From positions 5,536,001 to 5,600,000 of the forward strand of contig OZ242214.1 in NCBI GenBank assembly GCA_965206595.1: DNA of 64,000 nt, given 5' to 3'. The notes under the pieces were generated by a model. It saw nothing but the letters and a program-made list of their open reading frames with translations, did not search any database and was not told the origin of the DNA. Position numbers and translations under genes: made by a program. Of the stretch, positions 1 through 64,000 are shown piece after piece. The DNA is from Candidatus Latescibacterota bacterium. GTDB lineage: Bacteria > Latescibacterota > UBA2968 > UBA8231. Every line of letters starts with the position of its first letter. Position 1 is the stretch's first letter.

Positions 1-760
1 CGTCACAACTGCTTTTCTTTGCCCGCAAAAGTGTTCTCGGGTGATCCCATTTTCGCGATCAACTGTGTTTACGTGGGCAACATTCTCGCCTCGGCTGTCT
101 CAACATTCGCAGTCATGCGGCACGCCGGGGTTGGACGCAATCCCGCCTTTATCGCCGGCTGGAGTTTCGGTTTCACCGTCGCCAAGATGCACCAGAATTT
201 CCAGTTTCCCTACTCCTGGTTGGTGTGGACATGCTACGCATGGTACTGTTTTCCCACCACGAGAAAGCGATCGCCCTCAGGACCCACCTGCTGTTTACGC
301 CTATCTGGCAGCCAACGACATTGACGGCGGTATCATCGAGTTACCGACATTCAAGGGTTCTATGGAGAAGGCCGATCCCATATACGGCGACCGCCGAATT
401 GATTATCGCCACCGAGAGTACCTCTACATGTACTACAGCACGTTTCACTGGCGGCCGATCTACAACGGTTTTGGCGCATTCGCCTGACCACATCAGTTTG
501 CGGTGCGCGACGCGATCGAAAAGTTGCCGGCCGCGGGGGCTATAGAGTCGCTGCACACGCTATGATTGGAAAATTTGGTGTTGCATACCTACTGGTTCGA
601 GGAAGAGGACGCGGAATTCTGGTCGCGGGAGGAGGTTATGCAGGTAATGGAGCCGATTGCAGAAGTCAGCGGAGCCTACGTCTACCGGCTATCGGGTGGA
701 GGAGGGTGCAGTTTGGAAAGAAAGAGTCAGGAAGGTAGGGGGCGGCAGAGAGGATTGTAG
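1..760 (+). pseudogene. 3' remnant of a probable membrane (GT-C/YfhO-like) glycosyltransferase, interrupted by in-frame stops
   Basis: ORFs 41..487 and 566..760 are in the same frame and read through as ...YMYYSTFHWRPIYNGFGAFA*PHQFAVRDAIEKLPAAGAIESLHTL*LENLVLH..., with TGA at 485-487 and 563-565. This resembles the C-terminal HW(R/K)PxxNG(Y/F)...LxxLGVxYVVLH region of such proteins. The upstream part appears frameshifted or truncated by the window edge. Confidence 0.5.
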
Positions 761-777
761 ACGGTTTATCCGGGGCA

Positions 778-2442
778 TCAAAGGCGACTCCGAACAAATG
801 AGCGGATATTTGGGGGGGTCCTATACCAGATTTTTTCTAAAAACCCCCGAAAAATGTGGTTTCGGGCGATGCGCCTTACAAAACCCCTGCTTAGCAGTTT
901 TGGGTTTATTCCGTCCAGGAACATTTCTTCCTGTAAGGCATCTGCGTAGGCCCGGTTTTTCTCATGCCTGTTTCGGCTATACGAGGGATAAATGGATCGA
1001 ATCATCTTTCTGCCTTGGCCGTCCCCGATTCCGTGCCGGAATAAGCAAAACCGGATGGATTTATAGAGCATGAAATCGACGGCGATTGGAGAAGGTGTGG
1101 AAATTTCTTCATCGACGAAATGCCAATTCCCCTTCTCATCTTGAATTATATTTGTGAAAATAGCGTCTAAAGCCTCCGGTCTGAGGAGAGGAAACCCTTC
1201 CGGATCAGTTTCTCCTTTACAAAAGTGATCTTTGAGTTCGTTATGGTATCTGCGAATCAGGCCCTTGACGTATTCAGGGAAATTTCTTGCCAGGGCGGCT
1301 CGTTCGATGTGGTAGGTGAGCAAGTTGCCTTGGTGCCATTCAGCTTTTCCCATTTGCTGTTGTACCCCGGCGTTTGAATCCCCAGGAACAGTCGCTGGCG
1401 AGTGCAATGATGTCTTTTGAACAAACGGCTGAGGGTGCAGGAAAAGGGTTGTAAAATTCCGAAAAGGTTCCTTACGCCTCATGTTGTATTTTTTTACGAC
1501 CCAGTCCGGGTCGGGAGGATCCTGGGTTGATGCTACAACCAGAAAAGCGTTGGCAAATTCCCTAAGGATGCCTGACTCGGAAAGTGTTTTAGCGGCAAGA
1601 GGCTTGTTAAATGTCGGGTTTTTTGGATTCGTGGGAGAATCATGAGGGAAATCTACCCAGTTGTGGAGAAAACATTCCTTCTCGTTTCCGATCGAACTGA
1701 AGACTGTTCTGGTAAAGGAGTAGTCTGGAAAACAAAAATAGAATGCCGTACGTGGAAATCCAGCGTCGTTTAACAGCCTTTCCAATTCCGGCTTCGTAAA
1801 CGTAACCTGGGACTCAACGTTTGGATACTCGTGAATACCGTCGTAAGGTCTTCCCGTATGGTTCTCTGGAGCCCCGGCCCAGTAGTCCAAGCCGATCCTA
1901 TTCTCTATTGCAAGGACCAAGCAACCATCGGTTGCAAGCGCGGATTTTCCCAGCTTCAATAGCTTCAAACAGGCAGTCCTTCTATCCTCTTCAGGATAGA
2001 TATAGACGGGAGCGTGTTCCAAAACTCCAACGATGACCACAATATCGAATTCGGGAAGAAAACTTTCATCCCCAAGGTCCTTACATACGACCGATACATT
2101 TCCCAGGTCCCTGCATCGTTCGCGGGCGATTTCAGCGCGAATAGGGTTTTTCTCTATGGCACGTACTGAGGTAAAGGTTTCCCCCAAAGTCCGGGTAATT
2201 GCTCCACATCCCGCCCCCAATTCTAAAACCCGGCTGTTTTCGGGTAGGTCAAGGCACCTCAAGATCGCTGAGCGTCCTACTCCCAAATGGTAGTAGGATG
2301 GGATATCCTTTACCATCCCCATTAACTCTTCCGATTCGAGGCTCACGTCTTTGGCATTTTTCACCGCCGAAAGCATGTCCTTTTCGGCGGACAATCCGTC
2401 GGTAAACCCAATTTTTTGATTTTCGGATTTCCTATTCACCAT
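778..2442 (-). CDS. Class I SAM-dependent methyltransferase with a C-terminal kinase-like region (glycan-associated)
   Basis: Motif I VLELGAGCG, FDIVVIVGVLEH and LAIENRIG; C-terminal DAIFTNII...WHFVDEE. Visibly more AT-rich than the flanking genes. Confidence 0.8.
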   Translation of the reverse strand: MVNRKSENQKIGFTDGLSAEKDMLSAVKNAKDVSLESEELMGMVKDIPSYYHLGVGRSAILRCLDLPENSRVLELGAGCGAITRTLGETFTSVRAIEKNPIRAEIARERCRDLGNVSVVCKDLGDESFLPEFDIVVIVGVLEHAPVYIYPEEDRRTACLKLLKLGKSALATDGCLVLAIENRIGLDYWAGAPENHTGRPYDGIHEYPNVESQVTFTKPELERLLNDAGFPRTAFYFCFPDYSFTRTVFSSIGNEKECFLHNWVDFPHDSPTNPKNPTFNKPLAAKTLSESGILREFANAFLVVASTQDPPDPDWVVKKYNMRRKEPFRNFTTLFLHPQPFVQKTSLHSPATVPGDSNAGVQQQMGKAEWHQGNLLTYHIERAALARNFPEYVKGLIRRYHNELKDHFCKGETDPEGFPLLRPEALDAIFTNIIQDEKGNWHFVDEEISTPSPIAVDFMLYKSIRFCLFRHGIGDGQGRKMIRSIYPSYSRNRHEKNRAYADALQEEMFLDGINPKLLSRGFVRRIARNHIFRGFLEKIWYRTPPNIRSFVRSRL

Positions 2443-2458
2443 TACAGTTTTCCTCCTT

Positions 2459-2569
2459 CATCTGAGCCGTCGAGATTGGCCCGCTCGATTTTATCGGTGC
2501 TGTAGTCGGTCCAGTGGGTCTTGCCGGCCTTTACATCCAAGGCCAGTCCTTCAGGACTGCTCAATCCGG
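2459..2569 (-). repeat. Orphan degenerate copy of one YWTD repeat unit, outside any ORF
   Basis: 111 nt aligns without gaps to 3948..4058, with about 13 mismatches by manual count. Minus strand translates GLSSPEGLALDVKAGKTHWTDYSTDKIERANLDGSD. Confidence 0.85.
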
Positions 2570-2673
2570 CCCTTTGCCGGAGTGCGCATGGGTGTTTCGT
2601 CGTTACGAATGATTGACCCCTGGACCCAGAATCTGGAAAGAATGAACAGACCAGTTCGGAGATAAATGTGGAA

Positions 2674-5397
2674 TCATGGACTGCCGGTCAGTGAAATATC
2701 CAAGGCGATCCCTATGGGTGTTACCACCCGACGGATGTCTTGTACATGGGATCCGTCCAGGTTGGCGCTCTTGATACTGTCCGTGCCATTGTCGGCCCAG
2801 TAAATCTTTCCCCCGGCCAAATCCAAGGCCAGCCCCCTTGGTTCTCTAAGTCCGGTAGTAACGAGGTCTTCGATATGGGAGCCGTCGTAGTTGGCGCGTT
2901 GAATCCGGTCCGTGGTGGAATCCGCCCAGTAGATCTTTCTCCCCGCCACATCCAGGGTCAGCCCTACGGGTTCTCTCAATTCGGTGATGAGGTCTTCAAT
3001 TTGGGAGCCATCGAGGTTTGCGCGTTGAATTTTTTTTGCGCTCCTGTCGGTCCAGTACATTTTGCCCCCGGCCAAATCCAAGGCCAGCCCCCTTGGTTCT
3101 CTAAGTCCGGTAGTAACGAGGTCTTCGATATGGGAGCCGTCGAGGTCGGCCCGTTGGATCTTATCCGTGGTAGCGTCCGCCCAGTAAATCTTTCCTCCAG
3201 CCAAATCCAAGGCCACCCGCCTGGGTTCTCTCAGTCCGGTGACAAGGTCCTCGACATTGGAGCCGTCGAGGTCAGCTCGGTGAATAATATCCGTGCCTTT
3301 GTCGGTCCAGTACATTTTGCCCCCGGCAACATCCAGGGCAATCCCCAAAGGCAGATTCAATCCAGTAACGAGGTCTTCGACATTGGAGCCGTCGAGATTT
3401 GCCCGCTGAATTTTGCGCGAGTCCGCGTCGATCCAGTACATCTTCACCGCCCCCGACACGTTGAAGGTATAGGTCCTGAGGACCGCCTGGTCTAAGACCC
3501 TCCGCAGCTCCAATGCCGCCTGACCAGGACCGCATCCGGCCAAGTAGACCGTCTGGCCGTTCTGGCGCGTCATCCTGTCTTCCGGTTCCGCCGGGCACTC
3601 GTTGAAGGAACTGCTTGATTCGGCGACCAGAATCCTGGGAGTGGTCCCTGTGGGGTTGGCCACCACGTCGATCGCCTCGCTGGCCTGGACAGTAAACCGG
3701 TGCTTGCTGCCGTCCCTGGAAAACGTCACGGAGAATGGATCCGGAGTCAGTGAGGCGACGGGGGAATCAAGCGCCAGCCCCAAGGGGGCTCTCAATTCGC
3801 TGGTAAGGAGGTCTTCGACATCGGTGCCATCGAGGTCGCCCCGTTGGATTTTATTTGAGCCGGAGTCCGTCCAATAGATCTTGCCTGCCTCTACATCCAG
3901 GGCGAGTCCTTTCGGAATACTCAACCCGGTGGTGACGAGGTCCTCGACATCGGTGCCGTCCAGATTGGCCCTCTGAATTTTATCGGTGCTGTAGTCGGCC
4001 CAGTAGATCTTGCCGGCCTTTACATCCAGGGCAAGTCCCTCGGGACTGCTCAATCCGGTGGTGACCAAGTCTTCGACCTGGGAGCCGTCGAGGTTGCCCC
4101 GCTGAATTTTATTGGTGCCGTAGTCGGTCCAGTAGATCTTGCCCCGGATCAATTGCGTTTTGTGGTCCAGCCAGTAGATCTTTCCTGTCGACACGTCCAG
4201 GGCGAGGCTCAAGGGGTGAAGCAATCCGGTGGTGACGAGGTCTTCGACGTTTGACCCGTCGAGGTTTGCCCGCTCGAGCTTGTCGGTTCCCCGGTCCAGC
4301 CAGTACATCTTTCCACCTGCCACATCAAGGGCCAACCCCCTGGGATTGATCAAACCGGAAGTGACGAGGTCTTCGACGTTGGATCCGTCGAGGTTTGCCC
4401 GTTGAATCCTGGGCGGCCCTTCCGCCGTCCAGTACATCTTCCCGCTCGGGGTCACCGGTGAACCTGTCTCCGGCAACACGTAGTTGGTGAGGATAAGCCA
4501 CAAGTCGGTGGCATCGATCCGGCCGTCGCTGTTTACATCCCCGCGGGATATATCGCCGTTGTTCGGAATGGCGATGGAGCTGTCGAGGATGTACAGGACC
4601 ACCAGCAGCGCGTCGACGACATCGACCCGGCCGTTGTTGTCCACGTCGCCCGGCAGCCCGGTCGCCGCAACCTTCCCACGAGGGAGCCCAGCCTGTTTGA
4701 CCACGAAGTCAACCGGCCCCATGCCTGCCTCGACCCGAAAGGCCGGGTCCACATAGGTGACCAGCCCCGGTCCCGAGACGGTCAGGCCGTGGACCGGGGA
4801 GATTTTCTGCTTTTTCCCCTCGTCTTCTTGTGGAATACCTCCCGCGGATACTCCAGGGGCAGGAATTCCCGCTTGTCCGTCGATCAGCACCATGCGAAGG
4901 GTTGCACTCATCCCGCCGCCTTGCAGCCGGTAGAGATACACCCCGGCTCCTACGGCGCGACCGGCGGCATCCGTTCCGTCCCAACGCGCCGTGTGGGAAC
5001 CGGCCGGAAGTTCTTGGTCTACCAGGGTCACTACCCGCTGGCCCAGCAGGTTGAACACCTTCAGCCGTACATGGGTGGAGGCCGGCAGTTGATACGGGAT
5101 GATGGTGGAAGGATTGAACGGATTGGGATAGTTCTGGCCCAGATGAAATCGTTTTGGAAAGGACGACCCCTGGTCTTCCGGAGACAGCGCGAACCAGCCG
5201 TTTTCATCCGTGGTCGCAGCGGCCGTTTGACGCAGGTCCGTCAGGTCGAAGAGCATGACCTGGACCCCTGCCGCCGGCTGCCCGGAGGGCAGCCGCACCT
5301 GGCCTTCGAGCAGCGGCTCGGCCCAAGAGGGCAGGCAGGATCCAAGCCCGATGACAGCCAGACAAGGGAAAATGCGCTTCATGAATGGGGTCTGCAC
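2674..5397 (-). CDS. Secreted multidomain protein: signal peptide, FlgD-Ig/T9SS-like domain, dockerin-like domain and two LDL-receptor class B (YWTD) beta-propellers
   Basis: N-terminal hydrophobic leader; QNYPNPFNPST...GVYLYRL; duplicated GDVDNNGRVDVVDAL / GDVNSDGRIDATDL motif; 12 K(M/I)YW(T/L/A/I)(D/A)...(I/L)(Q/E)R(A/G)(N/D)LDGS units in two blocks of six. Confidence 0.9.
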   Translation of the reverse strand: MQTPFMKRIFPCLAVIGLGSCLPSWAEPLLEGQVRLPSGQPAAGVQVMLFDLTDLRQTAAATTDENGWFALSPEDQGSSFPKRFHLGQNYPNPFNPSTIIPYQLPASTHVRLKVFNLLGQRVVTLVDQELPAGSHTARWDGTDAAGRAVGAGVYLYRLQGGGMSATLRMVLIDGQAGIPAPGVSAGGIPQEDEGKKQKISPVHGLTVSGPGLVTYVDPAFRVEAGMGPVDFVVKQAGLPRGKVAATGLPGDVDNNGRVDVVDALLVVLYILDSSIAIPNNGDISRGDVNSDGRIDATDLWLILTNYVLPETGSPVTPSGKMYWTAEGPPRIQRANLDGSNVEDLVTSGLINPRGLALDVAGGKMYWLDRGTDKLERANLDGSNVEDLVTTGLLHPLSLALDVSTGKIYWLDHKTQLIRGKIYWTDYGTNKIQRGNLDGSQVEDLVTTGLSSPEGLALDVKAGKIYWADYSTDKIQRANLDGTDVEDLVTTGLSIPKGLALDVEAGKIYWTDSGSNKIQRGDLDGTDVEDLLTSELRAPLGLALDSPVASLTPDPFSVTFSRDGSKHRFTVQASEAIDVVANPTGTTPRILVAESSSSFNECPAEPEDRMTRQNGQTVYLAGCGPGQAALELRRVLDQAVLRTYTFNVSGAVKMYWIDADSRKIQRANLDGSNVEDLVTGLNLPLGIALDVAGGKMYWTDKGTDIIHRADLDGSNVEDLVTGLREPRRVALDLAGGKIYWADATTDKIQRADLDGSHIEDLVTTGLREPRGLALDLAGGKMYWTDRSAKKIQRANLDGSQIEDLITELREPVGLTLDVAGRKIYWADSTTDRIQRANYDGSHIEDLVTTGLREPRGLALDLAGGKIYWADNGTDSIKSANLDGSHVQDIRRVVTPIGIALDISLTGSP
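2810..3142. repeat. Identical 78-nt direct repeats within the YWTD gene (2810..2887 and 3065..3142)
   Basis: Manual comparison shows nucleotide identity, including at synonymous positions, with a 255-nt period. Confidence 0.85.
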
Positions 5398-5517
5398 AAC
5401 GTTCCCTCTTTGAATGTCATCCTGTCCGAAGTATCAGATTTTTTTGAACTTGCGGTTCGCAAGATGAACCATTTTCCTCATCCAAGTAGGACATTCATCT
5501 CAGGACTGATACCAAAT

Positions 5518-7008
5518 TCAGGGCAACTGTTTTTTCTGAAGAACCGCACGGAGCGTTCGTAGTTCGTTCAGTAGTGTTCGGCGTTCCAGAACCAGTAGGG
5601 CCGCGCCGTAGGTAACTATGAAAAGGGCGATACCCATGGTCAAAGCCGCGGGTGTCGAAAGGCCTTCGACGAACGGGTCGGCGTGGAGACGCAGGGCGGA
5701 GGCTACGGCTGCGGATAGCAGGGGAGGTAGAAAGCTGCGCATCCATGGGACCTCGACGTAACGAGTGCTGCGCCACAGTCCCAGGATCGTCCCGACAAAA
5801 CCAGTAAGGCTCATTGCCACAGCTGTGCCTTCAATTGCGAATGCGCGGGTAAGCAGGGGAGCTGCAACCAGGAGGACGCTGGCCTGGATCGCGACGAGAG
5901 CTGCGAATCCTCTCGGATCTCCGATGCTTCTCAGCAGGGTATGAACCGCCTCGAGAACAGGGCGGCATACGGAATAAAGGAGGAGGCAGCGCAGAATTGG
6001 TGCCATCGGCAGCCAGTCCTCGCCTAAGAGGAGTCGTATGATAGCGGGGATCTCGATAGCGAGCAGAACGGATAAAGGGACCGCGCACCGCAGGATCCAC
6101 CGGAGGGTACGGCGAAAAGCCCCCGAAAGCTGTTGCTGGTCCTGTTGATAACGCGCAAAGACGGCAACCAGGATGCCGATGAGGGCATGGGTCAGGACCC
6201 CGGTGGGCAATTGCGCGAAGATGTGGGCCCGGTCGTAAAACCCGAGGGTACTGTCGCCGAGAAGGCTTCCCGCGACGAGCCGGTCGAAATTGAGCAGGAA
6301 GGTTTGAAAGATTCCCCCGATCCAGATCCAAACGCCATATCGGAACAGTCGGCGCGCTTCTCCAAGGTCGAAATCCGCGAGACGGAAGCGGAAGGGGGAT
6401 CGACGGCGCCAGACCAGGGCGCAATAAACAACGACGTAACCGATTCCGTAGATGGAGTGACTGAGGATCAGGGCCCAGATTCCGCCACCCAAGTAAACCA
6501 TAGCGATGCCTGCAGCCGCGGCGGCGATCAGGGCAAGGCCATGGGCGCCCGCCAGTGAGCCGAACTCGAGGTCTCGTCTGAGTTGGGTTTCGGCAGTCAG
6601 AACGGTGGCACGGAAAAAATCGAAGACAGCAAAGACTCCGAGGATCGTGGCCACGCTGCGGCCGTACTGATCGTCGACGAAAAGAACCGCCAGGCCGATG
6701 GCTGCGAGGGTCCCGAGCGCGCTGATGCAGGTGTTGAGAATGAAATGGGTAGGAGCGACTTGGTCGACCCGGTTGTATTGGTGCAGAAGGGCATTGTGGA
6801 GACCGAAACTGCGCAGGGAAATCACGAAGGCGAGCAGAGAGGCGGCCAGAGCGACGTGCCCGAAGTCCTCCGGGGCGAGCTCGCGGGTCAGGACGACCAC
6901 GGCGATCCAATTGACGCACCGTCCCGCGTAGGCGCTGCTCAGGGTGTGGACCGCACCCCGTGCAATCCGCCGGAGCGCCATCTCCTCGCTGTGCTCTACG
7001 GGCTTCAA
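5518..7008 (-). CDS. Polysaccharide/oligosaccharide flippase (Wzx, PST/MOP family)
   Basis: Multiple TM segments; LTRELAPEDFG, LRRDLEFGSLA, NFDRLVAGSLLG..LGFYDRA and LLGEDWLPMAPIL are typical of PST flippases. Confidence 0.85.
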   Translation of the reverse strand: MKPVEHSEEMALRRIARGAVHTLSSAYAGRCVNWIAVVVLTRELAPEDFGHVALAASLLAFVISLRSFGLHNALLHQYNRVDQVAPTHFILNTCISALGTLAAIGLAVLFVDDQYGRSVATILGVFAVFDFFRATVLTAETQLRRDLEFGSLAGAHGLALIAAAAAGIAMVYLGGGIWALILSHSIYGIGYVVVYCALVWRRRSPFRFRLADFDLGEARRLFRYGVWIWIGGIFQTFLLNFDRLVAGSLLGDSTLGFYDRAHIFAQLPTGVLTHALIGILVAVFARYQQDQQQLSGAFRRTLRWILRCAVPLSVLLAIEIPAIIRLLLGEDWLPMAPILRCLLLYSVCRPVLEAVHTLLRSIGDPRGFAALVAIQASVLLVAAPLLTRAFAIEGTAVAMSLTGFVGTILGLWRSTRYVEVPWMRSFLPPLLSAAVASALRLHADPFVEGLSTPAALTMGIALFIVTYGAALLVLERRTLLNELRTLRAVLQKKQLP

Positions 7009-7156
7009 GTTTTCCGCCTGCTCTTCTTCATTTGGGCGCCTTGGACCGGAACCGCCGCCGTTATAAATTATAAGCCCATATAGATAATAAAGTTACGGCA
7101 CTTCCTGGATTTTCTGGACTTGGTGTAACGGGCGGCGTTTCGGAAGGTGAAAAAAC

Positions 7157-8161
7157 ATGGGCAAGGTTCTGGTGACCGGCGGGGCAGGTTTCATCGGCAC
7201 CCACCTGGTACGTCAGTTGAGCTCTGCGGGCGGCGATGTCCGCATTCTCGACAACTTCGACCCCCAGGTCCACGGGGAACGCAAACACCGCTACGGCACC
7301 GAGACAGCCGAGTACGTCACTGGCGACGTGCGCGATCCGGACAGGGTGGCGAAATGTCTCGACGGCGTCGACCGCGTCGTTCACCTGGCGGCCGCTGTCG
7401 GGGTCGGCCAGTCGATGTACGAGGTCAAGTACTACGTCGACGTCAACTGCAACGGGACCGCGGTCCTCTGGGAGGAGATCCTCAAGCTCCGCGACCGCAT
7501 CGAAAAAGTGGTGGTGGCCTCCTCCATGTCGATATACGGGGAGGGGGATCCCGGCTTCACCGGGGAGAACCACCCGCTTCGACCGACGTCCGTGTACGCC
7601 GTCACCAAGCGGGACCAGGAGGAGGTCTCCCTTTCCCTCGGCCGCGCCTACGGCATTCCGACCGTCGCCCTCAGGTTTTTCAACGTCTACGGCCCCGGGC
7701 AGTCCCTGAACAATCCCTACACCGGTGTGGCGGCGATCTTCGCCTCGCAGCTGTTGAACGGTCAGGCCCCCGTCATCTTCGGCGACGGCACGCAAACCCG
7801 CGATTTCGTCCACGTCCGCGACATCGTCCAGGGGATTACCCTTGCCCTCGACAGCTGCTGCCCCAGCGACTCCTACAACGTCGGAACCGGGGCCGCGACC
7901 TCGATCCTCGAACTTGCAGGACGCCTCGCCGGGGCGCTCGGTTTTACCGGTGAGATCGGACCGAGCGGCCGCGTCCGCGCCGGCGACGTCATCCACTGCG
8001 TCGCCGACATCGGCAAGATCCAGAAAGCCCTCGGCTTCGCGCCGCAGGTAACACTCGACTCGGGATCGCGGGATCTCATCGCCTGGGCAGGTGCACAGCA
8101 GGCGGAGGACCGCGTCGCCGGCGCCGTGGGCGAGCTCGAATCGCGTGGACTTCTCGAGTAG
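7157..8161 (+). CDS. NAD-dependent nucleotide-sugar epimerase/dehydratase (extended SDR)
   Basis: TGGAGFIG, YAVTK (YxxxK), RFFNVYGPGQ and TRDFVHVRD. Confidence 0.92.
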   Translation: MGKVLVTGGAGFIGTHLVRQLSSAGGDVRILDNFDPQVHGERKHRYGTETAEYVTGDVRDPDRVAKCLDGVDRVVHLAAAVGVGQSMYEVKYYVDVNCNGTAVLWEEILKLRDRIEKVVVASSMSIYGEGDPGFTGENHPLRPTSVYAVTKRDQEEVSLSLGRAYGIPTVALRFFNVYGPGQSLNNPYTGVAAIFASQLLNGQAPVIFGDGTQTRDFVHVRDIVQGITLALDSCCPSDSYNVGTGAATSILELAGRLAGALGFTGEIGPSGRVRAGDVIHCVADIGKIQKALGFAPQVTLDSGSRDLIAWAGAQQAEDRVAGAVGELESRGLLE

Positions 8162-8164
8162 CGG

Positions 8165-8989
8165 ATGAGCCGGATGCCGGAAGTCTCCATCGTCATCGTC
8201 AACACCAATACAAGGGAGTACGTGCGGCAGTGTCTGACGTCGATCCGCGATAACGACGATGTCGACGCCGAGGTCATCGTGATCGAGAACGCCTCGGAGG
8301 ACGGCAGCGGAGAAATGTTGCGGCAGTTTCCCGAGGCCAAGGTGATCGTCAACGAGGAGAGGCTCGGGTTCAGCCGGAACAACAACCTCGGTGCCGAGAT
8401 CGGCACTGCGCCCCTTCTGCTGTTCCTCAACCCGGATACCGAGGCTCCCCCGGGCAGTCTGCGGGCGATGTTGGACCTCATCGCCTCCGAGCCGGAAGTC
8501 GCCGTGCTCGGCGGCCGCTGCCTCGACGCGGACGGCGAGACCGAGCGCTCCACCGGGCGGGACCCCACCTTGACAAGCCTTGCGCTCGACCGCCTTCTCA
8601 CCTCGGCGCCGCCGCTGCAGCCGCTGCTGCAGCGGTTCTCCCAGAGACACTACCGGGGCTACGAACGGGACCGCGACGTCGATTGGGTGACCGGGGCGTA
8701 CCTGTGGATCAGGACCGAGGTCTTCCACCGGATCGGGGGCTGGGACAGCTCCATTACCCTGTACTACGAAGACACCGACCTCTGCCGGCGGGCCCGCGAC
8801 GCCGGGTTCCGGGTGCGCTACACCAGCGCCTCGACGATCAACCACTACCACAACAAAACCCCGATGATGAGCGTCCACCGCAAGAAGTTGATGCGAAACG
8901 GATTGTATATCTTCATACACAAGCATTACGGGCCCTTCCGGCGCTGGCTGTACCCGCGCCTTCTCGGACTGCCGCCGGTCGCGGATTGA
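8165..8989 (+). CDS. Glycosyltransferase family 2
   Basis: VSIVIVNTN, LFLNPDT (DxD-like), VDWVTGAYL and YYEDTDLC. Confidence 0.9.
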   Translation: MSRMPEVSIVIVNTNTREYVRQCLTSIRDNDDVDAEVIVIENASEDGSGEMLRQFPEAKVIVNEERLGFSRNNNLGAEIGTAPLLLFLNPDTEAPPGSLRAMLDLIASEPEVAVLGGRCLDADGETERSTGRDPTLTSLALDRLLTSAPPLQPLLQRFSQRHYRGYERDRDVDWVTGAYLWIRTEVFHRIGGWDSSITLYYEDTDLCRRARDAGFRVRYTSASTINHYHNKTPMMSVHRKKLMRNGLYIFIHKHYGPFRRWLYPRLLGLPPVAD

Positions 8990-9106
8990 CCGCCGTGACC
9001 GCCACCCCACGCGGAACCGTAACCAACGGGTGTTCCGCTGCCATTATATATTGATTTAGGCGACAAAGGATACAGTTCTGGCTCCTCCATTGGTGAACCG
9101 CCGCCC

Positions 9107-10065
9107 ATGACAGCTCCTCCCAAAACCGACCCCCCCCGCTTCCCGCGGCCCCTTCCGTTGCCGCGGGGGCTGTCCTGCTCGCGGTCCTGCTTCTCTGGGG
9201 CGGGACTGTCGCCGGCTGCTCGAAACCGTCGCCGGAGCCGTACATCCATCTCCTGAAAAGCCAGCAGAGCAAGCAGCGGGAGAAGGCCGCGGCCAAGCTG
9301 CTGCTCTACGGCGACGAGATCGTGCCGAGGCTGATGGAGGAGGCGGATTCCGAGTTCATCCGGGTGCGCTTCGAAGTGGTCCGGCTCCTCGGCCGCCTCA
9401 GGAACCCCGAGGCCGCCCCGGCGCTGATCGCCGCCCTCGAGGACAAGTCCGCCATGGTGGCCGCGGTCGCCGCCTGGAGCCTCGGCGAGCTGCAGGCGGC
9501 GACCGCGGTCGAGCCGCTGCTGCGCTACGCCGGCGAGGCCTCGAAGGAGGTCCGCAAGGAGGTGGTGAGAGCCCTCGGCCGCTGCTACAGCGATTCCCTG
9601 GAGCCGGCGGTCAGGGACTCGGCCTACCGGGTGGTGTTCCACGCCCTCAAGGACCCGACCCCCAAGGTCAGGGTGAACGCCCTGCTGGGGATCCGCGAGT
9701 TCGGCTACCGCGGCTCCGCCGAGGAGATCATCCGCATGACCCGCGACCCCTCGGCCAAGGTGCGGCACGTGGCGGTTCAGGCGCTCGGCCAGCTGGCCTC
9801 GGGCAGGGCCCCGAGGTCCAGGCCGATATCGGCGCGAACCCGGGAGAACGTCGTCGAGGCGCTGGTCGTCTCGCTGGAGGAGCCGATGCAGACGATCAGA
9901 ACCAAGGCGATCCGCTCGCTCGAGATGATCGGCGCGCCGCGGGCGGCGCCGCACCTGCGGCCCCTGGCCGAGTCCGGCACCGCGGAAGACCGGCGCGAGG
10001 CCGGCAGGGTGTTGGAGAATCTGCAGGAGCTGCAGGCGCAGGCACGAAAATCCGGGGAGATATGA
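9107..10065 (+). CDS. HEAT/PBS-lyase-repeat lipoprotein; 5' end out of frame, probably at a C8 tract (9130-9137)
   Basis: The frame of ORF 9322..10065 extends upstream through [22 protein letters not shown] (lipobox) but has no start codon. ATG at 9107 joins this frame if one base is added. HEAT units such as [14 protein letters not shown] and [17 protein letters not shown]. Confidence 0.7.
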
Positions 10066-10949
10066 GCACGCAGAGCAGACTCGAGCTGGGGTTGCCCTCC
10101 GGCAGCCTGCGCGACGCCACCGTCAACCTGCTGGGGCGGGCGGGCTACCGGCTGGGCCTGGCCTCGCGGTCGTACCAGCCTGAGATCGACGATCCCGAAA
10201 TCGGCGTGACCCTGTTCCGCGCCCAGGAGATCGCCCATTTCGTCGAGCGCGGCGTCGCCGACGCCGGCATCACCGGCAGGGACTGGGTCGAGGAGAACGA
10301 CGCCGACGTCGTCGAGGTCGGCGAGCTCCTCTACAGCAAGGCGACCTCGCGGCCCTACCGCTGGGTGATCGCCGTCCCGGAGGAATCTCCCATCCGCACC
10401 GTGAAGGACCTCGAGGGCAAGCGCATCGCCAGCGAGCTGGTCGGCGTCACCCGCCGCTTCCTCGCCGAACGGGGAGTCGAGGCCGAGGTGGAGTTCTCGT
10501 GGGGAGCGACGGAGGTGAAAGCCGGAATTCCGGGCGTAGCCGACGCCATCGTCGACGGCACCGAGACCGGCTCCTCCCTGCGCGCCAACCGGCTGCGCAT
10601 CGTCGAGACCATGCTCGAGTCGACCACCCGCCTGATCGCCAACAGGGATTCCTGGAGCGACCCCTGGAAGCGGCAGAAGATCCGGAACCTGTTCACCCTG
10701 ATGACGGGAGCCCTCGAGGCGGAGTCGAAGGTGGGCCTGAAGATGAACGTGCCGCGGGCGCAGCTCGACGCCGTGATGGAGCTGCTGCCGGCGCTGCACA
10801 CGCCGACGATCTCCAGCCAGGTCGACGGCGACTGGGTCGCGGTCGAGACCATTGCGGACGAGAAGATCGTCCGCGACCTGATCCCGCGGCTGAAACGGAG
10901 CGGCGCCGAGGGGATCATCGAGTATCCCCTGAACAAGGTGGTCTACTGA
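10062..10949 (+). CDS. hisG: ATP phosphoribosyltransferase (long form)
   Basis: [41 protein letters not shown] and a C-terminal regulatory domain ([12 protein letters not shown]). Confidence 0.95.
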
Positions 10950-12268
10950 TGCTCGACATCCAGCGCTGCTCCGACGCCGGCGCCCCCGCCACCGGCAAGC
11001 TGGCCGCGATCCTGAACCGCAAGGCCGGGTTCCCCGCGGAGATCGTCGAGGCCGTCGCCGAAATCCTGCGCCGCGTCGAGGCCGAGGGGGACGCCGCGGT
11101 CGCAGAGTACACCGGGAAGTTCGACGGCGTCGCCCTGGCCCCCGGCGGATTCCGCGTTCCGCGCAAGGCGCTCGACGACGCACGAGCGGCCATGGATCCG
11201 GAGCTCGAGGAAGCGGTCGCCGGCGCGGCCGCGAACATCCGGTCGTTTCACCGCCGCCAGCTGCGCGACTCCTGGTTCCTCGAGGACGGGGACGGCGTCG
11301 TCCTGGGGAAGCGGGTCCTGCCGTTGCGCCGCGTCGGCCTCTGCGTCCCCGGAGGGCAGACCCCGCTGCTGTCGACGCTGCTGATGACCGCGGTGCCGGC
11401 GCAGGTTGCCGGCGTCGAGGAGATCTGCGTCGTCACTCCGCCGCGCTCCGGAGGCCTGCCGCACCCGGTGATTCTCGCCACCGCGGCCAGGATGGGAATC
11501 GACGAAGTCTACGCCATCGGCGGCGCCCAGGCGGTCGCCGCCCTCGCCTTCGGCACCGGAACCATCAGGCCGGTCGACAAGATCGCCGGCCCCGGCGGCC
11601 CCTACACCGTCGCCGCCAAGCAGCAGGTCTTCGGCCGCGTCGGCATCGACACCGTCGCCGGCCCCTCCGAAATCGTCGTGCTCGCCGACGAGAGCGCCAA
11701 CCCCCGGTACGTCGCCGCCGACCTGCTGTCGCAGGCCGAGCACGGCAGCGGCTTCGAGGCCGCGGTCTGCATCACCCCGTCCGCAGCGCTCGCCGCCCAG
11801 GTGCAGGCCGAGGCGGAAAAACAGCTCGCCACCCTGCCGCGGCGCCGGGAGATCGCCGCCGCCCTGAAAGCCTTCGGCCTCGTCGTCACCGTGCCCGACC
11901 TCGCCGTAGGAGCCCGCCTCGTCGACCGCATCGCCCCGGAGCACGTCGAGCTGCTGGTCGCCGACCCGTGGCGCTGGCTCGGCGAGATCCGCAACGCCGG
12001 CGCGGTCTTTCTCGGCGCGGCCTCCAGCGAGCCGGTCGGCGACTATTTCGCCGGCACCAACCACGTGCTGCCCACGAACGGGGCCGCCCGCTTCTCCTCC
12101 GCCCTCGGCGTCGACGACTTCACAAGGACCACCAGCGTTCTCGGCTACAGCGAGCAGCGCCTCCGGCAGACCGGGCGGAAGATCATGCGCATGGCCAGGG
12201 CCGAAGAGCTCGAGGCTCACGCGCGGGCCATCGAGGTGCGCCTCGAAGAATACGGGAGGGACAGCTGA
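10949..12268 (+). CDS. hisD: Histidinol dehydrogenase
   Basis: ATG overlaps the hisG TGA; GGAQAVAALAFGT, DKIAGPG, DLLSQAEH, APEHVE and GDYFAGTNHVLPT. Confidence 0.95.
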   Translation: MLDIQRCSDAGAPATGKLAAILNRKAGFPAEIVEAVAEILRRVEAEGDAAVAEYTGKFDGVALAPGGFRVPRKALDDARAAMDPELEEAVAGAAANIRSFHRRQLRDSWFLEDGDGVVLGKRVLPLRRVGLCVPGGQTPLLSTLLMTAVPAQVAGVEEICVVTPPRSGGLPHPVILATAARMGIDEVYAIGGAQAVAALAFGTGTIRPVDKIAGPGGPYTVAAKQQVFGRVGIDTVAGPSEIVVLADESANPRYVAADLLSQAEHGSGFEAAVCITPSAALAAQVQAEAEKQLATLPRRREIAAALKAFGLVVTVPDLAVGARLVDRIAPEHVELLVADPWRWLGEIRNAGAVFLGAASSEPVGDYFAGTNHVLPTNGAARFSSALGVDDFTRTTSVLGYSEQRLRQTGRKIMRMARAEELEAHARAIEVRLEEYGRDS

Positions 12269-12867
12269 TGACGGCAGCGCAAGCCCGGACCGCCCGCGTC
12301 CGGCGCCAGACTTCCGAGACCGACATCGACCTCGAGCTCGGCCTCGACGGCAGCGGCCGCTGCGCCGTCGACACCGGCATCGGCTTCTTCGACCACATGC
12401 TCGACGCCTGCGCCCGGCACGGGCTGTTCGACCTGGAGCTGCGCTGCCGCGGCGACCTGGAGGTCGACCCGCACCACTCGGTCGAGGATGTCGGCATCTG
12501 CCTCGGGCAGGCCCTCGACCAGGCCCTCGGGGACCGCGCCGGGATCCAGCGTTTCGCCCACAGCTACGTGCCCATGGACGAAGCCCTGGCCCGGGTCGTC
12601 ATCGACCTTTCGGGCCGTTCCTACCTCTGCGCCGCCCCGGATTTCCGCGACCCGGAGGTGGGGGGCTTTCCCGTCTCCCTGGTCACCGAGTTCTTTCGCG
12701 CCCTCTCCGACCACGGCAGGTTCAACCTCCACGTCGACCTGCTGCGCTCGGGCAACGACCACCACGGCATCGAGGCGATATTCAAGGCCTTCGCCCAGGC
12801 CCTCGACCGGGCGACTCGGCTGACAGGCCGCAGCGACTCCATCCCCTCGACCAAGGGACGGCTGTAG
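12268..12867 (+). CDS. hisB: Imidazoleglycerol-phosphate dehydratase
   Basis: TGATG coupling; TGIGFFDHML, HHSVEDVGI, PMDEALA, NDHHGIEAIFKA and IPSTKG. Confidence 0.95.
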   Translation: MTAAQARTARVRRQTSETDIDLELGLDGSGRCAVDTGIGFFDHMLDACARHGLFDLELRCRGDLEVDPHHSVEDVGICLGQALDQALGDRAGIQRFAHSYVPMDEALARVVIDLSGRSYLCAAPDFRDPEVGGFPVSLVTEFFRALSDHGRFNLHVDLLRSGNDHHGIEAIFKAFAQALDRATRLTGRSDSIPSTKGRL

Positions 12868-12945
12868 CATCCTGTCCGCTCGGCTCGGCCCCGGGAACAG
12901 CGGCCCCCGGGGAATCCCGGCGCCGCGCCCGGCCCGTGAAACAGC

Positions 12946-14061
12946 ATGAAGATCTGCCACCTCATCTACGACGACGTCGACAACCCCTGGCTCGGCGGCG
13001 GCGGCGCTTACCGTGCCCGCCAGATCTACCGGCGCCTCGCCGGGCGCCACGAGATCACCCTGGTCACCGGCACCTTTCCCGGCGCCGAACCCGTGCAGCT
13101 GATCGACGGCCTGCGCCTGCTGCGGGTCGGCTCCCCGCGCAGCTACGCGATCAGCCGCCTCACCTACGCCAGCCGCGCCGTCGCTGCCCTCCGGCGCCTG
13201 CAGTGGGACATCTGGGTCAACGAGTTCTCCGCGTACGCGCCGCTGCGGGTGCCGGCGCAGGTGCGCCGCCGCGGGCTCCTGTTCTTCCACCATTTCATGG
13301 GCCGCCACGCCGTCCTCAAGCATCCCCTGGCCGGGTGGGCTGCCCTCCTGGCCGAGCGCCGCGTCCTCCACGCCTACCCCCACATCCTGACCGGCGCCCC
13401 GAGCGTGCAGGAGCGCATCCGCAGCCGCGTCAGCGCAACCCTGCCGGTCGACTGCGTCTACAACGGCGTCGACGACGGCTATTTCGGAAGCGCCGCCACC
13501 GAGGAGCCCTACCTCCTCTACCTCGGGCGCATCGACGTGCACACCAAGGGGATCGACACCCTGCTGGAGGCGTTCGCGCGCATCGCCCCGGAGCGCCCCG
13601 GCCTGGCGCTGAAGATCGCCGGGGGAGGTGAGAAGGGTCAGGTGCGGCGGCTCGAGAAGCTGGTGGAGCAGGCGCGGCTCGGCGCCAGGGTGGAGCTGCT
13701 CGGAAGGGTGTCGGAAACCGGGAAACGCGAGCTGCTGGCGTCGGCCCTGTTTTTCTGCATGCCCTCCCGCTACGAGGGCTGGGGCATGGCCGCGGTCGAG
13801 GCCGGGGCCAGCGGCAAGGCCGTGGTCGCCACCGCCATCGACGGCCTGCGCGACGCCGTCCTCGACAACGTCACCGGCCTGCTGGTGCCGAGCGGGGACG
13901 GCAAAGCCCTGGCCGCGGCCATGCGCCGGCTCCTCGACGAACCCGGGCTGCGGAAGTCGCTCGGCGAGCAGGGGCGGGAGCACTCCCGCCGCTTCGGCTG
14001 GGACCAGCTCGCCCGCCGCCAGGAAGAGGTGATGATCGCCGCCGCGGAGCGTCTCCCATGA
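12946..14061 (+). CDS. Glycosyltransferase family 4
   Basis: GGGAYR, VYNGVD, YLGRI..KG and PSRYEGWGMAAVEA (EX7E). Confidence 0.92.
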   Translation: MKICHLIYDDVDNPWLGGGGAYRARQIYRRLAGRHEITLVTGTFPGAEPVQLIDGLRLLRVGSPRSYAISRLTYASRAVAALRRLQWDIWVNEFSAYAPLRVPAQVRRRGLLFFHHFMGRHAVLKHPLAGWAALLAERRVLHAYPHILTGAPSVQERIRSRVSATLPVDCVYNGVDDGYFGSAATEEPYLLYLGRIDVHTKGIDTLLEAFARIAPERPGLALKIAGGGEKGQVRRLEKLVEQARLGARVELLGRVSETGKRELLASALFFCMPSRYEGWGMAAVEAGASGKAVVATAIDGLRDAVLDNVTGLLVPSGDGKALAAAMRRLLDEPGLRKSLGEQGREHSRRFGWDQLARRQEEVMIAAAERLP

Positions 14062-16580
14062 GCAGGAAGAAACGCCGCACCACCGGAGCGCCGGAAGCGC
14101 GGCCGGCCCCCGTCCAGGCCCCGAAAGCAGACAGGTTCCGCTTCCGCCTCGCCTCCCCCTGGACGGTTCCGGCCATCCTCGCGCTCCTGACCCTCCTCTA
14201 TTTCTACGACTTCCCCCTCAGCGGCCAGGTCGTCTACGGAAGCGACACCGGCACCGATTTCCACCGCGGCAAGGAGCCCTTCGCCGAGAAGCTCGCGAAC
14301 TACGGCCCCGGGGCCTGGAAGCCCACCCTCGGGGGATACCCGGCTTCCGAGGAGATCCGCCCCGACTTCTTCCCGGCCAGCCTGCTGAAGCTGTTCACCA
14401 CCCATCAGCGCCACCTCGGCTGGCGCTACCTGCTCACCGTCTTCCTCGCCGGCTGGGGGATGTACCGCTTCCTGCGCGCCCTCTCCCTGGCCCGCTGGCC
14501 CTGCCTGTGGGGCGGCGTCGCCTTCATGTTCGCGCCGACCTTCCTGTCCTTCACCTTCGCCGGCCACTACGCCAAGATGGCCGTCATCGCCCTGCTGCCC
14601 TGGATGTACCTCTGCCTTCACCGCGGCATGCAGGAGGGGAAGCTCTCGCGCTTCCTCTGGCTGGCCCTGCTGATCGGCCTCGGCGCCTACACCCCGCACG
14701 TGCAGATGCTCCAGTACGCCCTCGTCGCCGTCGGCCTCTACTTCCTGTTCCAGCTCTACCTCCTCTACCGGGAGCGCCGTGAAAAGCGGGTGCTGCTGGC
14801 CAGGACCGGGCTCTTCACCCTCGCCGTCGCCCTCGGAATCGGCATCGGTTCGGAAGGGCTGTTTCCCCCTTACCTGCACGCCACCCGCGAGTCGAAGCGC
14901 TCCGAGGCCGCCACCGCCGCAAGGACCGGGGACGAGCTGGCCCTGGCGCGCAGCTGGTCCCTGCACCCGGAGGAAGTAGGGTCGCTGCTGGTCCCGGAGT
15001 TCGCCGGCTTCTACAACCCCCAGAGCAACCGCGACCACTACTGGGGCCGCAATCCCGGCAAGTACAACTCCGAGTACTTCGGCATCGTCGTGCTGCTGCT
15101 GGCGCTCCCCGCCCTGTGGTCGTGGCGGCGCAACCCCACCGTGGCCTTCATGGGCTTGCTGTTCGCCCTCGCCCTCGCCTTCACCCTCGGCGGGCACACC
15201 CCCGTGCACTGGCTCGCCGCCCACCTGCTGCCCGGGGGCAAGGTGCTGCGCTCCGTCGGCATGGCCGCCTTCCTGTTCGCCTTTCCCGCCATCGTGCTCG
15301 CCGCCACCGGCCTGCATCAGGCCGTCACCGCCGGGGAACCGGACAGACAGCTCATCCGCAAGCGCCTGCTGATCGCCGCCGCCGCTCTCGCCGCAATCGC
15401 CGCCCTCGCCGCTGCCGTCCCGCACACCGTCCTGGAAATCTGGACCGCCCTCCTCTACGACGGGATCTCCGCGGCCAAACGCCGGATCATGCTCTCCGGG
15501 GCCCCCGGGCTTGCCCGCGGCGGACTCCTCGCCACCCTGCTCTGCGCCGGGGCCGCCGCCCTCGTCTGGGCCCTGCTGCGCCGGAAGCTCTCGGCCGCGA
15601 CCGCCTGCGCCGGGCTGATCGCCCTGACCCTGGCCGATACCTGGCGCATCGACCGCCTCTTCCTGGTATACGAGGATCCCGCCCGCTGGCCGGACATTCG
15701 CCGCGACAACCGCCGCACCCTGAAGTTCCTCGAGGCCTCCGGCGAGCGCTTCCGCGTCTTCCCGATCCCCTCCTGGCAGCTGCTGCGCTCTCCGGGCCAT
15801 CACCTCTACGGCGCCGACCCGGTCACCGGCTTCAGCGACTTCACCATCCGCCGCTACGACCGCCTCGCGCGCGAGTTCGACCCGGCCCTGTCCCTGTTCC
15901 AGGCCCGCTTCGGCGGCCGCGAGATTCCCTACGGCGACGACGACCTGCTGCTCTCCATGCGCCCCCTGCTCAACCTCGTCAACGCCCGCTACCTCGTGAC
16001 CCCGAAGTCCCTGCCGCTGCAAACGACCCTGTTCCCGGAAGTGTTCTCGGAGGAGAGGCTCCGTCTCTACGAGAACAGCGAGGCCCTGCCCTGGTACTAC
16101 CTCGCTCCCTCGTACAAGCTGGAAACCGAAGAAGACGAGATCCTGGCGCTGCTGCGGGAAGGCCGCGCCGACCCCCGGCTCACCCCGGTGCTGGAGCGGC
16201 AGCCCCCCGGCCCGCTGCCAACCACCGCGGCCGCCAGCGATCTCACCGGCGACCGCCTCGATCTCGAGGAGCGCGCCGACGACGGCAGCCGCATCAGCCT
16301 CGCCACCGGCTCGAAGGAGCCGCGGCTGCTGGTCGTCTCGGAGAACTACTACCCCAACTGGCGCGCCTTCATCGACGGGGAAGAAGCCCCGGTCCTGCGC
16401 GCCAACTACGTCTGGAAGGCCGTTTACCTGCCGCCGGGGGATCACCGCGTCGAGTTCCGCTACCGCTCGCCGACCGTGCTGATGACGCGAGCGGTCACCC
16501 TGCTTTCGCTCGGAGCGGTGCTGATTCTCGGAATCGTCGAGAGCCGCCGGAGATCGGTGCCGGCAGCCGGGAAACCATAG
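14058..16580 (+). CDS. YfhO-family integral membrane protein (GT-C-type glycosyltransferase)
   Basis: About 12 TM segments; C-terminal LLVVSENYYPNWRAFIDG...LRANYVWKAVYLPPGDHRVEFRY is characteristic of YfhO. Confidence 0.85.
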   Translation: MSRKKRRTTGAPEARPAPVQAPKADRFRFRLASPWTVPAILALLTLLYFYDFPLSGQVVYGSDTGTDFHRGKEPFAEKLANYGPGAWKPTLGGYPASEEIRPDFFPASLLKLFTTHQRHLGWRYLLTVFLAGWGMYRFLRALSLARWPCLWGGVAFMFAPTFLSFTFAGHYAKMAVIALLPWMYLCLHRGMQEGKLSRFLWLALLIGLGAYTPHVQMLQYALVAVGLYFLFQLYLLYRERREKRVLLARTGLFTLAVALGIGIGSEGLFPPYLHATRESKRSEAATAARTGDELALARSWSLHPEEVGSLLVPEFAGFYNPQSNRDHYWGRNPGKYNSEYFGIVVLLLALPALWSWRRNPTVAFMGLLFALALAFTLGGHTPVHWLAAHLLPGGKVLRSVGMAAFLFAFPAIVLAATGLHQAVTAGEPDRQLIRKRLLIAAAALAAIAALAAAVPHTVLEIWTALLYDGISAAKRRIMLSGAPGLARGGLLATLLCAGAAALVWALLRRKLSAATACAGLIALTLADTWRIDRLFLVYEDPARWPDIRRDNRRTLKFLEASGERFRVFPIPSWQLLRSPGHHLYGADPVTGFSDFTIRRYDRLAREFDPALSLFQARFGGREIPYGDDDLLLSMRPLLNLVNARYLVTPKSLPLQTTLFPEVFSEERLRLYENSEALPWYYLAPSYKLETEEDEILALLREGRADPRLTPVLERQPPGPLPTTAAASDLTGDRLDLEERADDGSRISLATGSKEPRLLVVSENYYPNWRAFIDGEEAPVLRANYVWKAVYLPPGDHRVEFRYRSPTVLMTRAVTLLSLGAVLILGIVESRRRSVPAAGKP

Positions 16581-16723
16581 AGGAGAGGGGGTTCCCCGGA
16601 AGCGAACTCGGCCTGCCCGGGGTTTCTGCGGAAAGCGGGATTTTAAGGCGTAGTCAGGTCTGAATTGATTTCAAATATCGCCGCCAAGCGGTATATTACC
16701 GGCATTTCGAAGAAGACTTTCCC

Positions 16724-17053
16724 ATGACTCCTACTCCTGAAACAATCGCCATCATCGCCACCGGCGTGACCTTGGCGGCGCTGATCTTGCAGCAGATGCG
16801 CAGCCTTGGCGCCCGGTTCGACCGGCTGGAAGCCCGTATCGCTCGTCTTGAAGCGGGCCAACAGGCGCTGGTCGAGCGCGTGACTCGTCTGGAAGCGGGC
16901 CAGCAGGCCCTGGAGCGTGAAGTGACAGCGCTGAGGGTCGAGGTAAAGTCGTTGGCGCGCGACTTGGCGGCGCTGAGCGAGCGCACCGCGCGCATCGAAG
17001 GCGCCGTCATCGGCCCCTGGCGGCCGGAGGAAGCCGGCACCGGCAAGAGCTGA
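16724..17053 (+). CDS. Small membrane-anchored coiled-coil protein
   Basis: N-terminal TM (IAIIATGVTLAALIL), heptad repeats with RLEAGQQAL twice (42-nt period) and C-terminal ERTARIEG. Confidence 0.75.
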   Translation: MTPTPETIAIIATGVTLAALILQQMRSLGARFDRLEARIARLEAGQQALVERVTRLEAGQQALEREVTALRVEVKSLARDLAALSERTARIEGAVIGPWRPEEAGTGKS

Positions 17054-17109
17054 TGCTCCAAGCCTGTGCCGCCCATGCCCCTAACCCCGGTTTTACGGGG
17101 AAAATCTCC

Positions 17110-17139
17110 TTGACATTCCTGCGTTTCCGCCGTTATGCT
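17110..17139 (+). promoter_or_regulatory. Putative sigma70 promoter P1 of the large surface-protein gene
   Basis: TTGACA (17110-15), 18-nt spacer, TATGCT (17134-39). Confidence 0.55.
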
Positions 17140-17270
17140 TGTCTTACCGGTCGTCGACCACATCCCCTTTGATGAAGTCGCGGCAGGGCTCCCCTTTTGC
17201 CCTTGGTTCCGCTGCAAGCTGCCGCTTTTTCGACGAGTTGCGGCAGCAGCGAGGTTACCCAAAATCAGCC

Positions 17271-17299
17271 TTGACATTCCCACAGCGCAGTCATATTAT
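17271..17299 (+). promoter_or_regulatory. Putative sigma70 promoter P2 of the large surface-protein gene
   Basis: TTGACA (17271-76), 17-nt spacer, TATTAT (17294-99); shares CCTTGACATTCC with P1. Confidence 0.65.
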
Positions 17300-17517
17300 T
17301 GGACGCCACCCAAGTTCCGGGAAGGACCAGGGGTGGATATTAAATTCTCGTCTCAACTACCTCGATCAATGCGAAATCCGCAGCAAAACCCAAAATTCAA
17401 CCGCTGCATAATCCCCCCGGAGTTTTTATGTTAACTCACTCTCCCGAACTCTCGAAAAATCCCTTGTTTTTCGCGTATTCTTCACAACGGGGAAAAGCAT
17501 CCCTGAGGAGGAAAGAC

Positions 17518-20500
17518 ATGCATTTTAGCAGAAAACTGATTCTTCTCACCGCGTTCATGGTGGGCTTGGGCTTCGTCGGAAGCGGCGAGGTGCACGCCGC
17601 GGCGCTGGTCAAGAGCGTGCAGATCACCTCGCCGGACAGCGGCGCCCTGCTCGGAATCGACGGGAAGTTCCAGGTTCGCGTCTCGGTGGAGGACTTCCTG
17701 GAGCAGGACGACCTCAGGGTCTACATCTTCCTGGCCAAGGAACGGCCGATTGACCCCCGGGGCAAACTGTTGACGAAGACGAGTCCCTGATCCGAGAACC
17801 GAGGTGCAGTTGCCCGACAACATCAACGGAGACCTCTCAACTTCGGAAATGATAGCAGGGAATACTTGCGGGGGGACCTCGAGGCATGACTAACTTCCGT
17901 GCCGGGGTTCGGCGTTGAAGGGAGCCAAGAACCGGACGGCTCATCCTTTCCGACAGGGGCAGAACGATGGGGCTGCAGACCGGAGGATTACCCGATGGCG
18001 GTCGACGGCGATTCGCTGGTCCTGGTAAGCACAAGCGGACGACACACGGTGTTCGTCTGGTACGGAAAGGTGCCACACTCATCCGGTACGAGGAGGCCAA
18101 GGTAATCAGGGCCGCGGCTTTCGTCATGACGACCCCGACTGACCCGGGATTCCGTGTTGCCTATTCGAAGGAGACGATCAGCATCGACGCCGACCGTACG
18201 CCAAGCCCCGCACCCGACATCCAATGGAGACCTTCCGTTTATAACCCGATGGGCTCGGACTTTTTGGGATTTGGACGGCCCAGAGATTTCAGTTACATCG
18301 GCCAGGAGATGGACTGGATCGGGACGACAATGGCGATGGCACTAACGGCGACTTTTACACCAGGACAGGAAGTGGATACGAACTGGACATGGATGTTGGG
18401 AGGTTCGGTGCCGTAAACAGGCATGTCGGCACCTCCAGCTTGAATACCGATCACGGGGTTCTGGGCATCGGGGATACCCTCAAGCTCTGAATGTCCTTGG
18501 GAACCTCGGACGCCTACCGGGGCACGGATGACTACAACAAGCTCATTCTCGATATCTTCGGCAAGGAGAGGCTCGTCTACCAGAGGGACGTTTCCAGTCT
18601 CCGCGCAACGGGGATGTCGTGACCTATAACTTCGGTCTCAAGGAAGGAGGATTTCGACGACTTCAGCGAGGGCAAGGAATCACGATTCCGATGGCAGCCA
18701 GGACGACCGGGAAGCCGACGCTATCCCTCACGCGCCAACCCCCGACGGTATTACCGATACCTTGCATTCTTTTTTGTCGACAAGGCCGGCAATCGCAGCA
18801 AGGGCCAGCTAGCGCTGAAAGGAGACGAGCGATCAGGATGAGGCCGGGGGACTCCGGTTGGAGCCGCCGCCATAACGAAGCTGCTTTTCGACGCCAAGAA
18901 GCCGGTGCTCGACTCCGTCAACGGCGACACCATCCTTCCGGTCAGCGTCGATACCATCAGCGACGGCAGCCGCAAGGCCGAGCGCGGCCGTCGCATCGGG
19001 TGCGGACGACAACCCGGATGACCTATAAGTTGAACAGCACTCTCGACTCGCTGGTCGTCAAGTTCGACGGGGCCGAGCAAGACAACCCTTCCGATAGAGC
19101 AGGCCGGTCTCGCGATCAACGGCGATGATCTTCTTGAGGGCACTCAGGGTTCTCCACTGAAAAACACTCCGAGTACACGGTCGATTTCACCCAGTTCGGC
19201 GAGACGGAGCCGCAGTTGGAAGGTGAAGACGCAACGGGCAGTCAGATACTCGTGTGGGTTTCCAAAAAGGGGATAAGCTCGTTAGACCATTTCGAGGTGG
19301 ATTACGGCCAAAAGGAAGAGGTCGGCTGAAGACCGGCATGTACACGATCAAGTTTCACCGGGACCGATGTCGCCGGTAACGTAGGCCCGACGCTGACCCG
19401 CGAGAACGTCTACGTCGACGTCGACGAACATCGATTTCATCCGCTCCTTCCCGTTTGGCGAAGGAGCCGAGGAATCCGGTCTCGACACCATTGAGGCGAA
19501 GACTGCGGTGGTCGTCTTTCGCTGAGTGAGCCTGCCGACTCCGTATCGATCGAAGTACAAGGGGATCGCCTCGGGAGCGGACGCGGATTCAAACGAGGTG
19601 GACAGCAGTCGCGGACCTACCAGCTCGTCGGTGGCCAGCTGACCAACACCACCTCCCAGCAGAAGTTCCCGATCCCCGGGCTCCAGCACGACAACCAGTA
19701 CATCCTGCAGGTCCGCTCGCGATCTGAACGGCAACTGGTTCGAGTCGGGCGGATACCTTCTGGTACAACACCGACCTTCGTAGTTCCGCAGGCCGCCAAG
19801 TTTGCCGTCAAGGTCACGGTGCCGGACTGAATCGGGCAACGGGCGATGCAAAACCGCTCTCGATAAGGATATTGAGACGGGTGAGATCGGTAACTCTGTC
19901 GGCCTTGGCGGTCACCGACGGAAATGACGCCGTCACCTACGACCAGCCTGCAACCCTGACGATCGCCGGCAGTGAAGGTATTGATTTGATCGAAGACAAG
20001 AGCGTCGGTGCCACCGACAACGGAGATGGAACCATTTCGTTGAACGGTGAGGACTGGGTAATCGGTCGCGCGACATCGTTTTTTCCGGATACCGTTACGT
20101 CGGGGAGACCCTCACTATCAGCATTGAAGCGGATGACGATTCCACCCTGGTTGGGGAAGCGGACTCGGTGACGGTTATCATCCCGACGCTTACAACCAGA
20201 TCCTCGTGTAAGCCCCGGACACGGTCACGCAGGGCGAAAACTTCATGGTTGATGTCGTGATCGCCGACAAGTTTGGTAACCAGCGGGTGGAGGACAACCG
20301 CTTCGTGGCCGTAAGCACCAACACGATCGGGGTCCAGGTTCCGCCGGAGAGGCGTTTCACATTTCCAAGGGCGCCGGCAGCTTTCATGGTCAACAGTTCC
20401 GGCTGGTCCGGTGGCGATCTGACTCTTACTGTCCGGGATATCGCTGCCCAATTGAAAAGAGCGACCTGAAAAGGCTGTTGAGACTTTGGTCGCCAACAGG

Positions 20501-22434
20501 CTCGGCACGGAACGGCCACTGTATATGTCAAGGCCTCCGGAGAGCCTGCTCCTCCTGATCCGGACGCCGAGATCGACGCCCCGGATCAGCTGGTTGCCGA
20601 GGATTACCGCGGCGCCAGTGGCGAGGGCGACCAGGGCGGTTTCGTTCTGCTGACCTGGGACGCGTCCGACGATCACGATACCCTCGACAAGTACCGCATC
20701 TACCGCGAGATCGCAGTGACCACTGACGCGGACTCTACCGGTGCTCTGGTTACCTTGGAAGAGCCCGCAGCCGCGGCCGTCCACTGGGGCACGGTCGATG
20801 CCATTCCAGGCGCGGATGTCATGCGCGTCGTCGTGGCCACCCTCGATTCGGATGCCGCGCGTTTCGCGGTGGCAGCCGAACGGGATGGTCAGAGCACCCT
20901 CAAGCAGGCCTTCGGGTTCGGCGAGGGTGTTGCCAATCAATACGAGCTGATGGCTCAGACCATGTCCAGGAGCAAGGAAGCGGCAGCTCCGGTTTCCGAT
21001 GCTCCGGTTTTCGCTACCCTGAGCCCGGAAGCCCTGGCTTTCCAGGCCAAGGGGATCGTTCCGCTGCTGAAGGGCATCGAGAACGACGTGCTCCTGTCTG
21101 CGATGACCTATTCGGAAGTGGTCAAGGCCATCGACAATATTCCGCCGGGTGCGGTTCCTTACCTGAAGGTGCTCGACACTCCGGTCGATGCCGGCGGCAG
21201 CATCACCGTTGCCTGGACCAGGTCTCCTGACGATCGCATCCTGACCACCACGGTCGGAAATGCTGTCGGCAGCAGCCAGGTTTACACGGTCGCCGGCGTC
21301 GAGGGCTACAACGTCTATCGCAAGATCGGCGACGCGGCCTTCGAGCTGATCGGCCAGGCTGGGGCGGGCGAGGATTCCTTCGCTGACGCCACTGTCTTCA
21401 ACGGCGTGCGCTACACCTACCAGGTGAAGCCCTACGACATGGACAACATCACCGAGAGCGAGTTCGAGGGGACGGCGATGGCGATCCGTAACCGGGTTCA
21501 TGACGCCAACGGCAACCCCGTTCTCGGACTATTCGGGAGTGACAATCAGGTCGGTTTTGACGACTTCTTCATCCTCGCGGACCAGTTCGGTATGACCGTT
21601 GAGGACGCGTCTTTCGAGCCGGCTTTCGACCTCAGTCCCAACAACAAGATTGATCTCAACGACTTCTTCACTTTTGCCGATTTCTTCGGCAGGACGGCGG
21701 AAGGCGCTGGGAAGGCGTTGCCGATCTCGATGGCTGGTCTGAACAGCGACGCTCGCTTCTACCTCGACGCCGGCAGCGAGTTGCCGAGGGTCGGAGAGGA
21801 GTTGGCGCTACTGGTCAGCTTGCAGGACTTCGTCGAGCTCCAGGGCTACGGGTTGGGCGTAAGCTACGATCCGCAGGTTCTGACCTACGTGGGTGCAAGG
21901 GTGGAGAACGGCATCCTGGGCGCCGGCGACTTTGCTGAAGGTCAGCTGGTGTCCCGGAAGGACGGGCTCCTGTCGCTCGCCGCTTTTGGCGACGTGGCCA
22001 CCGAAGGCGATCTCGGTCTCAGCCTCGTCTTCCGCTCTCTGAGGGAGATCGAGGACAGCTACATCGACATCGTTGACGCCGAGGTCAGAGACGGCAACTA
22101 CGGCTTGAACACGCTGGCCACTCCGGTTTCGGTACGGATTCAGACACGTCCCGAAGTCTACGCGCTTCGGAACAACTACCCGAATCCGTTCAACCCGGAG
22201 ACCACGCTCAAGTACGACTTGCCGGATGCTGGTGACGTGAAGCTGGAAGTTTACAATATGCTGGGGCAGGTGGTCAGGACTCTGGTCAATGAGCACCAGA
22301 CCGCCGGCCGTTACGCGATCCAGTGGGACGCCACCAACGAACACGGTCAGAACATGTCTTCGGGGATCTACTTCTACCGCGTCCAGGTAGGAGGCGAGTT
22401 CACCGACGTCAAGAAGATGCTGCTGCTCAAGTAG
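17518..22434 (+). CDS. Very large secreted surface (S-layer/scaffold-like) protein with dockerin-like, cohesin-like and C-terminal FlgD-Ig/T9SS-like domains; 5' ~3 kb multiply frameshifted in this sequence
   Basis: GAGGAG RBS, then MHFSRKLILLTAFMVGLGFVGSGEVHA signal peptide. Ig-like fragments switch frame through 17750-20480 (VDKAGN, GTDVAGNVG, ADKFGNQR). The frame is open from 20482 to 22434, with FN3-like segments, DNQVGFDDFF/NNKIDLNDFF, GYGLGVSYDPQVL and NYPNPFNP...KKMLLLK. Confidence 0.75.
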
Positions 22435-22457
22435 TCGGAGGGCAAGGCAGCGAAATT

Positions 22458-22492
22458 GAGACGGGACCCTGCCCTCGCGGGGTCCCGTACTC
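22458..22492 (+). terminator. Strong hairpin after the large surface gene (terminator or mRNA stabiliser)
   Basis: GAG-ACGGGACCCTGC-cctc-GCGGGGTCCCGT-A-CTC; only a weak U tail. Confidence 0.55.
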
Positions 22493-22583
22493 ATATTAGA
22501 CGGAAACTATGAGAGCAGAAGCTGAACGCAGTTCAATCGGGATGGCCAACTTGGGTAACGTATCATTGATCAGGAGAGAGGAA

Positions 22584-24125
22584 ATGCTCAACCGCGTGCG
22601 AAAGGCCGCGCCATTTGCCCTCGCCTTCGTAATCGTTCTGGCTGGTGTAGCTTTCGCAGGTGACAATGAAAATGTCACCTTTTCTACTACCAGTGATACG
22701 GAGGTGGCCGGGATAGGTGCTGGGGGAACGGTTTCCCTCAACGTCACCGGATCGGGTATGGTCGGCGTATCCCAGTATGACATGACAATTACAGTCACCC
22801 CCGCCGACGCCTTCGACATGGCGGCAACGGCGTTCACCCCTGCACCCGACTTTATCGCTCCGGGAACGGAGGTGGATGAAGGTTGGGTGAAAGTCGGTGC
22901 GGCAAATTTCAGCGGGTCAATCGATGGGGATTCTCCTCTTGGGGATTTCGTTCTGACCGCTTCGGAGTCCTTTGATGTGGCTACGGAAGCGACCATAACC
23001 GTTTCCATGGTGTCCGTCGGCCCTTCTTCCACTGACCGCGATGAGTTCGATGCCGATGCGGTCGGCATTTCAATCACGGTGAACCCCCCGATTACCGAGC
23101 CCAGGTTGTCAGCCGTTGGCGCCACCGACCTCAGTCTTGATTTTTCGGCGATGGTCGGTGAGGGAGGTACTGCTGACGGCAGCTCCGGAGAGGTGACCCT
23201 CGGGGTCAACTTCATGGACGCGACCGGGGCGGCAATGGAGAACCAGGAGGTCACCTGGTCGATAACCAACAACGGCGCCGAGTCTGTTTTTCTGCTTGGG
23301 GACGACCTCCGGGAGATAACGGCTAACACTGCGGACGTGGCGGTGACTTCCACCACCGGTGCCGATGGCTTGGCCTCTATTACCCTGGACTGCGAAGGGG
23401 ACGACGATTCCGGGAGCACCAGTGTCACCCTTTCCGCCAGCACCAGCGCCCTCAATTCCGTAGGGGAGTCGCTCGATCTAAGTGTGGGGTTCAGCATCAC
23501 TTGGGACGTTCCGGTTCCGGCAGAGTTGGCGAGCTTCGCCGCGGAAGTTACCGGTGACCGCGAGGTCTTGCTGAGGTGGGGGGTTGTTTCCCAGACCAGC
23601 AACCTTGGCTGGGAGATATTCCGCAGCACCGATGATTCCGTTTACGAGCGGATCGGCGATTTGGTTCCGGGAGAGGGTACGATCGATGTTTTCACGACCT
23701 ACGATTTCATTGATTCCAACCCACCCCTTTCCGAGGTAGTCTACTACTATCTCAAGCAAATAGACCTCGATGGCTCTTCAACGCGTTCGCAGGTGATTTC
23801 GGTCTTTTTCGGTTCCACCGTTATCGACCTCGATCTGGTCCCGACCGTTACTGCTTTGGGCCAGAATTTCCCCAACCCGTTCAACCCCGAAACGACCATA
23901 AGCTTCGACTTGGCCGCACAAGCCCAGGTCACGCTGACCGTTTACGATGCCACCGGCCAGACCGTTCGGACGCTGGTTAACGGCGAGTATTTTTCAGCTG
24001 GAAACTACCGGCGGGTCTGGAACGGGCTGAACCGGAACGGGGAGGCTGTAGGTTCGGGGGTGTACTTCTACGAGTTGAATGCAGGGGAGTTCACCTCGAT
24101 GAAGAAGATGACCTTGGTCAGATAA
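22584..24125 (+). CDS. Secreted acidic Ig/cohesin-like protein with a C-terminal FlgD-Ig/T9SS-like domain
   Basis: RBS AGGAGAGAGG before ATG 22584; signal peptide ending VAFA; PAELASFAA...YYYLKQIDLDG; QNFPNPFNP...KKMTLVR. Confidence 0.85.
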   Translation: MLNRVRKAAPFALAFVIVLAGVAFAGDNENVTFSTTSDTEVAGIGAGGTVSLNVTGSGMVGVSQYDMTITVTPADAFDMAATAFTPAPDFIAPGTEVDEGWVKVGAANFSGSIDGDSPLGDFVLTASESFDVATEATITVSMVSVGPSSTDRDEFDADAVGISITVNPPITEPRLSAVGATDLSLDFSAMVGEGGTADGSSGEVTLGVNFMDATGAAMENQEVTWSITNNGAESVFLLGDDLREITANTADVAVTSTTGADGLASITLDCEGDDDSGSTSVTLSASTSALNSVGESLDLSVGFSITWDVPVPAELASFAAEVTGDREVLLRWGVVSQTSNLGWEIFRSTDDSVYERIGDLVPGEGTIDVFTTYDFIDSNPPLSEVVYYYLKQIDLDGSSTRSQVISVFFGSTVIDLDLVPTVTALGQNFPNPFNPETTISFDLAAQAQVTLTVYDATGQTVRTLVNGEYFSAGNYRRVWNGLNRNGEAVGSGVYFYELNAGEFTSMKKMTLVR

Positions 24126-24175
24126 TTTCAGAATCGCGGCGAACCGCCGGCTCGATCGGTGGTCTGCCAGGGAGT

Positions 24176-24216
24176 AGGCCGCCGGGTGTGTTTTCCCTCG
24201 GCGGCCTTTTTCTTTT
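24176..24216 (+). terminator. Rho-independent terminator
   Basis: AGGCCGCCGGG...CTCGGCGGCCT followed by a T-rich tract. Confidence 0.75.
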
Positions 24217-24251
24217 CCCCGCCTTGCCGGTTTAGCCGGCGTGACCCTCCT

Positions 24252-24500
24252 ATGCGAATAAAGCTTCTGCTGTTTGCCGGTTGCCGGGAGGCGGTCGGTA
24301 CAAAGGAACTGGAGATCGAGTTGCCGGAGGCAGCCTCGACGGTAGAGAAAGCCTTGGAGGAAATTCTCGACAGGTTCCCGCAATTGCGGGGAATCGCGAA
24401 ATCGGTTGCCATTGCCAGGAATGCCGAGTACGTGGCCGGGGACACTCCGGTTGCGGACGGGGATGAGCTGGCGATCATCCCGCCGGTGAGCGGAGGATGA
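24252..24500 (+). CDS. moaD: Molybdopterin synthase sulfur carrier subunit
   Basis: MRIKLLLFAGCRE...GDELAIIPPVSGG with the C-terminal Gly-Gly. Confidence 0.92.
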   Translation: MRIKLLLFAGCREAVGTKELEIELPEAASTVEKALEEILDRFPQLRGIAKSVAIARNAEYVAGDTPVADGDELAIIPPVSGG

Positions 24501-24519
24501 AGGGACAGGCAGGTATTCG

Positions 24520-24981
24520 ATGCTCTTCAGGATAACTGACGGCCCCATTGCTCCGGATGCCCTGCACGACGAGGTCCGGGCGAACGGGGACGGAGCCGTG
24601 GTGACTTTCGCCGGTGTGGTTCGAGATCACGGCAACGGCAAGCGCACCGATCACCTGGTTTATGAGGCATATGGGCCAATGGCCGAGCAGGAAATGGCGA
24701 AAATCGGTGAGGAGGCGGCTTCGAGCTGGAATATCGACGACATCGCCATTATGCATCGAGTCGGGCGTCTCGAGATAGGAGAGATCAGCGTTTTGGTAGC
24801 GGTGTCCAGCCCCCATCGCGCCGAGGGTTTTTCCGCATGTCAGTTCGCCATCGACCGCCTGAAGCAGACCGTGCCTGTCTGGAAGAAGGAGATGTCCGAG
24901 GACGGCGAGTACTGGGTGGAGGGGCCGGGAATGCACAAGCCGAACGCTGCGGCGGCAAGGTGTTCAACTTCAGCTGGGTAG
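24520..24981 (+). CDS. moaE: Molybdopterin synthase catalytic subunit
   Basis: GAVVTFAGVVR, YEAYGPMA, HRVGRL, SSPHR and PVWKKE. Confidence 0.93.
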   Translation: MLFRITDGPIAPDALHDEVRANGDGAVVTFAGVVRDHGNGKRTDHLVYEAYGPMAEQEMAKIGEEAASSWNIDDIAIMHRVGRLEIGEISVLVAVSSPHRAEGFSACQFAIDRLKQTVPVWKKEMSEDGEYWVEGPGMHKPNAAAARCSTSAG

Positions 24982-25445
24982 TTCCGGGAAAGCTGGCGGC
25001 CAGCGGCATGTTGGGCGGCCCCTATGAGAGCTTCTTCAACGGGTCCCAAACTTTGTCGGAAGACCTGGAATTTGCCGCCCTGCAGGAGATCGGGGCGCTC
25101 GTTTCCCTGACCGAATCCGCTTTGGATAGGGGAAAAATCAGTGCCTTCGGGTTCGAATATCTCCACCTGCCGGTGGAGGACATGAAGGCCCCCCCGGTCG
25201 AGGATTGCCGCCGTTTCGTCGAGTTCGTCGCCGACAGGATCGATCGGGGCGTTGCCGTCCTCGTCCACTGCATCGCCGGCAGGGGGCGCACCGGAACCAT
25301 GCTGGCCTGCTTCTTCGTTCAACAGGGTCGCGGTCCGCTGGAGGCGTTGGAGCTGGTCCGCAAGCTCCGCCCCGGTTCGGTGGAAACAGAGGCCCAGGAG
25401 GCCGCCGTCCTGGAGTTCGCCGCATGGTACAAGGGTCGCGGCTGA
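24960..25445 (+). CDS. Dual-specificity/protein-tyrosine phosphatase (DUSP23/Cdc14-like)
   Basis: NFSWVVPGKLA, HLPVED, catalytic HCIAGRGRT (CX5R) and RKLRPGSVETEAQ. Start is uncertain (GTG 24960 assumed). Confidence 0.85.
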   Translation: MFNFSWVVPGKLAASGMLGGPYESFFNGSQTLSEDLEFAALQEIGALVSLTESALDRGKISAFGFEYLHLPVEDMKAPPVEDCRRFVEFVADRIDRGVAVLVHCIAGRGRTGTMLACFFVQQGRGPLEALELVRKLRPGSVETEAQEAAVLEFAAWYKGRG

Positions 25446-25535
25446 GAACAGTATCCCCTCGCGCCGGACGCGCGAGGTCACCAACCTTGCTATAGGTAAT
25501 CAACCTCAACAGGATATTGGGAGGGGAGGTTCCGG

Positions 25536-25727
25536 ATGGAAACCAGTTTTCCGGCATGCCATAGGTGCGACAAAGGTGTCCTGGTTCCGCTTTCCGACTA
25601 CGGAAGGGACGGGGCGTCGATTCATTACAAGGCCTGGGTCTGCACCAACCCCGAGTGCGGATTCCACATCCGCATCGACAATGGCGAGCTGAGCGTCGGC
25701 AAGGAATTGAAAGAGGCCTACAAGTAG
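25536..25727 (+). CDS. Small Cys4 zinc-ribbon protein (63 aa)
   Basis: Strong RBS GGGAGG; CHRC...CTNPEC. Confidence 0.75.
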   Translation: METSFPACHRCDKGVLVPLSDYGRDGASIHYKAWVCTNPECGFHIRIDNGELSVGKELKEAYK

Positions 25728-25807
25728 GGGCGGTTTCTTTTCACTGGAGGCAGCCCTTTCTTCACCTCCGGGCACGGGGGTCCGGAGTGCAGCAACGGCA
25801 ACAGGCA

Positions 25808-26749
25808 TTGGACAGACAGAAATCCGGCGAACTCGGAGTGAGGTTCGGAGCAGTTCTCCTGGCATGCCTGGTCTGGTTGTACGCCGCCACGGAGCTGACC
25901 TACCGCACCGAACTCGACATCCGGTTGCAGGTTGCCGATCCGCCCCCGGCCAGGGACGGGACCCCGATCGTCGTCGCCAACCCCGTTCCTGAGTGGGTGT
26001 CCGTAGTGGTATCGGGACGCGGAAAGGACATCCTGCTGCTGGAAGAGGATGCCTTCCTGCTCCGCGTCAAGCCGCCGGTGGGTCGCCCGGGTGTGAGGCG
26101 CAAGTTCCGACTGATGCCGGAGCAGGTGGTCAGCAAGACCGAGCTGCCGGTCCGCGTCGAGGAGATCGTGGCGCCGAAAGAGGTCGAGGTGGTATTGGAC
26201 AAGCTGGTGGAGGCGAACTTGCCGGTACGGGCGCAGACCGACGTCCAGGTCGCCGAATCCTACATCCAGGTCGGACCGGTGGAAGTGATCCCCGGGACGA
26301 TTCTGGTTTCGGGGCCCGCCTCCCAGGTCCGCGCGCTCTACGTGCTTCACACCGATTCCCTGGCTCAATCCGGGGTCAGGCGGGATATCGCCGCCAGGCT
26401 TCCGCTACTGCTGCCCGAGGGCACCCGCCTCGAGATGAGTTCCGACCATGTGACCGTTCGGGTCGACGTCCAGGAGCTGGCCGAGTACGACATCGCCAAC
26501 GTCCCGGTGAGAATACCCGGGGCCGGGGTTTCCTCCCTGGCTGCCAGGCCGTCGCGCGTCACCGTCCGCGTGCGGGGAGGCGCCGACGTCATCGGCCGGC
26601 TGGATCCGGAATCGGAAATCGATCTCTTCGCCGACATCCAGGGCGGGTCCGGGGTGGCGGGAGCGGAGGTCCGGATCGCCCCGGGGCCGGCCCGGAATTT
26701 CGAGATCAGGGAGATCACCCCGGAGTTCGTGACCCTCGTCAGGCGCTGA
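25808..26749 (+). CDS. YbbR/CdaR-domain membrane-anchored protein
   Basis: N-terminal AVLLACLVWLYA anchor and three P..V.V.V.G YbbR-like repeats. Start is uncertain (TTG 25808 or GTG 25838). Confidence 0.75.
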   Translation: MDRQKSGELGVRFGAVLLACLVWLYAATELTYRTELDIRLQVADPPPARDGTPIVVANPVPEWVSVVVSGRGKDILLLEEDAFLLRVKPPVGRPGVRRKFRLMPEQVVSKTELPVRVEEIVAPKEVEVVLDKLVEANLPVRAQTDVQVAESYIQVGPVEVIPGTILVSGPASQVRALYVLHTDSLAQSGVRRDIAARLPLLLPEGTRLEMSSDHVTVRVDVQELAEYDIANVPVRIPGAGVSSLAARPSRVTVRVRGGADVIGRLDPESEIDLFADIQGGSGVAGAEVRIAPGPARNFEIREITPEFVTLVRR

Positions 26750-26755
26750 CCGACC

Positions 26756-27786
<1,031 letters not shown>

Positions 27787-27790
<4 letters not shown>

Positions 27791-29961
27791 GCGAGTGGTT
27801 GGATATCGATGCCGGCTGGAGCGGTAGCAGGCTCGTCCTCCTCGCCGCGCCGCCGCTGTTGGCGTTCGCGTACTGGGTCTACTCCCGGACGCTGCCTGCC
27901 CCGCCGAGAGGCAGAGCGTGGCTTCTCCGCATTCTCAGGGGGATCGTTCTCCTCACCTGCCTGCTGCTGATCGCCGATCCGTTCCTCGAGATCGCGCGCC
28001 AACAGGCTGTGCGTCCGGTCCTGGCTACCCTGCTCGACAGGAGCCGCAGCATGGCGGTCGCCGCTGGGGGGGACTCGAGAATCTCGAGAGCCCTAGACCT
28101 GCTGCGCGACGACGGGTTTTCCAGGCTCCGGAGCACCATGAGGGTCGAGCCCTTCGCCTTCTCCGGGGATGCGGAGCCGGTCTCCCTCGATACGGTCGCC
28201 GCCACGCGCGGGGATGCTACCGATATCTCCCGGGCCTTGACCGCGGCCGTCGAGGGCCGCACCGGCCCGGACGAGGTTTCCGCGATTCTGCTGCTGTCCG
28301 ACGGTGCGCACAATTCCGGGGCCGATCCGGTCGCCGTTGCGGAAGAGCTGGGGGTGCCCGTGTACGCGGTAGGTATCGGCGCGCAGTCGGAGCAGCCCCG
28401 GGATATCCAGGTGCTGTCCGCGGAGGCTCCCGCCGCGGCCTTCGTCGGCCAGCCGTTCCCGGTCCGCGTCGAGGTCCGCGGCTGGGGTGCCGGAGAACCG
28501 GTGACCCTGAGATTGAGCGAGAACGGCCGGGAGCTGGCCGCCGTAGAGGCCTCCATCCCTCCCGGCGGACAGCCCGGGTCCTTCGAGCTCCAACATGTCC
28601 CAGAGGCGGCCGGACCCAGGCTTTACGAGGTCTCCCTGCCGGCGCTGGCGGGTGAGTTCACGCGCGCCAACAACCGCCTTCTGCTGCCGGTGACCGTGCA
28701 GCGGGACCGGGTTCGCGTGGAGATCCTCGCGGGGGCCCCGGGACCGCAGCTGACCTTTCCCCTGCGTGCCCTGCAGGCGGACTCGACGCTGGCCGTGAAC
28801 GCCGCGGTCCTCAGGAACGAGAGCGAGTTCTACGAGATCGGTTCCTTCGCAGCCATGGCCGAGAGGATCGCCGCCGCGGATGTCCTCTTCCTGGTGGATC
28901 CCCCGCGGCTGCTCCTCGATCGCCTCGCGGGGGCGATCGCGCGGCACCTGGAAGGCGGGAGCGGCCTGCTGATGGTGGTGGGCCCCGAGAGCCTCGAGGG
29001 CTGGGACGGCGGCTCACCGGCGGCTCGCTGGCTGCCCCTGTCGGTCCCGCGCGGGGCGGCATTGGCGGCCGTGCCCGCGGCAGTTGCGGTGACCTCAGCC
29101 GGGAGCAATCACCCGGTTCTGCTGGTGGGGTCCGGCGCCCTCGGAGCGAACCGTTCCGAACCTCGGGACCTTTCCGCTTCGACATGGCCGCGACTGCCGC
29201 CCATCGCCGGCCTCGTTCCCGGCCTGAAGCCGAAGCCGGGAAGCGAGGTGCTCCTCCATTCCGGCGGCATCCCGGTGGTCGCCTGGGGAATGCACGCCGG
29301 AGGCAGGGTGATCGCCGCCTGCGGCAGCGGCTTCTGGAGGCTGGACTTCGCCGCCGCGGGTGCGGGCGAAACCCCGGAGACGATCCGGGAGTTCTGGAGA
29401 AACGCGGTGAAGTGGCTGGCCGAGGCGGGGACGGGCGGCAGGGTGCGCGTGGCGCCGGAGAGGCCGGTATACCGCAGCGGAGAGGAGGTCGCAGTGTATG
29501 TGACCGTATTCGACGAGCTGATGCGGCCCCTGCCCGGCGCCGAGGTCACCGCCGCGGTCGCAGGGCGATCGCCGCAGGCCCTGCAACCGCAGGGGGACGG
29601 GCGCCATCGCGGGGCCTGGACCGGACTCGGGGTCGGCCCACATACAGTAACCGCCGCGGCCCGCTGGAACGGGGAAACGGTCGGCAGAGATTCGGTGAGG
29701 TTCGTCGTCGACGCCTACTCGCTGGAGTCTTCCGACGTTCGCCCCGACCACCACCTGTTGCGCCGGGTGGCCGCGGCGAGCGGAGGGGAATTCCTCACAG
29801 CGGAGGACTGGAACGCCGCGCTCGAGCGCCTGGAGACGCCGCCGCGTCTGATCTCGGAGACAACGAGGTTCGAGCCCTGGGGCAGGTCCTGGGTACTGGC
29901 AGTCCTGGTCGCCGCGCTCGCGGCCGAGTGGGTGCTGCGCAAGCGCGGTGGCATGCTGTGA
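27787..29961 (+). CDS. Membrane protein with VWA, Ig-like and glutamine-amidotransferase-like domains
   Basis: N-terminal TMs, MIDAS-like DRSRSM, LLSDGAHN and a C-terminal TM ending AEWVLRKRGGML. Confidence 0.8.
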
Positions 29962-30157
29962 CTCCCGCCCCCTCCCGGGTGCGAACATCGGCGGTTCTGC
30001 TTACCTTTCGGGTGCCGCAGAACCCCTTGTTTCCCATCCCCCGGAGACCCGCGGCGCAACCCCCCCGACATTGCGTCTTCCGCCAGGTTCTCCCCCCGTT
30101 CCGGCGCGAGGAATTCGCACTCCCCACACCCGACCTTCATCGACGGAGTAGTGTGGA

Positions 30158-32626
30158 ATGGCCACAACCGCGGATCGCTTTGTCTCCGGAAAAAAGCGAG
30201 CCCATGTCAGCGGCGTTCTGCTGGCGGCCCTCGGCATCTTCCTGCTGATCAGCCTGGCGACCCATTCGGATTTCGACCCCCCGACCTCCAGCCGGGAACG
30301 GGTGGAGAGCTTCAACTGGGGGGGCAGAATCGGCGCCTGGTTCTCCTACGCAACACTCAACGCCGTCGGCTACGCCGCCTACGTGCTGCCGGTCCTGGGT
30401 CTGCTGTGGGGTTGGCACCAGTCCACGGGGCTGCCTCTGCGCACCGCGCTGATGCGTTCGGGGGGCCTGCTGGGGTTGGGGCTGATCGCCAGCGTCGCTT
30501 CCGGCCTGCCCCACTACTCGCGCTACACGGCATTCGAAATCGGCGGATGGTTCGGAACCGAGATCAGCGCCCGTCTGCTCATCCCCTACATCGGCCGCCC
30601 CGGCTCCGTCGTGCTGCTGTCGGGGCTTCTGGTCGCTTCCCTACTGGTCGCCACCGACATCAGGAGGCGTCACTGCCTGGCCCCGTTCAAGGCCCTGGGG
30701 ACTGCGCTGAAAACCATTGCCAGGTGGTTGTCGCGCCGCTCGACCCGCCGTCCGCCCGCTTACGCGAAGGTCGAGACCGCCCCCGTGCCGGAGAACCGGC
30801 AGCTGCCCGAACCCATGCCCCGGGTGACCCGGGAAAAGAGCGGGGCCGGCGAAGACTCCGTGCCGCTGCAGGCTCCGGTCCGGGAGCGCGCCCCCGAGCC
30901 GCTCGGGGAGAGCGCCGTGGAGCCGGTTCCCGAGCCCCCCTCCGAGCCGCTCGTCGTCGAGCCCGCGGCCTCGTCCAACGGCGAGGGCCGCCAATCCGGG
31001 GGCGGCGGGAGATCGGGGGAGGTCGCCTCGAACGGCGACGGAGCCGCCCGGCTTGCCGCTGGAAAGGGGTCCGGCAAGGCCCCGGCTCCGCAGCCGGCAA
31101 AGAGCGCCCCGGTGGTGGCCGGAAAGTCGGATTCCCCATCGAAGGGGGGCGATGCCTACCGGATTCCGTCCATCGACCTGCTCGATCCGACGCCGCGCGA
31201 GCGCGGCGGCATGGAGCGCGACCAGTTTCTGGAGAACGCCAAGCTGCTCGAAGAGGCAATGGGGAACTTCGACGTCACCGGGAAGGTCACTCAGGTCAGT
31301 CCCGGGCCGGTGGTCACCCGCTACGAGGTGGAGCCGGCTCCGGGAGTCAAGGTCAACCGCATCGTCACCCTGTCCGACGACCTCGCCCGCGTCATGAGCG
31401 CCAAGGGGATCCGCATTCAGGCCCCCGTGCCCGGCAGATCGGTGGTCGGCGTGGAGATCGCAAACCAGAAGCAGGAGACCGTCTACCTGCGGGAAATCGT
31501 CGAGTCGGAGGAGTTCCGCAACTGCACAGCCACGCTCCCCATGGCTCTGGGCAAGACCATTTCCGGGGAGCCCCTGATCGCCGATCTCGCGCGCATGCCC
31601 CACCTGCTGGTCGCCGGCGCCACCGGGTCCGGCAAGAGCGTCTGCATCAACAGCCTGATTTCGAGCATCCTCTTCAAGGCCACGCCGGACCAGGTGCGCC
31701 TGCTGATGGTGGACCCGAAGGTCGTCGAGCTCACCGTGTACAACGACATCCCGCACCTCCTTGTCCCGGTGGTGACCGAGCCGAAGAAAGCCTCCGAGGC
31801 GCTCAAGTGGGCGGTCGCCGAAATGGAGTCGCGCTACCAGCTCCTGGCCAAGCTGGGCGTGCGTCACCTCGACGACTACAACCGCAAGGTGGAGAACCTG
31901 AGCGACGACGACGTCCCCCCGGACGACCGGCCCAGGACCCTGCCCTATATCGTCGTCGTCGTCGACGAGTTCGCGGACCTGATGATCACGGCGCCGGCCG
32001 ACGTCGAGACGTCGCTGATGAGCCTGGCGCAGAAATCGAGAGCCGTAGGTATCCACATCATCCTGGCGACCCAGCGCCCCTCGGTAAACGTGATCACCGG
32101 AGTCATCAAGGCGAACTTCCCGTCGCGCATCGGCTTCCAGGTGGCATCGAAAACCGACTCGCGCACCATTCTCGACATGAACGGCGCCGAGCGTCTGCTG
32201 GGAAGGGGGGACATGCTCTTCCTGCCCGGGGGACAGGGGGAACCGATACGGATTCACGGCGCCTTCATTTCCGGGGAGGAGACCGAGCGGCTGGTCGCCT
32301 CGATCCAGTCCTGCCAGTACGAGGCGGAGGAAGTCGCGATCTTCTTCGGCCGTTCCGATTTCGAGGCCGAAGCCGACGACCGGGACGAGCTGTTCGACGA
32401 GGCGGTGCGCACCGTCATCGTGCACCAGCAGGCCTCGACCTCCTTTTTGCAGCGGCGCATGAAAATCGGATACTCACGGGCAGCCCGCCTGATGGACGAG
32501 CTGGAGGCCGCAGGCATAGTCGGGGCCGCCTCGGGAGCCAGGCCGCGCCAGATTCTGGTCGAGGACCAGGGGCCGAGCGTCGCCGAAGCGGCCGCCGCCC
32601 TGGACGAAGAGGAGGCGGCAGGATAG
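30158..32626 (+). CDS. ftsK: DNA translocase FtsK
   Basis: N-terminal TMs, Pro-rich linker, PHLLVAGATGSGKS, VDEFADL, LATQRPS and the gamma domain (QRRMKIGYSRAAR). Confidence 0.96.
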   Translation: MATTADRFVSGKKRAHVSGVLLAALGIFLLISLATHSDFDPPTSSRERVESFNWGGRIGAWFSYATLNAVGYAAYVLPVLGLLWGWHQSTGLPLRTALMRSGGLLGLGLIASVASGLPHYSRYTAFEIGGWFGTEISARLLIPYIGRPGSVVLLSGLLVASLLVATDIRRRHCLAPFKALGTALKTIARWLSRRSTRRPPAYAKVETAPVPENRQLPEPMPRVTREKSGAGEDSVPLQAPVRERAPEPLGESAVEPVPEPPSEPLVVEPAASSNGEGRQSGGGGRSGEVASNGDGAARLAAGKGSGKAPAPQPAKSAPVVAGKSDSPSKGGDAYRIPSIDLLDPTPRERGGMERDQFLENAKLLEEAMGNFDVTGKVTQVSPGPVVTRYEVEPAPGVKVNRIVTLSDDLARVMSAKGIRIQAPVPGRSVVGVEIANQKQETVYLREIVESEEFRNCTATLPMALGKTISGEPLIADLARMPHLLVAGATGSGKSVCINSLISSILFKATPDQVRLLMVDPKVVELTVYNDIPHLLVPVVTEPKKASEALKWAVAEMESRYQLLAKLGVRHLDDYNRKVENLSDDDVPPDDRPRTLPYIVVVVDEFADLMITAPADVETSLMSLAQKSRAVGIHIILATQRPSVNVITGVIKANFPSRIGFQVASKTDSRTILDMNGAERLLGRGDMLFLPGGQGEPIRIHGAFISGEETERLVASIQSCQYEAEEVAIFFGRSDFEAEADDRDELFDEAVRTVIVHQQASTSFLQRRMKIGYSRAARLMDELEAAGIVGAASGARPRQILVEDQGPSVAEAAAALDEEEAAG

Positions 32627-32634
32627 CCGCGGCC

Positions 32635-33300
32635 ATGTTCCTTCCTGCGCTGCTGGCCGGCCTTCTGGCGCTGTCCGCCGCCGTTCCGGCCGCCGCCGTT
32701 ACCGGGGCGGAAGTCATCGAGCGCATGCAGGAGCGGCTGGCGAAATCGAAGAGTTTCTCCGCCCGCTTCGAGAAACGCTTCTACTGGGCGGTTCTCGACA
32801 AGAGGCTCACCCAGAGCGGCCGCATCTACACGCGCAAGCCGGGGAAGTTCCGCGTCGAGGTGGGTGAGGACGTCGTCGTCGCCGACGGGCGCTCGATCTG
32901 GGCCTACACCGAGCAGAACAAACAGGTGATCGTCAGCGATTACGCCGCCGACCTGCAGACGCCGTGGAAGATTCTCGTCGACTACACCGAGAGCTTCGCT
33001 CCGGTTTCGATCTCGGAGACCGAGGTTTCGGGGCGCTCCTGCTACGCCGTCGTGCTGCAGCCGCTGCGCCAGGGGGCCGCGGGGGAAGGCGGGAGCATCC
33101 AAAGGATGGAAGTCTGGGTGGATAAAAGGCGGTGGCAGCTGCTGCAGATCGAGCAGCTCGAGGAGAACGGCGACCTGCGCAGCTACGTCCTTGAGGACCA
33201 CAAGACCAACAAGAAGCTCGACGACGACCTGTTTCTCTTCGAGACCCCACCCGGTGTCGACGTGGTGGATCGCCGAACCCCCGGGACAGCGGCACCCTGA
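32635..33300 (+). CDS. lolA: Outer-membrane lipoprotein carrier protein
   Basis: Signal peptide, PGKFRVE, VADGRSIWAY..QVIV and FLFETPPGVDVVD; ftsK-lolA synteny. Confidence 0.85.
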   Translation: MFLPALLAGLLALSAAVPAAAVTGAEVIERMQERLAKSKSFSARFEKRFYWAVLDKRLTQSGRIYTRKPGKFRVEVGEDVVVADGRSIWAYTEQNKQVIVSDYAADLQTPWKILVDYTESFAPVSISETEVSGRSCYAVVLQPLRQGAAGEGGSIQRMEVWVDKRRWQLLQIEQLEENGDLRSYVLEDHKTNKKLDDDLFLFETPPGVDVVDRRTPGTAAP

Positions 33301-33551
33301 CCGGGTGTCCTGTCCCAACAGACGCCATTCATCCTTCGATCCATTGAGGGCAAATCGCGGTTCACGCCATGTACTCTTCGTGGGATTCCTTCCCTCTATC
33401 CCTGGCGGCGTTGCCTTTGCTCGCCGTACACCAACGCTCTCCTGACCCAGGCGCCTTGCGAGCCGGGCGCCGCGGCGGCGGAATTCCGGTAACCTGTTTC
33501 CCGGGCCGGAAACCAGGTCCTGCGGCAGGGCCGCACGGACCGGCGAGCGGA

Positions 33552-35231
33552 ATGCACCTTCTCCTCAACGCCCGGCGGTCGCTGCTCCTCTTCTTGACGG
33601 CCCTGCTGGTGCCGCCGGTGGCGGTCTATGGCGATTCCGTCCCGCCCGTCGAAAGCGTATGGGTGTTCCTGCGCGACAAGCCCGCGGGCGACCGGCGTCT
33701 CGAGTGGCCCCGCCCGGAGGCGCTGTTGTCCTCGGCGCGGCTCGATCTCGACGTCGACGGCGAGTACATCGACGCCATTCGGGCGACCGGCGCGGCCATC
33801 CGCACCTGCTCGCGCTGGTTCAACGCCGTCAGCGTCGACGCCACCCCGGAACAGATGGAGCGCCTCGTCGCCCTTCCCTTCATGCGCGAAACAGCACCGG
33901 TGCGCCGAGCGGGGCGTGACCTGCTGCCCGGGCAGGGTGCGCCCCGGGCCTCGGCCAAAGCCGCCGCAAACGGGTACGGCCCGGGATTCGAGCAGCTCTC
34001 CAGCATCGGGGTCGTGGCCCTGCACAACCAGGGATTCACCGGAGAGGGGATCCGCATAGCCCTGCTCGACGCCGGCTTCCCCAACCGCGATCACAGGGCT
34101 TTCGCGCATCTCGACGTCGTTGCCGAACGCGATTTCGTCAACGGTGCTGCCGGGGAGACGGGCCCTTTCCCGCCCGGGAGAAATCACGGTACGCAGGTGC
34201 TATCGGTGCTGGCCGCCCGGGATCCGGGGCACCTGGTCGGCGCCGCCCCCGACGCCCGCTACCTGCTGGCGACGACGGAGGAAATCGAGCGGGAGCTGCC
34301 CCTTGAGGAGGACCTCTGGGTCGCCGGGGTCGAGTGGGCGGACAGCCTCGGCGCCGACGTCGTCAACTCCTCGGTGGGGTACAACCAGTTCGAGGACGGC
34401 ACCGGGTACAGTTACGAAGAGCTCGACGGCCGTACCGCCTTGGCCACGATCGCGGCCGAGATCGCCGTCTCCCGGGGCATCGTCGTCGTCGCCGCGGCCG
34501 GCAACGAGGGGAACAAGCCCTGGCGCTACGTCACCGTGCCCGCGGACGGGCCTAACGTGATCGCCGTCGGCGCCGTCGGCCTCGTGCAGAAGGAGATCGC
34601 CCCTTTCAGCTCCAGGGGCCCGACCGCGGACGGCCGCATCAAGCCGGACGTCGTCGCTCCCGGCATCAGCATCGTCGTCGTCGATACTTCGCAGCCGGAG
34701 CCGGAGGAATCCTTCAGTGGCTACCGGCGCGCTCGCGGGACCTCCTTCGCCACACCCCTGGTCAGCGGAGCGGCCGCCCTCCTCAGGCAGATCCATCCGG
34801 CCTGGACGCCTGCCGATGTCGCCGCGGCGCTCAAGGGAACCGCACTCGACCTGGGGGTGAGCGGCCCCGACACCACCTACGGCTGGGGAATGGTGAACGC
34901 CCTGGCGGCCAGCGGAGTCGAAATCGAGCTGCCGCGGCGCAGCCTCGCCCTCGCCCCGTTTCCCAACCCCCTGCGCTTCGGAAGGGCGCCTGAGGCGACA
35001 TTGTTCTTTCCGCTCGAGCTCGCTTCGGCTGACGAAGTCGAAATCAGCATTTTCACCGCTGCGGGACAGCTCGTCGGCGTTGCGAGCCAACGCCTGGAAG
35101 CGGGCCGCTTCACCCGCAAGGAGCAGGCCCTGCGCTGGCGCGCACCTGCGCATCTGGCGAGTGGAATCTATCTTTACAGGCTGCAGGGAGGAGGGGTGTT
35201 GCAGAGGGGGAAGATCGCCCTGATCAGGTAG
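33552..35231 (+). CDS. S8 subtilisin-like serine peptidase with a C-terminal FlgD-Ig/T9SS-like domain
   Basis: Catalytic triad motifs LLDAG, HGTQV and GTSFATP; oxyanion AAGN; C-terminal PFPNP...ASGIYLYRL...KIALIR. Confidence 0.9.
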   Translation: MHLLLNARRSLLLFLTALLVPPVAVYGDSVPPVESVWVFLRDKPAGDRRLEWPRPEALLSSARLDLDVDGEYIDAIRATGAAIRTCSRWFNAVSVDATPEQMERLVALPFMRETAPVRRAGRDLLPGQGAPRASAKAAANGYGPGFEQLSSIGVVALHNQGFTGEGIRIALLDAGFPNRDHRAFAHLDVVAERDFVNGAAGETGPFPPGRNHGTQVLSVLAARDPGHLVGAAPDARYLLATTEEIERELPLEEDLWVAGVEWADSLGADVVNSSVGYNQFEDGTGYSYEELDGRTALATIAAEIAVSRGIVVVAAAGNEGNKPWRYVTVPADGPNVIAVGAVGLVQKEIAPFSSRGPTADGRIKPDVVAPGISIVVVDTSQPEPEESFSGYRRARGTSFATPLVSGAAALLRQIHPAWTPADVAAALKGTALDLGVSGPDTTYGWGMVNALAASGVEIELPRRSLALAPFPNPLRFGRAPEATLFFPLELASADEVEISIFTAAGQLVGVASQRLEAGRFTRKEQALRWRAPAHLASGIYLYRLQGGGVLQRGKIALIR

Positions 35232-35238
35232 CGCGCGC

Positions 35239-35745
35239 ATGAGAACAGACATGACCAAGGAGAGCCGGAACACCGTCCGGCGCTCGCGGTTCCGAACCCT
35301 CAACCGTGTCGTGCTGATGTCGTGCGCCGTCTTCCTGCCCCTCTACCTGGCGATTCGCCTCACGGGTGGATCCGTGCACAAGCTCGAGCTGCTGCCCGAC
35401 CTGCTGGGGCGGGTGAAGAACCCGATCGTGTTGGAGGTTTTACCCGACGGAGTTCGCTACCTCCACTATTTCCAGGGGGAGCCGCAAGAGGGCCACAAAT
35501 TCGTCCTTGTGACCTTCCGCATGGAAGCGAGAATGAAAATCGGGTATGCGATCGTGCCGCGCTGTTTCAGACTTTCGGACAACGCCGGTACCCTGCATTA
35601 CCCGCTGTCGAGATCGCCCGTTTTCATCGAACGGGGGAACGAGTTCCGCCTGGATCAGGACGACGCCATCGAGGGGGAGCTGTTGTTCGAAATCCCGCGC
35701 GACCGCGACTCCGAGAGGCTCCTGTACGACCGCTACCAGGAATAG
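35239..35745 (+). CDS. Membrane-anchored DUF4352-like Ig-fold protein
   Basis: Single N-terminal TM; GHKFVLV...FRLSD..G..Y...GELLFEIP pattern. Confidence 0.55.
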   Translation: MRTDMTKESRNTVRRSRFRTLNRVVLMSCAVFLPLYLAIRLTGGSVHKLELLPDLLGRVKNPIVLEVLPDGVRYLHYFQGEPQEGHKFVLVTFRMEARMKIGYAIVPRCFRLSDNAGTLHYPLSRSPVFIERGNEFRLDQDDAIEGELLFEIPRDRDSERLLYDRYQE

Positions 35746-35881
35746 GCGGCCTGCCGTGGCGTCCGAGTCCCGGGGCGCGCTGGCCGTACCCGATTAAAAG
35801 AATTTTCACTCCGAGGGGAACCGCCCGCCAGGACCGGCTTTCCGGTTACGGGTTTTCCCCCATTCACACGGGAGAAGCGAC

Positions 35882-36989
35882 ATGTCTGGATTGGAGGAAA
35901 TCCTGACTGAGAGCAGGAAACGGATGGAACGGCTGCGGGGGTATCTTTGACTTTGACAACAAGAAAAAACAGCTCGTCGTAATCGAAGCGGAGATGTCTC
36001 GCGGCGACTTCTGGAGCGACAGAAAGAAGGCCGAGGCCATCACCAGGCAGTCGCGCGATCTCGAAGATCGGCTCAAGCCGTGGGAGGAGCTTGACCGGCA
36101 GCTGAGCGACCTCTCCGAGCTGCACGAGCTGGCCGCGGGCGAAGGGGACGGCGAGGCCCTGGCGGAATTCGAGCAGGAGGGGGAAGCCCTGCTGGTCCGG
36201 CTCGAGAACCTCGAGCTGCGCAACATGCTCGACGACCCGGACGATTCCAAGGACGCCATCGTCGTCGTGCACTCGGGGGCCGGGGGCACCGAGGCCTCGG
36301 ACTGGGCGGAGATGCTGATGCGGATGTACAACCGGTGGATCGAGCGCAGCGGCTTCCGCAGCCAGATCATGGACCTGCAGCCGGCGGAGGAGGCCGGCAT
36401 CAAGGGGGCGACCCTCGAGGTCACAGGCAAAAACGCCTACGGGTACCTCAAGGCGGAGGCGGGCGTGCACCGTCTCGTGCGCATTTCCCCGTTCGACGCC
36501 AACAAGCGCCGGCACACCTCGTTCGCGTCGATCTTCGTCTATCCCGAGGTGGACGAGATCCCCAACGTCGAGTTCAAGGAGGACGAGCTCCAGTACGAGA
36601 CCTTCAGGGCGGGGGGAGCCGGCGGCCAGCACGTAAACAAGACCTCCTCCGCGGTGCGGCTCACCCACCTCCCGACCGGGATCTCCGTCCAGTGCCAGAA
36701 CGAGCGCTCGCAGTTCAAGAACAAGGCGACCGCCCTGAAGGTGCTGACGGCGCGGGTCTACCAGCACTTCAAGGAGGAGGAGGCGAGGAAACAGGAAGCG
36801 GTCGAGAGCACCAAGAAGAGCATCGAGTTCGGCAGCCAGATCCGCAGCTACGTCCTCCACCCCTACAACCTCGTCAAGGACCACCGCACCGGACATGAAA
36901 CCGGCAACGTGCAGGCGGTGATGGACGGCCAGCTCGACGATTTCATCAGGGCGTTTTTGATGGAAAAATCTCGCTTGGGTTCAAATTGA
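35882..36989 (+). CDS. prfB: Peptide chain release factor 2, translated via a programmed +1 frameshift
   Basis: ATG 35882 runs to CGGGGGTAT CTT TGA C; the +1 frame continues into ORF 35994..36989 with SPF and GGQ motifs. Confidence 0.96.
35936..35951 (+). promoter_or_regulatory. prfB autoregulatory frameshift site (internal SD plus CTT TGA C)
   Basis: Matches the canonical RF2 slippery cassette. Confidence 0.92.
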
Positions 36990-37085
36990 CAAATCTTCGA
37001 AAATCCGATTTGGAAGGCGCGCGGTTTTTCCCGTCAAACCTGGCGCAGTCGTGGGAATCGTGATCGCCCTGGACGCAGGTACCGG

Positions 37086-38336
37086 ATGTCGTACGAGTTC
37101 TTCATAGCGAAGCGCTACCTCCAGTCCAAGCAGCACACCGGGTTCATATCGGTGGTCGCCTTCATCGCCGTGGGCGGCGTCATCCTCGGGGTGGCCGCCC
37201 TCGTCATCATGCTCTCGGTCACCAACGGTTTCTCCGGGGAGGTCCGAAACCGGCTGATCGGGATGAACGCGCATGTGTCCATTCACCGCTTCTACGGAGA
37301 GCCCATTCCCGCATTCGAGGAGGTGATCGAACGCGCCTCGGCCGAGGCAGGGGTGGTCGCCGCGGCCCCGGTTGTCGAGGGCAAGGTGGTGGTCGCCGGG
37401 GACCACAAGGAGATGGACGGGCTCTTCGTCTGGGGGGTCGATCCGGAGAGCTTCGCCCGTGTCTCCGACCTCACCGAGCATCTGTACGACAGCCGCGGCG
37501 AGTTGCGTCTCGGCGTTCTGCCGGGAAACAAGCACCCCGGCATCGTCCTGGGACGCCACCTCGCGGCGCGCCTGCGGGTGGGGATCGGCGACCAGGTGCT
37601 GCTGATGACGGTCAAGGGAATGGAGCGGGACGACCTGCTGCGCGGCATCACGCCGCGCCTCGACCCCTTCGTGGTGACCGACCTGTTCGAGAGCGGCATG
37701 TACCACTACGACGACAACTTCGGGTTCATCTCCCTCGACGAGGCGCGGCGCATCCTCGATCTCGGTGAAGCGGTGACCAACGTGCACCTGCGCGTCGCCG
37801 ATCTCGACGAAGCGAGCGGGGTTCGCAGCCGCCTCGAACGGGAGCTCGGCTACCCCTACCGGCTGACGGACTGGACGCAGCGCTTTCCCGAGCTTTTCGA
37901 GTGGATGGAGCTCGAGAAGTGGGTGATCTTCATCGCCCTCAGCCTGATCATCGTCGTTGCCGCTTTCAACATCATGTCGATTCTCAGCATGTCGATTCTG
38001 ATAAAGACCCCGGAGATCGGAATCCTCCGCGCCATGGGAGCGAGGGCCGGGGGCATTCGCCGCATCTTCGTCTTCCAGGGCGCCGTCATTGGCGGCTTCG
38101 GCACCGCGCTCGGATGCCTGTGCGGCTTCGCCGTCTGCTGGGTGCAGGCGCGCTTCGAGATTATCTCCATCCCGAGCGACATTTACATCATCAGCTCGCT
38201 TCCGGTCGACATGCAGTGGTCCGACTTCGTCGTGGTGTCGGCGGTCAGCCTCGGCATCTGCCTGCTGGCCTCCGCGTTCCCGGCTCGCCGGGCGGCATCC
38301 CTGCAGCCGGTCGACGCCATTCGCCATATCGCCTGA
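37086..38336 (+). CDS. lolC: Lipoprotein-releasing ABC transporter permease (LolC/E family)
   Basis: FIAKRYL, LSVTNGF, IIVVAAFNI, EIGILRAMGA and PARRAASLQPVDAIRH. Confidence 0.9.
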   Translation: MSYEFFIAKRYLQSKQHTGFISVVAFIAVGGVILGVAALVIMLSVTNGFSGEVRNRLIGMNAHVSIHRFYGEPIPAFEEVIERASAEAGVVAAAPVVEGKVVVAGDHKEMDGLFVWGVDPESFARVSDLTEHLYDSRGELRLGVLPGNKHPGIVLGRHLAARLRVGIGDQVLLMTVKGMERDDLLRGITPRLDPFVVTDLFESGMYHYDDNFGFISLDEARRILDLGEAVTNVHLRVADLDEASGVRSRLERELGYPYRLTDWTQRFPELFEWMELEKWVIFIALSLIIVVAAFNIMSILSMSILIKTPEIGILRAMGARAGGIRRIFVFQGAVIGGFGTALGCLCGFAVCWVQARFEIISIPSDIYIISSLPVDMQWSDFVVVSAVSLGICLLASAFPARRAASLQPVDAIRHIA

Positions 38337-38340
38337 AGCC

Positions 38341-39033
38341 ATGGACGTTTCCGCCAGAGAGGTAGCCCTGTGCGCTCGCGGCATCCGCAAGAACTTCGTT
38401 TCCGGCGGCGGCGAGCTGCAGGTGCTGAAGGAGATCGATCTCGAGGTTGCGCGCGGAGAGATGCTGGCGATCACGGGAGCCTCCGGCGTCGGCAAGAGCA
38501 CTCTGCTCCACATCCTCGGAACGCTGGACTGGCCCACAGCGGGAGAGCTGGAGATCGAGTCCGTCGACGTCCTGCGACTCGGCGACCGGGAGCTGTCCGA
38601 CTTCCGCAACCGCAACATCGGGTTCGTGTTCCAGTTCCACAATCTGCTGCCCGAGTTCACCGCCCTCGAGAACGTGATGCTGCCCGCGATGATCGCCGTT
38701 AAGCCGGAACCGGGGGCGCGGGACCGCGCCGTCGCCCTGCTCGGTCAGGTAGGGCTCGAGCAGCGACTGCACCACCGGCCGGGAGAGCTGTCCGGCGGCG
38801 AATGCCAGCGGGTTGCCGTCGCCCGCGCGCTGATCCGCACGCCCTCGGTAGTGCTGGCCGACGAGCCGTCGGGAAATCTCGACACGGCCGCGAGCGAAAC
38901 CCTGCACGGGATGATGAGAGAACTGGCTCGCGCCGAGCGCCAGACCTTCGTGGTCATGACCCACGACCAGCGCCTTGCCGGCGCCCTGGACCGCCGAGGC
39001 TGCATCGAGGGCGGGATCCTCCATCTGAACTGA
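38341..39033 (+). CDS. lolD: Lipoprotein-releasing ABC transporter ATP-binding protein
   Basis: GASGVGKS, GFVFQFHNLLPEFTALENV, LSGGE and DEPSGNLD. Confidence 0.92.
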   Translation: MDVSAREVALCARGIRKNFVSGGGELQVLKEIDLEVARGEMLAITGASGVGKSTLLHILGTLDWPTAGELEIESVDVLRLGDRELSDFRNRNIGFVFQFHNLLPEFTALENVMLPAMIAVKPEPGARDRAVALLGQVGLEQRLHHRPGELSGGECQRVAVARALIRTPSVVLADEPSGNLDTAASETLHGMMRELARAERQTFVVMTHDQRLAGALDRRGCIEGGILHLN

Positions 39034-39050
39034 TCCCGGGAAGCGAGATC

Positions 39051-39629
39051 GTGAACCCTGTCTGTGAATCCTGCAAGGAGCGCGAGGCGACGATTCTGTT
39101 CAGGCATATTCGCGGCAACGAGAAACGCACCCTCCGTCTGTGCTCTTGGTGCGTTTCGCAGAGGGCCCGGGAGTCCGAGGGAGAGTCCCCGGCACCTGCA
39201 GCCTCCGGCGCCGAGGGGCCGGAGACTCCGCCGAAGAAGCCGGCGGCCAAACAGATCAACGTGGTCGTCGGCCACTTGTCGCTGTCGGAGCCGGCCGAGC
39301 AGGTGGAATGCAGCGAGTGCGGAATGACCTACAAGGAGTTCCGCAAGGTCGGCCGCCTCGGGTGCAGCCGCTGCTACTCGGCTTTTTCCGCACAGCTCGA
39401 GCGCCTGTTCAAGCGCATCCACGGTGCCGCGCGCCACGAGGGGAAAGGGCCGCGGCCCTCCTCCCCCGAGTTCGGGGATGAATGGCAGAAGCTGAGAGAG
39501 GCATTGCGCAAAGCGGTCGCCGAGGAGGCGTACGAGAAGGCGGCCGCCATCAGGGACCGGATCGCCCAGCTGGAGGCGTCGGGAGGAACGGGGGCCTCGG
39601 GTGGGGATGCCGGCAGGTCGGAACCGTGA
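39051..39629 (+). CDS. mcsA: Protein-arginine kinase activator
   Basis: Four CxxC motifs, GRLGCSRCY, IHG..H.GK.P and a UVR domain (EAYEKAAAIRDRI). Confidence 0.9.
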   Translation: MNPVCESCKEREATILFRHIRGNEKRTLRLCSWCVSQRARESEGESPAPAASGAEGPETPPKKPAAKQINVVVGHLSLSEPAEQVECSECGMTYKEFRKVGRLGCSRCYSAFSAQLERLFKRIHGAARHEGKGPRPSSPEFGDEWQKLREALRKAVAEEAYEKAAAIRDRIAQLEASGGTGASGGDAGRSEP

Positions 39630-40693
39630 ACTTCGACGCGCTCATCCAGTCGATGCCGGTCTGGCAGAGCGGCGCCGGCGACGAGGACGGAATCGTCGTC
39701 AGCTGCCGGGCCAGGCTGGCCCGCAATCTCGCCGGTTTCCCCTTCGAGACGAAGATCACCGATGCGGGGCGTGACGGGGTGATCGAGAAGGTCCTGGCGG
39801 CTGCCAAGAACTGCCCGCAGATGGACGGTTCCACCTTCTACGACATGAGCGCCCTCGACGGCAACGAGCGCAGAGTGCTGGTGGAAAGGCACCTGATAAG
39901 CCCGGCCCTCGCCGGCGGCAAGGGGCAGCGGGGGGTTCTGTTCAACACCGAGGAATCGCTCAGTGTCATGATGAACGAGGAAGATCACCTGCGCTTGCAG
40001 GCGATCTTCCCCGGGCTCGACGCGACCGGCGCCTGGTCCGCGGCGAACACTCTCGACGACGAGCTCTGCCGCGTGCTCGAGTACGTCTATTCGCCGGAGC
40101 TCGGCTTCCTCACCGCCTGCCCCACGAATACGGGGACGGGACTTCGCATGTCAGTGCTGGTTCACCTTCCCGGACTGGTGCTGACCGAGGACATGGAGAA
40201 GGTGGTCCAGGGACTTAACCAGTTGTCCTTCGCGGTCCGGGGAGTGTACGGGGAAGGCAGCAATCCCGCCGGCAACCTGTTCCAGCTCTCCAACCAGTCG
40301 ACGCTGGGCCCGGGGGAGGGGAAGATCGTCGAGGTGCTGCTGCGGCTGGCCGGGCAGGTGGTCGAGTTCGAACGCAACGCCCAGAAAACGCTGCTCCACG
40401 AAGCACGCTCCCGGATCGAGGACAAGGTGTGGCGGGCATACGGTTTGCTGTCGCAGGCACGGGTGCTGAGCAGCCAGGAGTTCATGAACCTGCTGTCCGC
40501 GGTGCGGCTCGGCTACAGCACCGGCCTGATCCGAAAGGTGACGCCGAGGTTTCTGAATCAACTGATGGTGGTCACCCAGCCCTCCCACCTGCAGGCGGCT
40601 GCTGGAAGGGCCCTGGAGCCGGAAGAGAGGGATGTTCGGCGCGCCGAAATGGTCCGTCAAAAACTGTCGGAATCCGCAGCCGAACAGCCGTAG
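39626..40693 (+). CDS. mcsB: Protein-arginine kinase
   Basis: RLARNL, LVERHLIS, NEEDHLR, LTACPTNTGTGLR, VRGVYGEGS and FQLSNQ. Confidence 0.95.
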   Translation: MNFDALIQSMPVWQSGAGDEDGIVVSCRARLARNLAGFPFETKITDAGRDGVIEKVLAAAKNCPQMDGSTFYDMSALDGNERRVLVERHLISPALAGGKGQRGVLFNTEESLSVMMNEEDHLRLQAIFPGLDATGAWSAANTLDDELCRVLEYVYSPELGFLTACPTNTGTGLRMSVLVHLPGLVLTEDMEKVVQGLNQLSFAVRGVYGEGSNPAGNLFQLSNQSTLGPGEGKIVEVLLRLAGQVVEFERNAQKTLLHEARSRIEDKVWRAYGLLSQARVLSSQEFMNLLSAVRLGYSTGLIRKVTPRFLNQLMVVTQPSHLQAAAGRALEPEERDVRRAEMVRQKLSESAAEQP

Positions 40694-40711
40694 AGAGGGG
40701 AGCAACCCTGC

Positions 40712-40740
40712 TTGACAGGCAAATGTGGGAAGGCTAGGTT
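40712..40740 (+). promoter_or_regulatory. Possible internal sigma70 promoter for clpC
   Basis: TTGACA, 17-nt spacer, TAGGTT, upstream of RBS AGGAGG. Confidence 0.4.
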
Positions 40741-40773
40741 CGGAAAACAACGAAAGGGCGTAGGAGGTTGTAA

Positions 40774-43245
40774 ATGAATAACATGTTTACAGATGGCGTA
40801 AAAAGGGTGATGCAGTATGCCCGCGAAGAATCGGCGCGGCTGGGACACAATTACATAGGTACCGAACACCTGCTTCTGGGCATCATCAAGGAAGGCAAGG
40901 GCAAGGCGGTAACGGTTCTCGCCAACCTCGGGTTGAACCTCGATACGGTAAAGCAGTCTGTAGAGGATTACGTCGCCACCTCAGGCGGCACGATGACGAT
41001 CGGCGAGGTGCCCTTTACCCCCAGGGCCAAACAGATACTCGAAGTGGCCGCCAACGAGGCGAAGGAGATGAAGACGCAGTTCGTCGACATCGAGCATCTC
41101 CTGCTTGCGCTCCTGAAAGACAAGGAGGGGGTGGCGGCCCAGATACTCGCGGCCTTCGGAGTGGACTTCAAGACCGCCATGGAAGAGACCGTTGCGGTGC
41201 TCGAAGGCAAGTCCAGCAGCCAGAAAGAGAAGGGGAAGAAGAGCAAGACCCCCTTCCTCGACCACTTCGGCCGCGACCTGACGCAGCTCGCCCGGGAGGG
41301 CAAGCTCGACCCCGTCATCGGCCGCGAAAAGGAGATCGAGCGCGTCACCCAGATCCTCAGCCGCCGCAAGAAGAACAACCCCATTCTCATCGGCGACCCC
41401 GGGGTCGGCAAGACCGCCATCGTCGAGGGCCTGGCCCAGCGCATCGTCGAAAAGCGGGTTCCCCAGATTCTGCTCGACAAGCGCCTGGTCACCCTCGATA
41501 TGGGCGGCGTCGTCGCCGGGACCAAGTACCGGGGCCAGTTCGAGGAGCGCATCAAGGCGGTGCTCAACGAGCTGCATCAGAATCACGACGTGGTGATCTT
41601 CATCGACGAGCTGCACACCATAGTCGGCGCCGGCAGCGCCGAGGGCACGCTCGATGCCTCCAACATGTTCAAACCCGCCCTGTCCCGGGGAGAGCTGCAG
41701 TGCATCGGGGCCACCACTCTCGATGAGTACCGCAAGTACATCGAGAAGGACGGCGCCCTCGAACGTCGCTTTCAGAGCATCATGGTCGATCCCCCGTCCA
41801 TGGAGGACACCGTGGAGATCGTCAAGGGATTGCGGTCGAACTACGAAGCCCACCATCACGTCAAGTTCTCCGACGACGTCATCGCCTTCGCCGTTCGTCA
41901 GGCCGACCGCTACATATCGGACCGCTACCTGCCGGACAAGGCGATCGATGTCATCGACGAGACAGGGTCGCGGGTGCACCTTGCCCGGCTCAGTCCTCCC
42001 GAGGAGATCGGCAAGCTCGAAGCGGAGATCCAGGAAATCGAGCGCAGCAAGCTGGAGTGTTCCGAGAAGCAGGAGTTCGAGGAGGCTGCGCGCCTCCGCG
42101 ACGAAGCCCACCGCCTTCGCGAATCTCTGCAGCAGAAACGGCGGGCCTGGGAAGAGGAGGTGAGAAGCGAGGTCGTCGAGGTCAGCGAAGACGATATCGC
42201 CGAAGTGGTTTCCAGCGTCTCAGGAGTCCCGATCCAGAGGCTGGCGGCAAGCGAGAGCGAGCGGCTTCTGGCCATGGAGGACGAGCTCAGGAAGGTGGTG
42301 GTGGGGCAGGAGCAGGCGATCGCCACGATCTCGAAGGCGATCCGCAGAAGTCGCGCCGGCCTTCAGGATCCCAAGCGCCCCATCGGTTCGTTCATTTTTC
42401 TGGGTCCCACGGGGGTGGGCAAGACCTATCTGGCCGCCAAGCTCGCCGAGTTCCTGTTCGGCGACGAAGAGGCCCTGATCGCCGTCGACATGTCCGAGTA
42501 CATGGAGAAGTTCTCGGTGTCGAGGCTGATCGGCGCGCCTCCCGGCTACGTCGGGTTCGACGAGGGGGGACAGCTGACCGAGCGTGTGCGGCGGCGCCCG
42601 TATTCGGTGGTGCTGCTCGACGAGATCGAGAAGGCCCATCCGGACGTCTTCAACATCCTCCTGCAGATCCTCGACGAGGGGCGCCTGACCGACAGCACGG
42701 GTCGCAGGGTGGATTTCCGCAACACCGTGATGATCATGACCTCCAACGTCGGCAGTCGCGAAGTCGGCAGCGGCGGCGTGCTGGGCTTCCAGAAGGCGGA
42801 TGCGGACAGCTACCAGCAGGTGATGGAAAACAAGATTACCGACGCGATGAAGAAGACCTTCAACCCGGAGTTCCTGAATCGCATCGACGACGCCGTCGTT
42901 TTCCACGCCCTGCGCAAGGAGGACATCGCCGCCATCGTCGACATCACCCTCGGTGAGTTCAAGGAGCGCCTGGGGCATCGCGGCATCGCGGTGAGGATCA
43001 CCCCGGGGGCCAAGAACCTGATCGCCGAAAAAGGGTTCGATCTGGCATTCGGCGCACGTTACCTCAAGCGCACTGTCCAGAAGCTGCTCGAGGACCCGCT
43101 TGCGGAGGAGATCCTCCAGGGCCGCTTCAGCGAGGGTAGCCGAATCAGGGTCACCAAGAAGGGTGAGGAGCTCGTATTCGACGACGAACGGGAAAACGCC
43201 GAGGTCGTCGAACCGGGGAGCAGGTCCGCTGGCAAAGAGGGGTAG
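40774..43245 (+). CDS. clpC: ATP-dependent Clp protease ATPase subunit
   Basis: Double Clp-N repeats, [12 protein letters not shown]-domain, GPTGVGKT and a ClpP-docking loop (VLGF). Confidence 0.96.
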
Positions 43246-43296
43246 CAGTAAAAGACCGCACTGTTGACGGCCGCGCTGCGGCTTGCGCCATTCGAT

Positions 43297-43342
43297 AAGC
43301 CGTTTTGTCCAGAGGCGAACATCCTGGATAGAACGGCTTTTT
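43297..43342 (+). terminator. Rho-independent terminator between clpC and bamA
   Basis: AAGCCGTTTTGTCCAG...CTGGATAGAACGGCTT followed by TTT. Confidence 0.65.
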
Positions 43343-43373
43343 GGATTCCGGCGCTCTTTCTTCGGAGGGTTCC

Positions 43374-45677
43374 ATGTATCCCATTCTCACATTCATGCGT
43401 TTCGGTCCGGCTGTCGCTGCGTTTTTCGCCGCGGCCTGGGTCGGGACCGCAAGCGCGCAAAACGTGATCTCGGAGGTCGAGATTCGGGGCGAGTTGCGCC
43501 GCGTCGCCCCATCCCTGATCCGTTCCACCCTGGGACTGGCGGAAGGAGTTGAGCTCTCGCAGGAGAACGTCCAGGAGGCGATCCGGGCGCTGCAGGGCCT
43601 CAACGTATTCGAAGACATCCAGGTGTGGGGCCAGGAAGCCGCGGAGGGGGTGAAGGTCATCGTCGTGGTGACGGAGTACCCCGCCCTCGAGGGAATTCGC
43701 TTCAAAGGGCAAAAGGAGCTGAAGGAGAAAGAGATGAAGGAGGCCCTCGGCCTCGTCATCGGCCAGGTCATGGCGCCGAGGGACATCGCCCGGGGGCGTC
43801 AGAAAATCCTCGATTTGTACAAGGACAAGGGGTATCTCCGGGCCGAAGTGGAGGGCCAGATATTCGACGCCGACGAGGAGGGCAAGGTCTACCTTCATTA
43901 CGATATCGACGAAGGGGACAAGGTGAGGATCCAGACCATCACCTTCACCGGCAACGAGGCGCTCGGCGACGGCAAGTTGAAGAAACAGATGGAGACCAAG
44001 GAAAACCGCTGGTGGCGCAAGGGGGAGTTCAAACCGGAGGTCTTCGAGGAGGACAAGCAGAAGCTGGTCGCCTATTTCCGCAGCGAGGGGTATCAGCAGG
44101 CGCACATCGTGCGCGACACGGTCTACTACGACGACACGCGCAAGAACCTGTTCATCGATCTCGAGGTGGAGGAGGGGGAGAAGTACCGGGTCGGAGCCAT
44201 CACCTGGAACGGCAACGAGCTCTTCGACGAACCCGAGCTCAGCGGCCACCTCGGCCTGGGCGAGGGGGATATCTTCAGCATGCCCTCGCCTCAGCTCGCC
44301 TTCAACGTCAAGAACGCCTACTTCGAGAAGGGCTACCTCGACACCGAGGTCATACCGAGCGAGATCACTCGGGGCGACAGCATCGACGTGCATTTCCAGA
44401 TCTACGAGGGGGAGCCGTTCAAGGTTCGCCGCATCGACATCAGGGGGAACGTCAGAACGCGCGAGAAGGTGCTGCGCCGTGAGTTGCAGCTGCACCCGGG
44501 AGCGGTCTACAAGCAGAGCGCCATGCAGGAGAGCCAGCGGCGCCTCTACATGCTGGGATACTTCAAGGATGTCCAGGTTCGCGATCAGGTCAGCCCGATC
44601 GCAGGGGACCGGACCATCGATCTCGCCTTCGAGGTGGAGGAACAGCGCACCGGGGCCGCCTCGATGGGCGCCGGGTACAGCGGCCGCGACAAGCTGGTCG
44701 GAACCATAGGGCTGCAAGTCCCCAATTTCCGCGGCAAGGGTCAGAACCTCGATTTCAGCTGGGAGTTCGGGTACCGGCGAGAGCAGTTCCTCGTCGGCTT
44801 CACCGAGCCGTGGCTGCTCGATACGCCCACCAGCTTCTCGTTCCGCGTGTACACGCTGAAGCAACAGTATTACAACGACTTCAGTTTCAAGCGCAACTCC
44901 GTCAGCATGCGGGTCGGAAGGCGCCTCGAGCGTCCGTCGAATTCCTCGGTCAGCTTGGGATACCAGCTCAGGGACGAGAAGTACAGCGACTTCGGCGAAT
45001 CCTTCGACGAGGATCTGCGCAGCTCCGGCCGCTACGCGCCGCGGACCACGAGCAGCATCGAGCTGAGCTTCCGGCGCGACACCCGCGACTTTCCGCAGTT
45101 TCCGACCTCGGGAAGCGTCGTCAGCTACACCCCGGAGGTCGCTTCCTCCTGGATCGCCGGCGACGTCGACTTCCACCGCCACGAGGTGGCCTGGAACTAC
45201 TACCGACCGCACTGGTGGAAGTTCGTCATTGCCCTCGAGTCGAAGGTCGCCTTCGTCGACGGCTTCTCCGACTGGGACGACAGCAACCTGTCGTTCTGGG
45301 ATCGCTTCACCCCGGGCGGGGTCGACTTGTGGGACGGCCAGGTGCGCGGCTATCGCGACGCCTCTCTCGGCCCCCGGGAGAACGGCACCAACGCCGGCGG
45401 GCGGTCGATGATGATCCTCAACCTCGAGTACCGGTTCCCGATTACGGAGCGCCAGGTCATCGGCCTGTTGTTCGCTGATGCCGGAAACTCATGGTTGGCA
45501 GTCACCGACCTCAACCCCACCGACCTCAAGCGCTCCATCGGCATCGGTTTCCGGGTCATGACACCGATGCTCGGGATGATCGGTTTCGACTTCGCCTACG
45601 GTTTCGACCGCCAAAGCGTCGACGGTGAGAGACCGGGCCTCCAGACGCACTTCCAGTTCGGTCCCAGGTTCTTTTAA
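43374..45677 (+). CDS. bamA: Outer-membrane protein assembly factor
   Basis: Signal peptide, POTRA repeats (GNVRTREKVLRREL), VRGY motif and C-terminal Phe. Confidence 0.95.
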   Translation: MYPILTFMRFGPAVAAFFAAAWVGTASAQNVISEVEIRGELRRVAPSLIRSTLGLAEGVELSQENVQEAIRALQGLNVFEDIQVWGQEAAEGVKVIVVVTEYPALEGIRFKGQKELKEKEMKEALGLVIGQVMAPRDIARGRQKILDLYKDKGYLRAEVEGQIFDADEEGKVYLHYDIDEGDKVRIQTITFTGNEALGDGKLKKQMETKENRWWRKGEFKPEVFEEDKQKLVAYFRSEGYQQAHIVRDTVYYDDTRKNLFIDLEVEEGEKYRVGAITWNGNELFDEPELSGHLGLGEGDIFSMPSPQLAFNVKNAYFEKGYLDTEVIPSEITRGDSIDVHFQIYEGEPFKVRRIDIRGNVRTREKVLRRELQLHPGAVYKQSAMQESQRRLYMLGYFKDVQVRDQVSPIAGDRTIDLAFEVEEQRTGAASMGAGYSGRDKLVGTIGLQVPNFRGKGQNLDFSWEFGYRREQFLVGFTEPWLLDTPTSFSFRVYTLKQQYYNDFSFKRNSVSMRVGRRLERPSNSSVSLGYQLRDEKYSDFGESFDEDLRSSGRYAPRTTSSIELSFRRDTRDFPQFPTSGSVVSYTPEVASSWIAGDVDFHRHEVAWNYYRPHWWKFVIALESKVAFVDGFSDWDDSNLSFWDRFTPGGVDLWDGQVRGYRDASLGPRENGTNAGGRSMMILNLEYRFPITERQVIGLLFADAGNSWLAVTDLNPTDLKRSIGIGFRVMTPMLGMIGFDFAYGFDRQSVDGERPGLQTHFQFGPRFF

Positions 45678-45694
45678 CCGCTCGAGAGGAGAGC

Positions 45695-46243
45695 ATGAAC
45701 AAGCTCGCGTTCCCATTACTGGCGCTGACGCTCCTGTGCGCCGCGGCAGCCGGCGCCGCCCAGAACATCGGTTACATCGACTCGGAAGTCCTGCGCGAGA
45801 AAATACCGGAGTTCAAGGACATGCAGAGGCAACTCGACCGCCTGAGGCAGCAGTACGAGCAGGAGGCGATGGACAAGCAGAGCAAGCTGGTGAAGCTGCA
45901 GGAGGACTTCCGCAAGCAGGAGCTGCTGCTGAGCGACGCCAAAAAAGCGGAGATGCAGTCGCAGTTCGAGGAGAGCACGATGCAGCTTCAGGAGTTCTCC
46001 AAGGCGAAGTTCGGACCCGCCGGCGAGCTGTTCCGCAAGAACGTCGAGCTGGCCGACCCGATCTTCACAAAGATCAACACCGCAATAGCGGAGATCGCCA
46101 AGGAGGAGGGCTTTGACTTCATTTTCGACGCCGCCACCAGCGGCGCCATCGTCTACGCCGATCCGGAGCGCTACAACCTGACCGACAAGCTGCTTGAAAG
46201 GCTGGAGAAACAGCGCGAGGAAAAGGAGACGGGGAAGCAGTGA
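45695..46243 (+). CDS. skp: Periplasmic chaperone Skp/OmpH
   Basis: Signal peptide, IGYID, coiled coil and GFDFIFD...IVYAD...NLTD. Confidence 0.9.
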   Translation: MNKLAFPLLALTLLCAAAAGAAQNIGYIDSEVLREKIPEFKDMQRQLDRLRQQYEQEAMDKQSKLVKLQEDFRKQELLLSDAKKAEMQSQFEESTMQLQEFSKAKFGPAGELFRKNVELADPIFTKINTAIAEIAKEEGFDFIFDAATSGAIVYADPERYNLTDKLLERLEKQREEKETGKQ

Positions 46244-46695
46244 CGTCGCATGAGGAAAACGGCGCCCTCGATCTCGTAGCGATAAAGGAGCTCCTTCCAC
46301 ACCGCTACCCCTTTTTGCTGGTAGACCGGGTGCTGGAATGCGAGCCGGGCAACCGCCTCGTCGGGATCAAGAACGTCACCGCCGGGGAGCCGTTCTTCCA
46401 GGGGCACTTTCCCGAGTTCCCCGTCATGCCCGGCGTCCTGGTGATCGAGTCCCTGGCGCAGGCGGGAACCGTGATGATGCTGCAGGATGCTTCCGACCGG
46501 GGCATCCTCTTTCTCGCCGGCCTCGACAAGGTCAGGTTTCGCCGGCCGGTGGTGCCGGGGGACCAGCTTCGGCTCGAGCTCCAGGTCCTGCAGAAACGTC
46601 CCGGCTCCTGCCGCCTGGCGGGCAAGGCATTCGTCGGGGAAGAGCTGGCCGCCCAGGCGGAGATCTTCGCTGTCCTGAAGCCGACCGCGTCGTAG
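46240..46695 (+). CDS. fabZ: 3-hydroxyacyl-ACP dehydratase
   Basis: LPHRYPFLLVDRV and FFQGHFP..PVMPGVLVIESLAQ. Confidence 0.95.
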   Translation: MTSHEENGALDLVAIKELLPHRYPFLLVDRVLECEPGNRLVGIKNVTAGEPFFQGHFPEFPVMPGVLVIESLAQAGTVMMLQDASDRGILFLAGLDKVRFRRPVVPGDQLRLELQVLQKRPGSCRLAGKAFVGEELAAQAEIFAVLKPTAS

Positions 46696-46712
46696 CTGCC
46701 GCCGCTTCCGGG

Positions 46713-47639
46713 ATGCCCAGACTCAATCACGTAATCGAAGCCCAGCAGTTCGACCGCCAGCTCATGGGCGAGATCTTCACCATCGCTCGCGAGATGGAAG
46801 ACGTCGTCCAGCACTACGGGTCGAACATCCTGACCCGGCGCGTTATGGCCACCCTGTTCTACGAGCCGAGCACGCGCACGCGGCTCTCGTTCGAGTCGGC
46901 GATGCGGCGCCTGGGAGGCGGGGTCCTGACTACCGAGTCCGCCCAGCAGTTCTCCTCCGCGGCCAAGGGTGAAACCCTCGAGGACACGATCCGGATCGTC
47001 GCAGGGTATGCCGACGTCATTGTGTTGCGCCATTTCGAAAGCGGGGCGAGCAGGCGGGCTGCCGGGGTCTCGCCGGTTCCCGTTCTGAACGCCGGGGACG
47101 GCGCGGGCCAGCATCCGACGCAGGCCCTCCTCGACATGTACACGATCAACCGCGAGCTCGGCAGGATGGACGGACTAGCGGTGGCGATGGTGGGAGATCT
47201 CGCCAACGGGCGCACGGTGCGCTCTCTCTGCTACCTGCTGGCCAAGTTCGATTCGCCGAGGATCTGGTTCGTCGCTCCCCCGGTCGTCCGCATGGGGGAC
47301 GATATCAAGAGCTACCTGACCCGGCACAACGTCGCTTTCGAGGAGGCGGAAGACCTCGCCTCGGTGGCCGCCGAAGTCGATGTCATCTACCAGACCAGGA
47401 TACAACGGGAGCGGTTCGGCGACCGCATCGGGGACTACGAACAGGCCCGCGGGCAGTACGTCATCGATTCCTCCATACTCGAGTGCATGAAGAAGGATGC
47501 CATCGTCATGCATCCCTTGCCACGGGTAGATGAAATCACCCAGGAGGTCGATGCCGACCCCAGGGCGGCCTATTTCCGCCAGGCGCACAACGGCCTTTAC
47601 GTGCGCATGGCCTTGCTGCGCATGGTGCTGTCGGATTGA
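46713..47639 (+). CDS. pyrB: Aspartate carbamoyltransferase catalytic chain
   Basis: FYEPSTRTRLSF, KGETLEDT, HPTQALLD, TRIQRER and MHPLPR. Confidence 0.96.
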   Translation: MPRLNHVIEAQQFDRQLMGEIFTIAREMEDVVQHYGSNILTRRVMATLFYEPSTRTRLSFESAMRRLGGGVLTTESAQQFSSAAKGETLEDTIRIVAGYADVIVLRHFESGASRRAAGVSPVPVLNAGDGAGQHPTQALLDMYTINRELGRMDGLAVAMVGDLANGRTVRSLCYLLAKFDSPRIWFVAPPVVRMGDDIKSYLTRHNVAFEEAEDLASVAAEVDVIYQTRIQRERFGDRIGDYEQARGQYVIDSSILECMKKDAIVMHPLPRVDEITQEVDADPRAAYFRQAHNGLYVRMALLRMVLSD

Positions 47640-47719
47640 GCCGGATCGGCGGCTTGACCGTTGGCTGCGCGCCGTTATATTCGGCCCCTTCGTTCGCAGG
47701 TCAACCGGGAGAGCAGTCG

Positions 47720-47833
47720 ATGTCATCGAGCAAGGGCAGAGAGAGAGAGAAGGAGCTGAGGCGCCGCCGCAAACGCCGGGAGGAGCGTATCAAGAACCGG
47801 GTAAGGAAGGCAAAGGCGGCAAGCAGGAAATAG
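47720..47833 (+). CDS. Very basic 37-aa peptide (DUF6800-like)
   Basis: RBS GGGAGAG; MSSSKGREREKELRRRRKRREERIKNRVRKAKAASRK; upstream TTGACC/TATATT and a downstream hairpin (47841-47871). Confidence 0.6.
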   Translation: MSSSKGREREKELRRRRKRREERIKNRVRKAKAASRK

Positions 47834-47954
47834 TCACAAGGCCGCGGAAACCCACATCGGTTCATCGCGGCGCGATGTTTCAAGAGAGCGGACAGCTGTC
47901 TCTGTCCGCTCTCTTTCTGTTTGCAGGGAACCGTTCGTCCGTATCGGGGAGGCC

Positions 47955-48911
47955 ATGACTCTCAGAGTTGCGGTAGCCGGGGCAACCGGCATCGGAAAGC
48001 ACCACGCCAAGTGGTACCATCGCTGGGGATGCGACGTCGTGGGGTTTCTCGGCAGCTCGGAGGAAAGCTGTTCGCGAACGGAAGCGGCCCTGCGCGAGAT
48101 CTTCCCTTTTGCCGGGCGCGGCTACACGAGCCTGGCGGCTCTGCTCGATTCCGAAGAGCCGGATCTCGTCGACGTCTGCACTCCGAACGGGATGCACTTC
48201 GAACATGCCTCCGCAGCCCTCGACGCCGGTTGCCACGTCCTCTGCGAAAAGCCGTTGGTATGGGACGACTCCTCGGTGACCCTGCTGTCGCGGGCTCGCG
48301 AGCTCCTGCAGCGTGCGCGGGCGGCCAACCGGGTTTTGGCCGTCTGCACCCAGTACGCCTCCGCCCTGCCGCGATACGAGGAGCTGTACCGGGCAGAGCG
48401 CGTAAAGCCGCCGCCCGCGTCGCGGTTTTTCGCCGCGATGGAGACCGTTGCCCGCGGCCGCAAACGGGACACCCGGGAGATCTGGATCGACATGGGGCCG
48501 CACCCGATCAGCCTGCTTCTTGCCTGGTATCCGCGGGGGGAGGTGGTTCCCGGAACCCTGCGGACGCATTTCCATGACCGCGAGGCGAGGGCGGAGTTCG
48601 AGTTCTCCACGGCTTCCGGCCGCTGCCTGGTCGACATCGCGGTTCGCGACCGTGTCGAGGGCCCTCCGGTTCGCCGTTTCGGGGTTGACGGGTTCATCCT
48701 GGAGTGCACGGGGCGGCCCGACGAGACCGGCGTCTACCGCTCCGTGCTGTCGAGCGGCCTTCGCGAGACCGTCGGAGAGGATTTCATGTCCCTGCTTATC
48801 GGGAACGTGTGCGATGTAGTCCGCGGCTCGGCTCCTCGGCTGATCGTTCCCGGCGAGCTGGGGCTGCGCAACCTCGAGCTGCAACTGCAGGTGCTGCAGT
48901 CGGCCGGCTGA
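47955..48911 (+). CDS. Gfo/Idh/MocA-family oxidoreductase
   Basis: VAVAGATGIG, DLVDVCTPNGMH, HVLCEKP and DMGPH. Confidence 0.88.
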   Translation: MTLRVAVAGATGIGKHHAKWYHRWGCDVVGFLGSSEESCSRTEAALREIFPFAGRGYTSLAALLDSEEPDLVDVCTPNGMHFEHASAALDAGCHVLCEKPLVWDDSSVTLLSRARELLQRARAANRVLAVCTQYASALPRYEELYRAERVKPPPASRFFAAMETVARGRKRDTREIWIDMGPHPISLLLAWYPRGEVVPGTLRTHFHDREARAEFEFSTASGRCLVDIAVRDRVEGPPVRRFGVDGFILECTGRPDETGVYRSVLSSGLRETVGEDFMSLLIGNVCDVVRGSAPRLIVPGELGLRNLELQLQVLQSAG

Positions 48912-48921
48912 TCGGGAGGAG

Positions 48922-50652
48922 ATGGACCGCAGCGTTGCGGGGTGGCTGACGGTCATCCTTGCAGTGGGCTTCTGCCTGCGTCTGCTGGGAATCGATTTCG
49001 GTCTGCCCAACCCCAACTGCCGGCCGGACGAAGGGGTGCTCGTAAAAAAAGCGCTCGCCGTCGCCGGGGGCGATCTCAATCCCCACTTCTTCCACTACCC
49101 AAGCTTTCACATCTACACCCTTGCGGCCCTCTTCGGCGCCTGCTACGCGGGCGGCTGGCTCGCCGGCCTTTTTTCCACGCCGCAGGATTTCCTTCTGCAG
49201 TATTTCCTCGACCCCTCCGGCCTCTACCTGGCCGGCCGCATGTTCGGGGCGCTCCTGGGCACGGCCTCCGTTTACCTCGTGTACCTTGTCGGCAGACAGG
49301 CTGGCGGTGATCGGGCCGGGCTCACGAGCGCAGCCTTCTTGTCGGTCGCCTTTCTGCACGTGCGGGATTCGCACTACCTCACGGTCGATGTCCCGGCCAC
49401 CTTCTACATTCTCCTCGCTGCGGTTCTGCTGCAGCGGTTTCTGCAAACGGGAGGAGCAGGATGGCTGGCGACTTCCGCCCTGTTTTCCGGGATCGCGATT
49501 TCGACGAAGTACAACGCCGCGATCATCATGGCGGCGTTCGCGGGCTATCTCTGCGCCAGGGCGCTCGCCCATCGCAGGTCCAGTCAACAGCCCGGCGACC
49601 GTTCCCGCCCTCCCGTCTCGTTTCGGCACGCCGCCGCTTTCGCGGCCGTGACAGCCGGTGCCGCGGCGCTGGGCACCCCCTACGCCTTCCTCGATTTCTA
49701 CAGCTTTGCAGCCGACGTCATGGCGGAGAGGGAGCACTTCGCCACAGGTCACGGGCTGGATCTCGGTCGCGGCTGGACCTACCACGCGGCGACCACGCTG
49801 CCGGCTGCTCTCGGATGGCCCCTGTACGTGGCCGCTCTCGCAGGCTGTGTCGCGCTCCTTCGGGCCGGAGGGGCGCCCGCCATGCTCGTAGTGGCGGCGG
49901 TTCTCTACTACGCCGTCGCCGGCGCCGGAAAGACCGTGTTCTTCCGTTACATGCTGCCGCTGGTTCCGTTCCTGTGCGTGGCCGCGGCCTGTGGCCTCGA
50001 GCGGCTGTTCGCGGTCGTGCGGATGCGCGCACTCTGGAGAACCGCAGTCCTTCTCCTCCTCGCGGCGCCCTCGCTGTACGCCTCGGTCTGGCTGGGTATC
50101 CTGCTGCAGCGGACGGACACCCGCCTGCTCGCTGCCGAATGGATCGAGGCTCATGTTCCTGCCGGCAGTAGGATCGCCCTGGTGGGAAGCGACTTCGGGT
50201 ACCCGCGCCTGCATCCCGGCAGGGAGTGGCTGCGGCAGCAGCACGAGGATCTCCGCCGCGCCGGGCTGCCGGCGAAGTCACTGGCTCTGCAACTGCAGTA
50301 CGGGTTGTATCCTCCCAGTCCGAGCTACCACCTGCTCTCCGTTCTACCCGAGGACCCGCTTTCGCTGAGAAACAGGCTCGTCGATGCCTCTCCCGCGCAG
50401 CTGCTCGATTCGGGGGTGAACTGGGTCGTGACGCAGCGCCACCCGCTGCCCATTTCCCAGGTCGATCCGGAATTCGCCGAGCAGTTGCGGCGGCATGGGG
50501 AGGCAGTAGCGCATTTCACCTCCATGCGGGACAGCTCCCGGATGGCATTCGAAAGGACGGACGCGTTCTTCGTTCCTTACGCGGGGTTCGACCAAGTCGA
50601 CCGTCCCGGACCGGAGCTGACCATCCACAAGCTGGGCACGGCAGCCGATTGA
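48922..50652 (+). CDS. GT-C membrane glycosyltransferase (ArnT/PMT_2, GT39/83-like)
   Basis: RPDE acidic motif after TM1, NPHFFHYP, STKYN and FFRYMLP; many TM segments. Confidence 0.85.
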   Translation: MDRSVAGWLTVILAVGFCLRLLGIDFGLPNPNCRPDEGVLVKKALAVAGGDLNPHFFHYPSFHIYTLAALFGACYAGGWLAGLFSTPQDFLLQYFLDPSGLYLAGRMFGALLGTASVYLVYLVGRQAGGDRAGLTSAAFLSVAFLHVRDSHYLTVDVPATFYILLAAVLLQRFLQTGGAGWLATSALFSGIAISTKYNAAIIMAAFAGYLCARALAHRRSSQQPGDRSRPPVSFRHAAAFAAVTAGAAALGTPYAFLDFYSFAADVMAEREHFATGHGLDLGRGWTYHAATTLPAALGWPLYVAALAGCVALLRAGGAPAMLVVAAVLYYAVAGAGKTVFFRYMLPLVPFLCVAAACGLERLFAVVRMRALWRTAVLLLLAAPSLYASVWLGILLQRTDTRLLAAEWIEAHVPAGSRIALVGSDFGYPRLHPGREWLRQQHEDLRRAGLPAKSLALQLQYGLYPPSPSYHLLSVLPEDPLSLRNRLVDASPAQLLDSGVNWVVTQRHPLPISQVDPEFAEQLRRHGEAVAHFTSMRDSSRMAFERTDAFFVPYAGFDQVDRPGPELTIHKLGTAAD

Positions 50653-50769
50653 ACGGCGCCGGGGAACAAGCCGGCGCTCTTTGATTGATCGTGAATTCCC
50701 TTCGGGGCGATGGAATACCAGCTGCCGGCAGGTTGTTTCAGGGGAAGCCGGAGCGCACTTTTCCCGGGT

Positions 50770-51609
50770 ATGAGCGATCGTTCTGAAACGAGCTGGACTC
50801 CCGCGATGCCGGACGTCGATTCGGTGTTCGCACAGTACCCCGATCCGTTGCGCGCCCTTTCAGAAGCGGAGATTCCCGCCATTCTGCTGCCCCGGGTGTA
50901 TCCCCGGGAGGAGTGCGACGGTCTGATCGGGCGATTTGTCGAGCGCAACCTGATGAAGGGCCCGGACGATTTCCGGCCGGGTGACCGGACGCGCATCGAC
51001 ATCGGTACCAGCCTCGGCAATCGGGGCAACGACCGCGAAGGGTTCCTCGCCAGCTCGGCGGCCACTCACGAGCTGTTCTCCACCCTGTTCGACGGCTTCG
51101 ATAACCCGGTACAGCTGATTTACGATTACCTGCAGCGGCTCGGCCGCGGCAAGAAGGTGATGACCGCCCGGGAGCCGGACGGGAGGCGCTACGGGCCGGC
51201 GATCTTCCGCATTCACTACGAATCGCACAGCTACAAACCCCACATCGATCACGTCACCCTGCGTGAAAAGCGGTTCGACTACGCCGTTACCCGCTTCGAG
51301 CACCAGTTCGCCGGCGTGCTCTGCCTGCAGAATGCAACGCGCGCTGCGCAAACCACTCAGGCGCTGCTGCACCGCTGTCTCTGGAGCGGGGAGGTGCAGC
51401 CGCACATCGAGCAGGGAACCTTCCCCGAGTACGCCGCGGTCCACCGGGTGCAGAACTACCGGGTCGATCTCGGTGCGGGAGACCTGTACTTCTTCAACAC
51501 CCGCTGCATCCACGAGGTCCCGCCCGTGGTCGGCAGCGATCCGCGCATCGTCCTCGCCGTGTTCATCGGCTACTCCCCGGACGATCCCGAGATCTTCGTC
51601 TGGTCCTAA
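50770..51609 (+). CDS. Fe(II)/2-oxoglutarate-dependent dioxygenase
   Basis: PHID...GDLYFFNTRCIHEV...R (HxD...H facial triad). Start is uncertain. Confidence 0.75.
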   Translation: MSDRSETSWTPAMPDVDSVFAQYPDPLRALSEAEIPAILLPRVYPREECDGLIGRFVERNLMKGPDDFRPGDRTRIDIGTSLGNRGNDREGFLASSAATHELFSTLFDGFDNPVQLIYDYLQRLGRGKKVMTAREPDGRRYGPAIFRIHYESHSYKPHIDHVTLREKRFDYAVTRFEHQFAGVLCLQNATRAAQTTQALLHRCLWSGEVQPHIEQGTFPEYAAVHRVQNYRVDLGAGDLYFFNTRCIHEVPPVVGSDPRIVLAVFIGYSPDDPEIFVWS

Positions 51610-51860
51610 GCCCAGTGGGGCAATCCCGGCGCCCGGGCGGCGGTAGTCCGGCATGCCAATTTCTGGGACAGAACGCACGTCGTTTTATTCTAAGACGCAT
51701 AAAAAACAGCAGTTTGCGGTGCCCTTCCGAACAACCCCCGGTAACGCTGCTGCGGTTGCCGGGTGCGGAGAGGCTGCCTATCTTTGGTGACTCTGAACGC
51801 TTGGCCGCGGGCAGATAGCCTTGGTGCGAGCGCTCCAAACATGACGGAGAACAGGTTCCG

Positions 51861-52295
51861 ATGCCCAATTTCAGCGTCGAAATTCATGACGACGAGCATT
51901 TCGAAAAGGCGCTGCGGCGCTTTACGGTCAAGACCAAGAAGTGCGGCCTGATGCGCGATCTGAAGCGCAAACGGTACTATACCAAACCGTCGGCGCAGAA
52001 GAAGATCGATCGCCAGAAGAACATCAGGAGGCAGAAGAAGGCCGAAAGGTTGGCTGAGCTGGCAGCTGCCGGGATCGACCGTCGCAGCATGCGGGGTGGC
52101 CGGGGAAGGGGCCGAGGCGGTTATGGCAGTGGCAGCGGCGGCGGGTATGGCAGTGGCAGCGGTGGCGGGTATGGCAGTGGCAGTGGCGGCGGGTATGGCA
52201 GTGGCGGCGGCGGCGGGTATGGCAGTGGCAGTGGCGGCGGGTATGGCAGTGGCGGCGGCGGCGGGTATGGCGGCGGTGGAGGCCGCGGTCGTTAG
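51861..52295 (+). CDS. rpsU: 30S ribosomal protein bS21 with a C-terminal Gly/Tyr/Ser-rich and RGG extension
   Basis: EHFEKALRRF..K....GLMRDLKRKRYYTKPS is the bS21 signature; followed by RGGRGRG(GGYGSGSG-like)x7 RGR. Confidence 0.88.
   Translation: MPNFSVEIHDDEHFEKALRRFTVKTKKCGLMRDLKRKRYYTKPSAQKKIDRQKNIRRQKKAERLAELAAAGIDRRSMRGGRGRGRGGYGSGSGGGYGSGSGGGYGSGSGGGYGSGGGGGYGSGSGGGYGSGGGGGYGGGGGRGR
52116..52283 (+). repeat. Seven tandem 24-nt units encoding GGYG(S/G)G(S/G)G
   Basis: Consensus GGCGGGTATGGCAGTGGCAGTGGC repeated in frame. Confidence 0.92.
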
Positions 52296-53407
52296 GCCGG
52301 CTCTCCGCTGATCAGGGACATCAGCTCCACCCCGATAAACCGGTTCCGCCAGCCGCGCAGCAGCGCGTGCCGTTCTTCAGTCGCCTGCTCGCCATCCCTG
52401 ACCAGCGCCCTTACTTCCGAGCGCGTCGCCACCAGCGCGTGATCGATCCCCTTGTCGGCGCTCCGCTTTTCCAGAAGTTCGATCACGGCTTTGCTGCGCG
52501 CGGCGAAGGTTTTTTCGTAACGCGACCGCGGGTTCCCGTCGGGCAGCTCTTCCTCAGGAATCTCCAGTCCCGCTTTCACTGCGTCGACAACGGCTGTTCC
52601 GTGGCGGTGCAGGCGTTTGTCCCTGAACCGCAACAGTTCCCCGGTGCCGGCCGGCTTGCACTGCGCAAGCAGTAGCAGCGTCCGGTCGGACATCACCCAT
52701 CCTCGCGGCCGGTTGACTGCCCGCGCCTCGCACTCCCTCCAGGCAGTCAGCTCCCGCAGGACCGCAAGCTCTCGGCGCGAAAGCCGCCCCCGTCCCTTGA
52801 TCCGCTCGAACTGACCGCGGGGCTCGCGTTCCTCGTAAAGGCTCTCGTCGTCGAGGGCTGCCATATCCTCGCACATCCAGCTCTCGACGCCGCGCTCCCG
52901 CGCCCGGCGCAGGAGTTCCCGGTGCGCCGCGTGCAGAAAACGCACATCGTCGAGGGCGTAGCCGATCTGGGTTTCGCTCAGCGGCCGGCGCAGCCAGTCG
53001 GTCCGCGTCTCGGTCTTGTGCAGGTCGACCTCGACCAGCTCGACGAGCAGGTCGCGCAGTGAGATCGTCGAGGAGAGGCCGGCGAAACCTGCGGCGACGC
53101 GGGTGTCGAAGATGTTGCGCGGCGACACGCCGCTGGCGCGCCTGAGTATCGACAGGTCCTGGACGGCGTCGTGCAGGATTTTCGTGACCTTCGCATCCTC
53201 CAGCAGCTGTCCGAGGGCAGCGAGGTCGACGGCCGTGGCGTCGATCAGGTGAAGGTCGCTGTCAGAAAGGGCGAGCTGGACGATTCCGAGGTGTGGGTAG
53301 TAGGTGCGTTCCCAGACCAGTTCGGTGTCGAGCGCGACCAGGGGTTGCCGCCCGGCACGATCGACGAGTGCCGCCAGTTCCGCTTGCGAATCGATGAGCG
53401 CTGACAA
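52292..53407 (-). CDS. rnd: Ribonuclease D (DEDDy exonuclease plus HRDC)
   Basis: ALDTE, KILHDAVQD, IFDTRVAA, TDWLRRPLS...YALDDV and HRDC (LTAWRECEARAVNRP). Confidence 0.92.
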   Translation of the reverse strand: MSALIDSQAELAALVDRAGRQPLVALDTELVWERTYYPHLGIVQLALSDSDLHLIDATAVDLAALGQLLEDAKVTKILHDAVQDLSILRRASGVSPRNIFDTRVAAGFAGLSSTISLRDLLVELVEVDLHKTETRTDWLRRPLSETQIGYALDDVRFLHAAHRELLRRARERGVESWMCEDMAALDDESLYEEREPRGQFERIKGRGRLSRRELAVLRELTAWRECEARAVNRPRGWVMSDRTLLLLAQCKPAGTGELLRFRDKRLHRHGTAVVDAVKAGLEIPEEELPDGNPRSRYEKTFAARSKAVIELLEKRSADKGIDHALVATRSEVRALVRDGEQATEERHALLRGWRNRFIGVELMSLISGEPA

Positions 53408-53422
53408 AGTTTGAGTTGGCGG

Positions 53423-54265
53423 CTAGTTCGCTGTTTCCCGAAGCCGTCCCGCGTCGTCCAGCTCGGGACGGTCGAGGCGCCTGTGGTAGGGGGGCTCGAG
53501 AATGGCCCGCTGTTCCGGTGTCATTCCCTCCAGCATCTGCTCGGGCCAGGGCATGTACCCCGTCGCGTAGGCGAGGTTGGCGGGGGTGTAGCGGTACAAC
53601 AGGGAGCGGCGCTCGCGCTCGGAGCGCCAGGGCAGGGTGCCGTGGGTCACCGCTTCGGTGAAGATGACGATGTCGCCGGCGCCGCAGCTGATCGGACGCA
53701 CGATTTCCCGGCGACGGTGCCACAGCTTGATCGGCCGCGGGCAGGCGAAGTTGGCCTTGTGACTGCCGGGGATGAGGCAGAGTCCGCCGTCCCCTTCCTC
53801 GACGTCCGACAACTGCCAGGCAACGACCGTCAGGCCGTTGTGCATCTGCCCGTCGCGGTAGATGTAGTACTGATTGGGGTCGAAATGCGGGCCGGAGGAA
53901 CCGTGCAAGGTGTGCCCCTCGGCTCCCTTGCGCATGGTGATGAGGCCGGGGCTGTGATCCATGCGGAACCCGGGACCGACGATCTGGTTGAGATAGGGCA
54001 CGATGCGAGGGTGGGACAGCATGTGGCGAAACACGTTGCGCCAAGGTTCCTCCCAGCCCAGCATGCCGCCGAGATCGCCGCGGCCCGTCGTTCCCTTGAG
54101 GCTCGTCGATTCACCCGACAGCGACAGGTCCCCGAGGCGGATGTTGATGGCGTCCGCGTGGTGGTCGATCGCGGTGTTGGCGGCGGCTACTTCGGCAGCC
54201 GTCAGCACCTGCTCCACTACGAGGTAGCCGTTGAGATCGAACAGGTACAGCTCTTCTTCGTTCAT
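53423..54265 (-). CDS. Phytanoyl-CoA dioxygenase (PhyH)-family protein
   Basis: FDLNGYLVV, GGLCLIPGSHK and AGDIVIFTEAVTHG..W....RR. Confidence 0.85.
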   Translation of the reverse strand: MNEEELYLFDLNGYLVVEQVLTAAEVAAANTAIDHHADAINIRLGDLSLSGESTSLKGTTGRGDLGGMLGWEEPWRNVFRHMLSHPRIVPYLNQIVGPGFRMDHSPGLITMRKGAEGHTLHGSSGPHFDPNQYYIYRDGQMHNGLTVVAWQLSDVEEGDGGLCLIPGSHKANFACPRPIKLWHRRREIVRPISCGAGDIVIFTEAVTHGTLPWRSERERRSLLYRYTPANLAYATGYMPWPEQMLEGMTPEQRAILEPPYHRRLDRPELDDAGRLRETAN

Positions 54266-54553
54266 GGCGGCTCGGTTCCCGACCGACAAGATATCCCCCT
54301 GCCCTTCAGGCGGCCAGGGGGAACCGGTCTGCCTGCCAGCCGTCAAGGTGCCGGTCAATTACTACCTGAGGGTCAGGGATGCGGCATGGCGAAATCAGGC
54401 TGCACCCCGGCATCGCCTACCTCGAGATCAATACCCCGCCGAACCTGCTGCAGGCGCAGGAACCCCCGGGGGAGATGAGGAAGCTCCTGGATCCGGAATG
54501 ACCCTGGGCCGGATCTGCTGCCGACGGAGAAACCGGACTGATCCAGAGGCCTG

Positions 54554-54922
54554 TCAGCCTTCCAGGGAGCGGAACGGCGCCTTGTTGACGTACTCCTCGA
54601 CGACCTTGCCCCCCACGAGGTGCTCGGTGATGATGCGCTCGAGCTTCTCCACGGTCATGCCGTAGTACCACACACCTTCCGGATAGACCACCACCGTGGG
54701 GCCGCGTTCGCAGACGCGCAGGCAGTCCGCCTTGGTGCGGTGGATTCCCCCATTTCGCGGGTCGCCGAGACCGAGCTCCCGCAGCCGTGTCTTGAGGTAG
54801 TCCCAGCACTTTGCGCCGGTGTCGTCGGAGTGGCACTTCGGCTTGGTCGGGGTCGCGCACAGGAAAATGTGGTGCTTGATCTCGACCTGTTCGACTTCGG
54901 GTAGTTGGGTCGGCTCGCTCAT
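54554..54922 (-). CDS. Thioredoxin-like [2Fe-2S] ferredoxin
   Basis: HIFLC...C...[20 protein letters not shown]. Confidence 0.88.
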
Positions 54923-55005
54923 CCGGTCCTTCCGTTTCCGTCGGTTTTCAGCGCGTATGAAGTTGCTCTGCAGGCGGTAGCCCGAGTGAACTTTTCAACG
55001 GGCTG

Positions 55006-56361
55006 TTATGGTTTCCACTCTTCATGCAGGGGGCGGTGCGTGAACCTTCGCCCCTTGCCTTCGTAATCGTCGACGATCTGCCCGTTTCCTTCGAGGATGT
55101 ACTTGTAGGAGGTCAGCCCTTCCAGCCCGACCGGGCCGCGGCTGTGCAGCCGCCCGGTGCTGATCCCGATCTCGGCGCCCAGGCCGTACCGGAAGCCGTC
55201 GGCAAAGCGGGTGGAGGCGTTGCGGCAGACCGAGGCGGAGTCGACGCTGCTCAGAAACAGGCGGGCCGCTTCGTCGTCCTCGGTGACGATGGCGTCGGTG
55301 TGGTGGCTGCCGTATTCGTTGATGTGATCGATCGCCTCGCGTACCGAGTCGACGACTTTCACCGCCAGCACCAGGTCGAGGTACTCCGTCGACCAGTCCG
55401 CCTCGGTGGCCGGGGTGACCGCTCCGCTGGCCCCGGCGAGCTCCAGGGTGCGCTCGTCGCCGCGAATCGCCACGCCCGTTTCGATCAGCGCGGGGACCGT
55501 GCGCGCGAAGAGGCGCTCGGCAATGCCGGTGTGAACGAGCAGGGTTTCGATGGCGTTGCAGACGGCGACGTACTGGGTTTTCGCGTCGACCGTTATCCGC
55601 ACCGCCTTGTCGAGATCCGCCGCCCTGTCGACGTAGACGTGGCAGATTCCGTCGGCGTGCCCCATGACCGGGATGTTGGTGTTGTTCATGATGTGCTGAA
55701 CGAACCGGTTGCTGCCGCGCGGCACGATCAGGTCGATCGACTCCTCCTGGCCGAGCAGCACCGAGACGTCCTCGCGGGTCTCCATCAGGGTGATCCAGCC
55801 TTCGGGAATACCGGCGCGGCGGGTGGCGCGCGCGATGCATCGCGCCAGGGCGGCGTTGGTTTCGGCCGCTTCCCGCCCCCCCTTGAGAAGCACGGCGTTG
55901 CCCGACTTCAGGCAGAGCGAGGCGATCTGCACCAGGGCGTCCGGCCGCGATTCGAAGATTACCCCGAGGACGCCGATCGGCACGGTGACCCGGAACAGGC
56001 GCAGCCCCTCGTCCAGCTCGCAGGCGTTCTGAGTCGCCCCCAGCGGGTCCTGCTGCGCGAGCACGCTGCGAACCATTTCCACGGTGGCGTCGAACTTGCC
56101 GCCGCCCAGGCCGAGCCGCTTGAGTAGCGGTTCATCCAGTTCCCCGGCGGCGACCAGCGCCGTCCCGTTCTCCAGGTCGGCGGCATTGGCGGCCAGGATC
56201 TGCTCTTTCTCGGCAAGCATCTGCTCGGCGATGGCGGCGATGGCGGCGTCCCGGGTGGGGGCCGAGGTCACGGCCAGGGCACGTGCCGCAACGCGCGCCG
56301 CGCGTGCGCGCTCGGCGACGTCGCCGCCGACCACGTCGACAGCGGCCGCTGCCGCGGTCAC
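55006..56361 (-). CDS. proA: Gamma-glutamyl phosphate reductase
   Basis: GTG overlaps the htpG stop; PIGVLGVIFESRP, VCNAIET, NASTRFADG and GAEIGIST..LHSRGPVGL. Confidence 0.95.
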   Translation of the reverse strand: MTAAAAAVDVVGGDVAERARAARVAARALAVTSAPTRDAAIAAIAEQMLAEKEQILAANAADLENGTALVAAGELDEPLLKRLGLGGGKFDATVEMVRSVLAQQDPLGATQNACELDEGLRLFRVTVPIGVLGVIFESRPDALVQIASLCLKSGNAVLLKGGREAAETNAALARCIARATRRAGIPEGWITLMETREDVSVLLGQEESIDLIVPRGSNRFVQHIMNNTNIPVMGHADGICHVYVDRAADLDKAVRITVDAKTQYVAVCNAIETLLVHTGIAERLFARTVPALIETGVAIRGDERTLELAGASGAVTPATEADWSTEYLDLVLAVKVVDSVREAIDHINEYGSHHTDAIVTEDDEAARLFLSSVDSASVCRNASTRFADGFRYGLGAEIGISTGRLHSRGPVGLEGLTSYKYILEGNGQIVDDYEGKGRRFTHRPLHEEWKP

Positions 56362-58292
56362 GGTGACTCCTCCTTCAGCACCGACCCGGTCGCCAGGGTC
56401 ATCATCTTCTGAATCGTCCCCACCACCCGCTGCGGATCCTCGACGGTGCCCTCGGCGATCAGCACGTAGTCCACCAGGAAGTCCGCCCACTCCCTGAGCT
56501 GCTCCGACTCCCGGTGCTTCAGCAGCATTTCCCCCAGGTTGGCGATCGCCGGGTGTCGCGGGTTGATCTCGAGTACCCGCTTGGAGGGGGAGAAGCTGTC
56601 GTCGGCCATCTGCATCATCCGCTCCATCGTCTGACTCATCCCGCCCCTGGGGGTGACCAGCACACAGGGGCTGTCGGTCAGGCGCTGCGACTCCTTGACG
56701 TCGCCGACGCGGTTCTCCAGCTCCTTCTTGAGGAAGCTGACCAGCTCGATGGTGCGCTCCCTGTTCTCCTCCACTCCTTCGAGCTTCACCTCTTGCGACA
56801 GCTCGAGATCCTCGGCGTCGACGGCCTGGAACTTTTTGCCGTCGAACTCCTGCAGCGAGCCCACCACCCACTCGTCGACCGGGTCGGTCGTGTACACGAC
56901 CTCTAGGTCGCGCTTGCGGAAGGCCTCCAGCAGCGGGCTCTGCTCCACCGCCTCCCGGCTTTCGCCGCTCAGGTAGTAGATCACCTCCTGGTCGGAGGCC
57001 ATGCGGTCGACGTAGTCCTGCAGGGAGATCAGGCCCTCCCCTTTGTCGTCGCCGTCGGCGAGCTTCTGCGAGAAGCTGCTGAGGTAGCGCGCCAGCTTCG
57101 CGATCTGCTCCTTGTTCTCGAAGTCGCGGGCGACGCCCTCCTTCAGCACCATGCCGTAGGATTTCCAGAACGCGAGGTAATCCTCCGGTCTGTTCTTCGC
57201 CGTGTTCTCGAGCAGCGCCAGTACGCGGCGCACCAGCGTCTGCCGGATCCGGGCGACGACGGGATTGTTCTGCAGCGACTCGCGGGCGACGTTGAGAGGC
57301 AGGTCGTCGCAGTCGACGACGCCGCGGACGAAGCGCAGGTACAGGGGCAGCAGGTCGTTGCAGTCGTCCTGGATGAACACGCGGCGGACGTGCAGGTTGA
57401 CGGAGACCTTCGGCTCCGGCGCGAACAGCATCTCGAGCGGCGACTGCCTGGGGATGTAGAGGATGGCGTAGAACTGGATCGGCACGTCGACGGCGACGTG
57501 CTCCCAGGTGATCGGCTCCTGGTGGTCGCCGGTCAGGTGAGTGTAGAACTCCTTGTACTGCTCGTCGGTGATCTCGCTGCGCGCCCGCGCCCACAGGGCC
57601 GAGGCCTCGTTCGCCTGCTTGCCGGCGACCTTGATCGGGTAGGCGACGAAGTCGGAGTGCTTGCGGATCACCGCCTCGAGCCGGTGGGCGTCGAGGTACT
57701 CCTCGCAGTCGCCGCGCACGTACACCTTGATTTCGGTGCCGCGGTCCTTCTTGTCCCCCGTGGTGGCGATGGTGTAGCTGCCGCTTCCGGTCGATTCCCA
57801 GATCACCGCTTCCGCTTCCGGGTCGGCCGACCGGGTGGTCACCACCACCCGCTCCGCAACCATGAAGACCGAGTAGAAGCCGACGCCGAACTGGCCGATC
57901 AGCTGCAGCTTGTCCTTGTCGTCCTCGCTTTCTCCCAGTTCCCTGATTAACTCCGCGGAACCGGAGCGCGCGATGGTGCCGAGGTTGGCGGTGATCTCGT
58001 CGCGGGTCATGCCGATGCCGGTATCCCTGATCGTCAGGGTCTTGGCGCCGGTGTCGACCGACAGCTCGATCTGCAGCTCGGCGTCGGCGTCGACGACGGT
58101 GCGGTCGGTCAGCGAGCGAAAGCGGATCTTGTCGAGGGCGTCGGAAGCGTTGGAGATCAGCTCCCTGAGGAACACGTCCTTTTCGGTGTACAGGGAGTGG
58201 ATGAGGATGCGGAGGACCTGTTGCACCTCGGTCTCGAAAGGGCGTTCCTCGACGTTGGCGTCTTGCGCCGATACAGTGCTGTTCTCGGACAT
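56358..58292 (-). CDS. htpG: Hsp90-family chaperone
   Basis: FLRELISNASDA, DTGIGM, IGQFGVGFYS and LPLNVARE. Confidence 0.96.
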   Translation of the reverse strand: MSENSTVSAQDANVEERPFETEVQQVLRILIHSLYTEKDVFLRELISNASDALDKIRFRSLTDRTVVDADAELQIELSVDTGAKTLTIRDTGIGMTRDEITANLGTIARSGSAELIRELGESEDDKDKLQLIGQFGVGFYSVFMVAERVVVTTRSADPEAEAVIWESTGSGSYTIATTGDKKDRGTEIKVYVRGDCEEYLDAHRLEAVIRKHSDFVAYPIKVAGKQANEASALWARARSEITDEQYKEFYTHLTGDHQEPITWEHVAVDVPIQFYAILYIPRQSPLEMLFAPEPKVSVNLHVRRVFIQDDCNDLLPLYLRFVRGVVDCDDLPLNVARESLQNNPVVARIRQTLVRRVLALLENTAKNRPEDYLAFWKSYGMVLKEGVARDFENKEQIAKLARYLSSFSQKLADGDDKGEGLISLQDYVDRMASDQEVIYYLSGESREAVEQSPLLEAFRKRDLEVVYTTDPVDEWVVGSLQEFDGKKFQAVDAEDLELSQEVKLEGVEENRERTIELVSFLKKELENRVGDVKESQRLTDSPCVLVTPRGGMSQTMERMMQMADDSFSPSKRVLEINPRHPAIANLGEMLLKHRESEQLREWADFLVDYVLIAEGTVEDPQRVVGTIQKMMTLATGSVLKEESP

Positions 58293-58527
58293 TTATTCTA
58301 TTGGCTCCGTGAAGCTGTTGAGCGGGAATACAGGCTGGCCGTTCGGCTTGGCAAAGAGAAAAAATGTAGGGAAGGGTGACCTCTCCGTAAATGCCGAACT
58401 GCTGTATCTCCTTGATCTGCCCGCAGTTAGCGCCGCAGAGAAGTGGGGCTGGGGATCGCCGCCGGGGCGGTCATCTGCGTCGAGGACCTCGAGGAGATGC
58501 CTCCGGCTTTTGCAGGAGGCGCCCGAC

Positions 58528-59301
58528 TCAGGGAAACCCGCGAAGACCCAGCTTCAAGGCCGCTGCCCGCGACAGCAGTCCGATCGCCCCGCCGAAGAGG
58601 TTGCCCCAGACGATCAGCCAGCCCAGGTGCTCGCGGATCACCTCCTCCATCATCCTTTTCACCGTCTCCGGGCTGAGCTCCTCGAGCTTGGTGCGCAGCA
58701 GCTCGTCGACCTTGGCGCGCAGCGCGGGGATGTCGATGCCAGCGCCGATTCTTTCCCGCAACTGCGGCTCGATGTCGGCCAGCAGGCCGGTGGTGAACTG
58801 GATGACGATGGTGCGCAGGATGTCGTTGCCCGCCATCCTGATCATCATGCCGAACGGCCCCTCCTTGAGCTTGTCGAGCTCGCGGTCGATCGCCTCCCGT
58901 GCCTCTTCCGACTCGACGAACTCGGCGAACCGGGCGGCGAGATCCGGGCCGGCTCCCAGGCCTCCTCCCTGCTCGCTGAAGAACCGGCGCAGGTATTCCT
59001 CGTTGAAGAAGTGCGCCATGATGAGGTCCTTGATGGCGGCGCGGATCTCGCGGAAGCGGTTGGGAATGACTCCGGACCCCCACAGCAGGGGCACCTTGTC
59101 GAAGAGCATCTTGACGGCCAGCCAGTTGGTGATGCCGCCGGCGAACCCGAACAGCCCCGCCGCCAGGATCCAGGGTCCGAGCGCGGTCCAGGCGGAGGGC
59201 CCGGCCCCCGCCGCGGCGTCGCTGCTGGCGACGACGCCGGCGACCAGCAGGGCAAACGATGCGAGGTTGCTTGCCCGCCCTTTCTCGATGCCTCTCCTCA
59301 T
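58528..59301 (-). CDS. DUF445-family membrane protein
   Basis: GGITNWLAVKMLF...GVIP and EHLGWLIVWGNLFGGAIG; ATGA overlap with ddl. Confidence 0.8.
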   Translation of the reverse strand: MRRGIEKGRASNLASFALLVAGVVASSDAAAGAGPSAWTALGPWILAAGLFGFAGGITNWLAVKMLFDKVPLLWGSGVIPNRFREIRAAIKDLIMAHFFNEEYLRRFFSEQGGGLGAGPDLAARFAEFVESEEAREAIDRELDKLKEGPFGMMIRMAGNDILRTIVIQFTTGLLADIEPQLRERIGAGIDIPALRAKVDELLRTKLEELSPETVKRMMEEVIREHLGWLIVWGNLFGGAIGLLSRAAALKLGLRGFP

Positions 59302-60398
59302 CGCAGGGTGGTCGTGTCCCGCCGGTCCCCGTGGCGCTCCAGGGCCAGCTCGATCAGCCGGTCGATCAGCTCGGAGTAACCGACGCCGCTCGCCTCCCAG
59401 AGCTTGGGATACATGCTGATCTCCGTAAAACCTGGCAGGGTGTTGATTTCGTTGACCAGCACCGTTTCCTCGGGGCCGGGAATGAAGAAGTCCACTCTCG
59501 CCAGGCCGGAAGCGTCGATAGCCAGGAAGGCCCGCCGCGCCACCTCGCGCACGCGCGCCGCGGTCTCCGGTCTGAGATCGGCCGGGATGATCAGCTCGGA
59601 GCCGTCGTCGATGTACTTGGCCTCGTAGTCGTAGAACTCGTTGCCCGGAACGACCTCGCCGATCGCCGAGACCACCGGGTCCTCGTAGCCGAGTACCGAG
59701 CACTCGACCTCGCGGCAGTTCTCGATTCCCGCCTCGATGACGATTTTGCGATCGTAGCGGGCCGCCTCCTCCATCGCCGGGGCGAACCCGGCTCCGTCGT
59801 GGACCTTCGATATGCCGACGCTCGATCCCATGTTCGCCGGCTTGACGAAAACGGGCCAGGACAACTCCCGTTCGACCTCGGTCCGGACCTTCTCCGGCTG
59901 CGAGCGCCAGCGGCTGCGCAACACAGCGACGTATTCACCTTGCGGCAGTCCCTCTGCCCGGAACACCCGCTTCATCATCTCCTTGTCCATGCCGACCGCG
60001 GAACCCAGCACGCCGGAGCCGACGTAGGCGATGCCGGCCAGCTCCAGCAGGCCCTGCACGGTGCCGTCCTCACCGTAGGGGCCGTGCAGAATCGGGAAGA
60101 TGACGTCGACCGCGCCCGCGCTCCCCATGCCGGTCCCGCTGCGCATCATCAGCTCCCCGCCGTCGTGGTGGTCGAGGACGAGCGGGGCCAGGCCGGTCCG
60201 GTTCACCGCTCCTTCCTCCAGCACCTTGGCGGCGTCTCCTGCGGCGAGCCAGCGCCCGTCCCGGTCAATGCCGATCATCGTCACGTCGTATTTGCCGCGG
60301 TCCAGCGCCTCGAGAACCGAGCGGGCCGAGCGCACCGACACCTCGTGCTCTGCCGAGCGTCCCCCGAACAGAATTCCGACGCGGATTTTGTCGTCCAA
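59298..60398 (-). CDS. ddl: D-alanine--D-alanine ligase
   Basis: FGGRSAEHEVS, HGPYGEDG, KPANMGSSVG, FYDYEAKY (D-Ala-D-Ala-type Tyr) and NEINTLPGFT. Confidence 0.95.
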   Translation of the reverse strand: MDDKIRVGILFGGRSAEHEVSVRSARSVLEALDRGKYDVTMIGIDRDGRWLAAGDAAKVLEEGAVNRTGLAPLVLDHHDGGELMMRSGTGMGSAGAVDVIFPILHGPYGEDGTVQGLLELAGIAYVGSGVLGSAVGMDKEMMKRVFRAEGLPQGEYVAVLRSRWRSQPEKVRTEVERELSWPVFVKPANMGSSVGISKVHDGAGFAPAMEEAARYDRKIVIEAGIENCREVECSVLGYEDPVVSAIGEVVPGNEFYDYEAKYIDDGSELIIPADLRPETAARVREVARRAFLAIDASGLARVDFFIPGPEETVLVNEINTLPGFTEISMYPKLWEASGVGYSELIDRLIELALERHGDRRDTTTLR

Positions 60399-60535
60399 CC
60401 GTAGCTTCCTTTCCTTCTTTCGACCGGGTCGGACACAGGTGCCCGGCCGACTTTCCAAATATAGGGGAACGGCGTTTTTCCCTGCCGCGGCGGATCCGCT
60501 CCGCGGCGGTCTCCAGCCGGAGGTTTGTCACCGTC

Positions 60536-60985
60536 ATGGCCGCGTGCCTGTTCTGCGATATTGTCGCCGGCCGGCTCGATGCCGAGGTCGTCTACGAGGA
60601 CGAGGCCGCCATCGCCTTCCTCGACCACCGGCCGCTGTTCCCGGGCCACGTGCTGGTGTCGCCGCGCCAACACTGCGAGACGCTGCCCGACCTGCCGGCG
60701 ATCCGCCTCGCCCCGATCTTCGCCGCGGTGCAGCTGCTGGCGCGCGCCGTGGAACGCGGCCTCGACGCCGGCGGCAGCTTCGTGGCCATCAACAACAAGG
60801 TCAGCCAGAGCGTGCCCCACCTGCACGTGCACGTGGTGCCCCGTACCCGGGGAGACGGCCTGCGCGGCTTCTTCTGGCCGCGCCGTCCCTACGACGATGA
60901 CGAACACGCCGCGGCCGTGGCCGCGCGTCTGCGGGAGGCCGTCGCCGAACTGCAGGCGGAAACCGAAAGGGAAGGGGCAGGATGA
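60536..60985 (+). CDS. HIT-family hydrolase
   Basis: CLFC, AFLDHRP..PGHVLV and QSVPHLHVHVVPR. Confidence 0.92.
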   Translation: MAACLFCDIVAGRLDAEVVYEDEAAIAFLDHRPLFPGHVLVSPRQHCETLPDLPAIRLAPIFAAVQLLARAVERGLDAGGSFVAINNKVSQSVPHLHVHVVPRTRGDGLRGFFWPRRPYDDDEHAAAVAARLREAVAELQAETEREGAG

Positions 60986-61779
60986 TCCGCTACAGCTACA
61001 TGATCGTCGATCCGGTCTCGGCGTTTGCCGATGAGGAGCTTCCCCGGCTCTTCGACTTCGTGCGTGCCTGCGGGTACGAGGGGGTCGAGCTCAACTATTC
61101 CAGGGAGCTGGGGGCGGCGCTCGACCGCGTCCGCGGCCATGCCGTGGAATCGGGTCTCGCGATTCCGTCGATCCTGACCGGCAGGGGGTACGGAGAGGGG
61201 TTCTGCCTGTGCCATCCTGACGCCGGGGTCCGCGGCGCCGCGGTCGCCTACCTGGTCGAGCTGCTCGACGTCGCCGTCGAGTGCGGCTCGATCCTGGTGA
61301 TAGGCCTGCTCCAGGGTCTGCGCAGCGACGAGCCCGACCCGGAAGTCGCCCAGGTCCGTATCGCCGGCTGCCTGCGGGAAGTCGCCGCGGCGGCCGAAGA
61401 GAAGGGCGTCGAGCTGGTAATCGAGCCGATCAACCACCTTCAGGTCGGCTTCAACAACTCGGTCGCCGAGGTCTGCGCCCTCGCCGCGGAGGTCGCCTCG
61501 CCGGCGCTCGGTCCGATGGTCGACACGATCCACATGAACATCGAGGATTCCTCCCTGACGCAGCCGATCCGCGACTGCGGCGCCGACCTCAGGCACGTCC
61601 ATCTCTGCGAGAGCAACGGCGGCCTGTTCGGAAGCGGCAACATCGACTTCGGGCCGGTTCTGAAGGCGCTCGGCGAGATCGGCTACGGCCGTTTCGCCTC
61701 GGTCAAGGTCTATCGCAACGCCACCCACCGGGAGGCGGCGCGAACCAGCATCGAATACTTGCGCCGGCTCGGCGACTGA
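60982..61779 (+). CDS. Sugar-phosphate isomerase/epimerase (xylose-isomerase-like TIM barrel)
   Basis: GYEGVEL, IEPINH, DTIHMNIED, HVHLCESN and GSGNIDF. Confidence 0.85.
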   Translation: MIRYSYMIVDPVSAFADEELPRLFDFVRACGYEGVELNYSRELGAALDRVRGHAVESGLAIPSILTGRGYGEGFCLCHPDAGVRGAAVAYLVELLDVAVECGSILVIGLLQGLRSDEPDPEVAQVRIAGCLREVAAAAEEKGVELVIEPINHLQVGFNNSVAEVCALAAEVASPALGPMVDTIHMNIEDSSLTQPIRDCGADLRHVHLCESNGGLFGSGNIDFGPVLKALGEIGYGRFASVKVYRNATHREAARTSIEYLRRLGD

Positions 61780-61973
61780 GCCCGGTGGGGGCCGCCGCGG
61801 CAGTGGTGTGAGCCGTCCGAATCGGTTACTGTTGTGCCTTCCCGCTTGGCGCCGGTTTCCCGCAATACGATGCCGGCCGCGGGAAGCGGCGACGGCTCGC
61901 ATGCTGCCCGGTTTCGTCCGGCTCCGGCCGGCAGCCCTACCACGGAGCTCGAAATAACCAGGAGTGAGAAAGA

Positions 61974-63053
61974 ATGGCCCGGGATTGGCTCCTTTTCGCC
62001 GGCACCTACACCGAAAACACCGACAGCAAGGGGATCTACACCTACCGCTTCGACGAAGAGAGCGGCGCCGTCGAGGCCACCGGGGAGGTCGCCGAGGTGG
62101 TCAACCCCTCTTTTCTGGCGCTCGATCCGCAGTGCCGCTGCCTCTACGCGATCGCCGAAGTCAGCGAGTACGAAGGTACCCCCGGCGGCGGGGCGCTCGC
62201 CTATTCCATCGACCCGGGCTCCGGCGCCCTGACCCCGATCAACCACCAGTCCACCGTCGGCCCCGGCCCCTGCCACCTCGTCGTCGAGGCCAGCGGCCGC
62301 TATGTGCTCGCCGCCAACTACGGGGGCGGCAGCGTGTCGATGCTGCCGATACGGGAGGACGGCGGTCTCGGACCGGCCTCCGACTTCGTGCAGCACGAGG
62401 GCTCCAGCATCGACCCCGAGCGGCAGCAGGAGCCGCACGCGCACTCGATCTTCAACGACCCGGGCAACGCCCACGCGTACGTCTCCGACCTCGGCATCGA
62501 CAAGGTGCTCGTCTACGATCTCGACCTCGACGCCGGGCGCCTGGTCCCCGGCGGCCACCACGGCGCCGTCCCCCCGGGGTCCGGGCCGCGGCACTTCGAC
62601 TTCCACCCCAACGGCAGGTTCGCGTACGCGATCAACGAGCTGACCAACACCGTCACCGTCTACGACTACGACGCCGGCAGCGGCCGCATCGACGCGGTCG
62701 AGACGGTATCGACCCTGCCCGGCGACTTCACCGGCACCAGCCATACCGCCGACGTCCACGTCACCGCCTCTGGCCGCTTCCTCTACGGCTCCAACCGCGG
62801 CCACGACAGCCTGGCGATGTTCGCCATCGACCAGGAGAGCGGCCGGCTCGAGTTCATCGGAACCGAGCCGACCCAGGGGCCCAACCCGCGCAACTTCGCC
62901 ATCGATCCGACCGACCGCTTCGTCCTGGCCGCCAACCACAACGGCGACAACATCGTCACCTTCCGCATAGACCAGCAGTCGGGAAGGCTCGAGCCGACCG
63001 GGGATTCGGCCTATGCCCCGGCCCCTGTCTGCCTGAAATTCATGCCGGTGTAG
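61974..63053 (+). CDS. pgl: 6-phosphogluconolactonase-type 7-bladed lactonase
   Basis: GTYT, NPSFLA, AANYGGG, PHAHS, GSGPRH, SNRGHDS and PRNF. Confidence 0.85.
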   Translation: MARDWLLFAGTYTENTDSKGIYTYRFDEESGAVEATGEVAEVVNPSFLALDPQCRCLYAIAEVSEYEGTPGGGALAYSIDPGSGALTPINHQSTVGPGPCHLVVEASGRYVLAANYGGGSVSMLPIREDGGLGPASDFVQHEGSSIDPERQQEPHAHSIFNDPGNAHAYVSDLGIDKVLVYDLDLDAGRLVPGGHHGAVPPGSGPRHFDFHPNGRFAYAINELTNTVTVYDYDAGSGRIDAVETVSTLPGDFTGTSHTADVHVTASGRFLYGSNRGHDSLAMFAIDQESGRLEFIGTEPTQGPNPRNFAIDPTDRFVLAANHNGDNIVTFRIDQQSGRLEPTGDSAYAPAPVCLKFMPV

Positions 63054-63080
63054 ACGATCCCGCTACAGGAGGCCGACCCC

Positions 63081-63238
63081 ATGGCACACACCTATGACGA
63101 GCTGCCATCAAGAGGCAGATCAGGGCGCTGAAGGTCGAGCGGGACGCCGCCATGCAGGCCAGGGACAAGAAGAAGCTGAAGGAAGTGCGCAGGGAAATTC
63201 ATCGACTCAAGCACAGGATTCACAAAGCCACAGTCTGA
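63081..63238 (+). pseudogene. Small basic helical protein gene with an apparent internal deletion/frameshift
   Basis: RBS AGGAGG, then MAHTYDEL, then a frame switch at ~63104 to AIKRQIRALKVERDAAMQARDKKKLKEVRREIHRLKHRIHKATV*. Confidence 0.55.
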
Positions 63239-63273
63239 TCCGCCGCAAGCGGACGTATCGAGGAGAGCGACCC

Positions 63274-64000
63274 ATCAGACCGAACAAGCTCCGCCAGCTG
63301 CTCAACGAGGACAAACCTTCCCTCGGCACCCACATCCATTCGACCTGGCCGTCGATCGTCGAAGCGGTCGGCCACGCCGGGCACTACGACTACGTCGAAT
63401 TCGTCGCCGAGTACGGCCCCTTCGATCTCTACGCCTTCGACGATCTCGCCCGCGCCGCCGAGCTCCACGGCCTCGACAGCATGGTCAAGGTCGACCAGGA
63501 GCCGCGCGGGTTCATCGCCCAGCGCGCCATCGGCTCCGGGTTCGGATCGGTGCTTTTCGCCGACTGCCAGAACACCGACGACGTCAGGGAGTGCGTGAAG
63601 ATCGCGCGCCCCGACACCCCCGAGGACAAGGGCAGCTACGGCGTCGCCACCCGGCGCTTCTCCTACATGGGGTACGGCGGCGGCCCGGAATACGTCGAGG
63701 CTCTGCGGCAGATCGTCGTCGTCATCATGATCGAGAAGGCCGGCACCGTCGCCAATCTCGAGGAGGCGCTCTCCGTGGAGGGGGTCGACATGATCCAGTG
63801 GGGCGGCGGGGACTACTCGATGAGCGTCGGCAAGGCGGGCGAGCGGGGCTCGCCGGAGATCATGGCGACCGAGAAGAGGGTGTTCGAGACGGCGCTGCAG
63901 ATGGGGGTGCCCCCGCGCGCCGAGGTCAACAGCATCGACCACGCCAGGTACTACCTCGACATGGGCGTCAAGCACTTCTGCATCGGCACCGACATCGCCA
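63274..64000 (+). CDS. HpcH/HpaI aldolase/citrate-lyase-family protein (runs off the window); apparent ATC start
   Basis: RBS GAGGAG, then ATC-RPNKLRQLLNEDKPSLGTH; YDYVEFVAEYG, VIMIEK and GVDMIQWGGGDYSMSVG. Confidence 0.8.
   Translation, partial: MRPNKLRQLLNEDKPSLGTHIHSTWPSIVEAVGHAGHYDYVEFVAEYGPFDLYAFDDLARAAELHGLDSMVKVDQEPRGFIAQRAIGSGFGSVLFADCQNTDDVRECVKIARPDTPEDKGSYGVATRRFSYMGYGGGPEYVEALRQIVVVIMIEKAGTVANLEEALSVEGVDMIQWGGGDYSMSVGKAGERGSPEIMATEKRVFETALQMGVPPRAEVNSIDHARYYLDMGVKHFCIGTDIA

Follow-up and report, generated by a model that had tools for sequence, protein, structure and literature searches.

Cellulosomes are held together by cohesins and dockerins, modules that fit each other like plug and socket. 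In C. perfringens, single cohesins in multi-modular secreted proteins join proteins without a multi-cohesin scaffoldin, and a 2009 survey by Peer et al. reportedly recorded both modules in organisms that are not cellulolytic. Paired surface proteins are represented by TfsA and TfsB of Tannerella forsythia, S-layer proteins that are T9SS type A cargo and in which we know of no cohesin or dockerin. For Ca. Stygibacter (Cloacimonadota), passages of PMC8542988 describe a cellulosome-like complex, inferred in silico only, where a 3755-aa scaffoldin carries CBM2/CBM3 as well as cohesins in tandem, and dockerins sit at the C-terminus of the enzymes. As in the region described here, this organism of the FCB group has, according to those passages, a cohesin protein that would attach to the cell surface through a conserved T9SS domain at its C-terminus, as well as dockerins on non-glycosidase proteins; unlike the complex described there (PMC8542988), our region has a single dockerin–cohesin cassette, together with a family of leader-type dockerins joined to eukaryote-like repeats.

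The region lies in a 64-kb window (the whole stretch of DNA that was analysed) and centres on three proteins, P1, P2 and P3. From their sequences we tentatively propose, at somewhat less than an even chance, that it holds pieces of a Candidatus Latescibacterota cohesin–dockerin surface assembly system that would not be a cellulosome. The features concerned are the following.

2674..5397, minus strand: P1, 907 aa, a secreted protein with a YWTD propeller of LDL-receptor class B (Pfam)
4474..4653, minus strand: canonical dockerin of type I at P1 aa 249-308, built of two calcium-loop and helix repeats (PF00404)
4888..5130, minus strand: complete homologue of the T9SS type A sorting domain at P1 aa 90-170, with the NYPNPFNP motif, nested in CarboxypepD_reg (TIGR04183)
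12946..16580, plus strand: genes for a GT4 glycosyltransferase and a YfhO-like membrane protein, conserved on the upstream side of P2/P3 (Pfam)
17271..17299, plus strand: promoter-like site TTGACA-17-TATTAT, 11/12, upstream of the P2 start (consensus match, function only putative)
17518..20481, plus strand: disrupted 5' part of P2, encoding a signal peptide and a variable Ig-rich stretch (frameshift-aware alignment, three-frame reading, frame plot)
20482..22434, plus strand: P2 3' part, intact 650-codon frame with Fn3-like region (a lead only), dockerin-like module, cohesin and T9SS tail
21496..21723, plus strand: P2 dockerin-like module, F-rich, ..GFDDFFILADQFG.. / ..IDLNDFFTFADFFG.. (module HMM, core 21529-21702)
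21727..22143, plus strand: P2 cohesin module (cohesin HMM, Foldseek, PDB profile matches)
22177..22419, plus strand: P2 C-terminal T9SS type A sorting domain (TIGR04183)
22584..24125, plus strand: P3, 513-aa all-beta surface protein (family search, AlphaFold2, synteny)
22653..23108, plus strand: P3 N-terminal beta-sandwich domain, possible remote cohesin relative (hhalign, language-model comparison)
23868..24110, plus strand: P3 C-terminal T9SS type A sorting domain (TIGR04183)
24156..24185, plus strand: terminator-like hairpin after P3, a 12-pair stem followed by a T-rich tail (consensus scan)

The cohesin of P2 is the module closest to a described system. With the window sequence alone, Pfam Cohesin gives only E=0.013 and 16.1 bits, below the cutoff of 24.1. 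A profile built from 32 P2-family sequences and searched against the PDB retrieves solved cohesins, namely C. perfringens NagJ (2jh2/2o4e, E~2e-9) and ScaB (3l8q, E=1.5e-8). The AlphaFold2 model of the P2 dockerin and cohesin (pLDDT 87.5, pTM 0.80) was compared with the PDB by Foldseek, and cohesins make up 38 of the 39 matches listed, headed by 2jh2_A (E=2.5e-8, TM 0.77), with best TM values of 0.77-0.80. These data agree in assigning P2 a predicted true cohesin fold. Overall, the best matches are the non-cellulosomal cohesins of C. perfringens glycoside hydrolases (NagJ/GH84C, GH33; 2jh2, 2o4e, 2ozn, 2w1n, 2vo8). The C. perfringens pairs are nevertheless Gram-positive enzymes with catalytic domains, whereas P2 has no catalytic domain, belongs to the FCB lineage, ends in a T9SS tail and carries its dockerin directly upstream of the cohesin in one chain. 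The cohesin of Archaeoglobus fulgidus (2xdh, rank 20 in Foldseek) likewise occurs outside a cellulolytic organism, but in another lineage and architecture and without a T9SS tail. Searches with phmmer from P2 also reach the multi-cohesin scaffoldins P0195, P0222 and P0240, the last a true scaffoldin with 10 cohesins, a CBM_3 and a dockerin.

The dockerin-like module of P2 is more divergent. Pfam Dockerin_1 does not match the window P2 sequence alone even at E<=10, and the first calcium loop is degenerate, with acidic residues absent at positions 1 and 3, which weighs against a surface assembly system. The 32-sequence profile retrieves the solved dockerin 2y3n_B (E=2.6e-11) and the X-dockerins of CipA and ScaB (E 5e-8 to 9e-8), and the AlphaFold2 model contains two helices. 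In P1, the dockerin reaches 39.4 bits with Pfam Dockerin_1 (PF00404, cutoff 22.9) and is the sole site matched by a dockerin family HMM in the six-frame translation of the window. The dockerins of P1 and P2 are of different types, since hhalign aligns only a single calcium loop between them, at a probability of 40%, and this difference too weighs against the proposed system. The preliminary description had pointed to a duplicated calcium-binding motif in the YWTD protein (~4480-4655), to a dockerin/EF-hand-like pair (~21530-21690) and to a cohesin-like domain (~21760-22130), and all three correspond to the modules found here.

The P2 cassette, directly before the tail, consists of the divergent dockerin, a conserved 25-residue linker and the cohesin. 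Of the 17 loci with a cohesin match, 14 have a dockerin directly beside the cohesin, and the linker holds conserved residues (K85 and G93 nearly invariant in alignment A2; G410, K411, P414, G419 and N421 invariant in A1). The pTM of the two-domain model suggests that both modules are packed together in a fixed mutual arrangement. The cassette could accordingly be read as a closed intramolecular unit, a rigid base beside the membrane anchor, with P2 and P3 as plain abundant coat proteins and the P1 dockerin serving some unrelated purpose. We regard this as unlikely because the P2-type dockerin also stands alone at the C-terminus of cohesin-free secreted propellers, where it would make little sense without a separate receptor, and because the cohesin lacks a detectable dockerin-like module in L010, L013 and L021. 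Sixteen phmmer matches to P2 cover the dockerin-like part alone; five are NHL/PQQ-type propellers, and none of the 16 has Cohesin or Por_Secre_tail (Pfam, E<=1e-3). Among the 11 displayed, nine end about 10 residues or less after the module and six have signal-like N-termini, as judged by eye. A lone C-terminal dockerin is the classical cargo architecture. Its presence on secreted beta-propeller proteins implies a receptor on another protein and argues for docking of the predicted P2-type dockerin between separate proteins.

P1 brings a second set of potential cargo. Pfam Ldl_recept_b matches 11 of its stretches with 311.7 bits in total, and FlgD_ig scores 30.1 bits. The T9SS type A domain of P1 (35.2 bits with TIGR04183, cutoff 23, spanning positions 2-70 of the 72 in the model) is internal, not C-terminal, which again speaks against the proposed assembly. 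It is missing from the relative in L019, where P1 aa 4-80 and 203-295 are contiguous; the close relative P0390 has about 425 extra residues in mid-protein. P1 comes from a very large family of paralogues that share a conserved leader of 320 residues, made of a signal peptide, CarboxypepD_reg with the nested T9SS-type domain and a canonical dockerin. Among the at least 120 relatives listed, the first 320 residues of P1 are conserved at 56-100% identity over 83-100% of that stretch, and the C-terminal domains differ. The cargo after the leader includes YWTD, LRR, ankyrin, NHL or CARDB repeats, in keeping with the eukaryote-like dockerin cargo suggested earlier. A sample of 36 leader proteins, biased because it was hand-picked, limited to proteins shorter than 930 aa and drawn mostly from entries that already carried PF00404, contains Dockerin_1 in 35, FlgD_ig in 35, the nested T9SS type A domain in 35, Ldl_recept_b in 23, CARDB in nine, NHL in five, LRR in three and ankyrin in one. 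Relatives of the leader, P2 and P3 occur on contigs of equal size (for example 5503661, 3602209, 6408101 and 7258427), from which we infer that they share genomes.

Domain matches show P2 and P3 to be predicted Sec-exported, Ig/Fn3-rich proteins ending in a T9SS type A sorting domain, a domain found above the TIGR04183 cutoff in all of P1, P2 and P3. The P2 tail scores 41.5 bits (cutoff 23, aa 566-646 of 650), with 32.3 bits for Pfam Por_Secre_tail and 45.5 bits for FlgD_ig; the P3 tail scores 33.8 bits against the same cutoff (aa 429-509 of 513). P3, whose start was placed by orthologues, comprises a signal peptide, an N-domain, an Ig-like domain, an Fn3-like domain and the tail; its family search returned 153 matches and its AlphaFold2 model has a pLDDT of 83.1. 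The N-domain is possibly cohesin-like: hhalign against the P2 cohesin profile gives probabilities of 93% and 80% (controls at most 8%), and its language-model look-alikes (0.89-0.90) fall in clusters partly annotated Cohesin. Neither a PDB profile search nor Pfam yields a cohesin match in any of 12 domain copies, which tells against the proposed system. The domain is duplicated in tandem in L003, L004, L014 and L016. Like TfsA and TfsB, P2 and P3 are encoded by adjacent genes for Ig-rich surface proteins with C-terminal TIGR04183 domains, beside glycosylation genes; unlike in that system, the P1 domain is internal and no T9SS machinery (porU, porV, sprA or gld homologues) is found within the window.

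P2 and P3 form a conserved neighbouring pair in Latescibacterota genomes and are possibly an operon. The dockerin–cohesin gene is followed by a P3-type gene, ThiS and MoaE in seven loci (L001, L002, L003, L004, L006, L008 and L011), five of them with YfhO upstream (L002, L003, L004, L006 and L011); upstream of the P2/P3 pair, YfhO is found in seven loci and GT4 in three. The promoter-like site before P2 and the terminator-like site after P3 were counted in favour of the assembly. Against it, L014 and L016 have a syntenic CTD protein upstream of P3 without a dockerin–cohesin match. No P3 lies within the fetched flank at the dockerin–cohesin loci L005, L007, L009, L015, L018 and L020.

It is also improbable, in our estimate, that the locus holds no system at all, P1, P2 and P3 being independent secreted proteins made of common FCB-lineage modules, co-located by chance, with P2 dead. 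Between P1 and P2 lie 12 kb of housekeeping genes (his, glycosyltransferase, flippase), no P1-like gene occurs near the P2/P3 pair in nine syntenic loci, and L019, the sole fetched locus with a leader gene, has no dockerin–cohesin or P3 module in its 20 kb. Moreover, P2 is a single gene of about 1640 codons (17518-22434), and the large surface protein of the preliminary description is not an open frame: its 5' 60% is broken, and frameshift-aware alignment to the 1560-aa relative P0123 places about 29 frameshifts, together with 3 in-frame stops, from 17735 to 20385. This leaves no continuous frame with a signal peptide in this assembly, a further point against the proposed system. Only 2 of the 29 frameshifts have a homopolymer nearby, where 4.7 +/- 2.0 would be expected by chance; they are therefore not explained by simple miscalls in homopolymers, and the remaining genes of the window are in unbroken frames (frame plot). 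However, the P2-P3 adjacency is kept in seven loci, and the last 2 kb of P2 have zero frameshifts (20385-22431) and share 83% identity with P0004 across 99% of their length, which is not expected after whole-gene decay long enough for 29 indels. The C-terminal 650 aa are 52-83% identical among the at least 120 relatives listed, and all 11 P2 orthologues with a 5' end inside the fetched locus have intact ORFs of 532-3175 aa. As assembled here, P2 is either a gene in decay or the result of an assembly error.

A cellulosome-like system that degrades carbohydrates or polymers, its dockerin enzymes encoded at other places in the 7-Mb genome and its substrate bound by the repeat proteins, is very unlikely. 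In its favour, passages of PMC7081726 mention 'cellulosome-affiliated enzymes' of Latescibacteria with reference to Farag et al. 2017, the passages of PMC8542988 infer their complex, with a CTD-bearing multi-cohesin scaffoldin, in another FCB phylum, and a polysaccharide-synthesis cluster flanks P2 (Pfam), but no GH or CBM family is found in P1, P2, P3, the full-length relative P0123 or among the 25 families listed for the 36 leader proteins, cohesins occur singly and not in tandem arrays, and the examined proteins that bear a dockerin alone are propellers and not enzymes. The clostridial cellulosome (types I, II and III; CipA, ScaA, ScaB) has both module families in common with P1 and P2 (matches 2y3n_B, 3kcp_A, 4u3s_B and 3l8q_A); here, in contrast, there is one cohesin per protein, no CBM, no GH cargo and no SLH or sortase anchor, and the P1 dockerin is near the N-terminus instead of C-terminal. 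Of the display system outlined in the preliminary description, the PNPFNP tail of P2, the same tail type on the next gene and the lack of glycoside-hydrolase domains in the three proteins all hold, and with them cohesin and dockerin modules on T9SS type A proteins without carbohydrate-active enzyme domains; the gene for P1, however, is not linked to those for P2 and P3.

In the surface assembly system that we favour, T9SS would cut off the C-terminal tails of exported P2 and P3 and anchor both proteins on the outer membrane, which would place the P2 cohesin next to the cell surface. There it could capture secreted beta-propeller proteins ending in a P2-type dockerin and, through the same type of dockerin, neighbouring P2 molecules, giving rise to a coat. 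Proteins of the P1 family would plug their own, different type of dockerin into the P3 N-domain, the P2 cohesin or a cohesin encoded elsewhere in the genome. Such an assembly may polymerise into a surface layer and may play a role in host interaction.

Among bacterial protein connectors of high affinity, cohesin–dockerin pairs are the best understood, and to our knowledge their roles beyond cellulose degradation are largely untested. Modules belonging to the cohesin and dockerin families are encoded by the first two of the following genes:

2674–5397, minus strand: P1, a YWTD protein of 907 residues with an N-terminal dockerin leader
17518–22434, plus strand: P2, a broken gene with a dockerin-like module, a cohesin and a T9SS tail
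22584–24125: P3, the gene after P2, 513 residues, with its start set from orthologues

The cohesin and the T9SS-type tail that the preliminary description had read in P2 were borne out by a family profile, by Foldseek and by TIGR04183, and the dockerin-like pair is matched to dockerins by the family profile. With the window sequence alone, residues 416–554 score 16.1 bits against Pfam Cohesin (PF00963; cutoff 24.1, E = 0.013), and the intact part of P2 gives weak matches in the PDB (ScaB cohesin, E = 0.011; B. cellulosolvens dockerin, E = 0.02), six of nine being cellulosomal modules. PF00963 is annotated on some P2 relatives, and P0198, one related protein, reaches 33.4 bits for Cohesin. A profile of 32 family sequences spanning both modules (A2) matched PDB dockerins (2y3n_B, E = 2.6e-11; the X-dockerins of CipA and ScaB, ~5e-8 to 9e-8) as well as cohesins (C. 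perfringens NagJ, ~2e-9; ScaB 3l8q, 1.5e-8), and a closer-family profile (A1) matched the same two kinds of module at ~6e-4. The cohesin fold is a nine-stranded beta jelly-roll. The AlphaFold2 model of the two-module stretch (pLDDT 87.5, pTM 0.80) has two helices followed by ten strands (residues 99–227), and cohesins account for 38 of the 39 PDB rows listed by Foldseek, the sole exception being an integrin chain. The best matches are non-cellulosomal modules of C. perfringens (2jh2 and 2vo8, TM 0.77–0.80), and on this model residues 416–554 are predicted to have the cohesin fold.

The dockerin-like module (residues 339–414) has, as a single sequence, no Pfam dockerin match at E≤10. Its second calcium loop keeps the pattern D-x-S-x-N...D..D, and in its first, L and G replace the acidic residues of positions 1 and 3; distant relatives retain canonical calcium loops. 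The tail is above the cutoff for both Por_Secre_tail and TIGR04183 (41.5 bits against 23), and this T9SS type A domain lies at the extreme C-terminus (residues 566–646 of 650). The 300 residues preceding the two modules are Fn3-like, which is a lead only. A phmmer search of 1.8 billion representatives with the 228-residue two-module stretch returned 831 proteins or clusters at E≤1e-3, cohesin-only matches included. Among the matches are true multi-cohesin proteins (E ~1e-11 to 1e-14) with 6, 10 and 12 Pfam cohesin stretches, and one multi-cohesin match also has CBM_3 and Dockerin_1.

The open frame of P2 comprises the last 650 codons only (20482–22434), and its full-length relatives have 1441–1700 residues or more. 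A frameshift-aware alignment of one of these, the 1560-residue P0123, starts at a signal-peptide methionine (17518) and reaches the final codon (22431), with ~29 frameshifts and three in-frame stops, all between 17735 and 20385 in the 5' 60% of the gene and none in the last 2 kb. The remainder of the window holds long, unbroken coding frames. Of 13 orthologous loci, 11 include the 5' end of the gene, and in each of these it is a single intact ORF (532–3175 aa) with a hydrophobic N-terminus. The breakage is thus specific to this assembly, and either real, selective decay of the variable 5' part or poor assembly of a strain-variable stretch could account for it. Homopolymer miscalls were rejected as its cause, since only 2 of the 29 frameshifts lie near a run of at least four identical bases, against 4.7 +/- 2.0 at random, and recoding of stops under another genetic code cannot mend 29 changes of frame.

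P3 belongs to a family with 153 matches, 44–84% identical among those listed, and its AlphaFold2 model is all-beta (pLDDT 83.1). The same sorting tail expected from the preliminary description is present, as a C-terminal T9SS type A domain (residues 429–509 of 513; TIGR04183 33.8 bits against 23). Its cohesin-like N-terminus stands as a possibility, with evidence on both sides. When the whole P3 profile (A3) was compared with A2 by hhalign, the shared sorting tail was the sole match, and the alignments were therefore cropped. The N-domain (residues 24–175) then aligned end to end with the P2 cohesin at a probability of 93% (E 3e-7), and at 80% (E 1.4e-5) with a second alignment, against at most 8% for unrelated control domains. 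The nearest named Atlas clusters (score 0.89–0.90, 175–178 shared features) carry Pfam Cohesin on 13–25% of their members, and a P3-like protein at locus L008 (14763–14927) has a more canonical cohesin in place of the N-domain. Four orthologues carry two tandem copies of the domain, at L003 (11981–13282), L004, L014 (10480–11775) and L016. On the other side, no cohesin appears among the PDB matches of the P3 profiles A3 and A5, and none of 12 N-domain copies matches Pfam Cohesin at E≤10. Foldseek with the whole 513-residue model gave generic multi-Ig matches (TM ≤0.22), which are not informative on the N-domain.

The order of the genes was compared across fetched loci of relatives:

Doc-Coh gene (dockerin-linker-cohesin cassette of P2 type), P3-type gene, ThiS, MoaE: L001, L002, L003, L004, L006, L008 (one additional gene intervening) and L011
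YfhO 5' of the pair: L002, L003, L004, L006 and L011 (five of the seven pair loci), plus L014 and L016
YfhO, a CTD protein without Doc-Coh match, P3, ThiS, MoaE: L014 and L016
Doc-Coh gene elsewhere, with no P3 within the fetched flank: L005, L007, L009, L015, L018 and L020
P1-type leader: L019 alone, where neither a Doc-Coh nor a P3 module is nearby

The recurrence of this adjacency makes P2 and P3 a conserved pair, and in the window a promoter-like site lies 5' of P2 and a terminator-like hairpin 3' of P3. P1 is not part of this locus. Of the system of three proteins initially proposed, the P2/P3 pair is thus retained; the link of P1 to the pair, with the leader seen at L019 only, is weak, and P2 itself is broken here.

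P1 has 11 stretches of Ldl_recept_b (311.7 bits, Pfam). Its dockerin motif was found where it had first been placed: a type I dockerin (PF00404) at residues 249–308 (nt 4474–4653) scores 39.4 bits for Dockerin_1 against a cutoff of 22.9, covers the full model (1–57) and consists of two calcium-loop/helix repeats, DVDNNGRVDVVD and DVNSDGRIDATD. Pfam also detects FlgD_ig at residues 105–158 (30.1 bits) and, under its cutoff, half a CarboxypepD_reg domain at residues 30–72. The FlgD_ig stretch corresponds to a complete T9SS type A sorting domain in NCBIfam (residues 90–170, nt 4888–5130; TIGR04183 35.2 bits against 23, model positions 2–70 of 72), which in this 907-residue protein is not at the C-terminus. 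A relative at L019 (5601–7751) has a signal peptide, CarboxypepD_reg and dockerin as in P1, then leucine-rich repeats, and is without the sorting-type domain; residues 4–80 and 203–295 of P1 are contiguous in it, which indicates that the sorting-type domain of P1 is nested inside the CarboxypepD_reg domain.

A search with the first 320 residues of P1, its conserved leader, found 3306 proteins at E≤1e-3 among 8000 scored, many of which may cover just the common sorting-type domain. Among the 120 matches listed, relatives share 56–100% identity across 83–100% of these residues and differ in their C-terminal domains. Several members lie on contigs of equal length, which makes several copies per genome probable. 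In a sample of 36 members (proteins under 930 aa of our choosing, plus the L019 relative), Pfam identified Dockerin_1 and FlgD_ig in 35 each, Ldl_recept_b in 23, CARDB in nine, NHL in five, LRR in three and ankyrin in one, with no glycoside hydrolase among the 25 families listed. The nested T9SS type A homologue is kept in 35 of the 36 sampled paralogues, and because these relatives have the same architecture, we rejected an origin of P1 in which a dockerin gene and one for a small CTD protein had fused by chance. P1 nevertheless looks rearranged. Its near-identical relative P0390 (1332 aa) has ~425 extra residues in mid-protein, relative to which P1 seems shortened, and remnants of YWTD repeats lie past the P1 stop in another frame (2460–2654).

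The dockerins of P1 and P2 are of different types, hhalign aligning a single calcium loop between them at a probability of 40%, and a six-frame translation of the window contains each of the two dockerin types once and a single P2-type cohesin. A predicted complex of the P3 N-domain (residues 24–175, A3) with the P1 dockerin (residues 240–314, A4) and two calcium ions gave ipSAE values of 0.02 and 0.05, where the mark is 0.32, which speaks neither for nor against binding. For the P2-type dockerin, we examined 16 phmmer matches that cover the dockerin-like half alone. Five are propellers of NHL or PQQ type, all 16 lack Cohesin and Por_Secre_tail (Pfam, E≤1e-3), the chain ends ~10 residues or less past the module in 9 of 11 inspected, and a signal-like N-terminus is seen by eye in six. 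As predicted from their sequences, such proteins have the architecture of classical cargo, which argues for the P2-type dockerin as a portable plug whose receptor lies elsewhere; the cohesin of the Doc-Coh cassette would be the obvious candidate. P0210, P0239, P0252, P0260, P0259, P0182, P0207, P0220 and P0189 are secreted beta-propellers (NHL or PQQ-like) with a P2-type F-rich dockerin-like end and no cohesin or T9SS tail.

The surroundings of the three genes are ordinary chromosomal genes: hisG, hisD, glycosyltransferases, a Wzx-type flippase and a YfhO-like membrane protein; ThiS/MoaD, MoaE and TsaD; FtsK, RF2, ClpC, BamA, Skp, FabZ, HtpG and Ddl. Across the 64 kb, no scanned gene codes for a part of the T9SS machinery (PorU/PorV/SprA/GldKLMN). 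The G+C content is ~65% for the window and 0.55–0.61 for P1, P2 and P3 against 0.67–0.715 for their flanks, and named relatives in public collections are labelled Candidatus Latescibacterota, or Gemmatimonadetes in some records.

Several neighbours deserve mention in their own right. In several Latescibacterota loci, as here, the P2/P3 pair is preceded by a GT4 glycosyltransferase and a YfhO-like membrane protein (12946–16580 in the window), a neighbourhood that may hint at glycosylation of the P2/P3 surface proteins. Between YfhO and the promoter-like site of P2 is a small coiled-coil ORF (16724–17053) with a 42-nt tandem repeat (16842–16926). Two ORFs with a coding-like frame signal, 25565–26749 (394 aa) and 27664–29961 (765 aa), match no Pfam or NCBIfam family, and the first is syntenic in nine loci. 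A subtilase (Peptidase_S8, 33369–35231) has a weak T9SS-type tail, under the cutoff for TIGR04183 (19.3 bits against 23) and matched by a family-specific CTD HMM at E=2e-6. A McsB-like ATP:guanido phosphotransferase lies immediately 5' of ClpC (39482–43245), a pairing best known in Gram-positive bacteria. A WelO5-like halogenase (50710–51609) and a PhyH-family dioxygenase (53423–54358) stand amid housekeeping genes, and the lower-G+C segment 1–2700 (0.50–0.55) holds a 554-residue SAM-methyltransferase-like ORF (778–2442, minus strand).

Cellulosomes combine a scaffoldin bearing several cohesins and a CBM with dockerin-bearing glycoside hydrolases, and the set formed by P1, P2 and P3 fails these defining features. 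Pfam finds no glycoside hydrolase or CBM family in P1, P2, P3 or P0123, in agreement with the initial reading that the three proteins have no glycoside-hydrolase domain. In its predicted working, the set would come closest to the non-cellulosomal pairs of C. perfringens. A cellulosome-like complex inferred in silico in a Cloacimonadota genus has a scaffoldin that likewise ends in a T9SS domain (PMC8542988, in excerpt). For Latescibacteria, PMC7081726 (in excerpt) refers to Farag 2017 on cellulosome-affiliated enzymes, and a term search of the full text of Youssef 2015 (PMC4454575) found cellulosome, cohesin, scaffoldin and type IX unmentioned. In the literature searched, with Farag 2017 and Peer 2009 outside it, we found no paper tying dockerins either to proteins of eukaryote-like kind or to cohesins of Latescibacteria. 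Three features appear to be new: the cassette with one Doc-Coh unit and a tail, the propeller proteins that carry a dockerin but no cohesin, and the family in which a leader with a dockerin and a nested sorting-type domain precedes eukaryote-like repeats.

Taken as a parts list, these modules are consistent with a non-degradative cohesin–dockerin surface system. The interpretation given in the preliminary description is partly supported; P1 is weakly tied to the other two proteins, and the P2 frame is disrupted here. Going further, we propose tentatively, and consider rather unlikely, that Latescibacterota use cohesin–dockerin plugs, anchored via T9SS-sorted P2 and P3, to present on the cell surface a greatly enlarged set of interchangeable, eukaryote-like binding proteins (YWTD, LRR, ankyrin, NHL, CARDB). 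A single conserved N-terminal leader would address each of them, and the T9SS-type domain nested in it would be a new, non-C-terminal use of the fold; the whole would form a modular apparatus of adhesion or host interaction, not of degradation.

The Doc-Coh-tail cassette is compact and recurrent in many uncultured bacteria of the FCB group (831 clusters at E≤1e-3, cohesin-only matches included), and the dockerin-only secreted propellers could be its ligands. The leader family adds a very large set of eukaryote-like repeat proteins addressed by a dockerin. Should the pairs bind, protein engineering would gain new, orthogonal pairs of connectors, and the assembly and variation of a non-enzymatic surface in uncultured bacteria would have a testable model.

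What the first reader, a model, noticed from the sequence alone, without database searches (positions are those of the whole stretch)
51861..52295. Ribosomal protein bS21 fused to an hnRNP/FUS-like [G/S]Y[G/S] and RGG low-complexity tail
Seen: a bS21 core continues in frame into RGGRGRG, seven GGYG(S/G)G(S/G)G units and a terminal RGR, about doubling the usual length to 144 aa. Known: bS21 sits by the anti-Shine-Dalgarno/mRNA exit region and affects SD usage in some FCB bacteria; Gly/Tyr-rich and RGG tails bind RNA and drive condensate formation in eukaryotic RNA-binding proteins. Inference: a ribosome-tethered RNA-chaperone or condensate module whose valency could be tuned by repeat number.
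Basis: partly seen in the sequence, partly recalled or inferred. Interest (0 to 1): 0.78.

Follow-up and report, generated by a model that had tools for sequence, protein, structure and literature searches.

The report
Ribosomal protein bS21 with glycine-tyrosine tail
The only gene for small-subunit ribosomal protein bS21 in this bacterium really does carry a long, floppy arginine/glycine/tyrosine repeat tail. Similar tails occur in relatives and, independently, in Hyphomicrobium, so it is probably an RNA-contacting arm on the ribosome that has not yet been studied.

Summary
ORF 51861-52295 (+) encodes 144 aa: a bS21 core (Pfam PF01165, TIGR00030), an RGGRGRGR linker, seven 8-residue GGYG(S/G)G(S/G)G units from a 24-bp tandem repeat, and a terminal RGR. 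It is the only bS21 gene found in the 7.05-Mb genome.

The tail is not an isolated accident:
- Among 74 family bS21 ORFs, 29 have a Gly-rich extension, in 7 of 18 genera. Most are (GGRGx)n repeats.
- G/aromatic modules occur in only three genera.
- No tail was matched in the 13 other families of the phylum.
- Near-identical metagenome proteins carry 4 or 5 units instead of 7.
- Hyphomicrobium (Alphaproteobacteria, cultured) bS21 independently shows the same architecture.

AlphaFold gives pLDDT <50 for nearly all of 85-144. The core aligns to E. coli bS21 residues 4-65, so the tail should leave the 30S platform near the anti-Shine-Dalgarno/mRNA exit region.

Best reading: a disordered, cationic/aromatic RNA-contacting arm that grows and shrinks by repeat slippage. 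Condensate formation is untested. The count of seven could not be verified, because the short-read contigs break inside the repeat. My searches found no paper describing such tails.

The parts
51846..51849 (+). GGAG Shine-Dalgarno-like motif, 11 nt before the ATG
   Evidence: Read from the sequence. Most family rpsU genes have GGAG/GGGAG upstream of the start. The 16S 3' end carries CCTCC.
51861..52295 (+). rpsU coding sequence, 144 aa plus TAG stop. It is the sole bS21 gene found in the genome.
   Evidence: The N-terminus M-x-NFSV is conserved across the family.
51873..52034 (+). bS21 domain (aa 5-58), including the TKPS motif at aa 41-44
   Evidence: PF01165 at 48.2 bits. Aligns to E. coli bS21 residues 4-60/65. 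AlphaFold helices at 14-28, 30-38 and 45-70.
52035..52085 (+). End of the long basic C-terminal helix and the short AELAAAGIDRR segment (aa 59-75)
   Evidence: AlphaFold helix 45-70 and helix 74-78. Conserved in close relatives.
52086..52115 (+). Arg-Gly linker SMRGGRGRGR (aa 76-85)
   Evidence: RG-rich linkers are shared by relatives.
52116..52283 (+). Seven 24-bp / 8-aa units GGYG(S/G)G(S/G)G (aa 86-141). Units 3 and 5 are identical, as are units 4 and 6, which indicates a 48-bp block duplication.
   Evidence: TRF. Codon table. pLDDT <50 over 85-135 and 137-144.
52284..52292 (+). Terminal RGR (aa 142-144). The stop codon is at 52293-52295.
   Evidence: Arg-ending C-termini recur in relatives and in Hyphomicrobium.
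52292..53407 (-). Convergent RNase D gene (rnd). Its stop overlaps the rpsU end by 4 nt.
   Evidence: PF01612 and PF00570. Coordinates. Found beside rpsU in 9 of 30 relatives' loci.
50710..51609 (+). Upstream WelO5-like 2OG-Fe(II) oxygenase gene. This is context only and is also present next to tail-less rpsU genes.
   Evidence: PF22814, E 1.3e-21. Found in 9 of 30 loci.

Best explanation
This is the organism's working rpsU gene. Its product is a normal helical bS21 core that seats on the 30S platform beside the 3' end of 16S rRNA. From the point where the canonical protein ends, a 69-residue intrinsically disordered tail extends.

The tail has a cationic Arg-Gly linker, seven evenly spaced Tyr 'stickers' in Gly/Ser spacers, and an Arg-Gly-Arg tip. 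My best reading is that it acts as a ribosome-tethered, non-sequence-specific RNA-contacting arm at the mRNA exit/anti-SD side of the 30S. It would hold or loosen the 5' leader of incoming mRNA, or rRNA during late 30S assembly, through Arg-phosphate and Tyr-base contacts.

It evolves by slippage or unequal recombination of short in-frame repeats, so its length differs between strains, species and genera.

Shown here: gene identity, single copy, anatomy, predicted disorder, distribution among relatives, copy-number variation, and convergence in another phylum. Inferred: position of the tail on the ribosome (from alignment to solved bS21 and published structures) and RNA binding (from composition and analogy).
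For: - Identity and copy number: PF01165 and TIGR00030 score above their cut-offs. It is the only match above cut-off in the 7.05-Mb genome.
- Where the tail starts: core aa 6-67 aligns to E. coli bS21 4-65 of 71, so the tail begins where the canonical protein ends. Published structures put bS21 in contact with the anti-SD 3' tail and the mRNA exit path (passages read in PMC7797042, and bioRxiv 10.1101/2023.09.02.556006). The latter also quotes a proposal that bS21 contacts mRNA 5' of the SD helix.
- Disorder: segments 85-135 and 137-144 have pLDDT <50 and no secondary structure.
- Selection on the frame and composition: 29 of 74 anchored family bS21 ORFs, in 7 of 18 genera, carry >=10 Gly after the IRRQKK motif. 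Their repeat units differ in length (5, 7, 8 and 9 aa). All are read in the Gly frame with Arg and/or Tyr/Phe, and nearly all end in Arg. The other two frames of the window's repeat are also open and would give Ala/Val-rich or Trp/Gln/Arg-rich tails.
- Not a by-product of base composition: bS21 length does not follow the GC content of the flanks (Spearman rho -0.06, n=75).
- Convergence: Hyphomicrobium bS21, with an unrelated core type (P0036 is 29% identical), has an RG(P)G linker, GG[FY]G repeats and a terminal Arg. All 120 hits listed are 107-172 aa, and they include cultured strains. Other bS21 lineages also have G-rich tails (P0092, P0124, P0158, P0187).
- Analogy: the GGFGGQ repeats of Acinetobacter Hfq affect RNA interaction and fitness according to the abstract of PMC11617691.
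- The canonical machinery is otherwise present: bS1 and an anti-SD.
Against: - No experiment or computation here shows RNA binding, ribosome incorporation of the full-length form, or any phenotype.
- Tail-less bS21 serves close relatives well: 6 of 74 are <=70 aa and 30 of 74 are 71-89 aa, so the tail is dispensable on evolutionary time scales.
- Length is very labile (97-144 aa within one genus), as expected also for weakly selected low-complexity sequence.
- The abstract-level evidence for the Hfq repeats concerns another protein. For cyanobacterial Rbp1 the glycine-rich C-terminus was reported dispensable under cold stress (passage in PMC12232666).
- The exact unit count in this genome is not verified by reads.
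Confidence: 0.55

Rival explanations
1. Condensate or ribosome-clustering module. The evenly spaced Tyr residues in Gly/Ser spacers, flanked by Arg, act as stickers. Ribosomes carrying the tail would then self-associate or co-condense with RNA, for example during stress or dormancy, with the threshold set by unit number.
For: - Seven Tyr occur at an exact 8-residue spacing with Arg-rich flanks and no acidic residues.
- The same sticker-spacer pattern, with different unit lengths, appears in G001 (9 aa), P0006/P0051 (7 aa), P0007 (9 aa) and Hyphomicrobium.
- Unit number is polymorphic among near-identical proteins.
- That aromatic valence and Arg govern phase behaviour of such domains is recalled knowledge, not tested here.
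Against: - Most tailed relatives (21 of the 29 Gly-rich ones, all in genus g14) have RGG-type repeats with no aromatic residues in the repeat. The family-wide common denominator is therefore Arg/Gly, not stickers.
- Only 4 of 74 have >=2 Gly-flanked aromatics.
- One tail per ribosome gives low valence unless RNA bridges.
- No other protein in this genome has a comparable G/aromatic segment to co-condense with.
Confidence: 0.15
2. Nearly neutral low-complexity growth. GGC-rich repeats at the 3' end of rpsU expand and contract by replication slippage. They are tolerated because the C-terminus points into solvent, and the tail has no specific function.
For: - Units 3/5 and 4/6 are identical at the DNA level, which marks a recent 48-bp duplication.
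- Length ranges from 66 to 144 aa across the family and from 97 to 144 aa within the genus.
- Many relatives lack any tail.
- The tail has grown until the rpsU stop overlaps the rnd stop.
Against: - The frame and the G+R(+Y/F) composition are kept in 29 of 74 ORFs built from unrelated repeat units, although the other frames are open.
- Arg-ending tips recur.
- There is no relation to local GC content.
- The architecture arose independently in Hyphomicrobium and is kept across 120 of 120 listed hits of 107-172 aa.
- Nothing comparable accumulated in any other ORF of this 63.7% GC genome.
Confidence: 0.2
3. Binding or assembly aid. The Arg-Gly tail mainly raises the affinity of the weakly bound, late-assembling bS21 for the 30S subunit, or chaperones the 3' minor domain of 16S rRNA during assembly. 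On this reading it does not act on mRNA.
For: - bS21 is among the last proteins incorporated and is exchangeable (passages in PMC7797042, and PMC7074383).
- The tail-less relatives end in a basic GLDRRGRKRR tip. This suggests the ancestral C-terminus was already an rRNA-contacting basic peptide into which the repeats were inserted.
Against: A 69-residue tail is far longer than needed to reach neighbouring rRNA. Aromatic modules are not explained. No structural data exist.
Confidence: 0.1

Closest known systems
Canonical bacterial bS21 (RpsU), e.g. E. coli, 71 aa
   Same: Same family by Pfam and TIGR models. The core aligns over aa 6-67 to residues 4-65. It has the KPS motif, a basic C-terminal helix, and is single copy.
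   Different: The canonical protein ends where this one starts a 69-residue Gly/Ser/Tyr/Arg tail. The gene is not next to dnaG/rpoD (that operon is recalled) but sits between a 2OG oxygenase gene and a convergent rnd.
Bacteroidia bS21, which sequesters the anti-SD (Flavobacterium johnsoniae; PMC7797042, passages read)
   Same: A lineage-specific change in the bS21 C-terminal domain, acting at the 16S 3' tail. Both lineages belong to the wider FCB group if the submitters' labels on close homologues (Gemmatimonadota / Ca. Latescibacterota) are right.
   Different: The Bacteroidia C-terminal domain is short, less basic and has a signature Tyr54. Here the domain is strongly basic, has Arg at about that position, and carries a long repeat tail. 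The anti-SD is canonical and rpsU has an SD-like motif.
Hyphomicrobium bS21 (databank entries named only '30S ribosomal protein S21'; e.g. H. nitrativorans NL23, 118 aa)
   Same: Same architecture: bS21 core, RG(P)G linker, GG[FY]G repeats and a terminal Arg. Lengths are 107-172 aa.
   Different: The core type is different (alphaproteobacterial; P0036 is 29% identical), and so are the repeat units. The origin is independent. I did not determine whether it is the only bS21 copy there.
Acinetobacter Hfq with a GGFGGQ-repeat C-terminal domain (PMC11617691, abstract and introduction read)
   Same: A bacterial RNA-binding core carrying a long disordered Gly/aromatic repeat tail. Repeat number matters for RNA interaction and fitness according to that abstract.
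   Different: The core is different (Sm hexamer, not a ribosomal protein). The Hfq tail ends in an acidic tip, whereas this one ends in Arg and has no acidic residue.
Glycine-rich RRM proteins (cyanobacterial Rbp, plant GRP, animal CIRBP) and the cyanobacterial rbp-rpsU cold-regulated cluster (Sato 1994; title seen only in reference lists)
   Same: GGYGG/RGG-type tails attached to an RNA-binding domain. There is a known genomic link between a Gly-rich RNA-binding protein and S21. In relatives here, rpsU is followed by a cold-shock-domain gene.
   Different: There is no RRM here; the tail sits on the ribosomal protein itself. The genome's single RRM protein has only a short KKGFRRRGGRRR end.
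FUS / hnRNP A-type low-complexity and RGG domains (recalled)
   Same: [G/S]Y[G/S] motifs and RG/RGG stretches; predicted disorder.
   Different: The resemblance is compositional only. There is no Q/N, the tail is much shorter, and it is 64% Gly. Sequence hits to eukaryotic RRM proteins are low-complexity matches.
Plastid bS21c with terminal extensions (PDB 5mmj chain u 180 aa, 5x8p chain u 137 aa)
   Same: A bS21 longer than the bacterial norm; the core aligns.
   Different: The nature of the plastid extensions was not examined here. I saw no evidence of Gly/Tyr repeats there.

Membership tests
bS21 (Ribosomal_S21, PF01165 / TIGR00030) | Scores above the curated cut-offs of the family models | tested here: met
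   PF01165 at 48.2 bits against 27. TIGR00030 equivalog at 41.2 bits against 28.95.
bS21 (Ribosomal_S21, PF01165 / TIGR00030) | Conserved KPS/T motif followed by a basic C-terminal helix | tested here: met
   TKPS at aa 41-44; the motif is named in PMC7797042. AlphaFold helix 45-70. K43, P44 region invariant across 17 aligned sequences.
bS21 (Ribosomal_S21, PF01165 / TIGR00030) | Sequence alignment to bS21 chains solved in ribosomes | tested here: met
   26 of the 31 PDB hits are bS21 chains. E. coli residues 4-60/65 align to query residues 6-64/67.
bS21 (Ribosomal_S21, PF01165 / TIGR00030) | It is the organism's functional copy (no canonical paralogue that could take over) | tested here: met
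   One match above cut-off in the genome; three others score 12-14 bits inside long unrelated frames. Genome completeness is 92.9%.
bS21 (Ribosomal_S21, PF01165 / TIGR00030) | Physically part of the 30S subunit | not testable with these tools
   Needs ribosome purification and mass spectrometry or cryo-EM.
Prion-like / FUS-type low-complexity domain with RGG boxes | Repeated [G/S]Y[G/S] motifs | tested here: met
   Seven GYG at residues 88-136, 8 residues apart.
Prion-like / FUS-type low-complexity domain with RGG boxes | Polar Q/N/S-rich composition typical of FUS-type prion-like domains (recalled definition) | tested here: not met
   The tail is 44 G, 11 S, 7 Y, 6 R and 1 M of 69 residues, with no Q or N.
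Prion-like / FUS-type low-complexity domain with RGG boxes | Clustered RGG/RG repeats | tested here: met
   RGGRGRGRGG at aa 78-87 and GRGR at the C-terminus. Relatives in genus g14 have GGRGx-type pentapeptide repeats, up to about 8 copies.
Prion-like / FUS-type low-complexity domain with RGG boxes | Demixing or RNA binding in vitro | not testable with these tools
   Needs purified protein.
Glycine-rich RNA-binding proteins (RRM + Gly-rich tail) | An RRM domain N-terminal to the Gly-rich tail | tested here: not met
   The only Pfam hit is PF01165. This is an analogue, not a member.

The most novel reading that the evidence does not exclude
Bacteria have repeatedly fitted the ribosome itself with a sticker-and-spacer low-complexity arm, at least in this sponge/marine family and in Hyphomicrobium. 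The bS21 tail would gather mRNA at the exit/anti-SD site and, through RNA bridging, drive reversible clustering or condensation of ribosomes. Strain-level changes in unit number would set the threshold. This would be a ribosome-borne counterpart of the trans-acting glycine-rich cold-shock RNA-binding proteins that are genomically linked to rpsU in cyanobacteria and, as csp genes, in this family.
Probability: 0.15. Interest if true: 0.85.

Novelty: new variant of a known kind. Interest (0 to 1): 0.6.

Why it matters
bS21 sits where the ribosome meets the 5' leader of an mRNA, and small changes in it are already known to reprogramme start-site choice in Bacteroidia and to alter gene expression in Francisella (from abstracts in search listings).

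A long, repeat-built RNA-binding tail at that spot would be a new and simple way to change how a bacterial ribosome recruits messages. It arose independently in two phyla and varies between strains. If the tails demix, it would be a rare case of a low-complexity 'eukaryote-style' domain built into the bacterial translation machine.

Because cultured Hyphomicrobium strains carry the same architecture, the question can be tested at the bench even though this organism appears to be known only from metagenomes.

Tried and rejected
- Read check. Only Logan short-read contigs were on offer. They break inside the 24-bp repeat, so neither the count of seven nor a misassembly can be decided. The RNA-library contigs of X19 do not cover 52106-52271, which says nothing about transcription of the tail. 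One X19 contig (316 nt, 10 differences) covers 51798-52105 of a relative. It comes from an RNA library that may also contain DNA.
- The search for related loci in genome contigs.
- My fuzzy regex for the 16S 3' end gave mostly chance hits. I replaced it with the Rfam SSU search and a direct read.
- A looser scan for RG-rich segments returned 67 frames, mostly off-frame ORFs of a GC-rich genome. It is not informative.
- Rfam on 51000-53000 found nothing. The promoter scan found nothing, and the only terminator-like site lies inside rnd.
- ESM Atlas on the tail gave no usable hit.
- Pfam scan of 22 non-S21 proteins that matched the tail: TonB, RRM, keratin-associated, DUF7666 and others. These are generic low-complexity matches, not a shared module.
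- Misassembly or artefact was rejected as the main explanation. The same tail type is present in all three genomes of the genus and in many independent metagenome proteins.
- Earlier findings of this scan were not open. PMC148417 is not held.
- Literature searches found no paper describing Gly-rich or RGG tails on bS21. Subscription journals and supplements were not seen.

Full report

Yes. The ORF listing gives an ATG-started ORF at 51861..52295 (+) of 144 aa, and the DNA is as described. Pfam PF01165 (Ribosomal_S21) matches residues 5-58 at 48.2 bits against a cut-off of 27. The NCBIfam equivalog TIGR00030 matches at 41.2 bits against 28.95.

After the core the protein reads SMRGGRGRGR, then seven units GGYG(S/G)G(S/G)G, then RGR. 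Tandem Repeats Finder reports a 24-bp unit in 6.5 copies with 92% matches and score 270 at 52116-52271.

By the codon table the 69-residue tail holds 44 Gly, 11 Ser, 7 Tyr, 6 Arg and 1 Met, and no acidic residue. Units 3 and 5 are identical at the DNA level, as are units 4 and 6. This indicates a recent duplication of a 48-bp two-unit block.

A six-frame scan of the whole genome (7,053,161 bp, one contig, 63.7% GC) looked for stop-to-stop frames of >=60 aa with a 30-residue window of >=50% Gly and >=3 Tyr/Phe. It found only two: this gene and a short poly-G frame. The feature is therefore not a general property of this GC-rich genome.

**2. Is it the working bS21 gene?**

A search of the organism's own genome with PF01165 gives one match above the cut-off, which is this gene. 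Three sub-threshold matches of 12-14 bits lie inside long unrelated frames. Genome completeness is 92.9%.

The N-terminus M-x-NFSV and the core are conserved across relatives. A GGAG lies 11 nt before the ATG, and most family members have GGAG/GGGAG upstream of their rpsU start. The single 16S rRNA gene ends in GGATCACCTCCTTTCT, a canonical anti-SD. A full-length bS1 gene is present at 602 bits. There is one small RRM protein with only a short basic end. No Hfq was found.

**3. Could it be an assembly artefact?**

Only Logan short-read contigs were available. Laid on 51600-52600, they break inside the repeat in all four runs, and none spans it. In run X1, exact pieces cover 51600-52193 (core, linker and the first three units) and 52242-52600, with short pieces between. 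No stop or frameshift before the repeats was seen.

The number seven therefore rests on the assembly itself, a single 7-Mb contig.

Independent support for the tail as such is strong. The two other species of the genus carry it. G001 is 136 aa with five 9-residue units YGSGGGGGG, and G002 is 97 aa with a short RGGRGRGRGGFGSGGGGRRY. Dozens of metagenome proteins carry it too.

**4. Copy-number variation.**

Proteins with cores identical or nearly identical to the window's differ in unit number:

| Protein | Length | Units | Note |
|---|---|---|---|
| P0045 | 120 aa | 4 | |
| P0001 | 128 aa | 5 | |
| P0046 | 128 aa | 5 | from a 2.38-Mb contig |
| window | 144 aa | 7 | |

The window allele equals the 5-unit allele plus one two-unit block, which matches the duplicated 48 bp. 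A second cluster shows 118, 125 and 132 aa forms that differ by 7-residue units. Short-read assemblies can collapse repeats, so some of the shorter forms may be artefacts.

**5. Distribution among relatives.**

I searched all 76 genomes held for the family. 72 had a match. I extracted every bS21 ORF, 75 in total, because three genomes have a second copy. Of these, 74 have the N-terminal anchor.

- 6 of 74 are <=70 aa and have no extension.
- 30 of 74 are 71-89 aa. Typical endings are GLDRRGRKRR or a few RG residues.
- 38 of 74 are >=90 aa.
- 29 of 74, in 7 of 18 genera, have >=10 Gly after the IRRQKK motif.
- In genus g14 (21 of 30 ORFs) the extension is a run of pentapeptides GGRGA/GGRGT/GGRGP, ending in SPR, with no aromatic residue in the repeat. 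Copy number varies between species, up to about 8.
- Modules with Gly-flanked Tyr/Phe occur in 4 of 74 ORFs at >=2 copies (G000, G001, G003, G016; three genera). Single GFG motifs occur in G013, G018 and G006.

The window's tail is the longest of all.

In the rest of the phylum (92 genomes of 13 other families searched), matches to the query end at or before about residue 82. No tail was therefore matched outside the family with this query.

bS21 length does not follow the GC content of the flanks (Spearman rho -0.06, n=75). Kin are not independent, so these counts describe the sample and do not test anything.

**6. Convergence elsewhere.**

The exhaustive representative search (402 hits at E<=0.001; the best 150 were listed, and I fetched 25 of them) shows other bS21 lineages with Gly-rich ends. 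Examples are P0092, P0122, P0124, P0142, P0158, P0187 and P0199.

I then searched with P0036, a bS21 only 29% identical to the window's. It returned 8000 scored candidates. The 120 listed are all 107-172 aa, and many are named Hyphomicrobium or Hyphomicrobiaceae. They include the cultured H. nitrativorans NL23 and Hyphomicrobium sp. ghe19.

The eight I read have a core, an RG(P)G-rich linker, GG[FY]G repeats and a terminal Arg. The same architecture has thus arisen on an unrelated bS21 core in Alphaproteobacteria.

**7. Where the tail would sit, and what it looks like.**

Residues 6-67 align to E. coli bS21 residues 4-65 of 71, so the tail begins where the canonical protein ends.

AlphaFold2, run on a 17-sequence alignment, gives helices at 14-28, 30-38, 45-70 and 74-78. 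Segments 85-135 and 137-144 have pLDDT below 50 and no secondary structure.

Passages I read in PMC7797042 and in bioRxiv 10.1101/2023.09.02.556006 place bS21 in contact with the 3' tail/anti-SD of 16S rRNA at the mRNA exit path. The second paper also quotes a proposal that bS21 contacts mRNA 5' of the SD helix.

The Bacteroidia-specific features are a less basic C-terminal domain and a signature Tyr54. They are not present here. The region is Lys/Arg-rich, and the residue next to the end of the alignment to the Flavobacterium chain (query 6-55 to chain 4-53) is Arg. This last point extrapolates one residue beyond the alignment.

**8. Surroundings.**

- Upstream, on the same strand, are a PMT_2 glycosyltransferase and a WelO5-like 2OG-Fe(II) oxygenase (50710-51609).
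- Downstream, a convergent RNase D gene (52292-53407, DNA_pol_A_exo1 + HRDC) overlaps the end of rpsU by 4 nt. A PhyH-family oxygenase gene follows it.
- Oxygenase, rpsU and rnd are found together in 8 of 30 relatives' loci. These include genera with 80-aa tail-less bS21 (L012-L014, L018). The context therefore does not depend on the tail.
- No Rfam family and no promoter-like site was found.
- In 34 family loci a cold-shock-domain gene with its own strong SD follows rpsU on the same strand. These are all g14 loci tested, plus loci of g9, g13 and g2. This echoes the cyanobacterial cold-regulated cluster of a Gly-rich RNA-binding protein gene with rpsU (Sato 1994; I saw only the title, in reference lists).

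**9. Interpretation.**

Shown here:
- a real, single-copy rpsU with a disordered RG + G/Y repeat tail;
- a family-wide tendency to carry Arg/Gly-rich C-terminal repeats of variable number;
- independent origin of the same design in Hyphomicrobium.

Inferred:
- the tail leaves the platform at the anti-SD/mRNA exit side;
- it contacts RNA non-specifically through Arg and Tyr.

The Gly frame is kept across unrelated repeat units although the other frames are open. Arg tips recur. Length does not depend on GC. These three points argue for selection on the peptide.

Against a strong function: many close relatives lack the tail, and its length is labile.

The condensate idea fits the even Tyr spacing. 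It is weakened because most tailed relatives have no aromatic residues in their repeats, and because no other protein in this genome has a comparable segment.

**10. Novelty.**

My searches were: 'bS21' with 'glycine-rich'; 'ribosomal protein S21' with 'C-terminal extension'; 'bS21' with 'intrinsically disordered'; 'RGG' with 'ribosomal protein S21'; 'glycine-rich tail' with 'ribosomal protein'; 'prion-like' with 'ribosomal protein S21'; and 'bS21' with 'C-terminal tail' and 'mRNA exit'. None returned a paper describing such tails. The library lacks most subscription journals, and I opened no supplements.

The proteins themselves are in public databases under the plain name '30S ribosomal protein S21'. 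I rate this a new variant of a known kind: a lineage-specific extension of a ribosomal protein, built from a tail type known from RNA-binding proteins. The closest bacterial analogue is the GGFGGQ-repeat tail of Acinetobacter Hfq (abstract read).

Noticed in passing
L008 (genome G003), minus strand about 1348-1520: In this relative the stop codon TGA of a 124-aa tailed rpsU is followed directly, in the same frame, by a cold-shock domain. The domain starts at SKGFGFIQREG and lacks its first ~13 residues and any start codon. It may be a gene remnant, or a bS21::CSD fusion interrupted by a stop.
   Followed up: partly
Loci of genera g14, g9, g13 and g2 (e.g. L064, L063, L043, L015, L019, L069): A complete cold-shock protein gene with its own AGGGAGG-type SD lies downstream of rpsU on the same strand; the KGFGFI motif begins 117-303 nt after the rpsU stop (34 family loci hit). 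The window's genus lacks this arrangement. Its csp-like genes lie at G000:C1:3096814-3096969 and 1885202-1885351.
   Followed up: partly
window 52292-52295: rpsU and the convergent RNase D gene overlap by 4 nt (TAG on one strand, TAA on the other), with no room for a terminator between them. The same junction is present in G001 and G002.
   Followed up: partly
window 50710-51609 and 53423-54358: Two 2OG-Fe(II) oxygenase genes flank the rpsU/rnd pair: one WelO5-like halogenase/hydroxylase family, one PhyH. The WelO5-like gene is syntenic with rpsU in 9 of 30 relatives' loci. I did not examine whether it could modify a ribosomal protein.
   Followed up: no
Genomes G021, G042 and G063 (loci L075, L083, L085): These three family genomes hold a second bS21 copy. 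Those of G021 and G063 differ from the first copy and lack a Gly-rich tail, while the two G042 copies have the same C-terminal sequence.
   Followed up: no
window 52241 (run X1): Two short contigs in the best-holding run carry a 3-nt deletion inside the repeat (depth 86 of 187). This may mean a second repeat variant in that sample, or a contig from another unit of the array.
   Followed up: no
G000 whole genome: No Hfq gene was found with PF17209. One RRM protein of 106 aa lies at G000:C1:6721795-6722115.
   Followed up: no
G000:C1:2920932-2921156: A 75-aa open frame contains a run of 21 Gly (a GGN tract). It is probably non-coding simple sequence.
   Followed up: no
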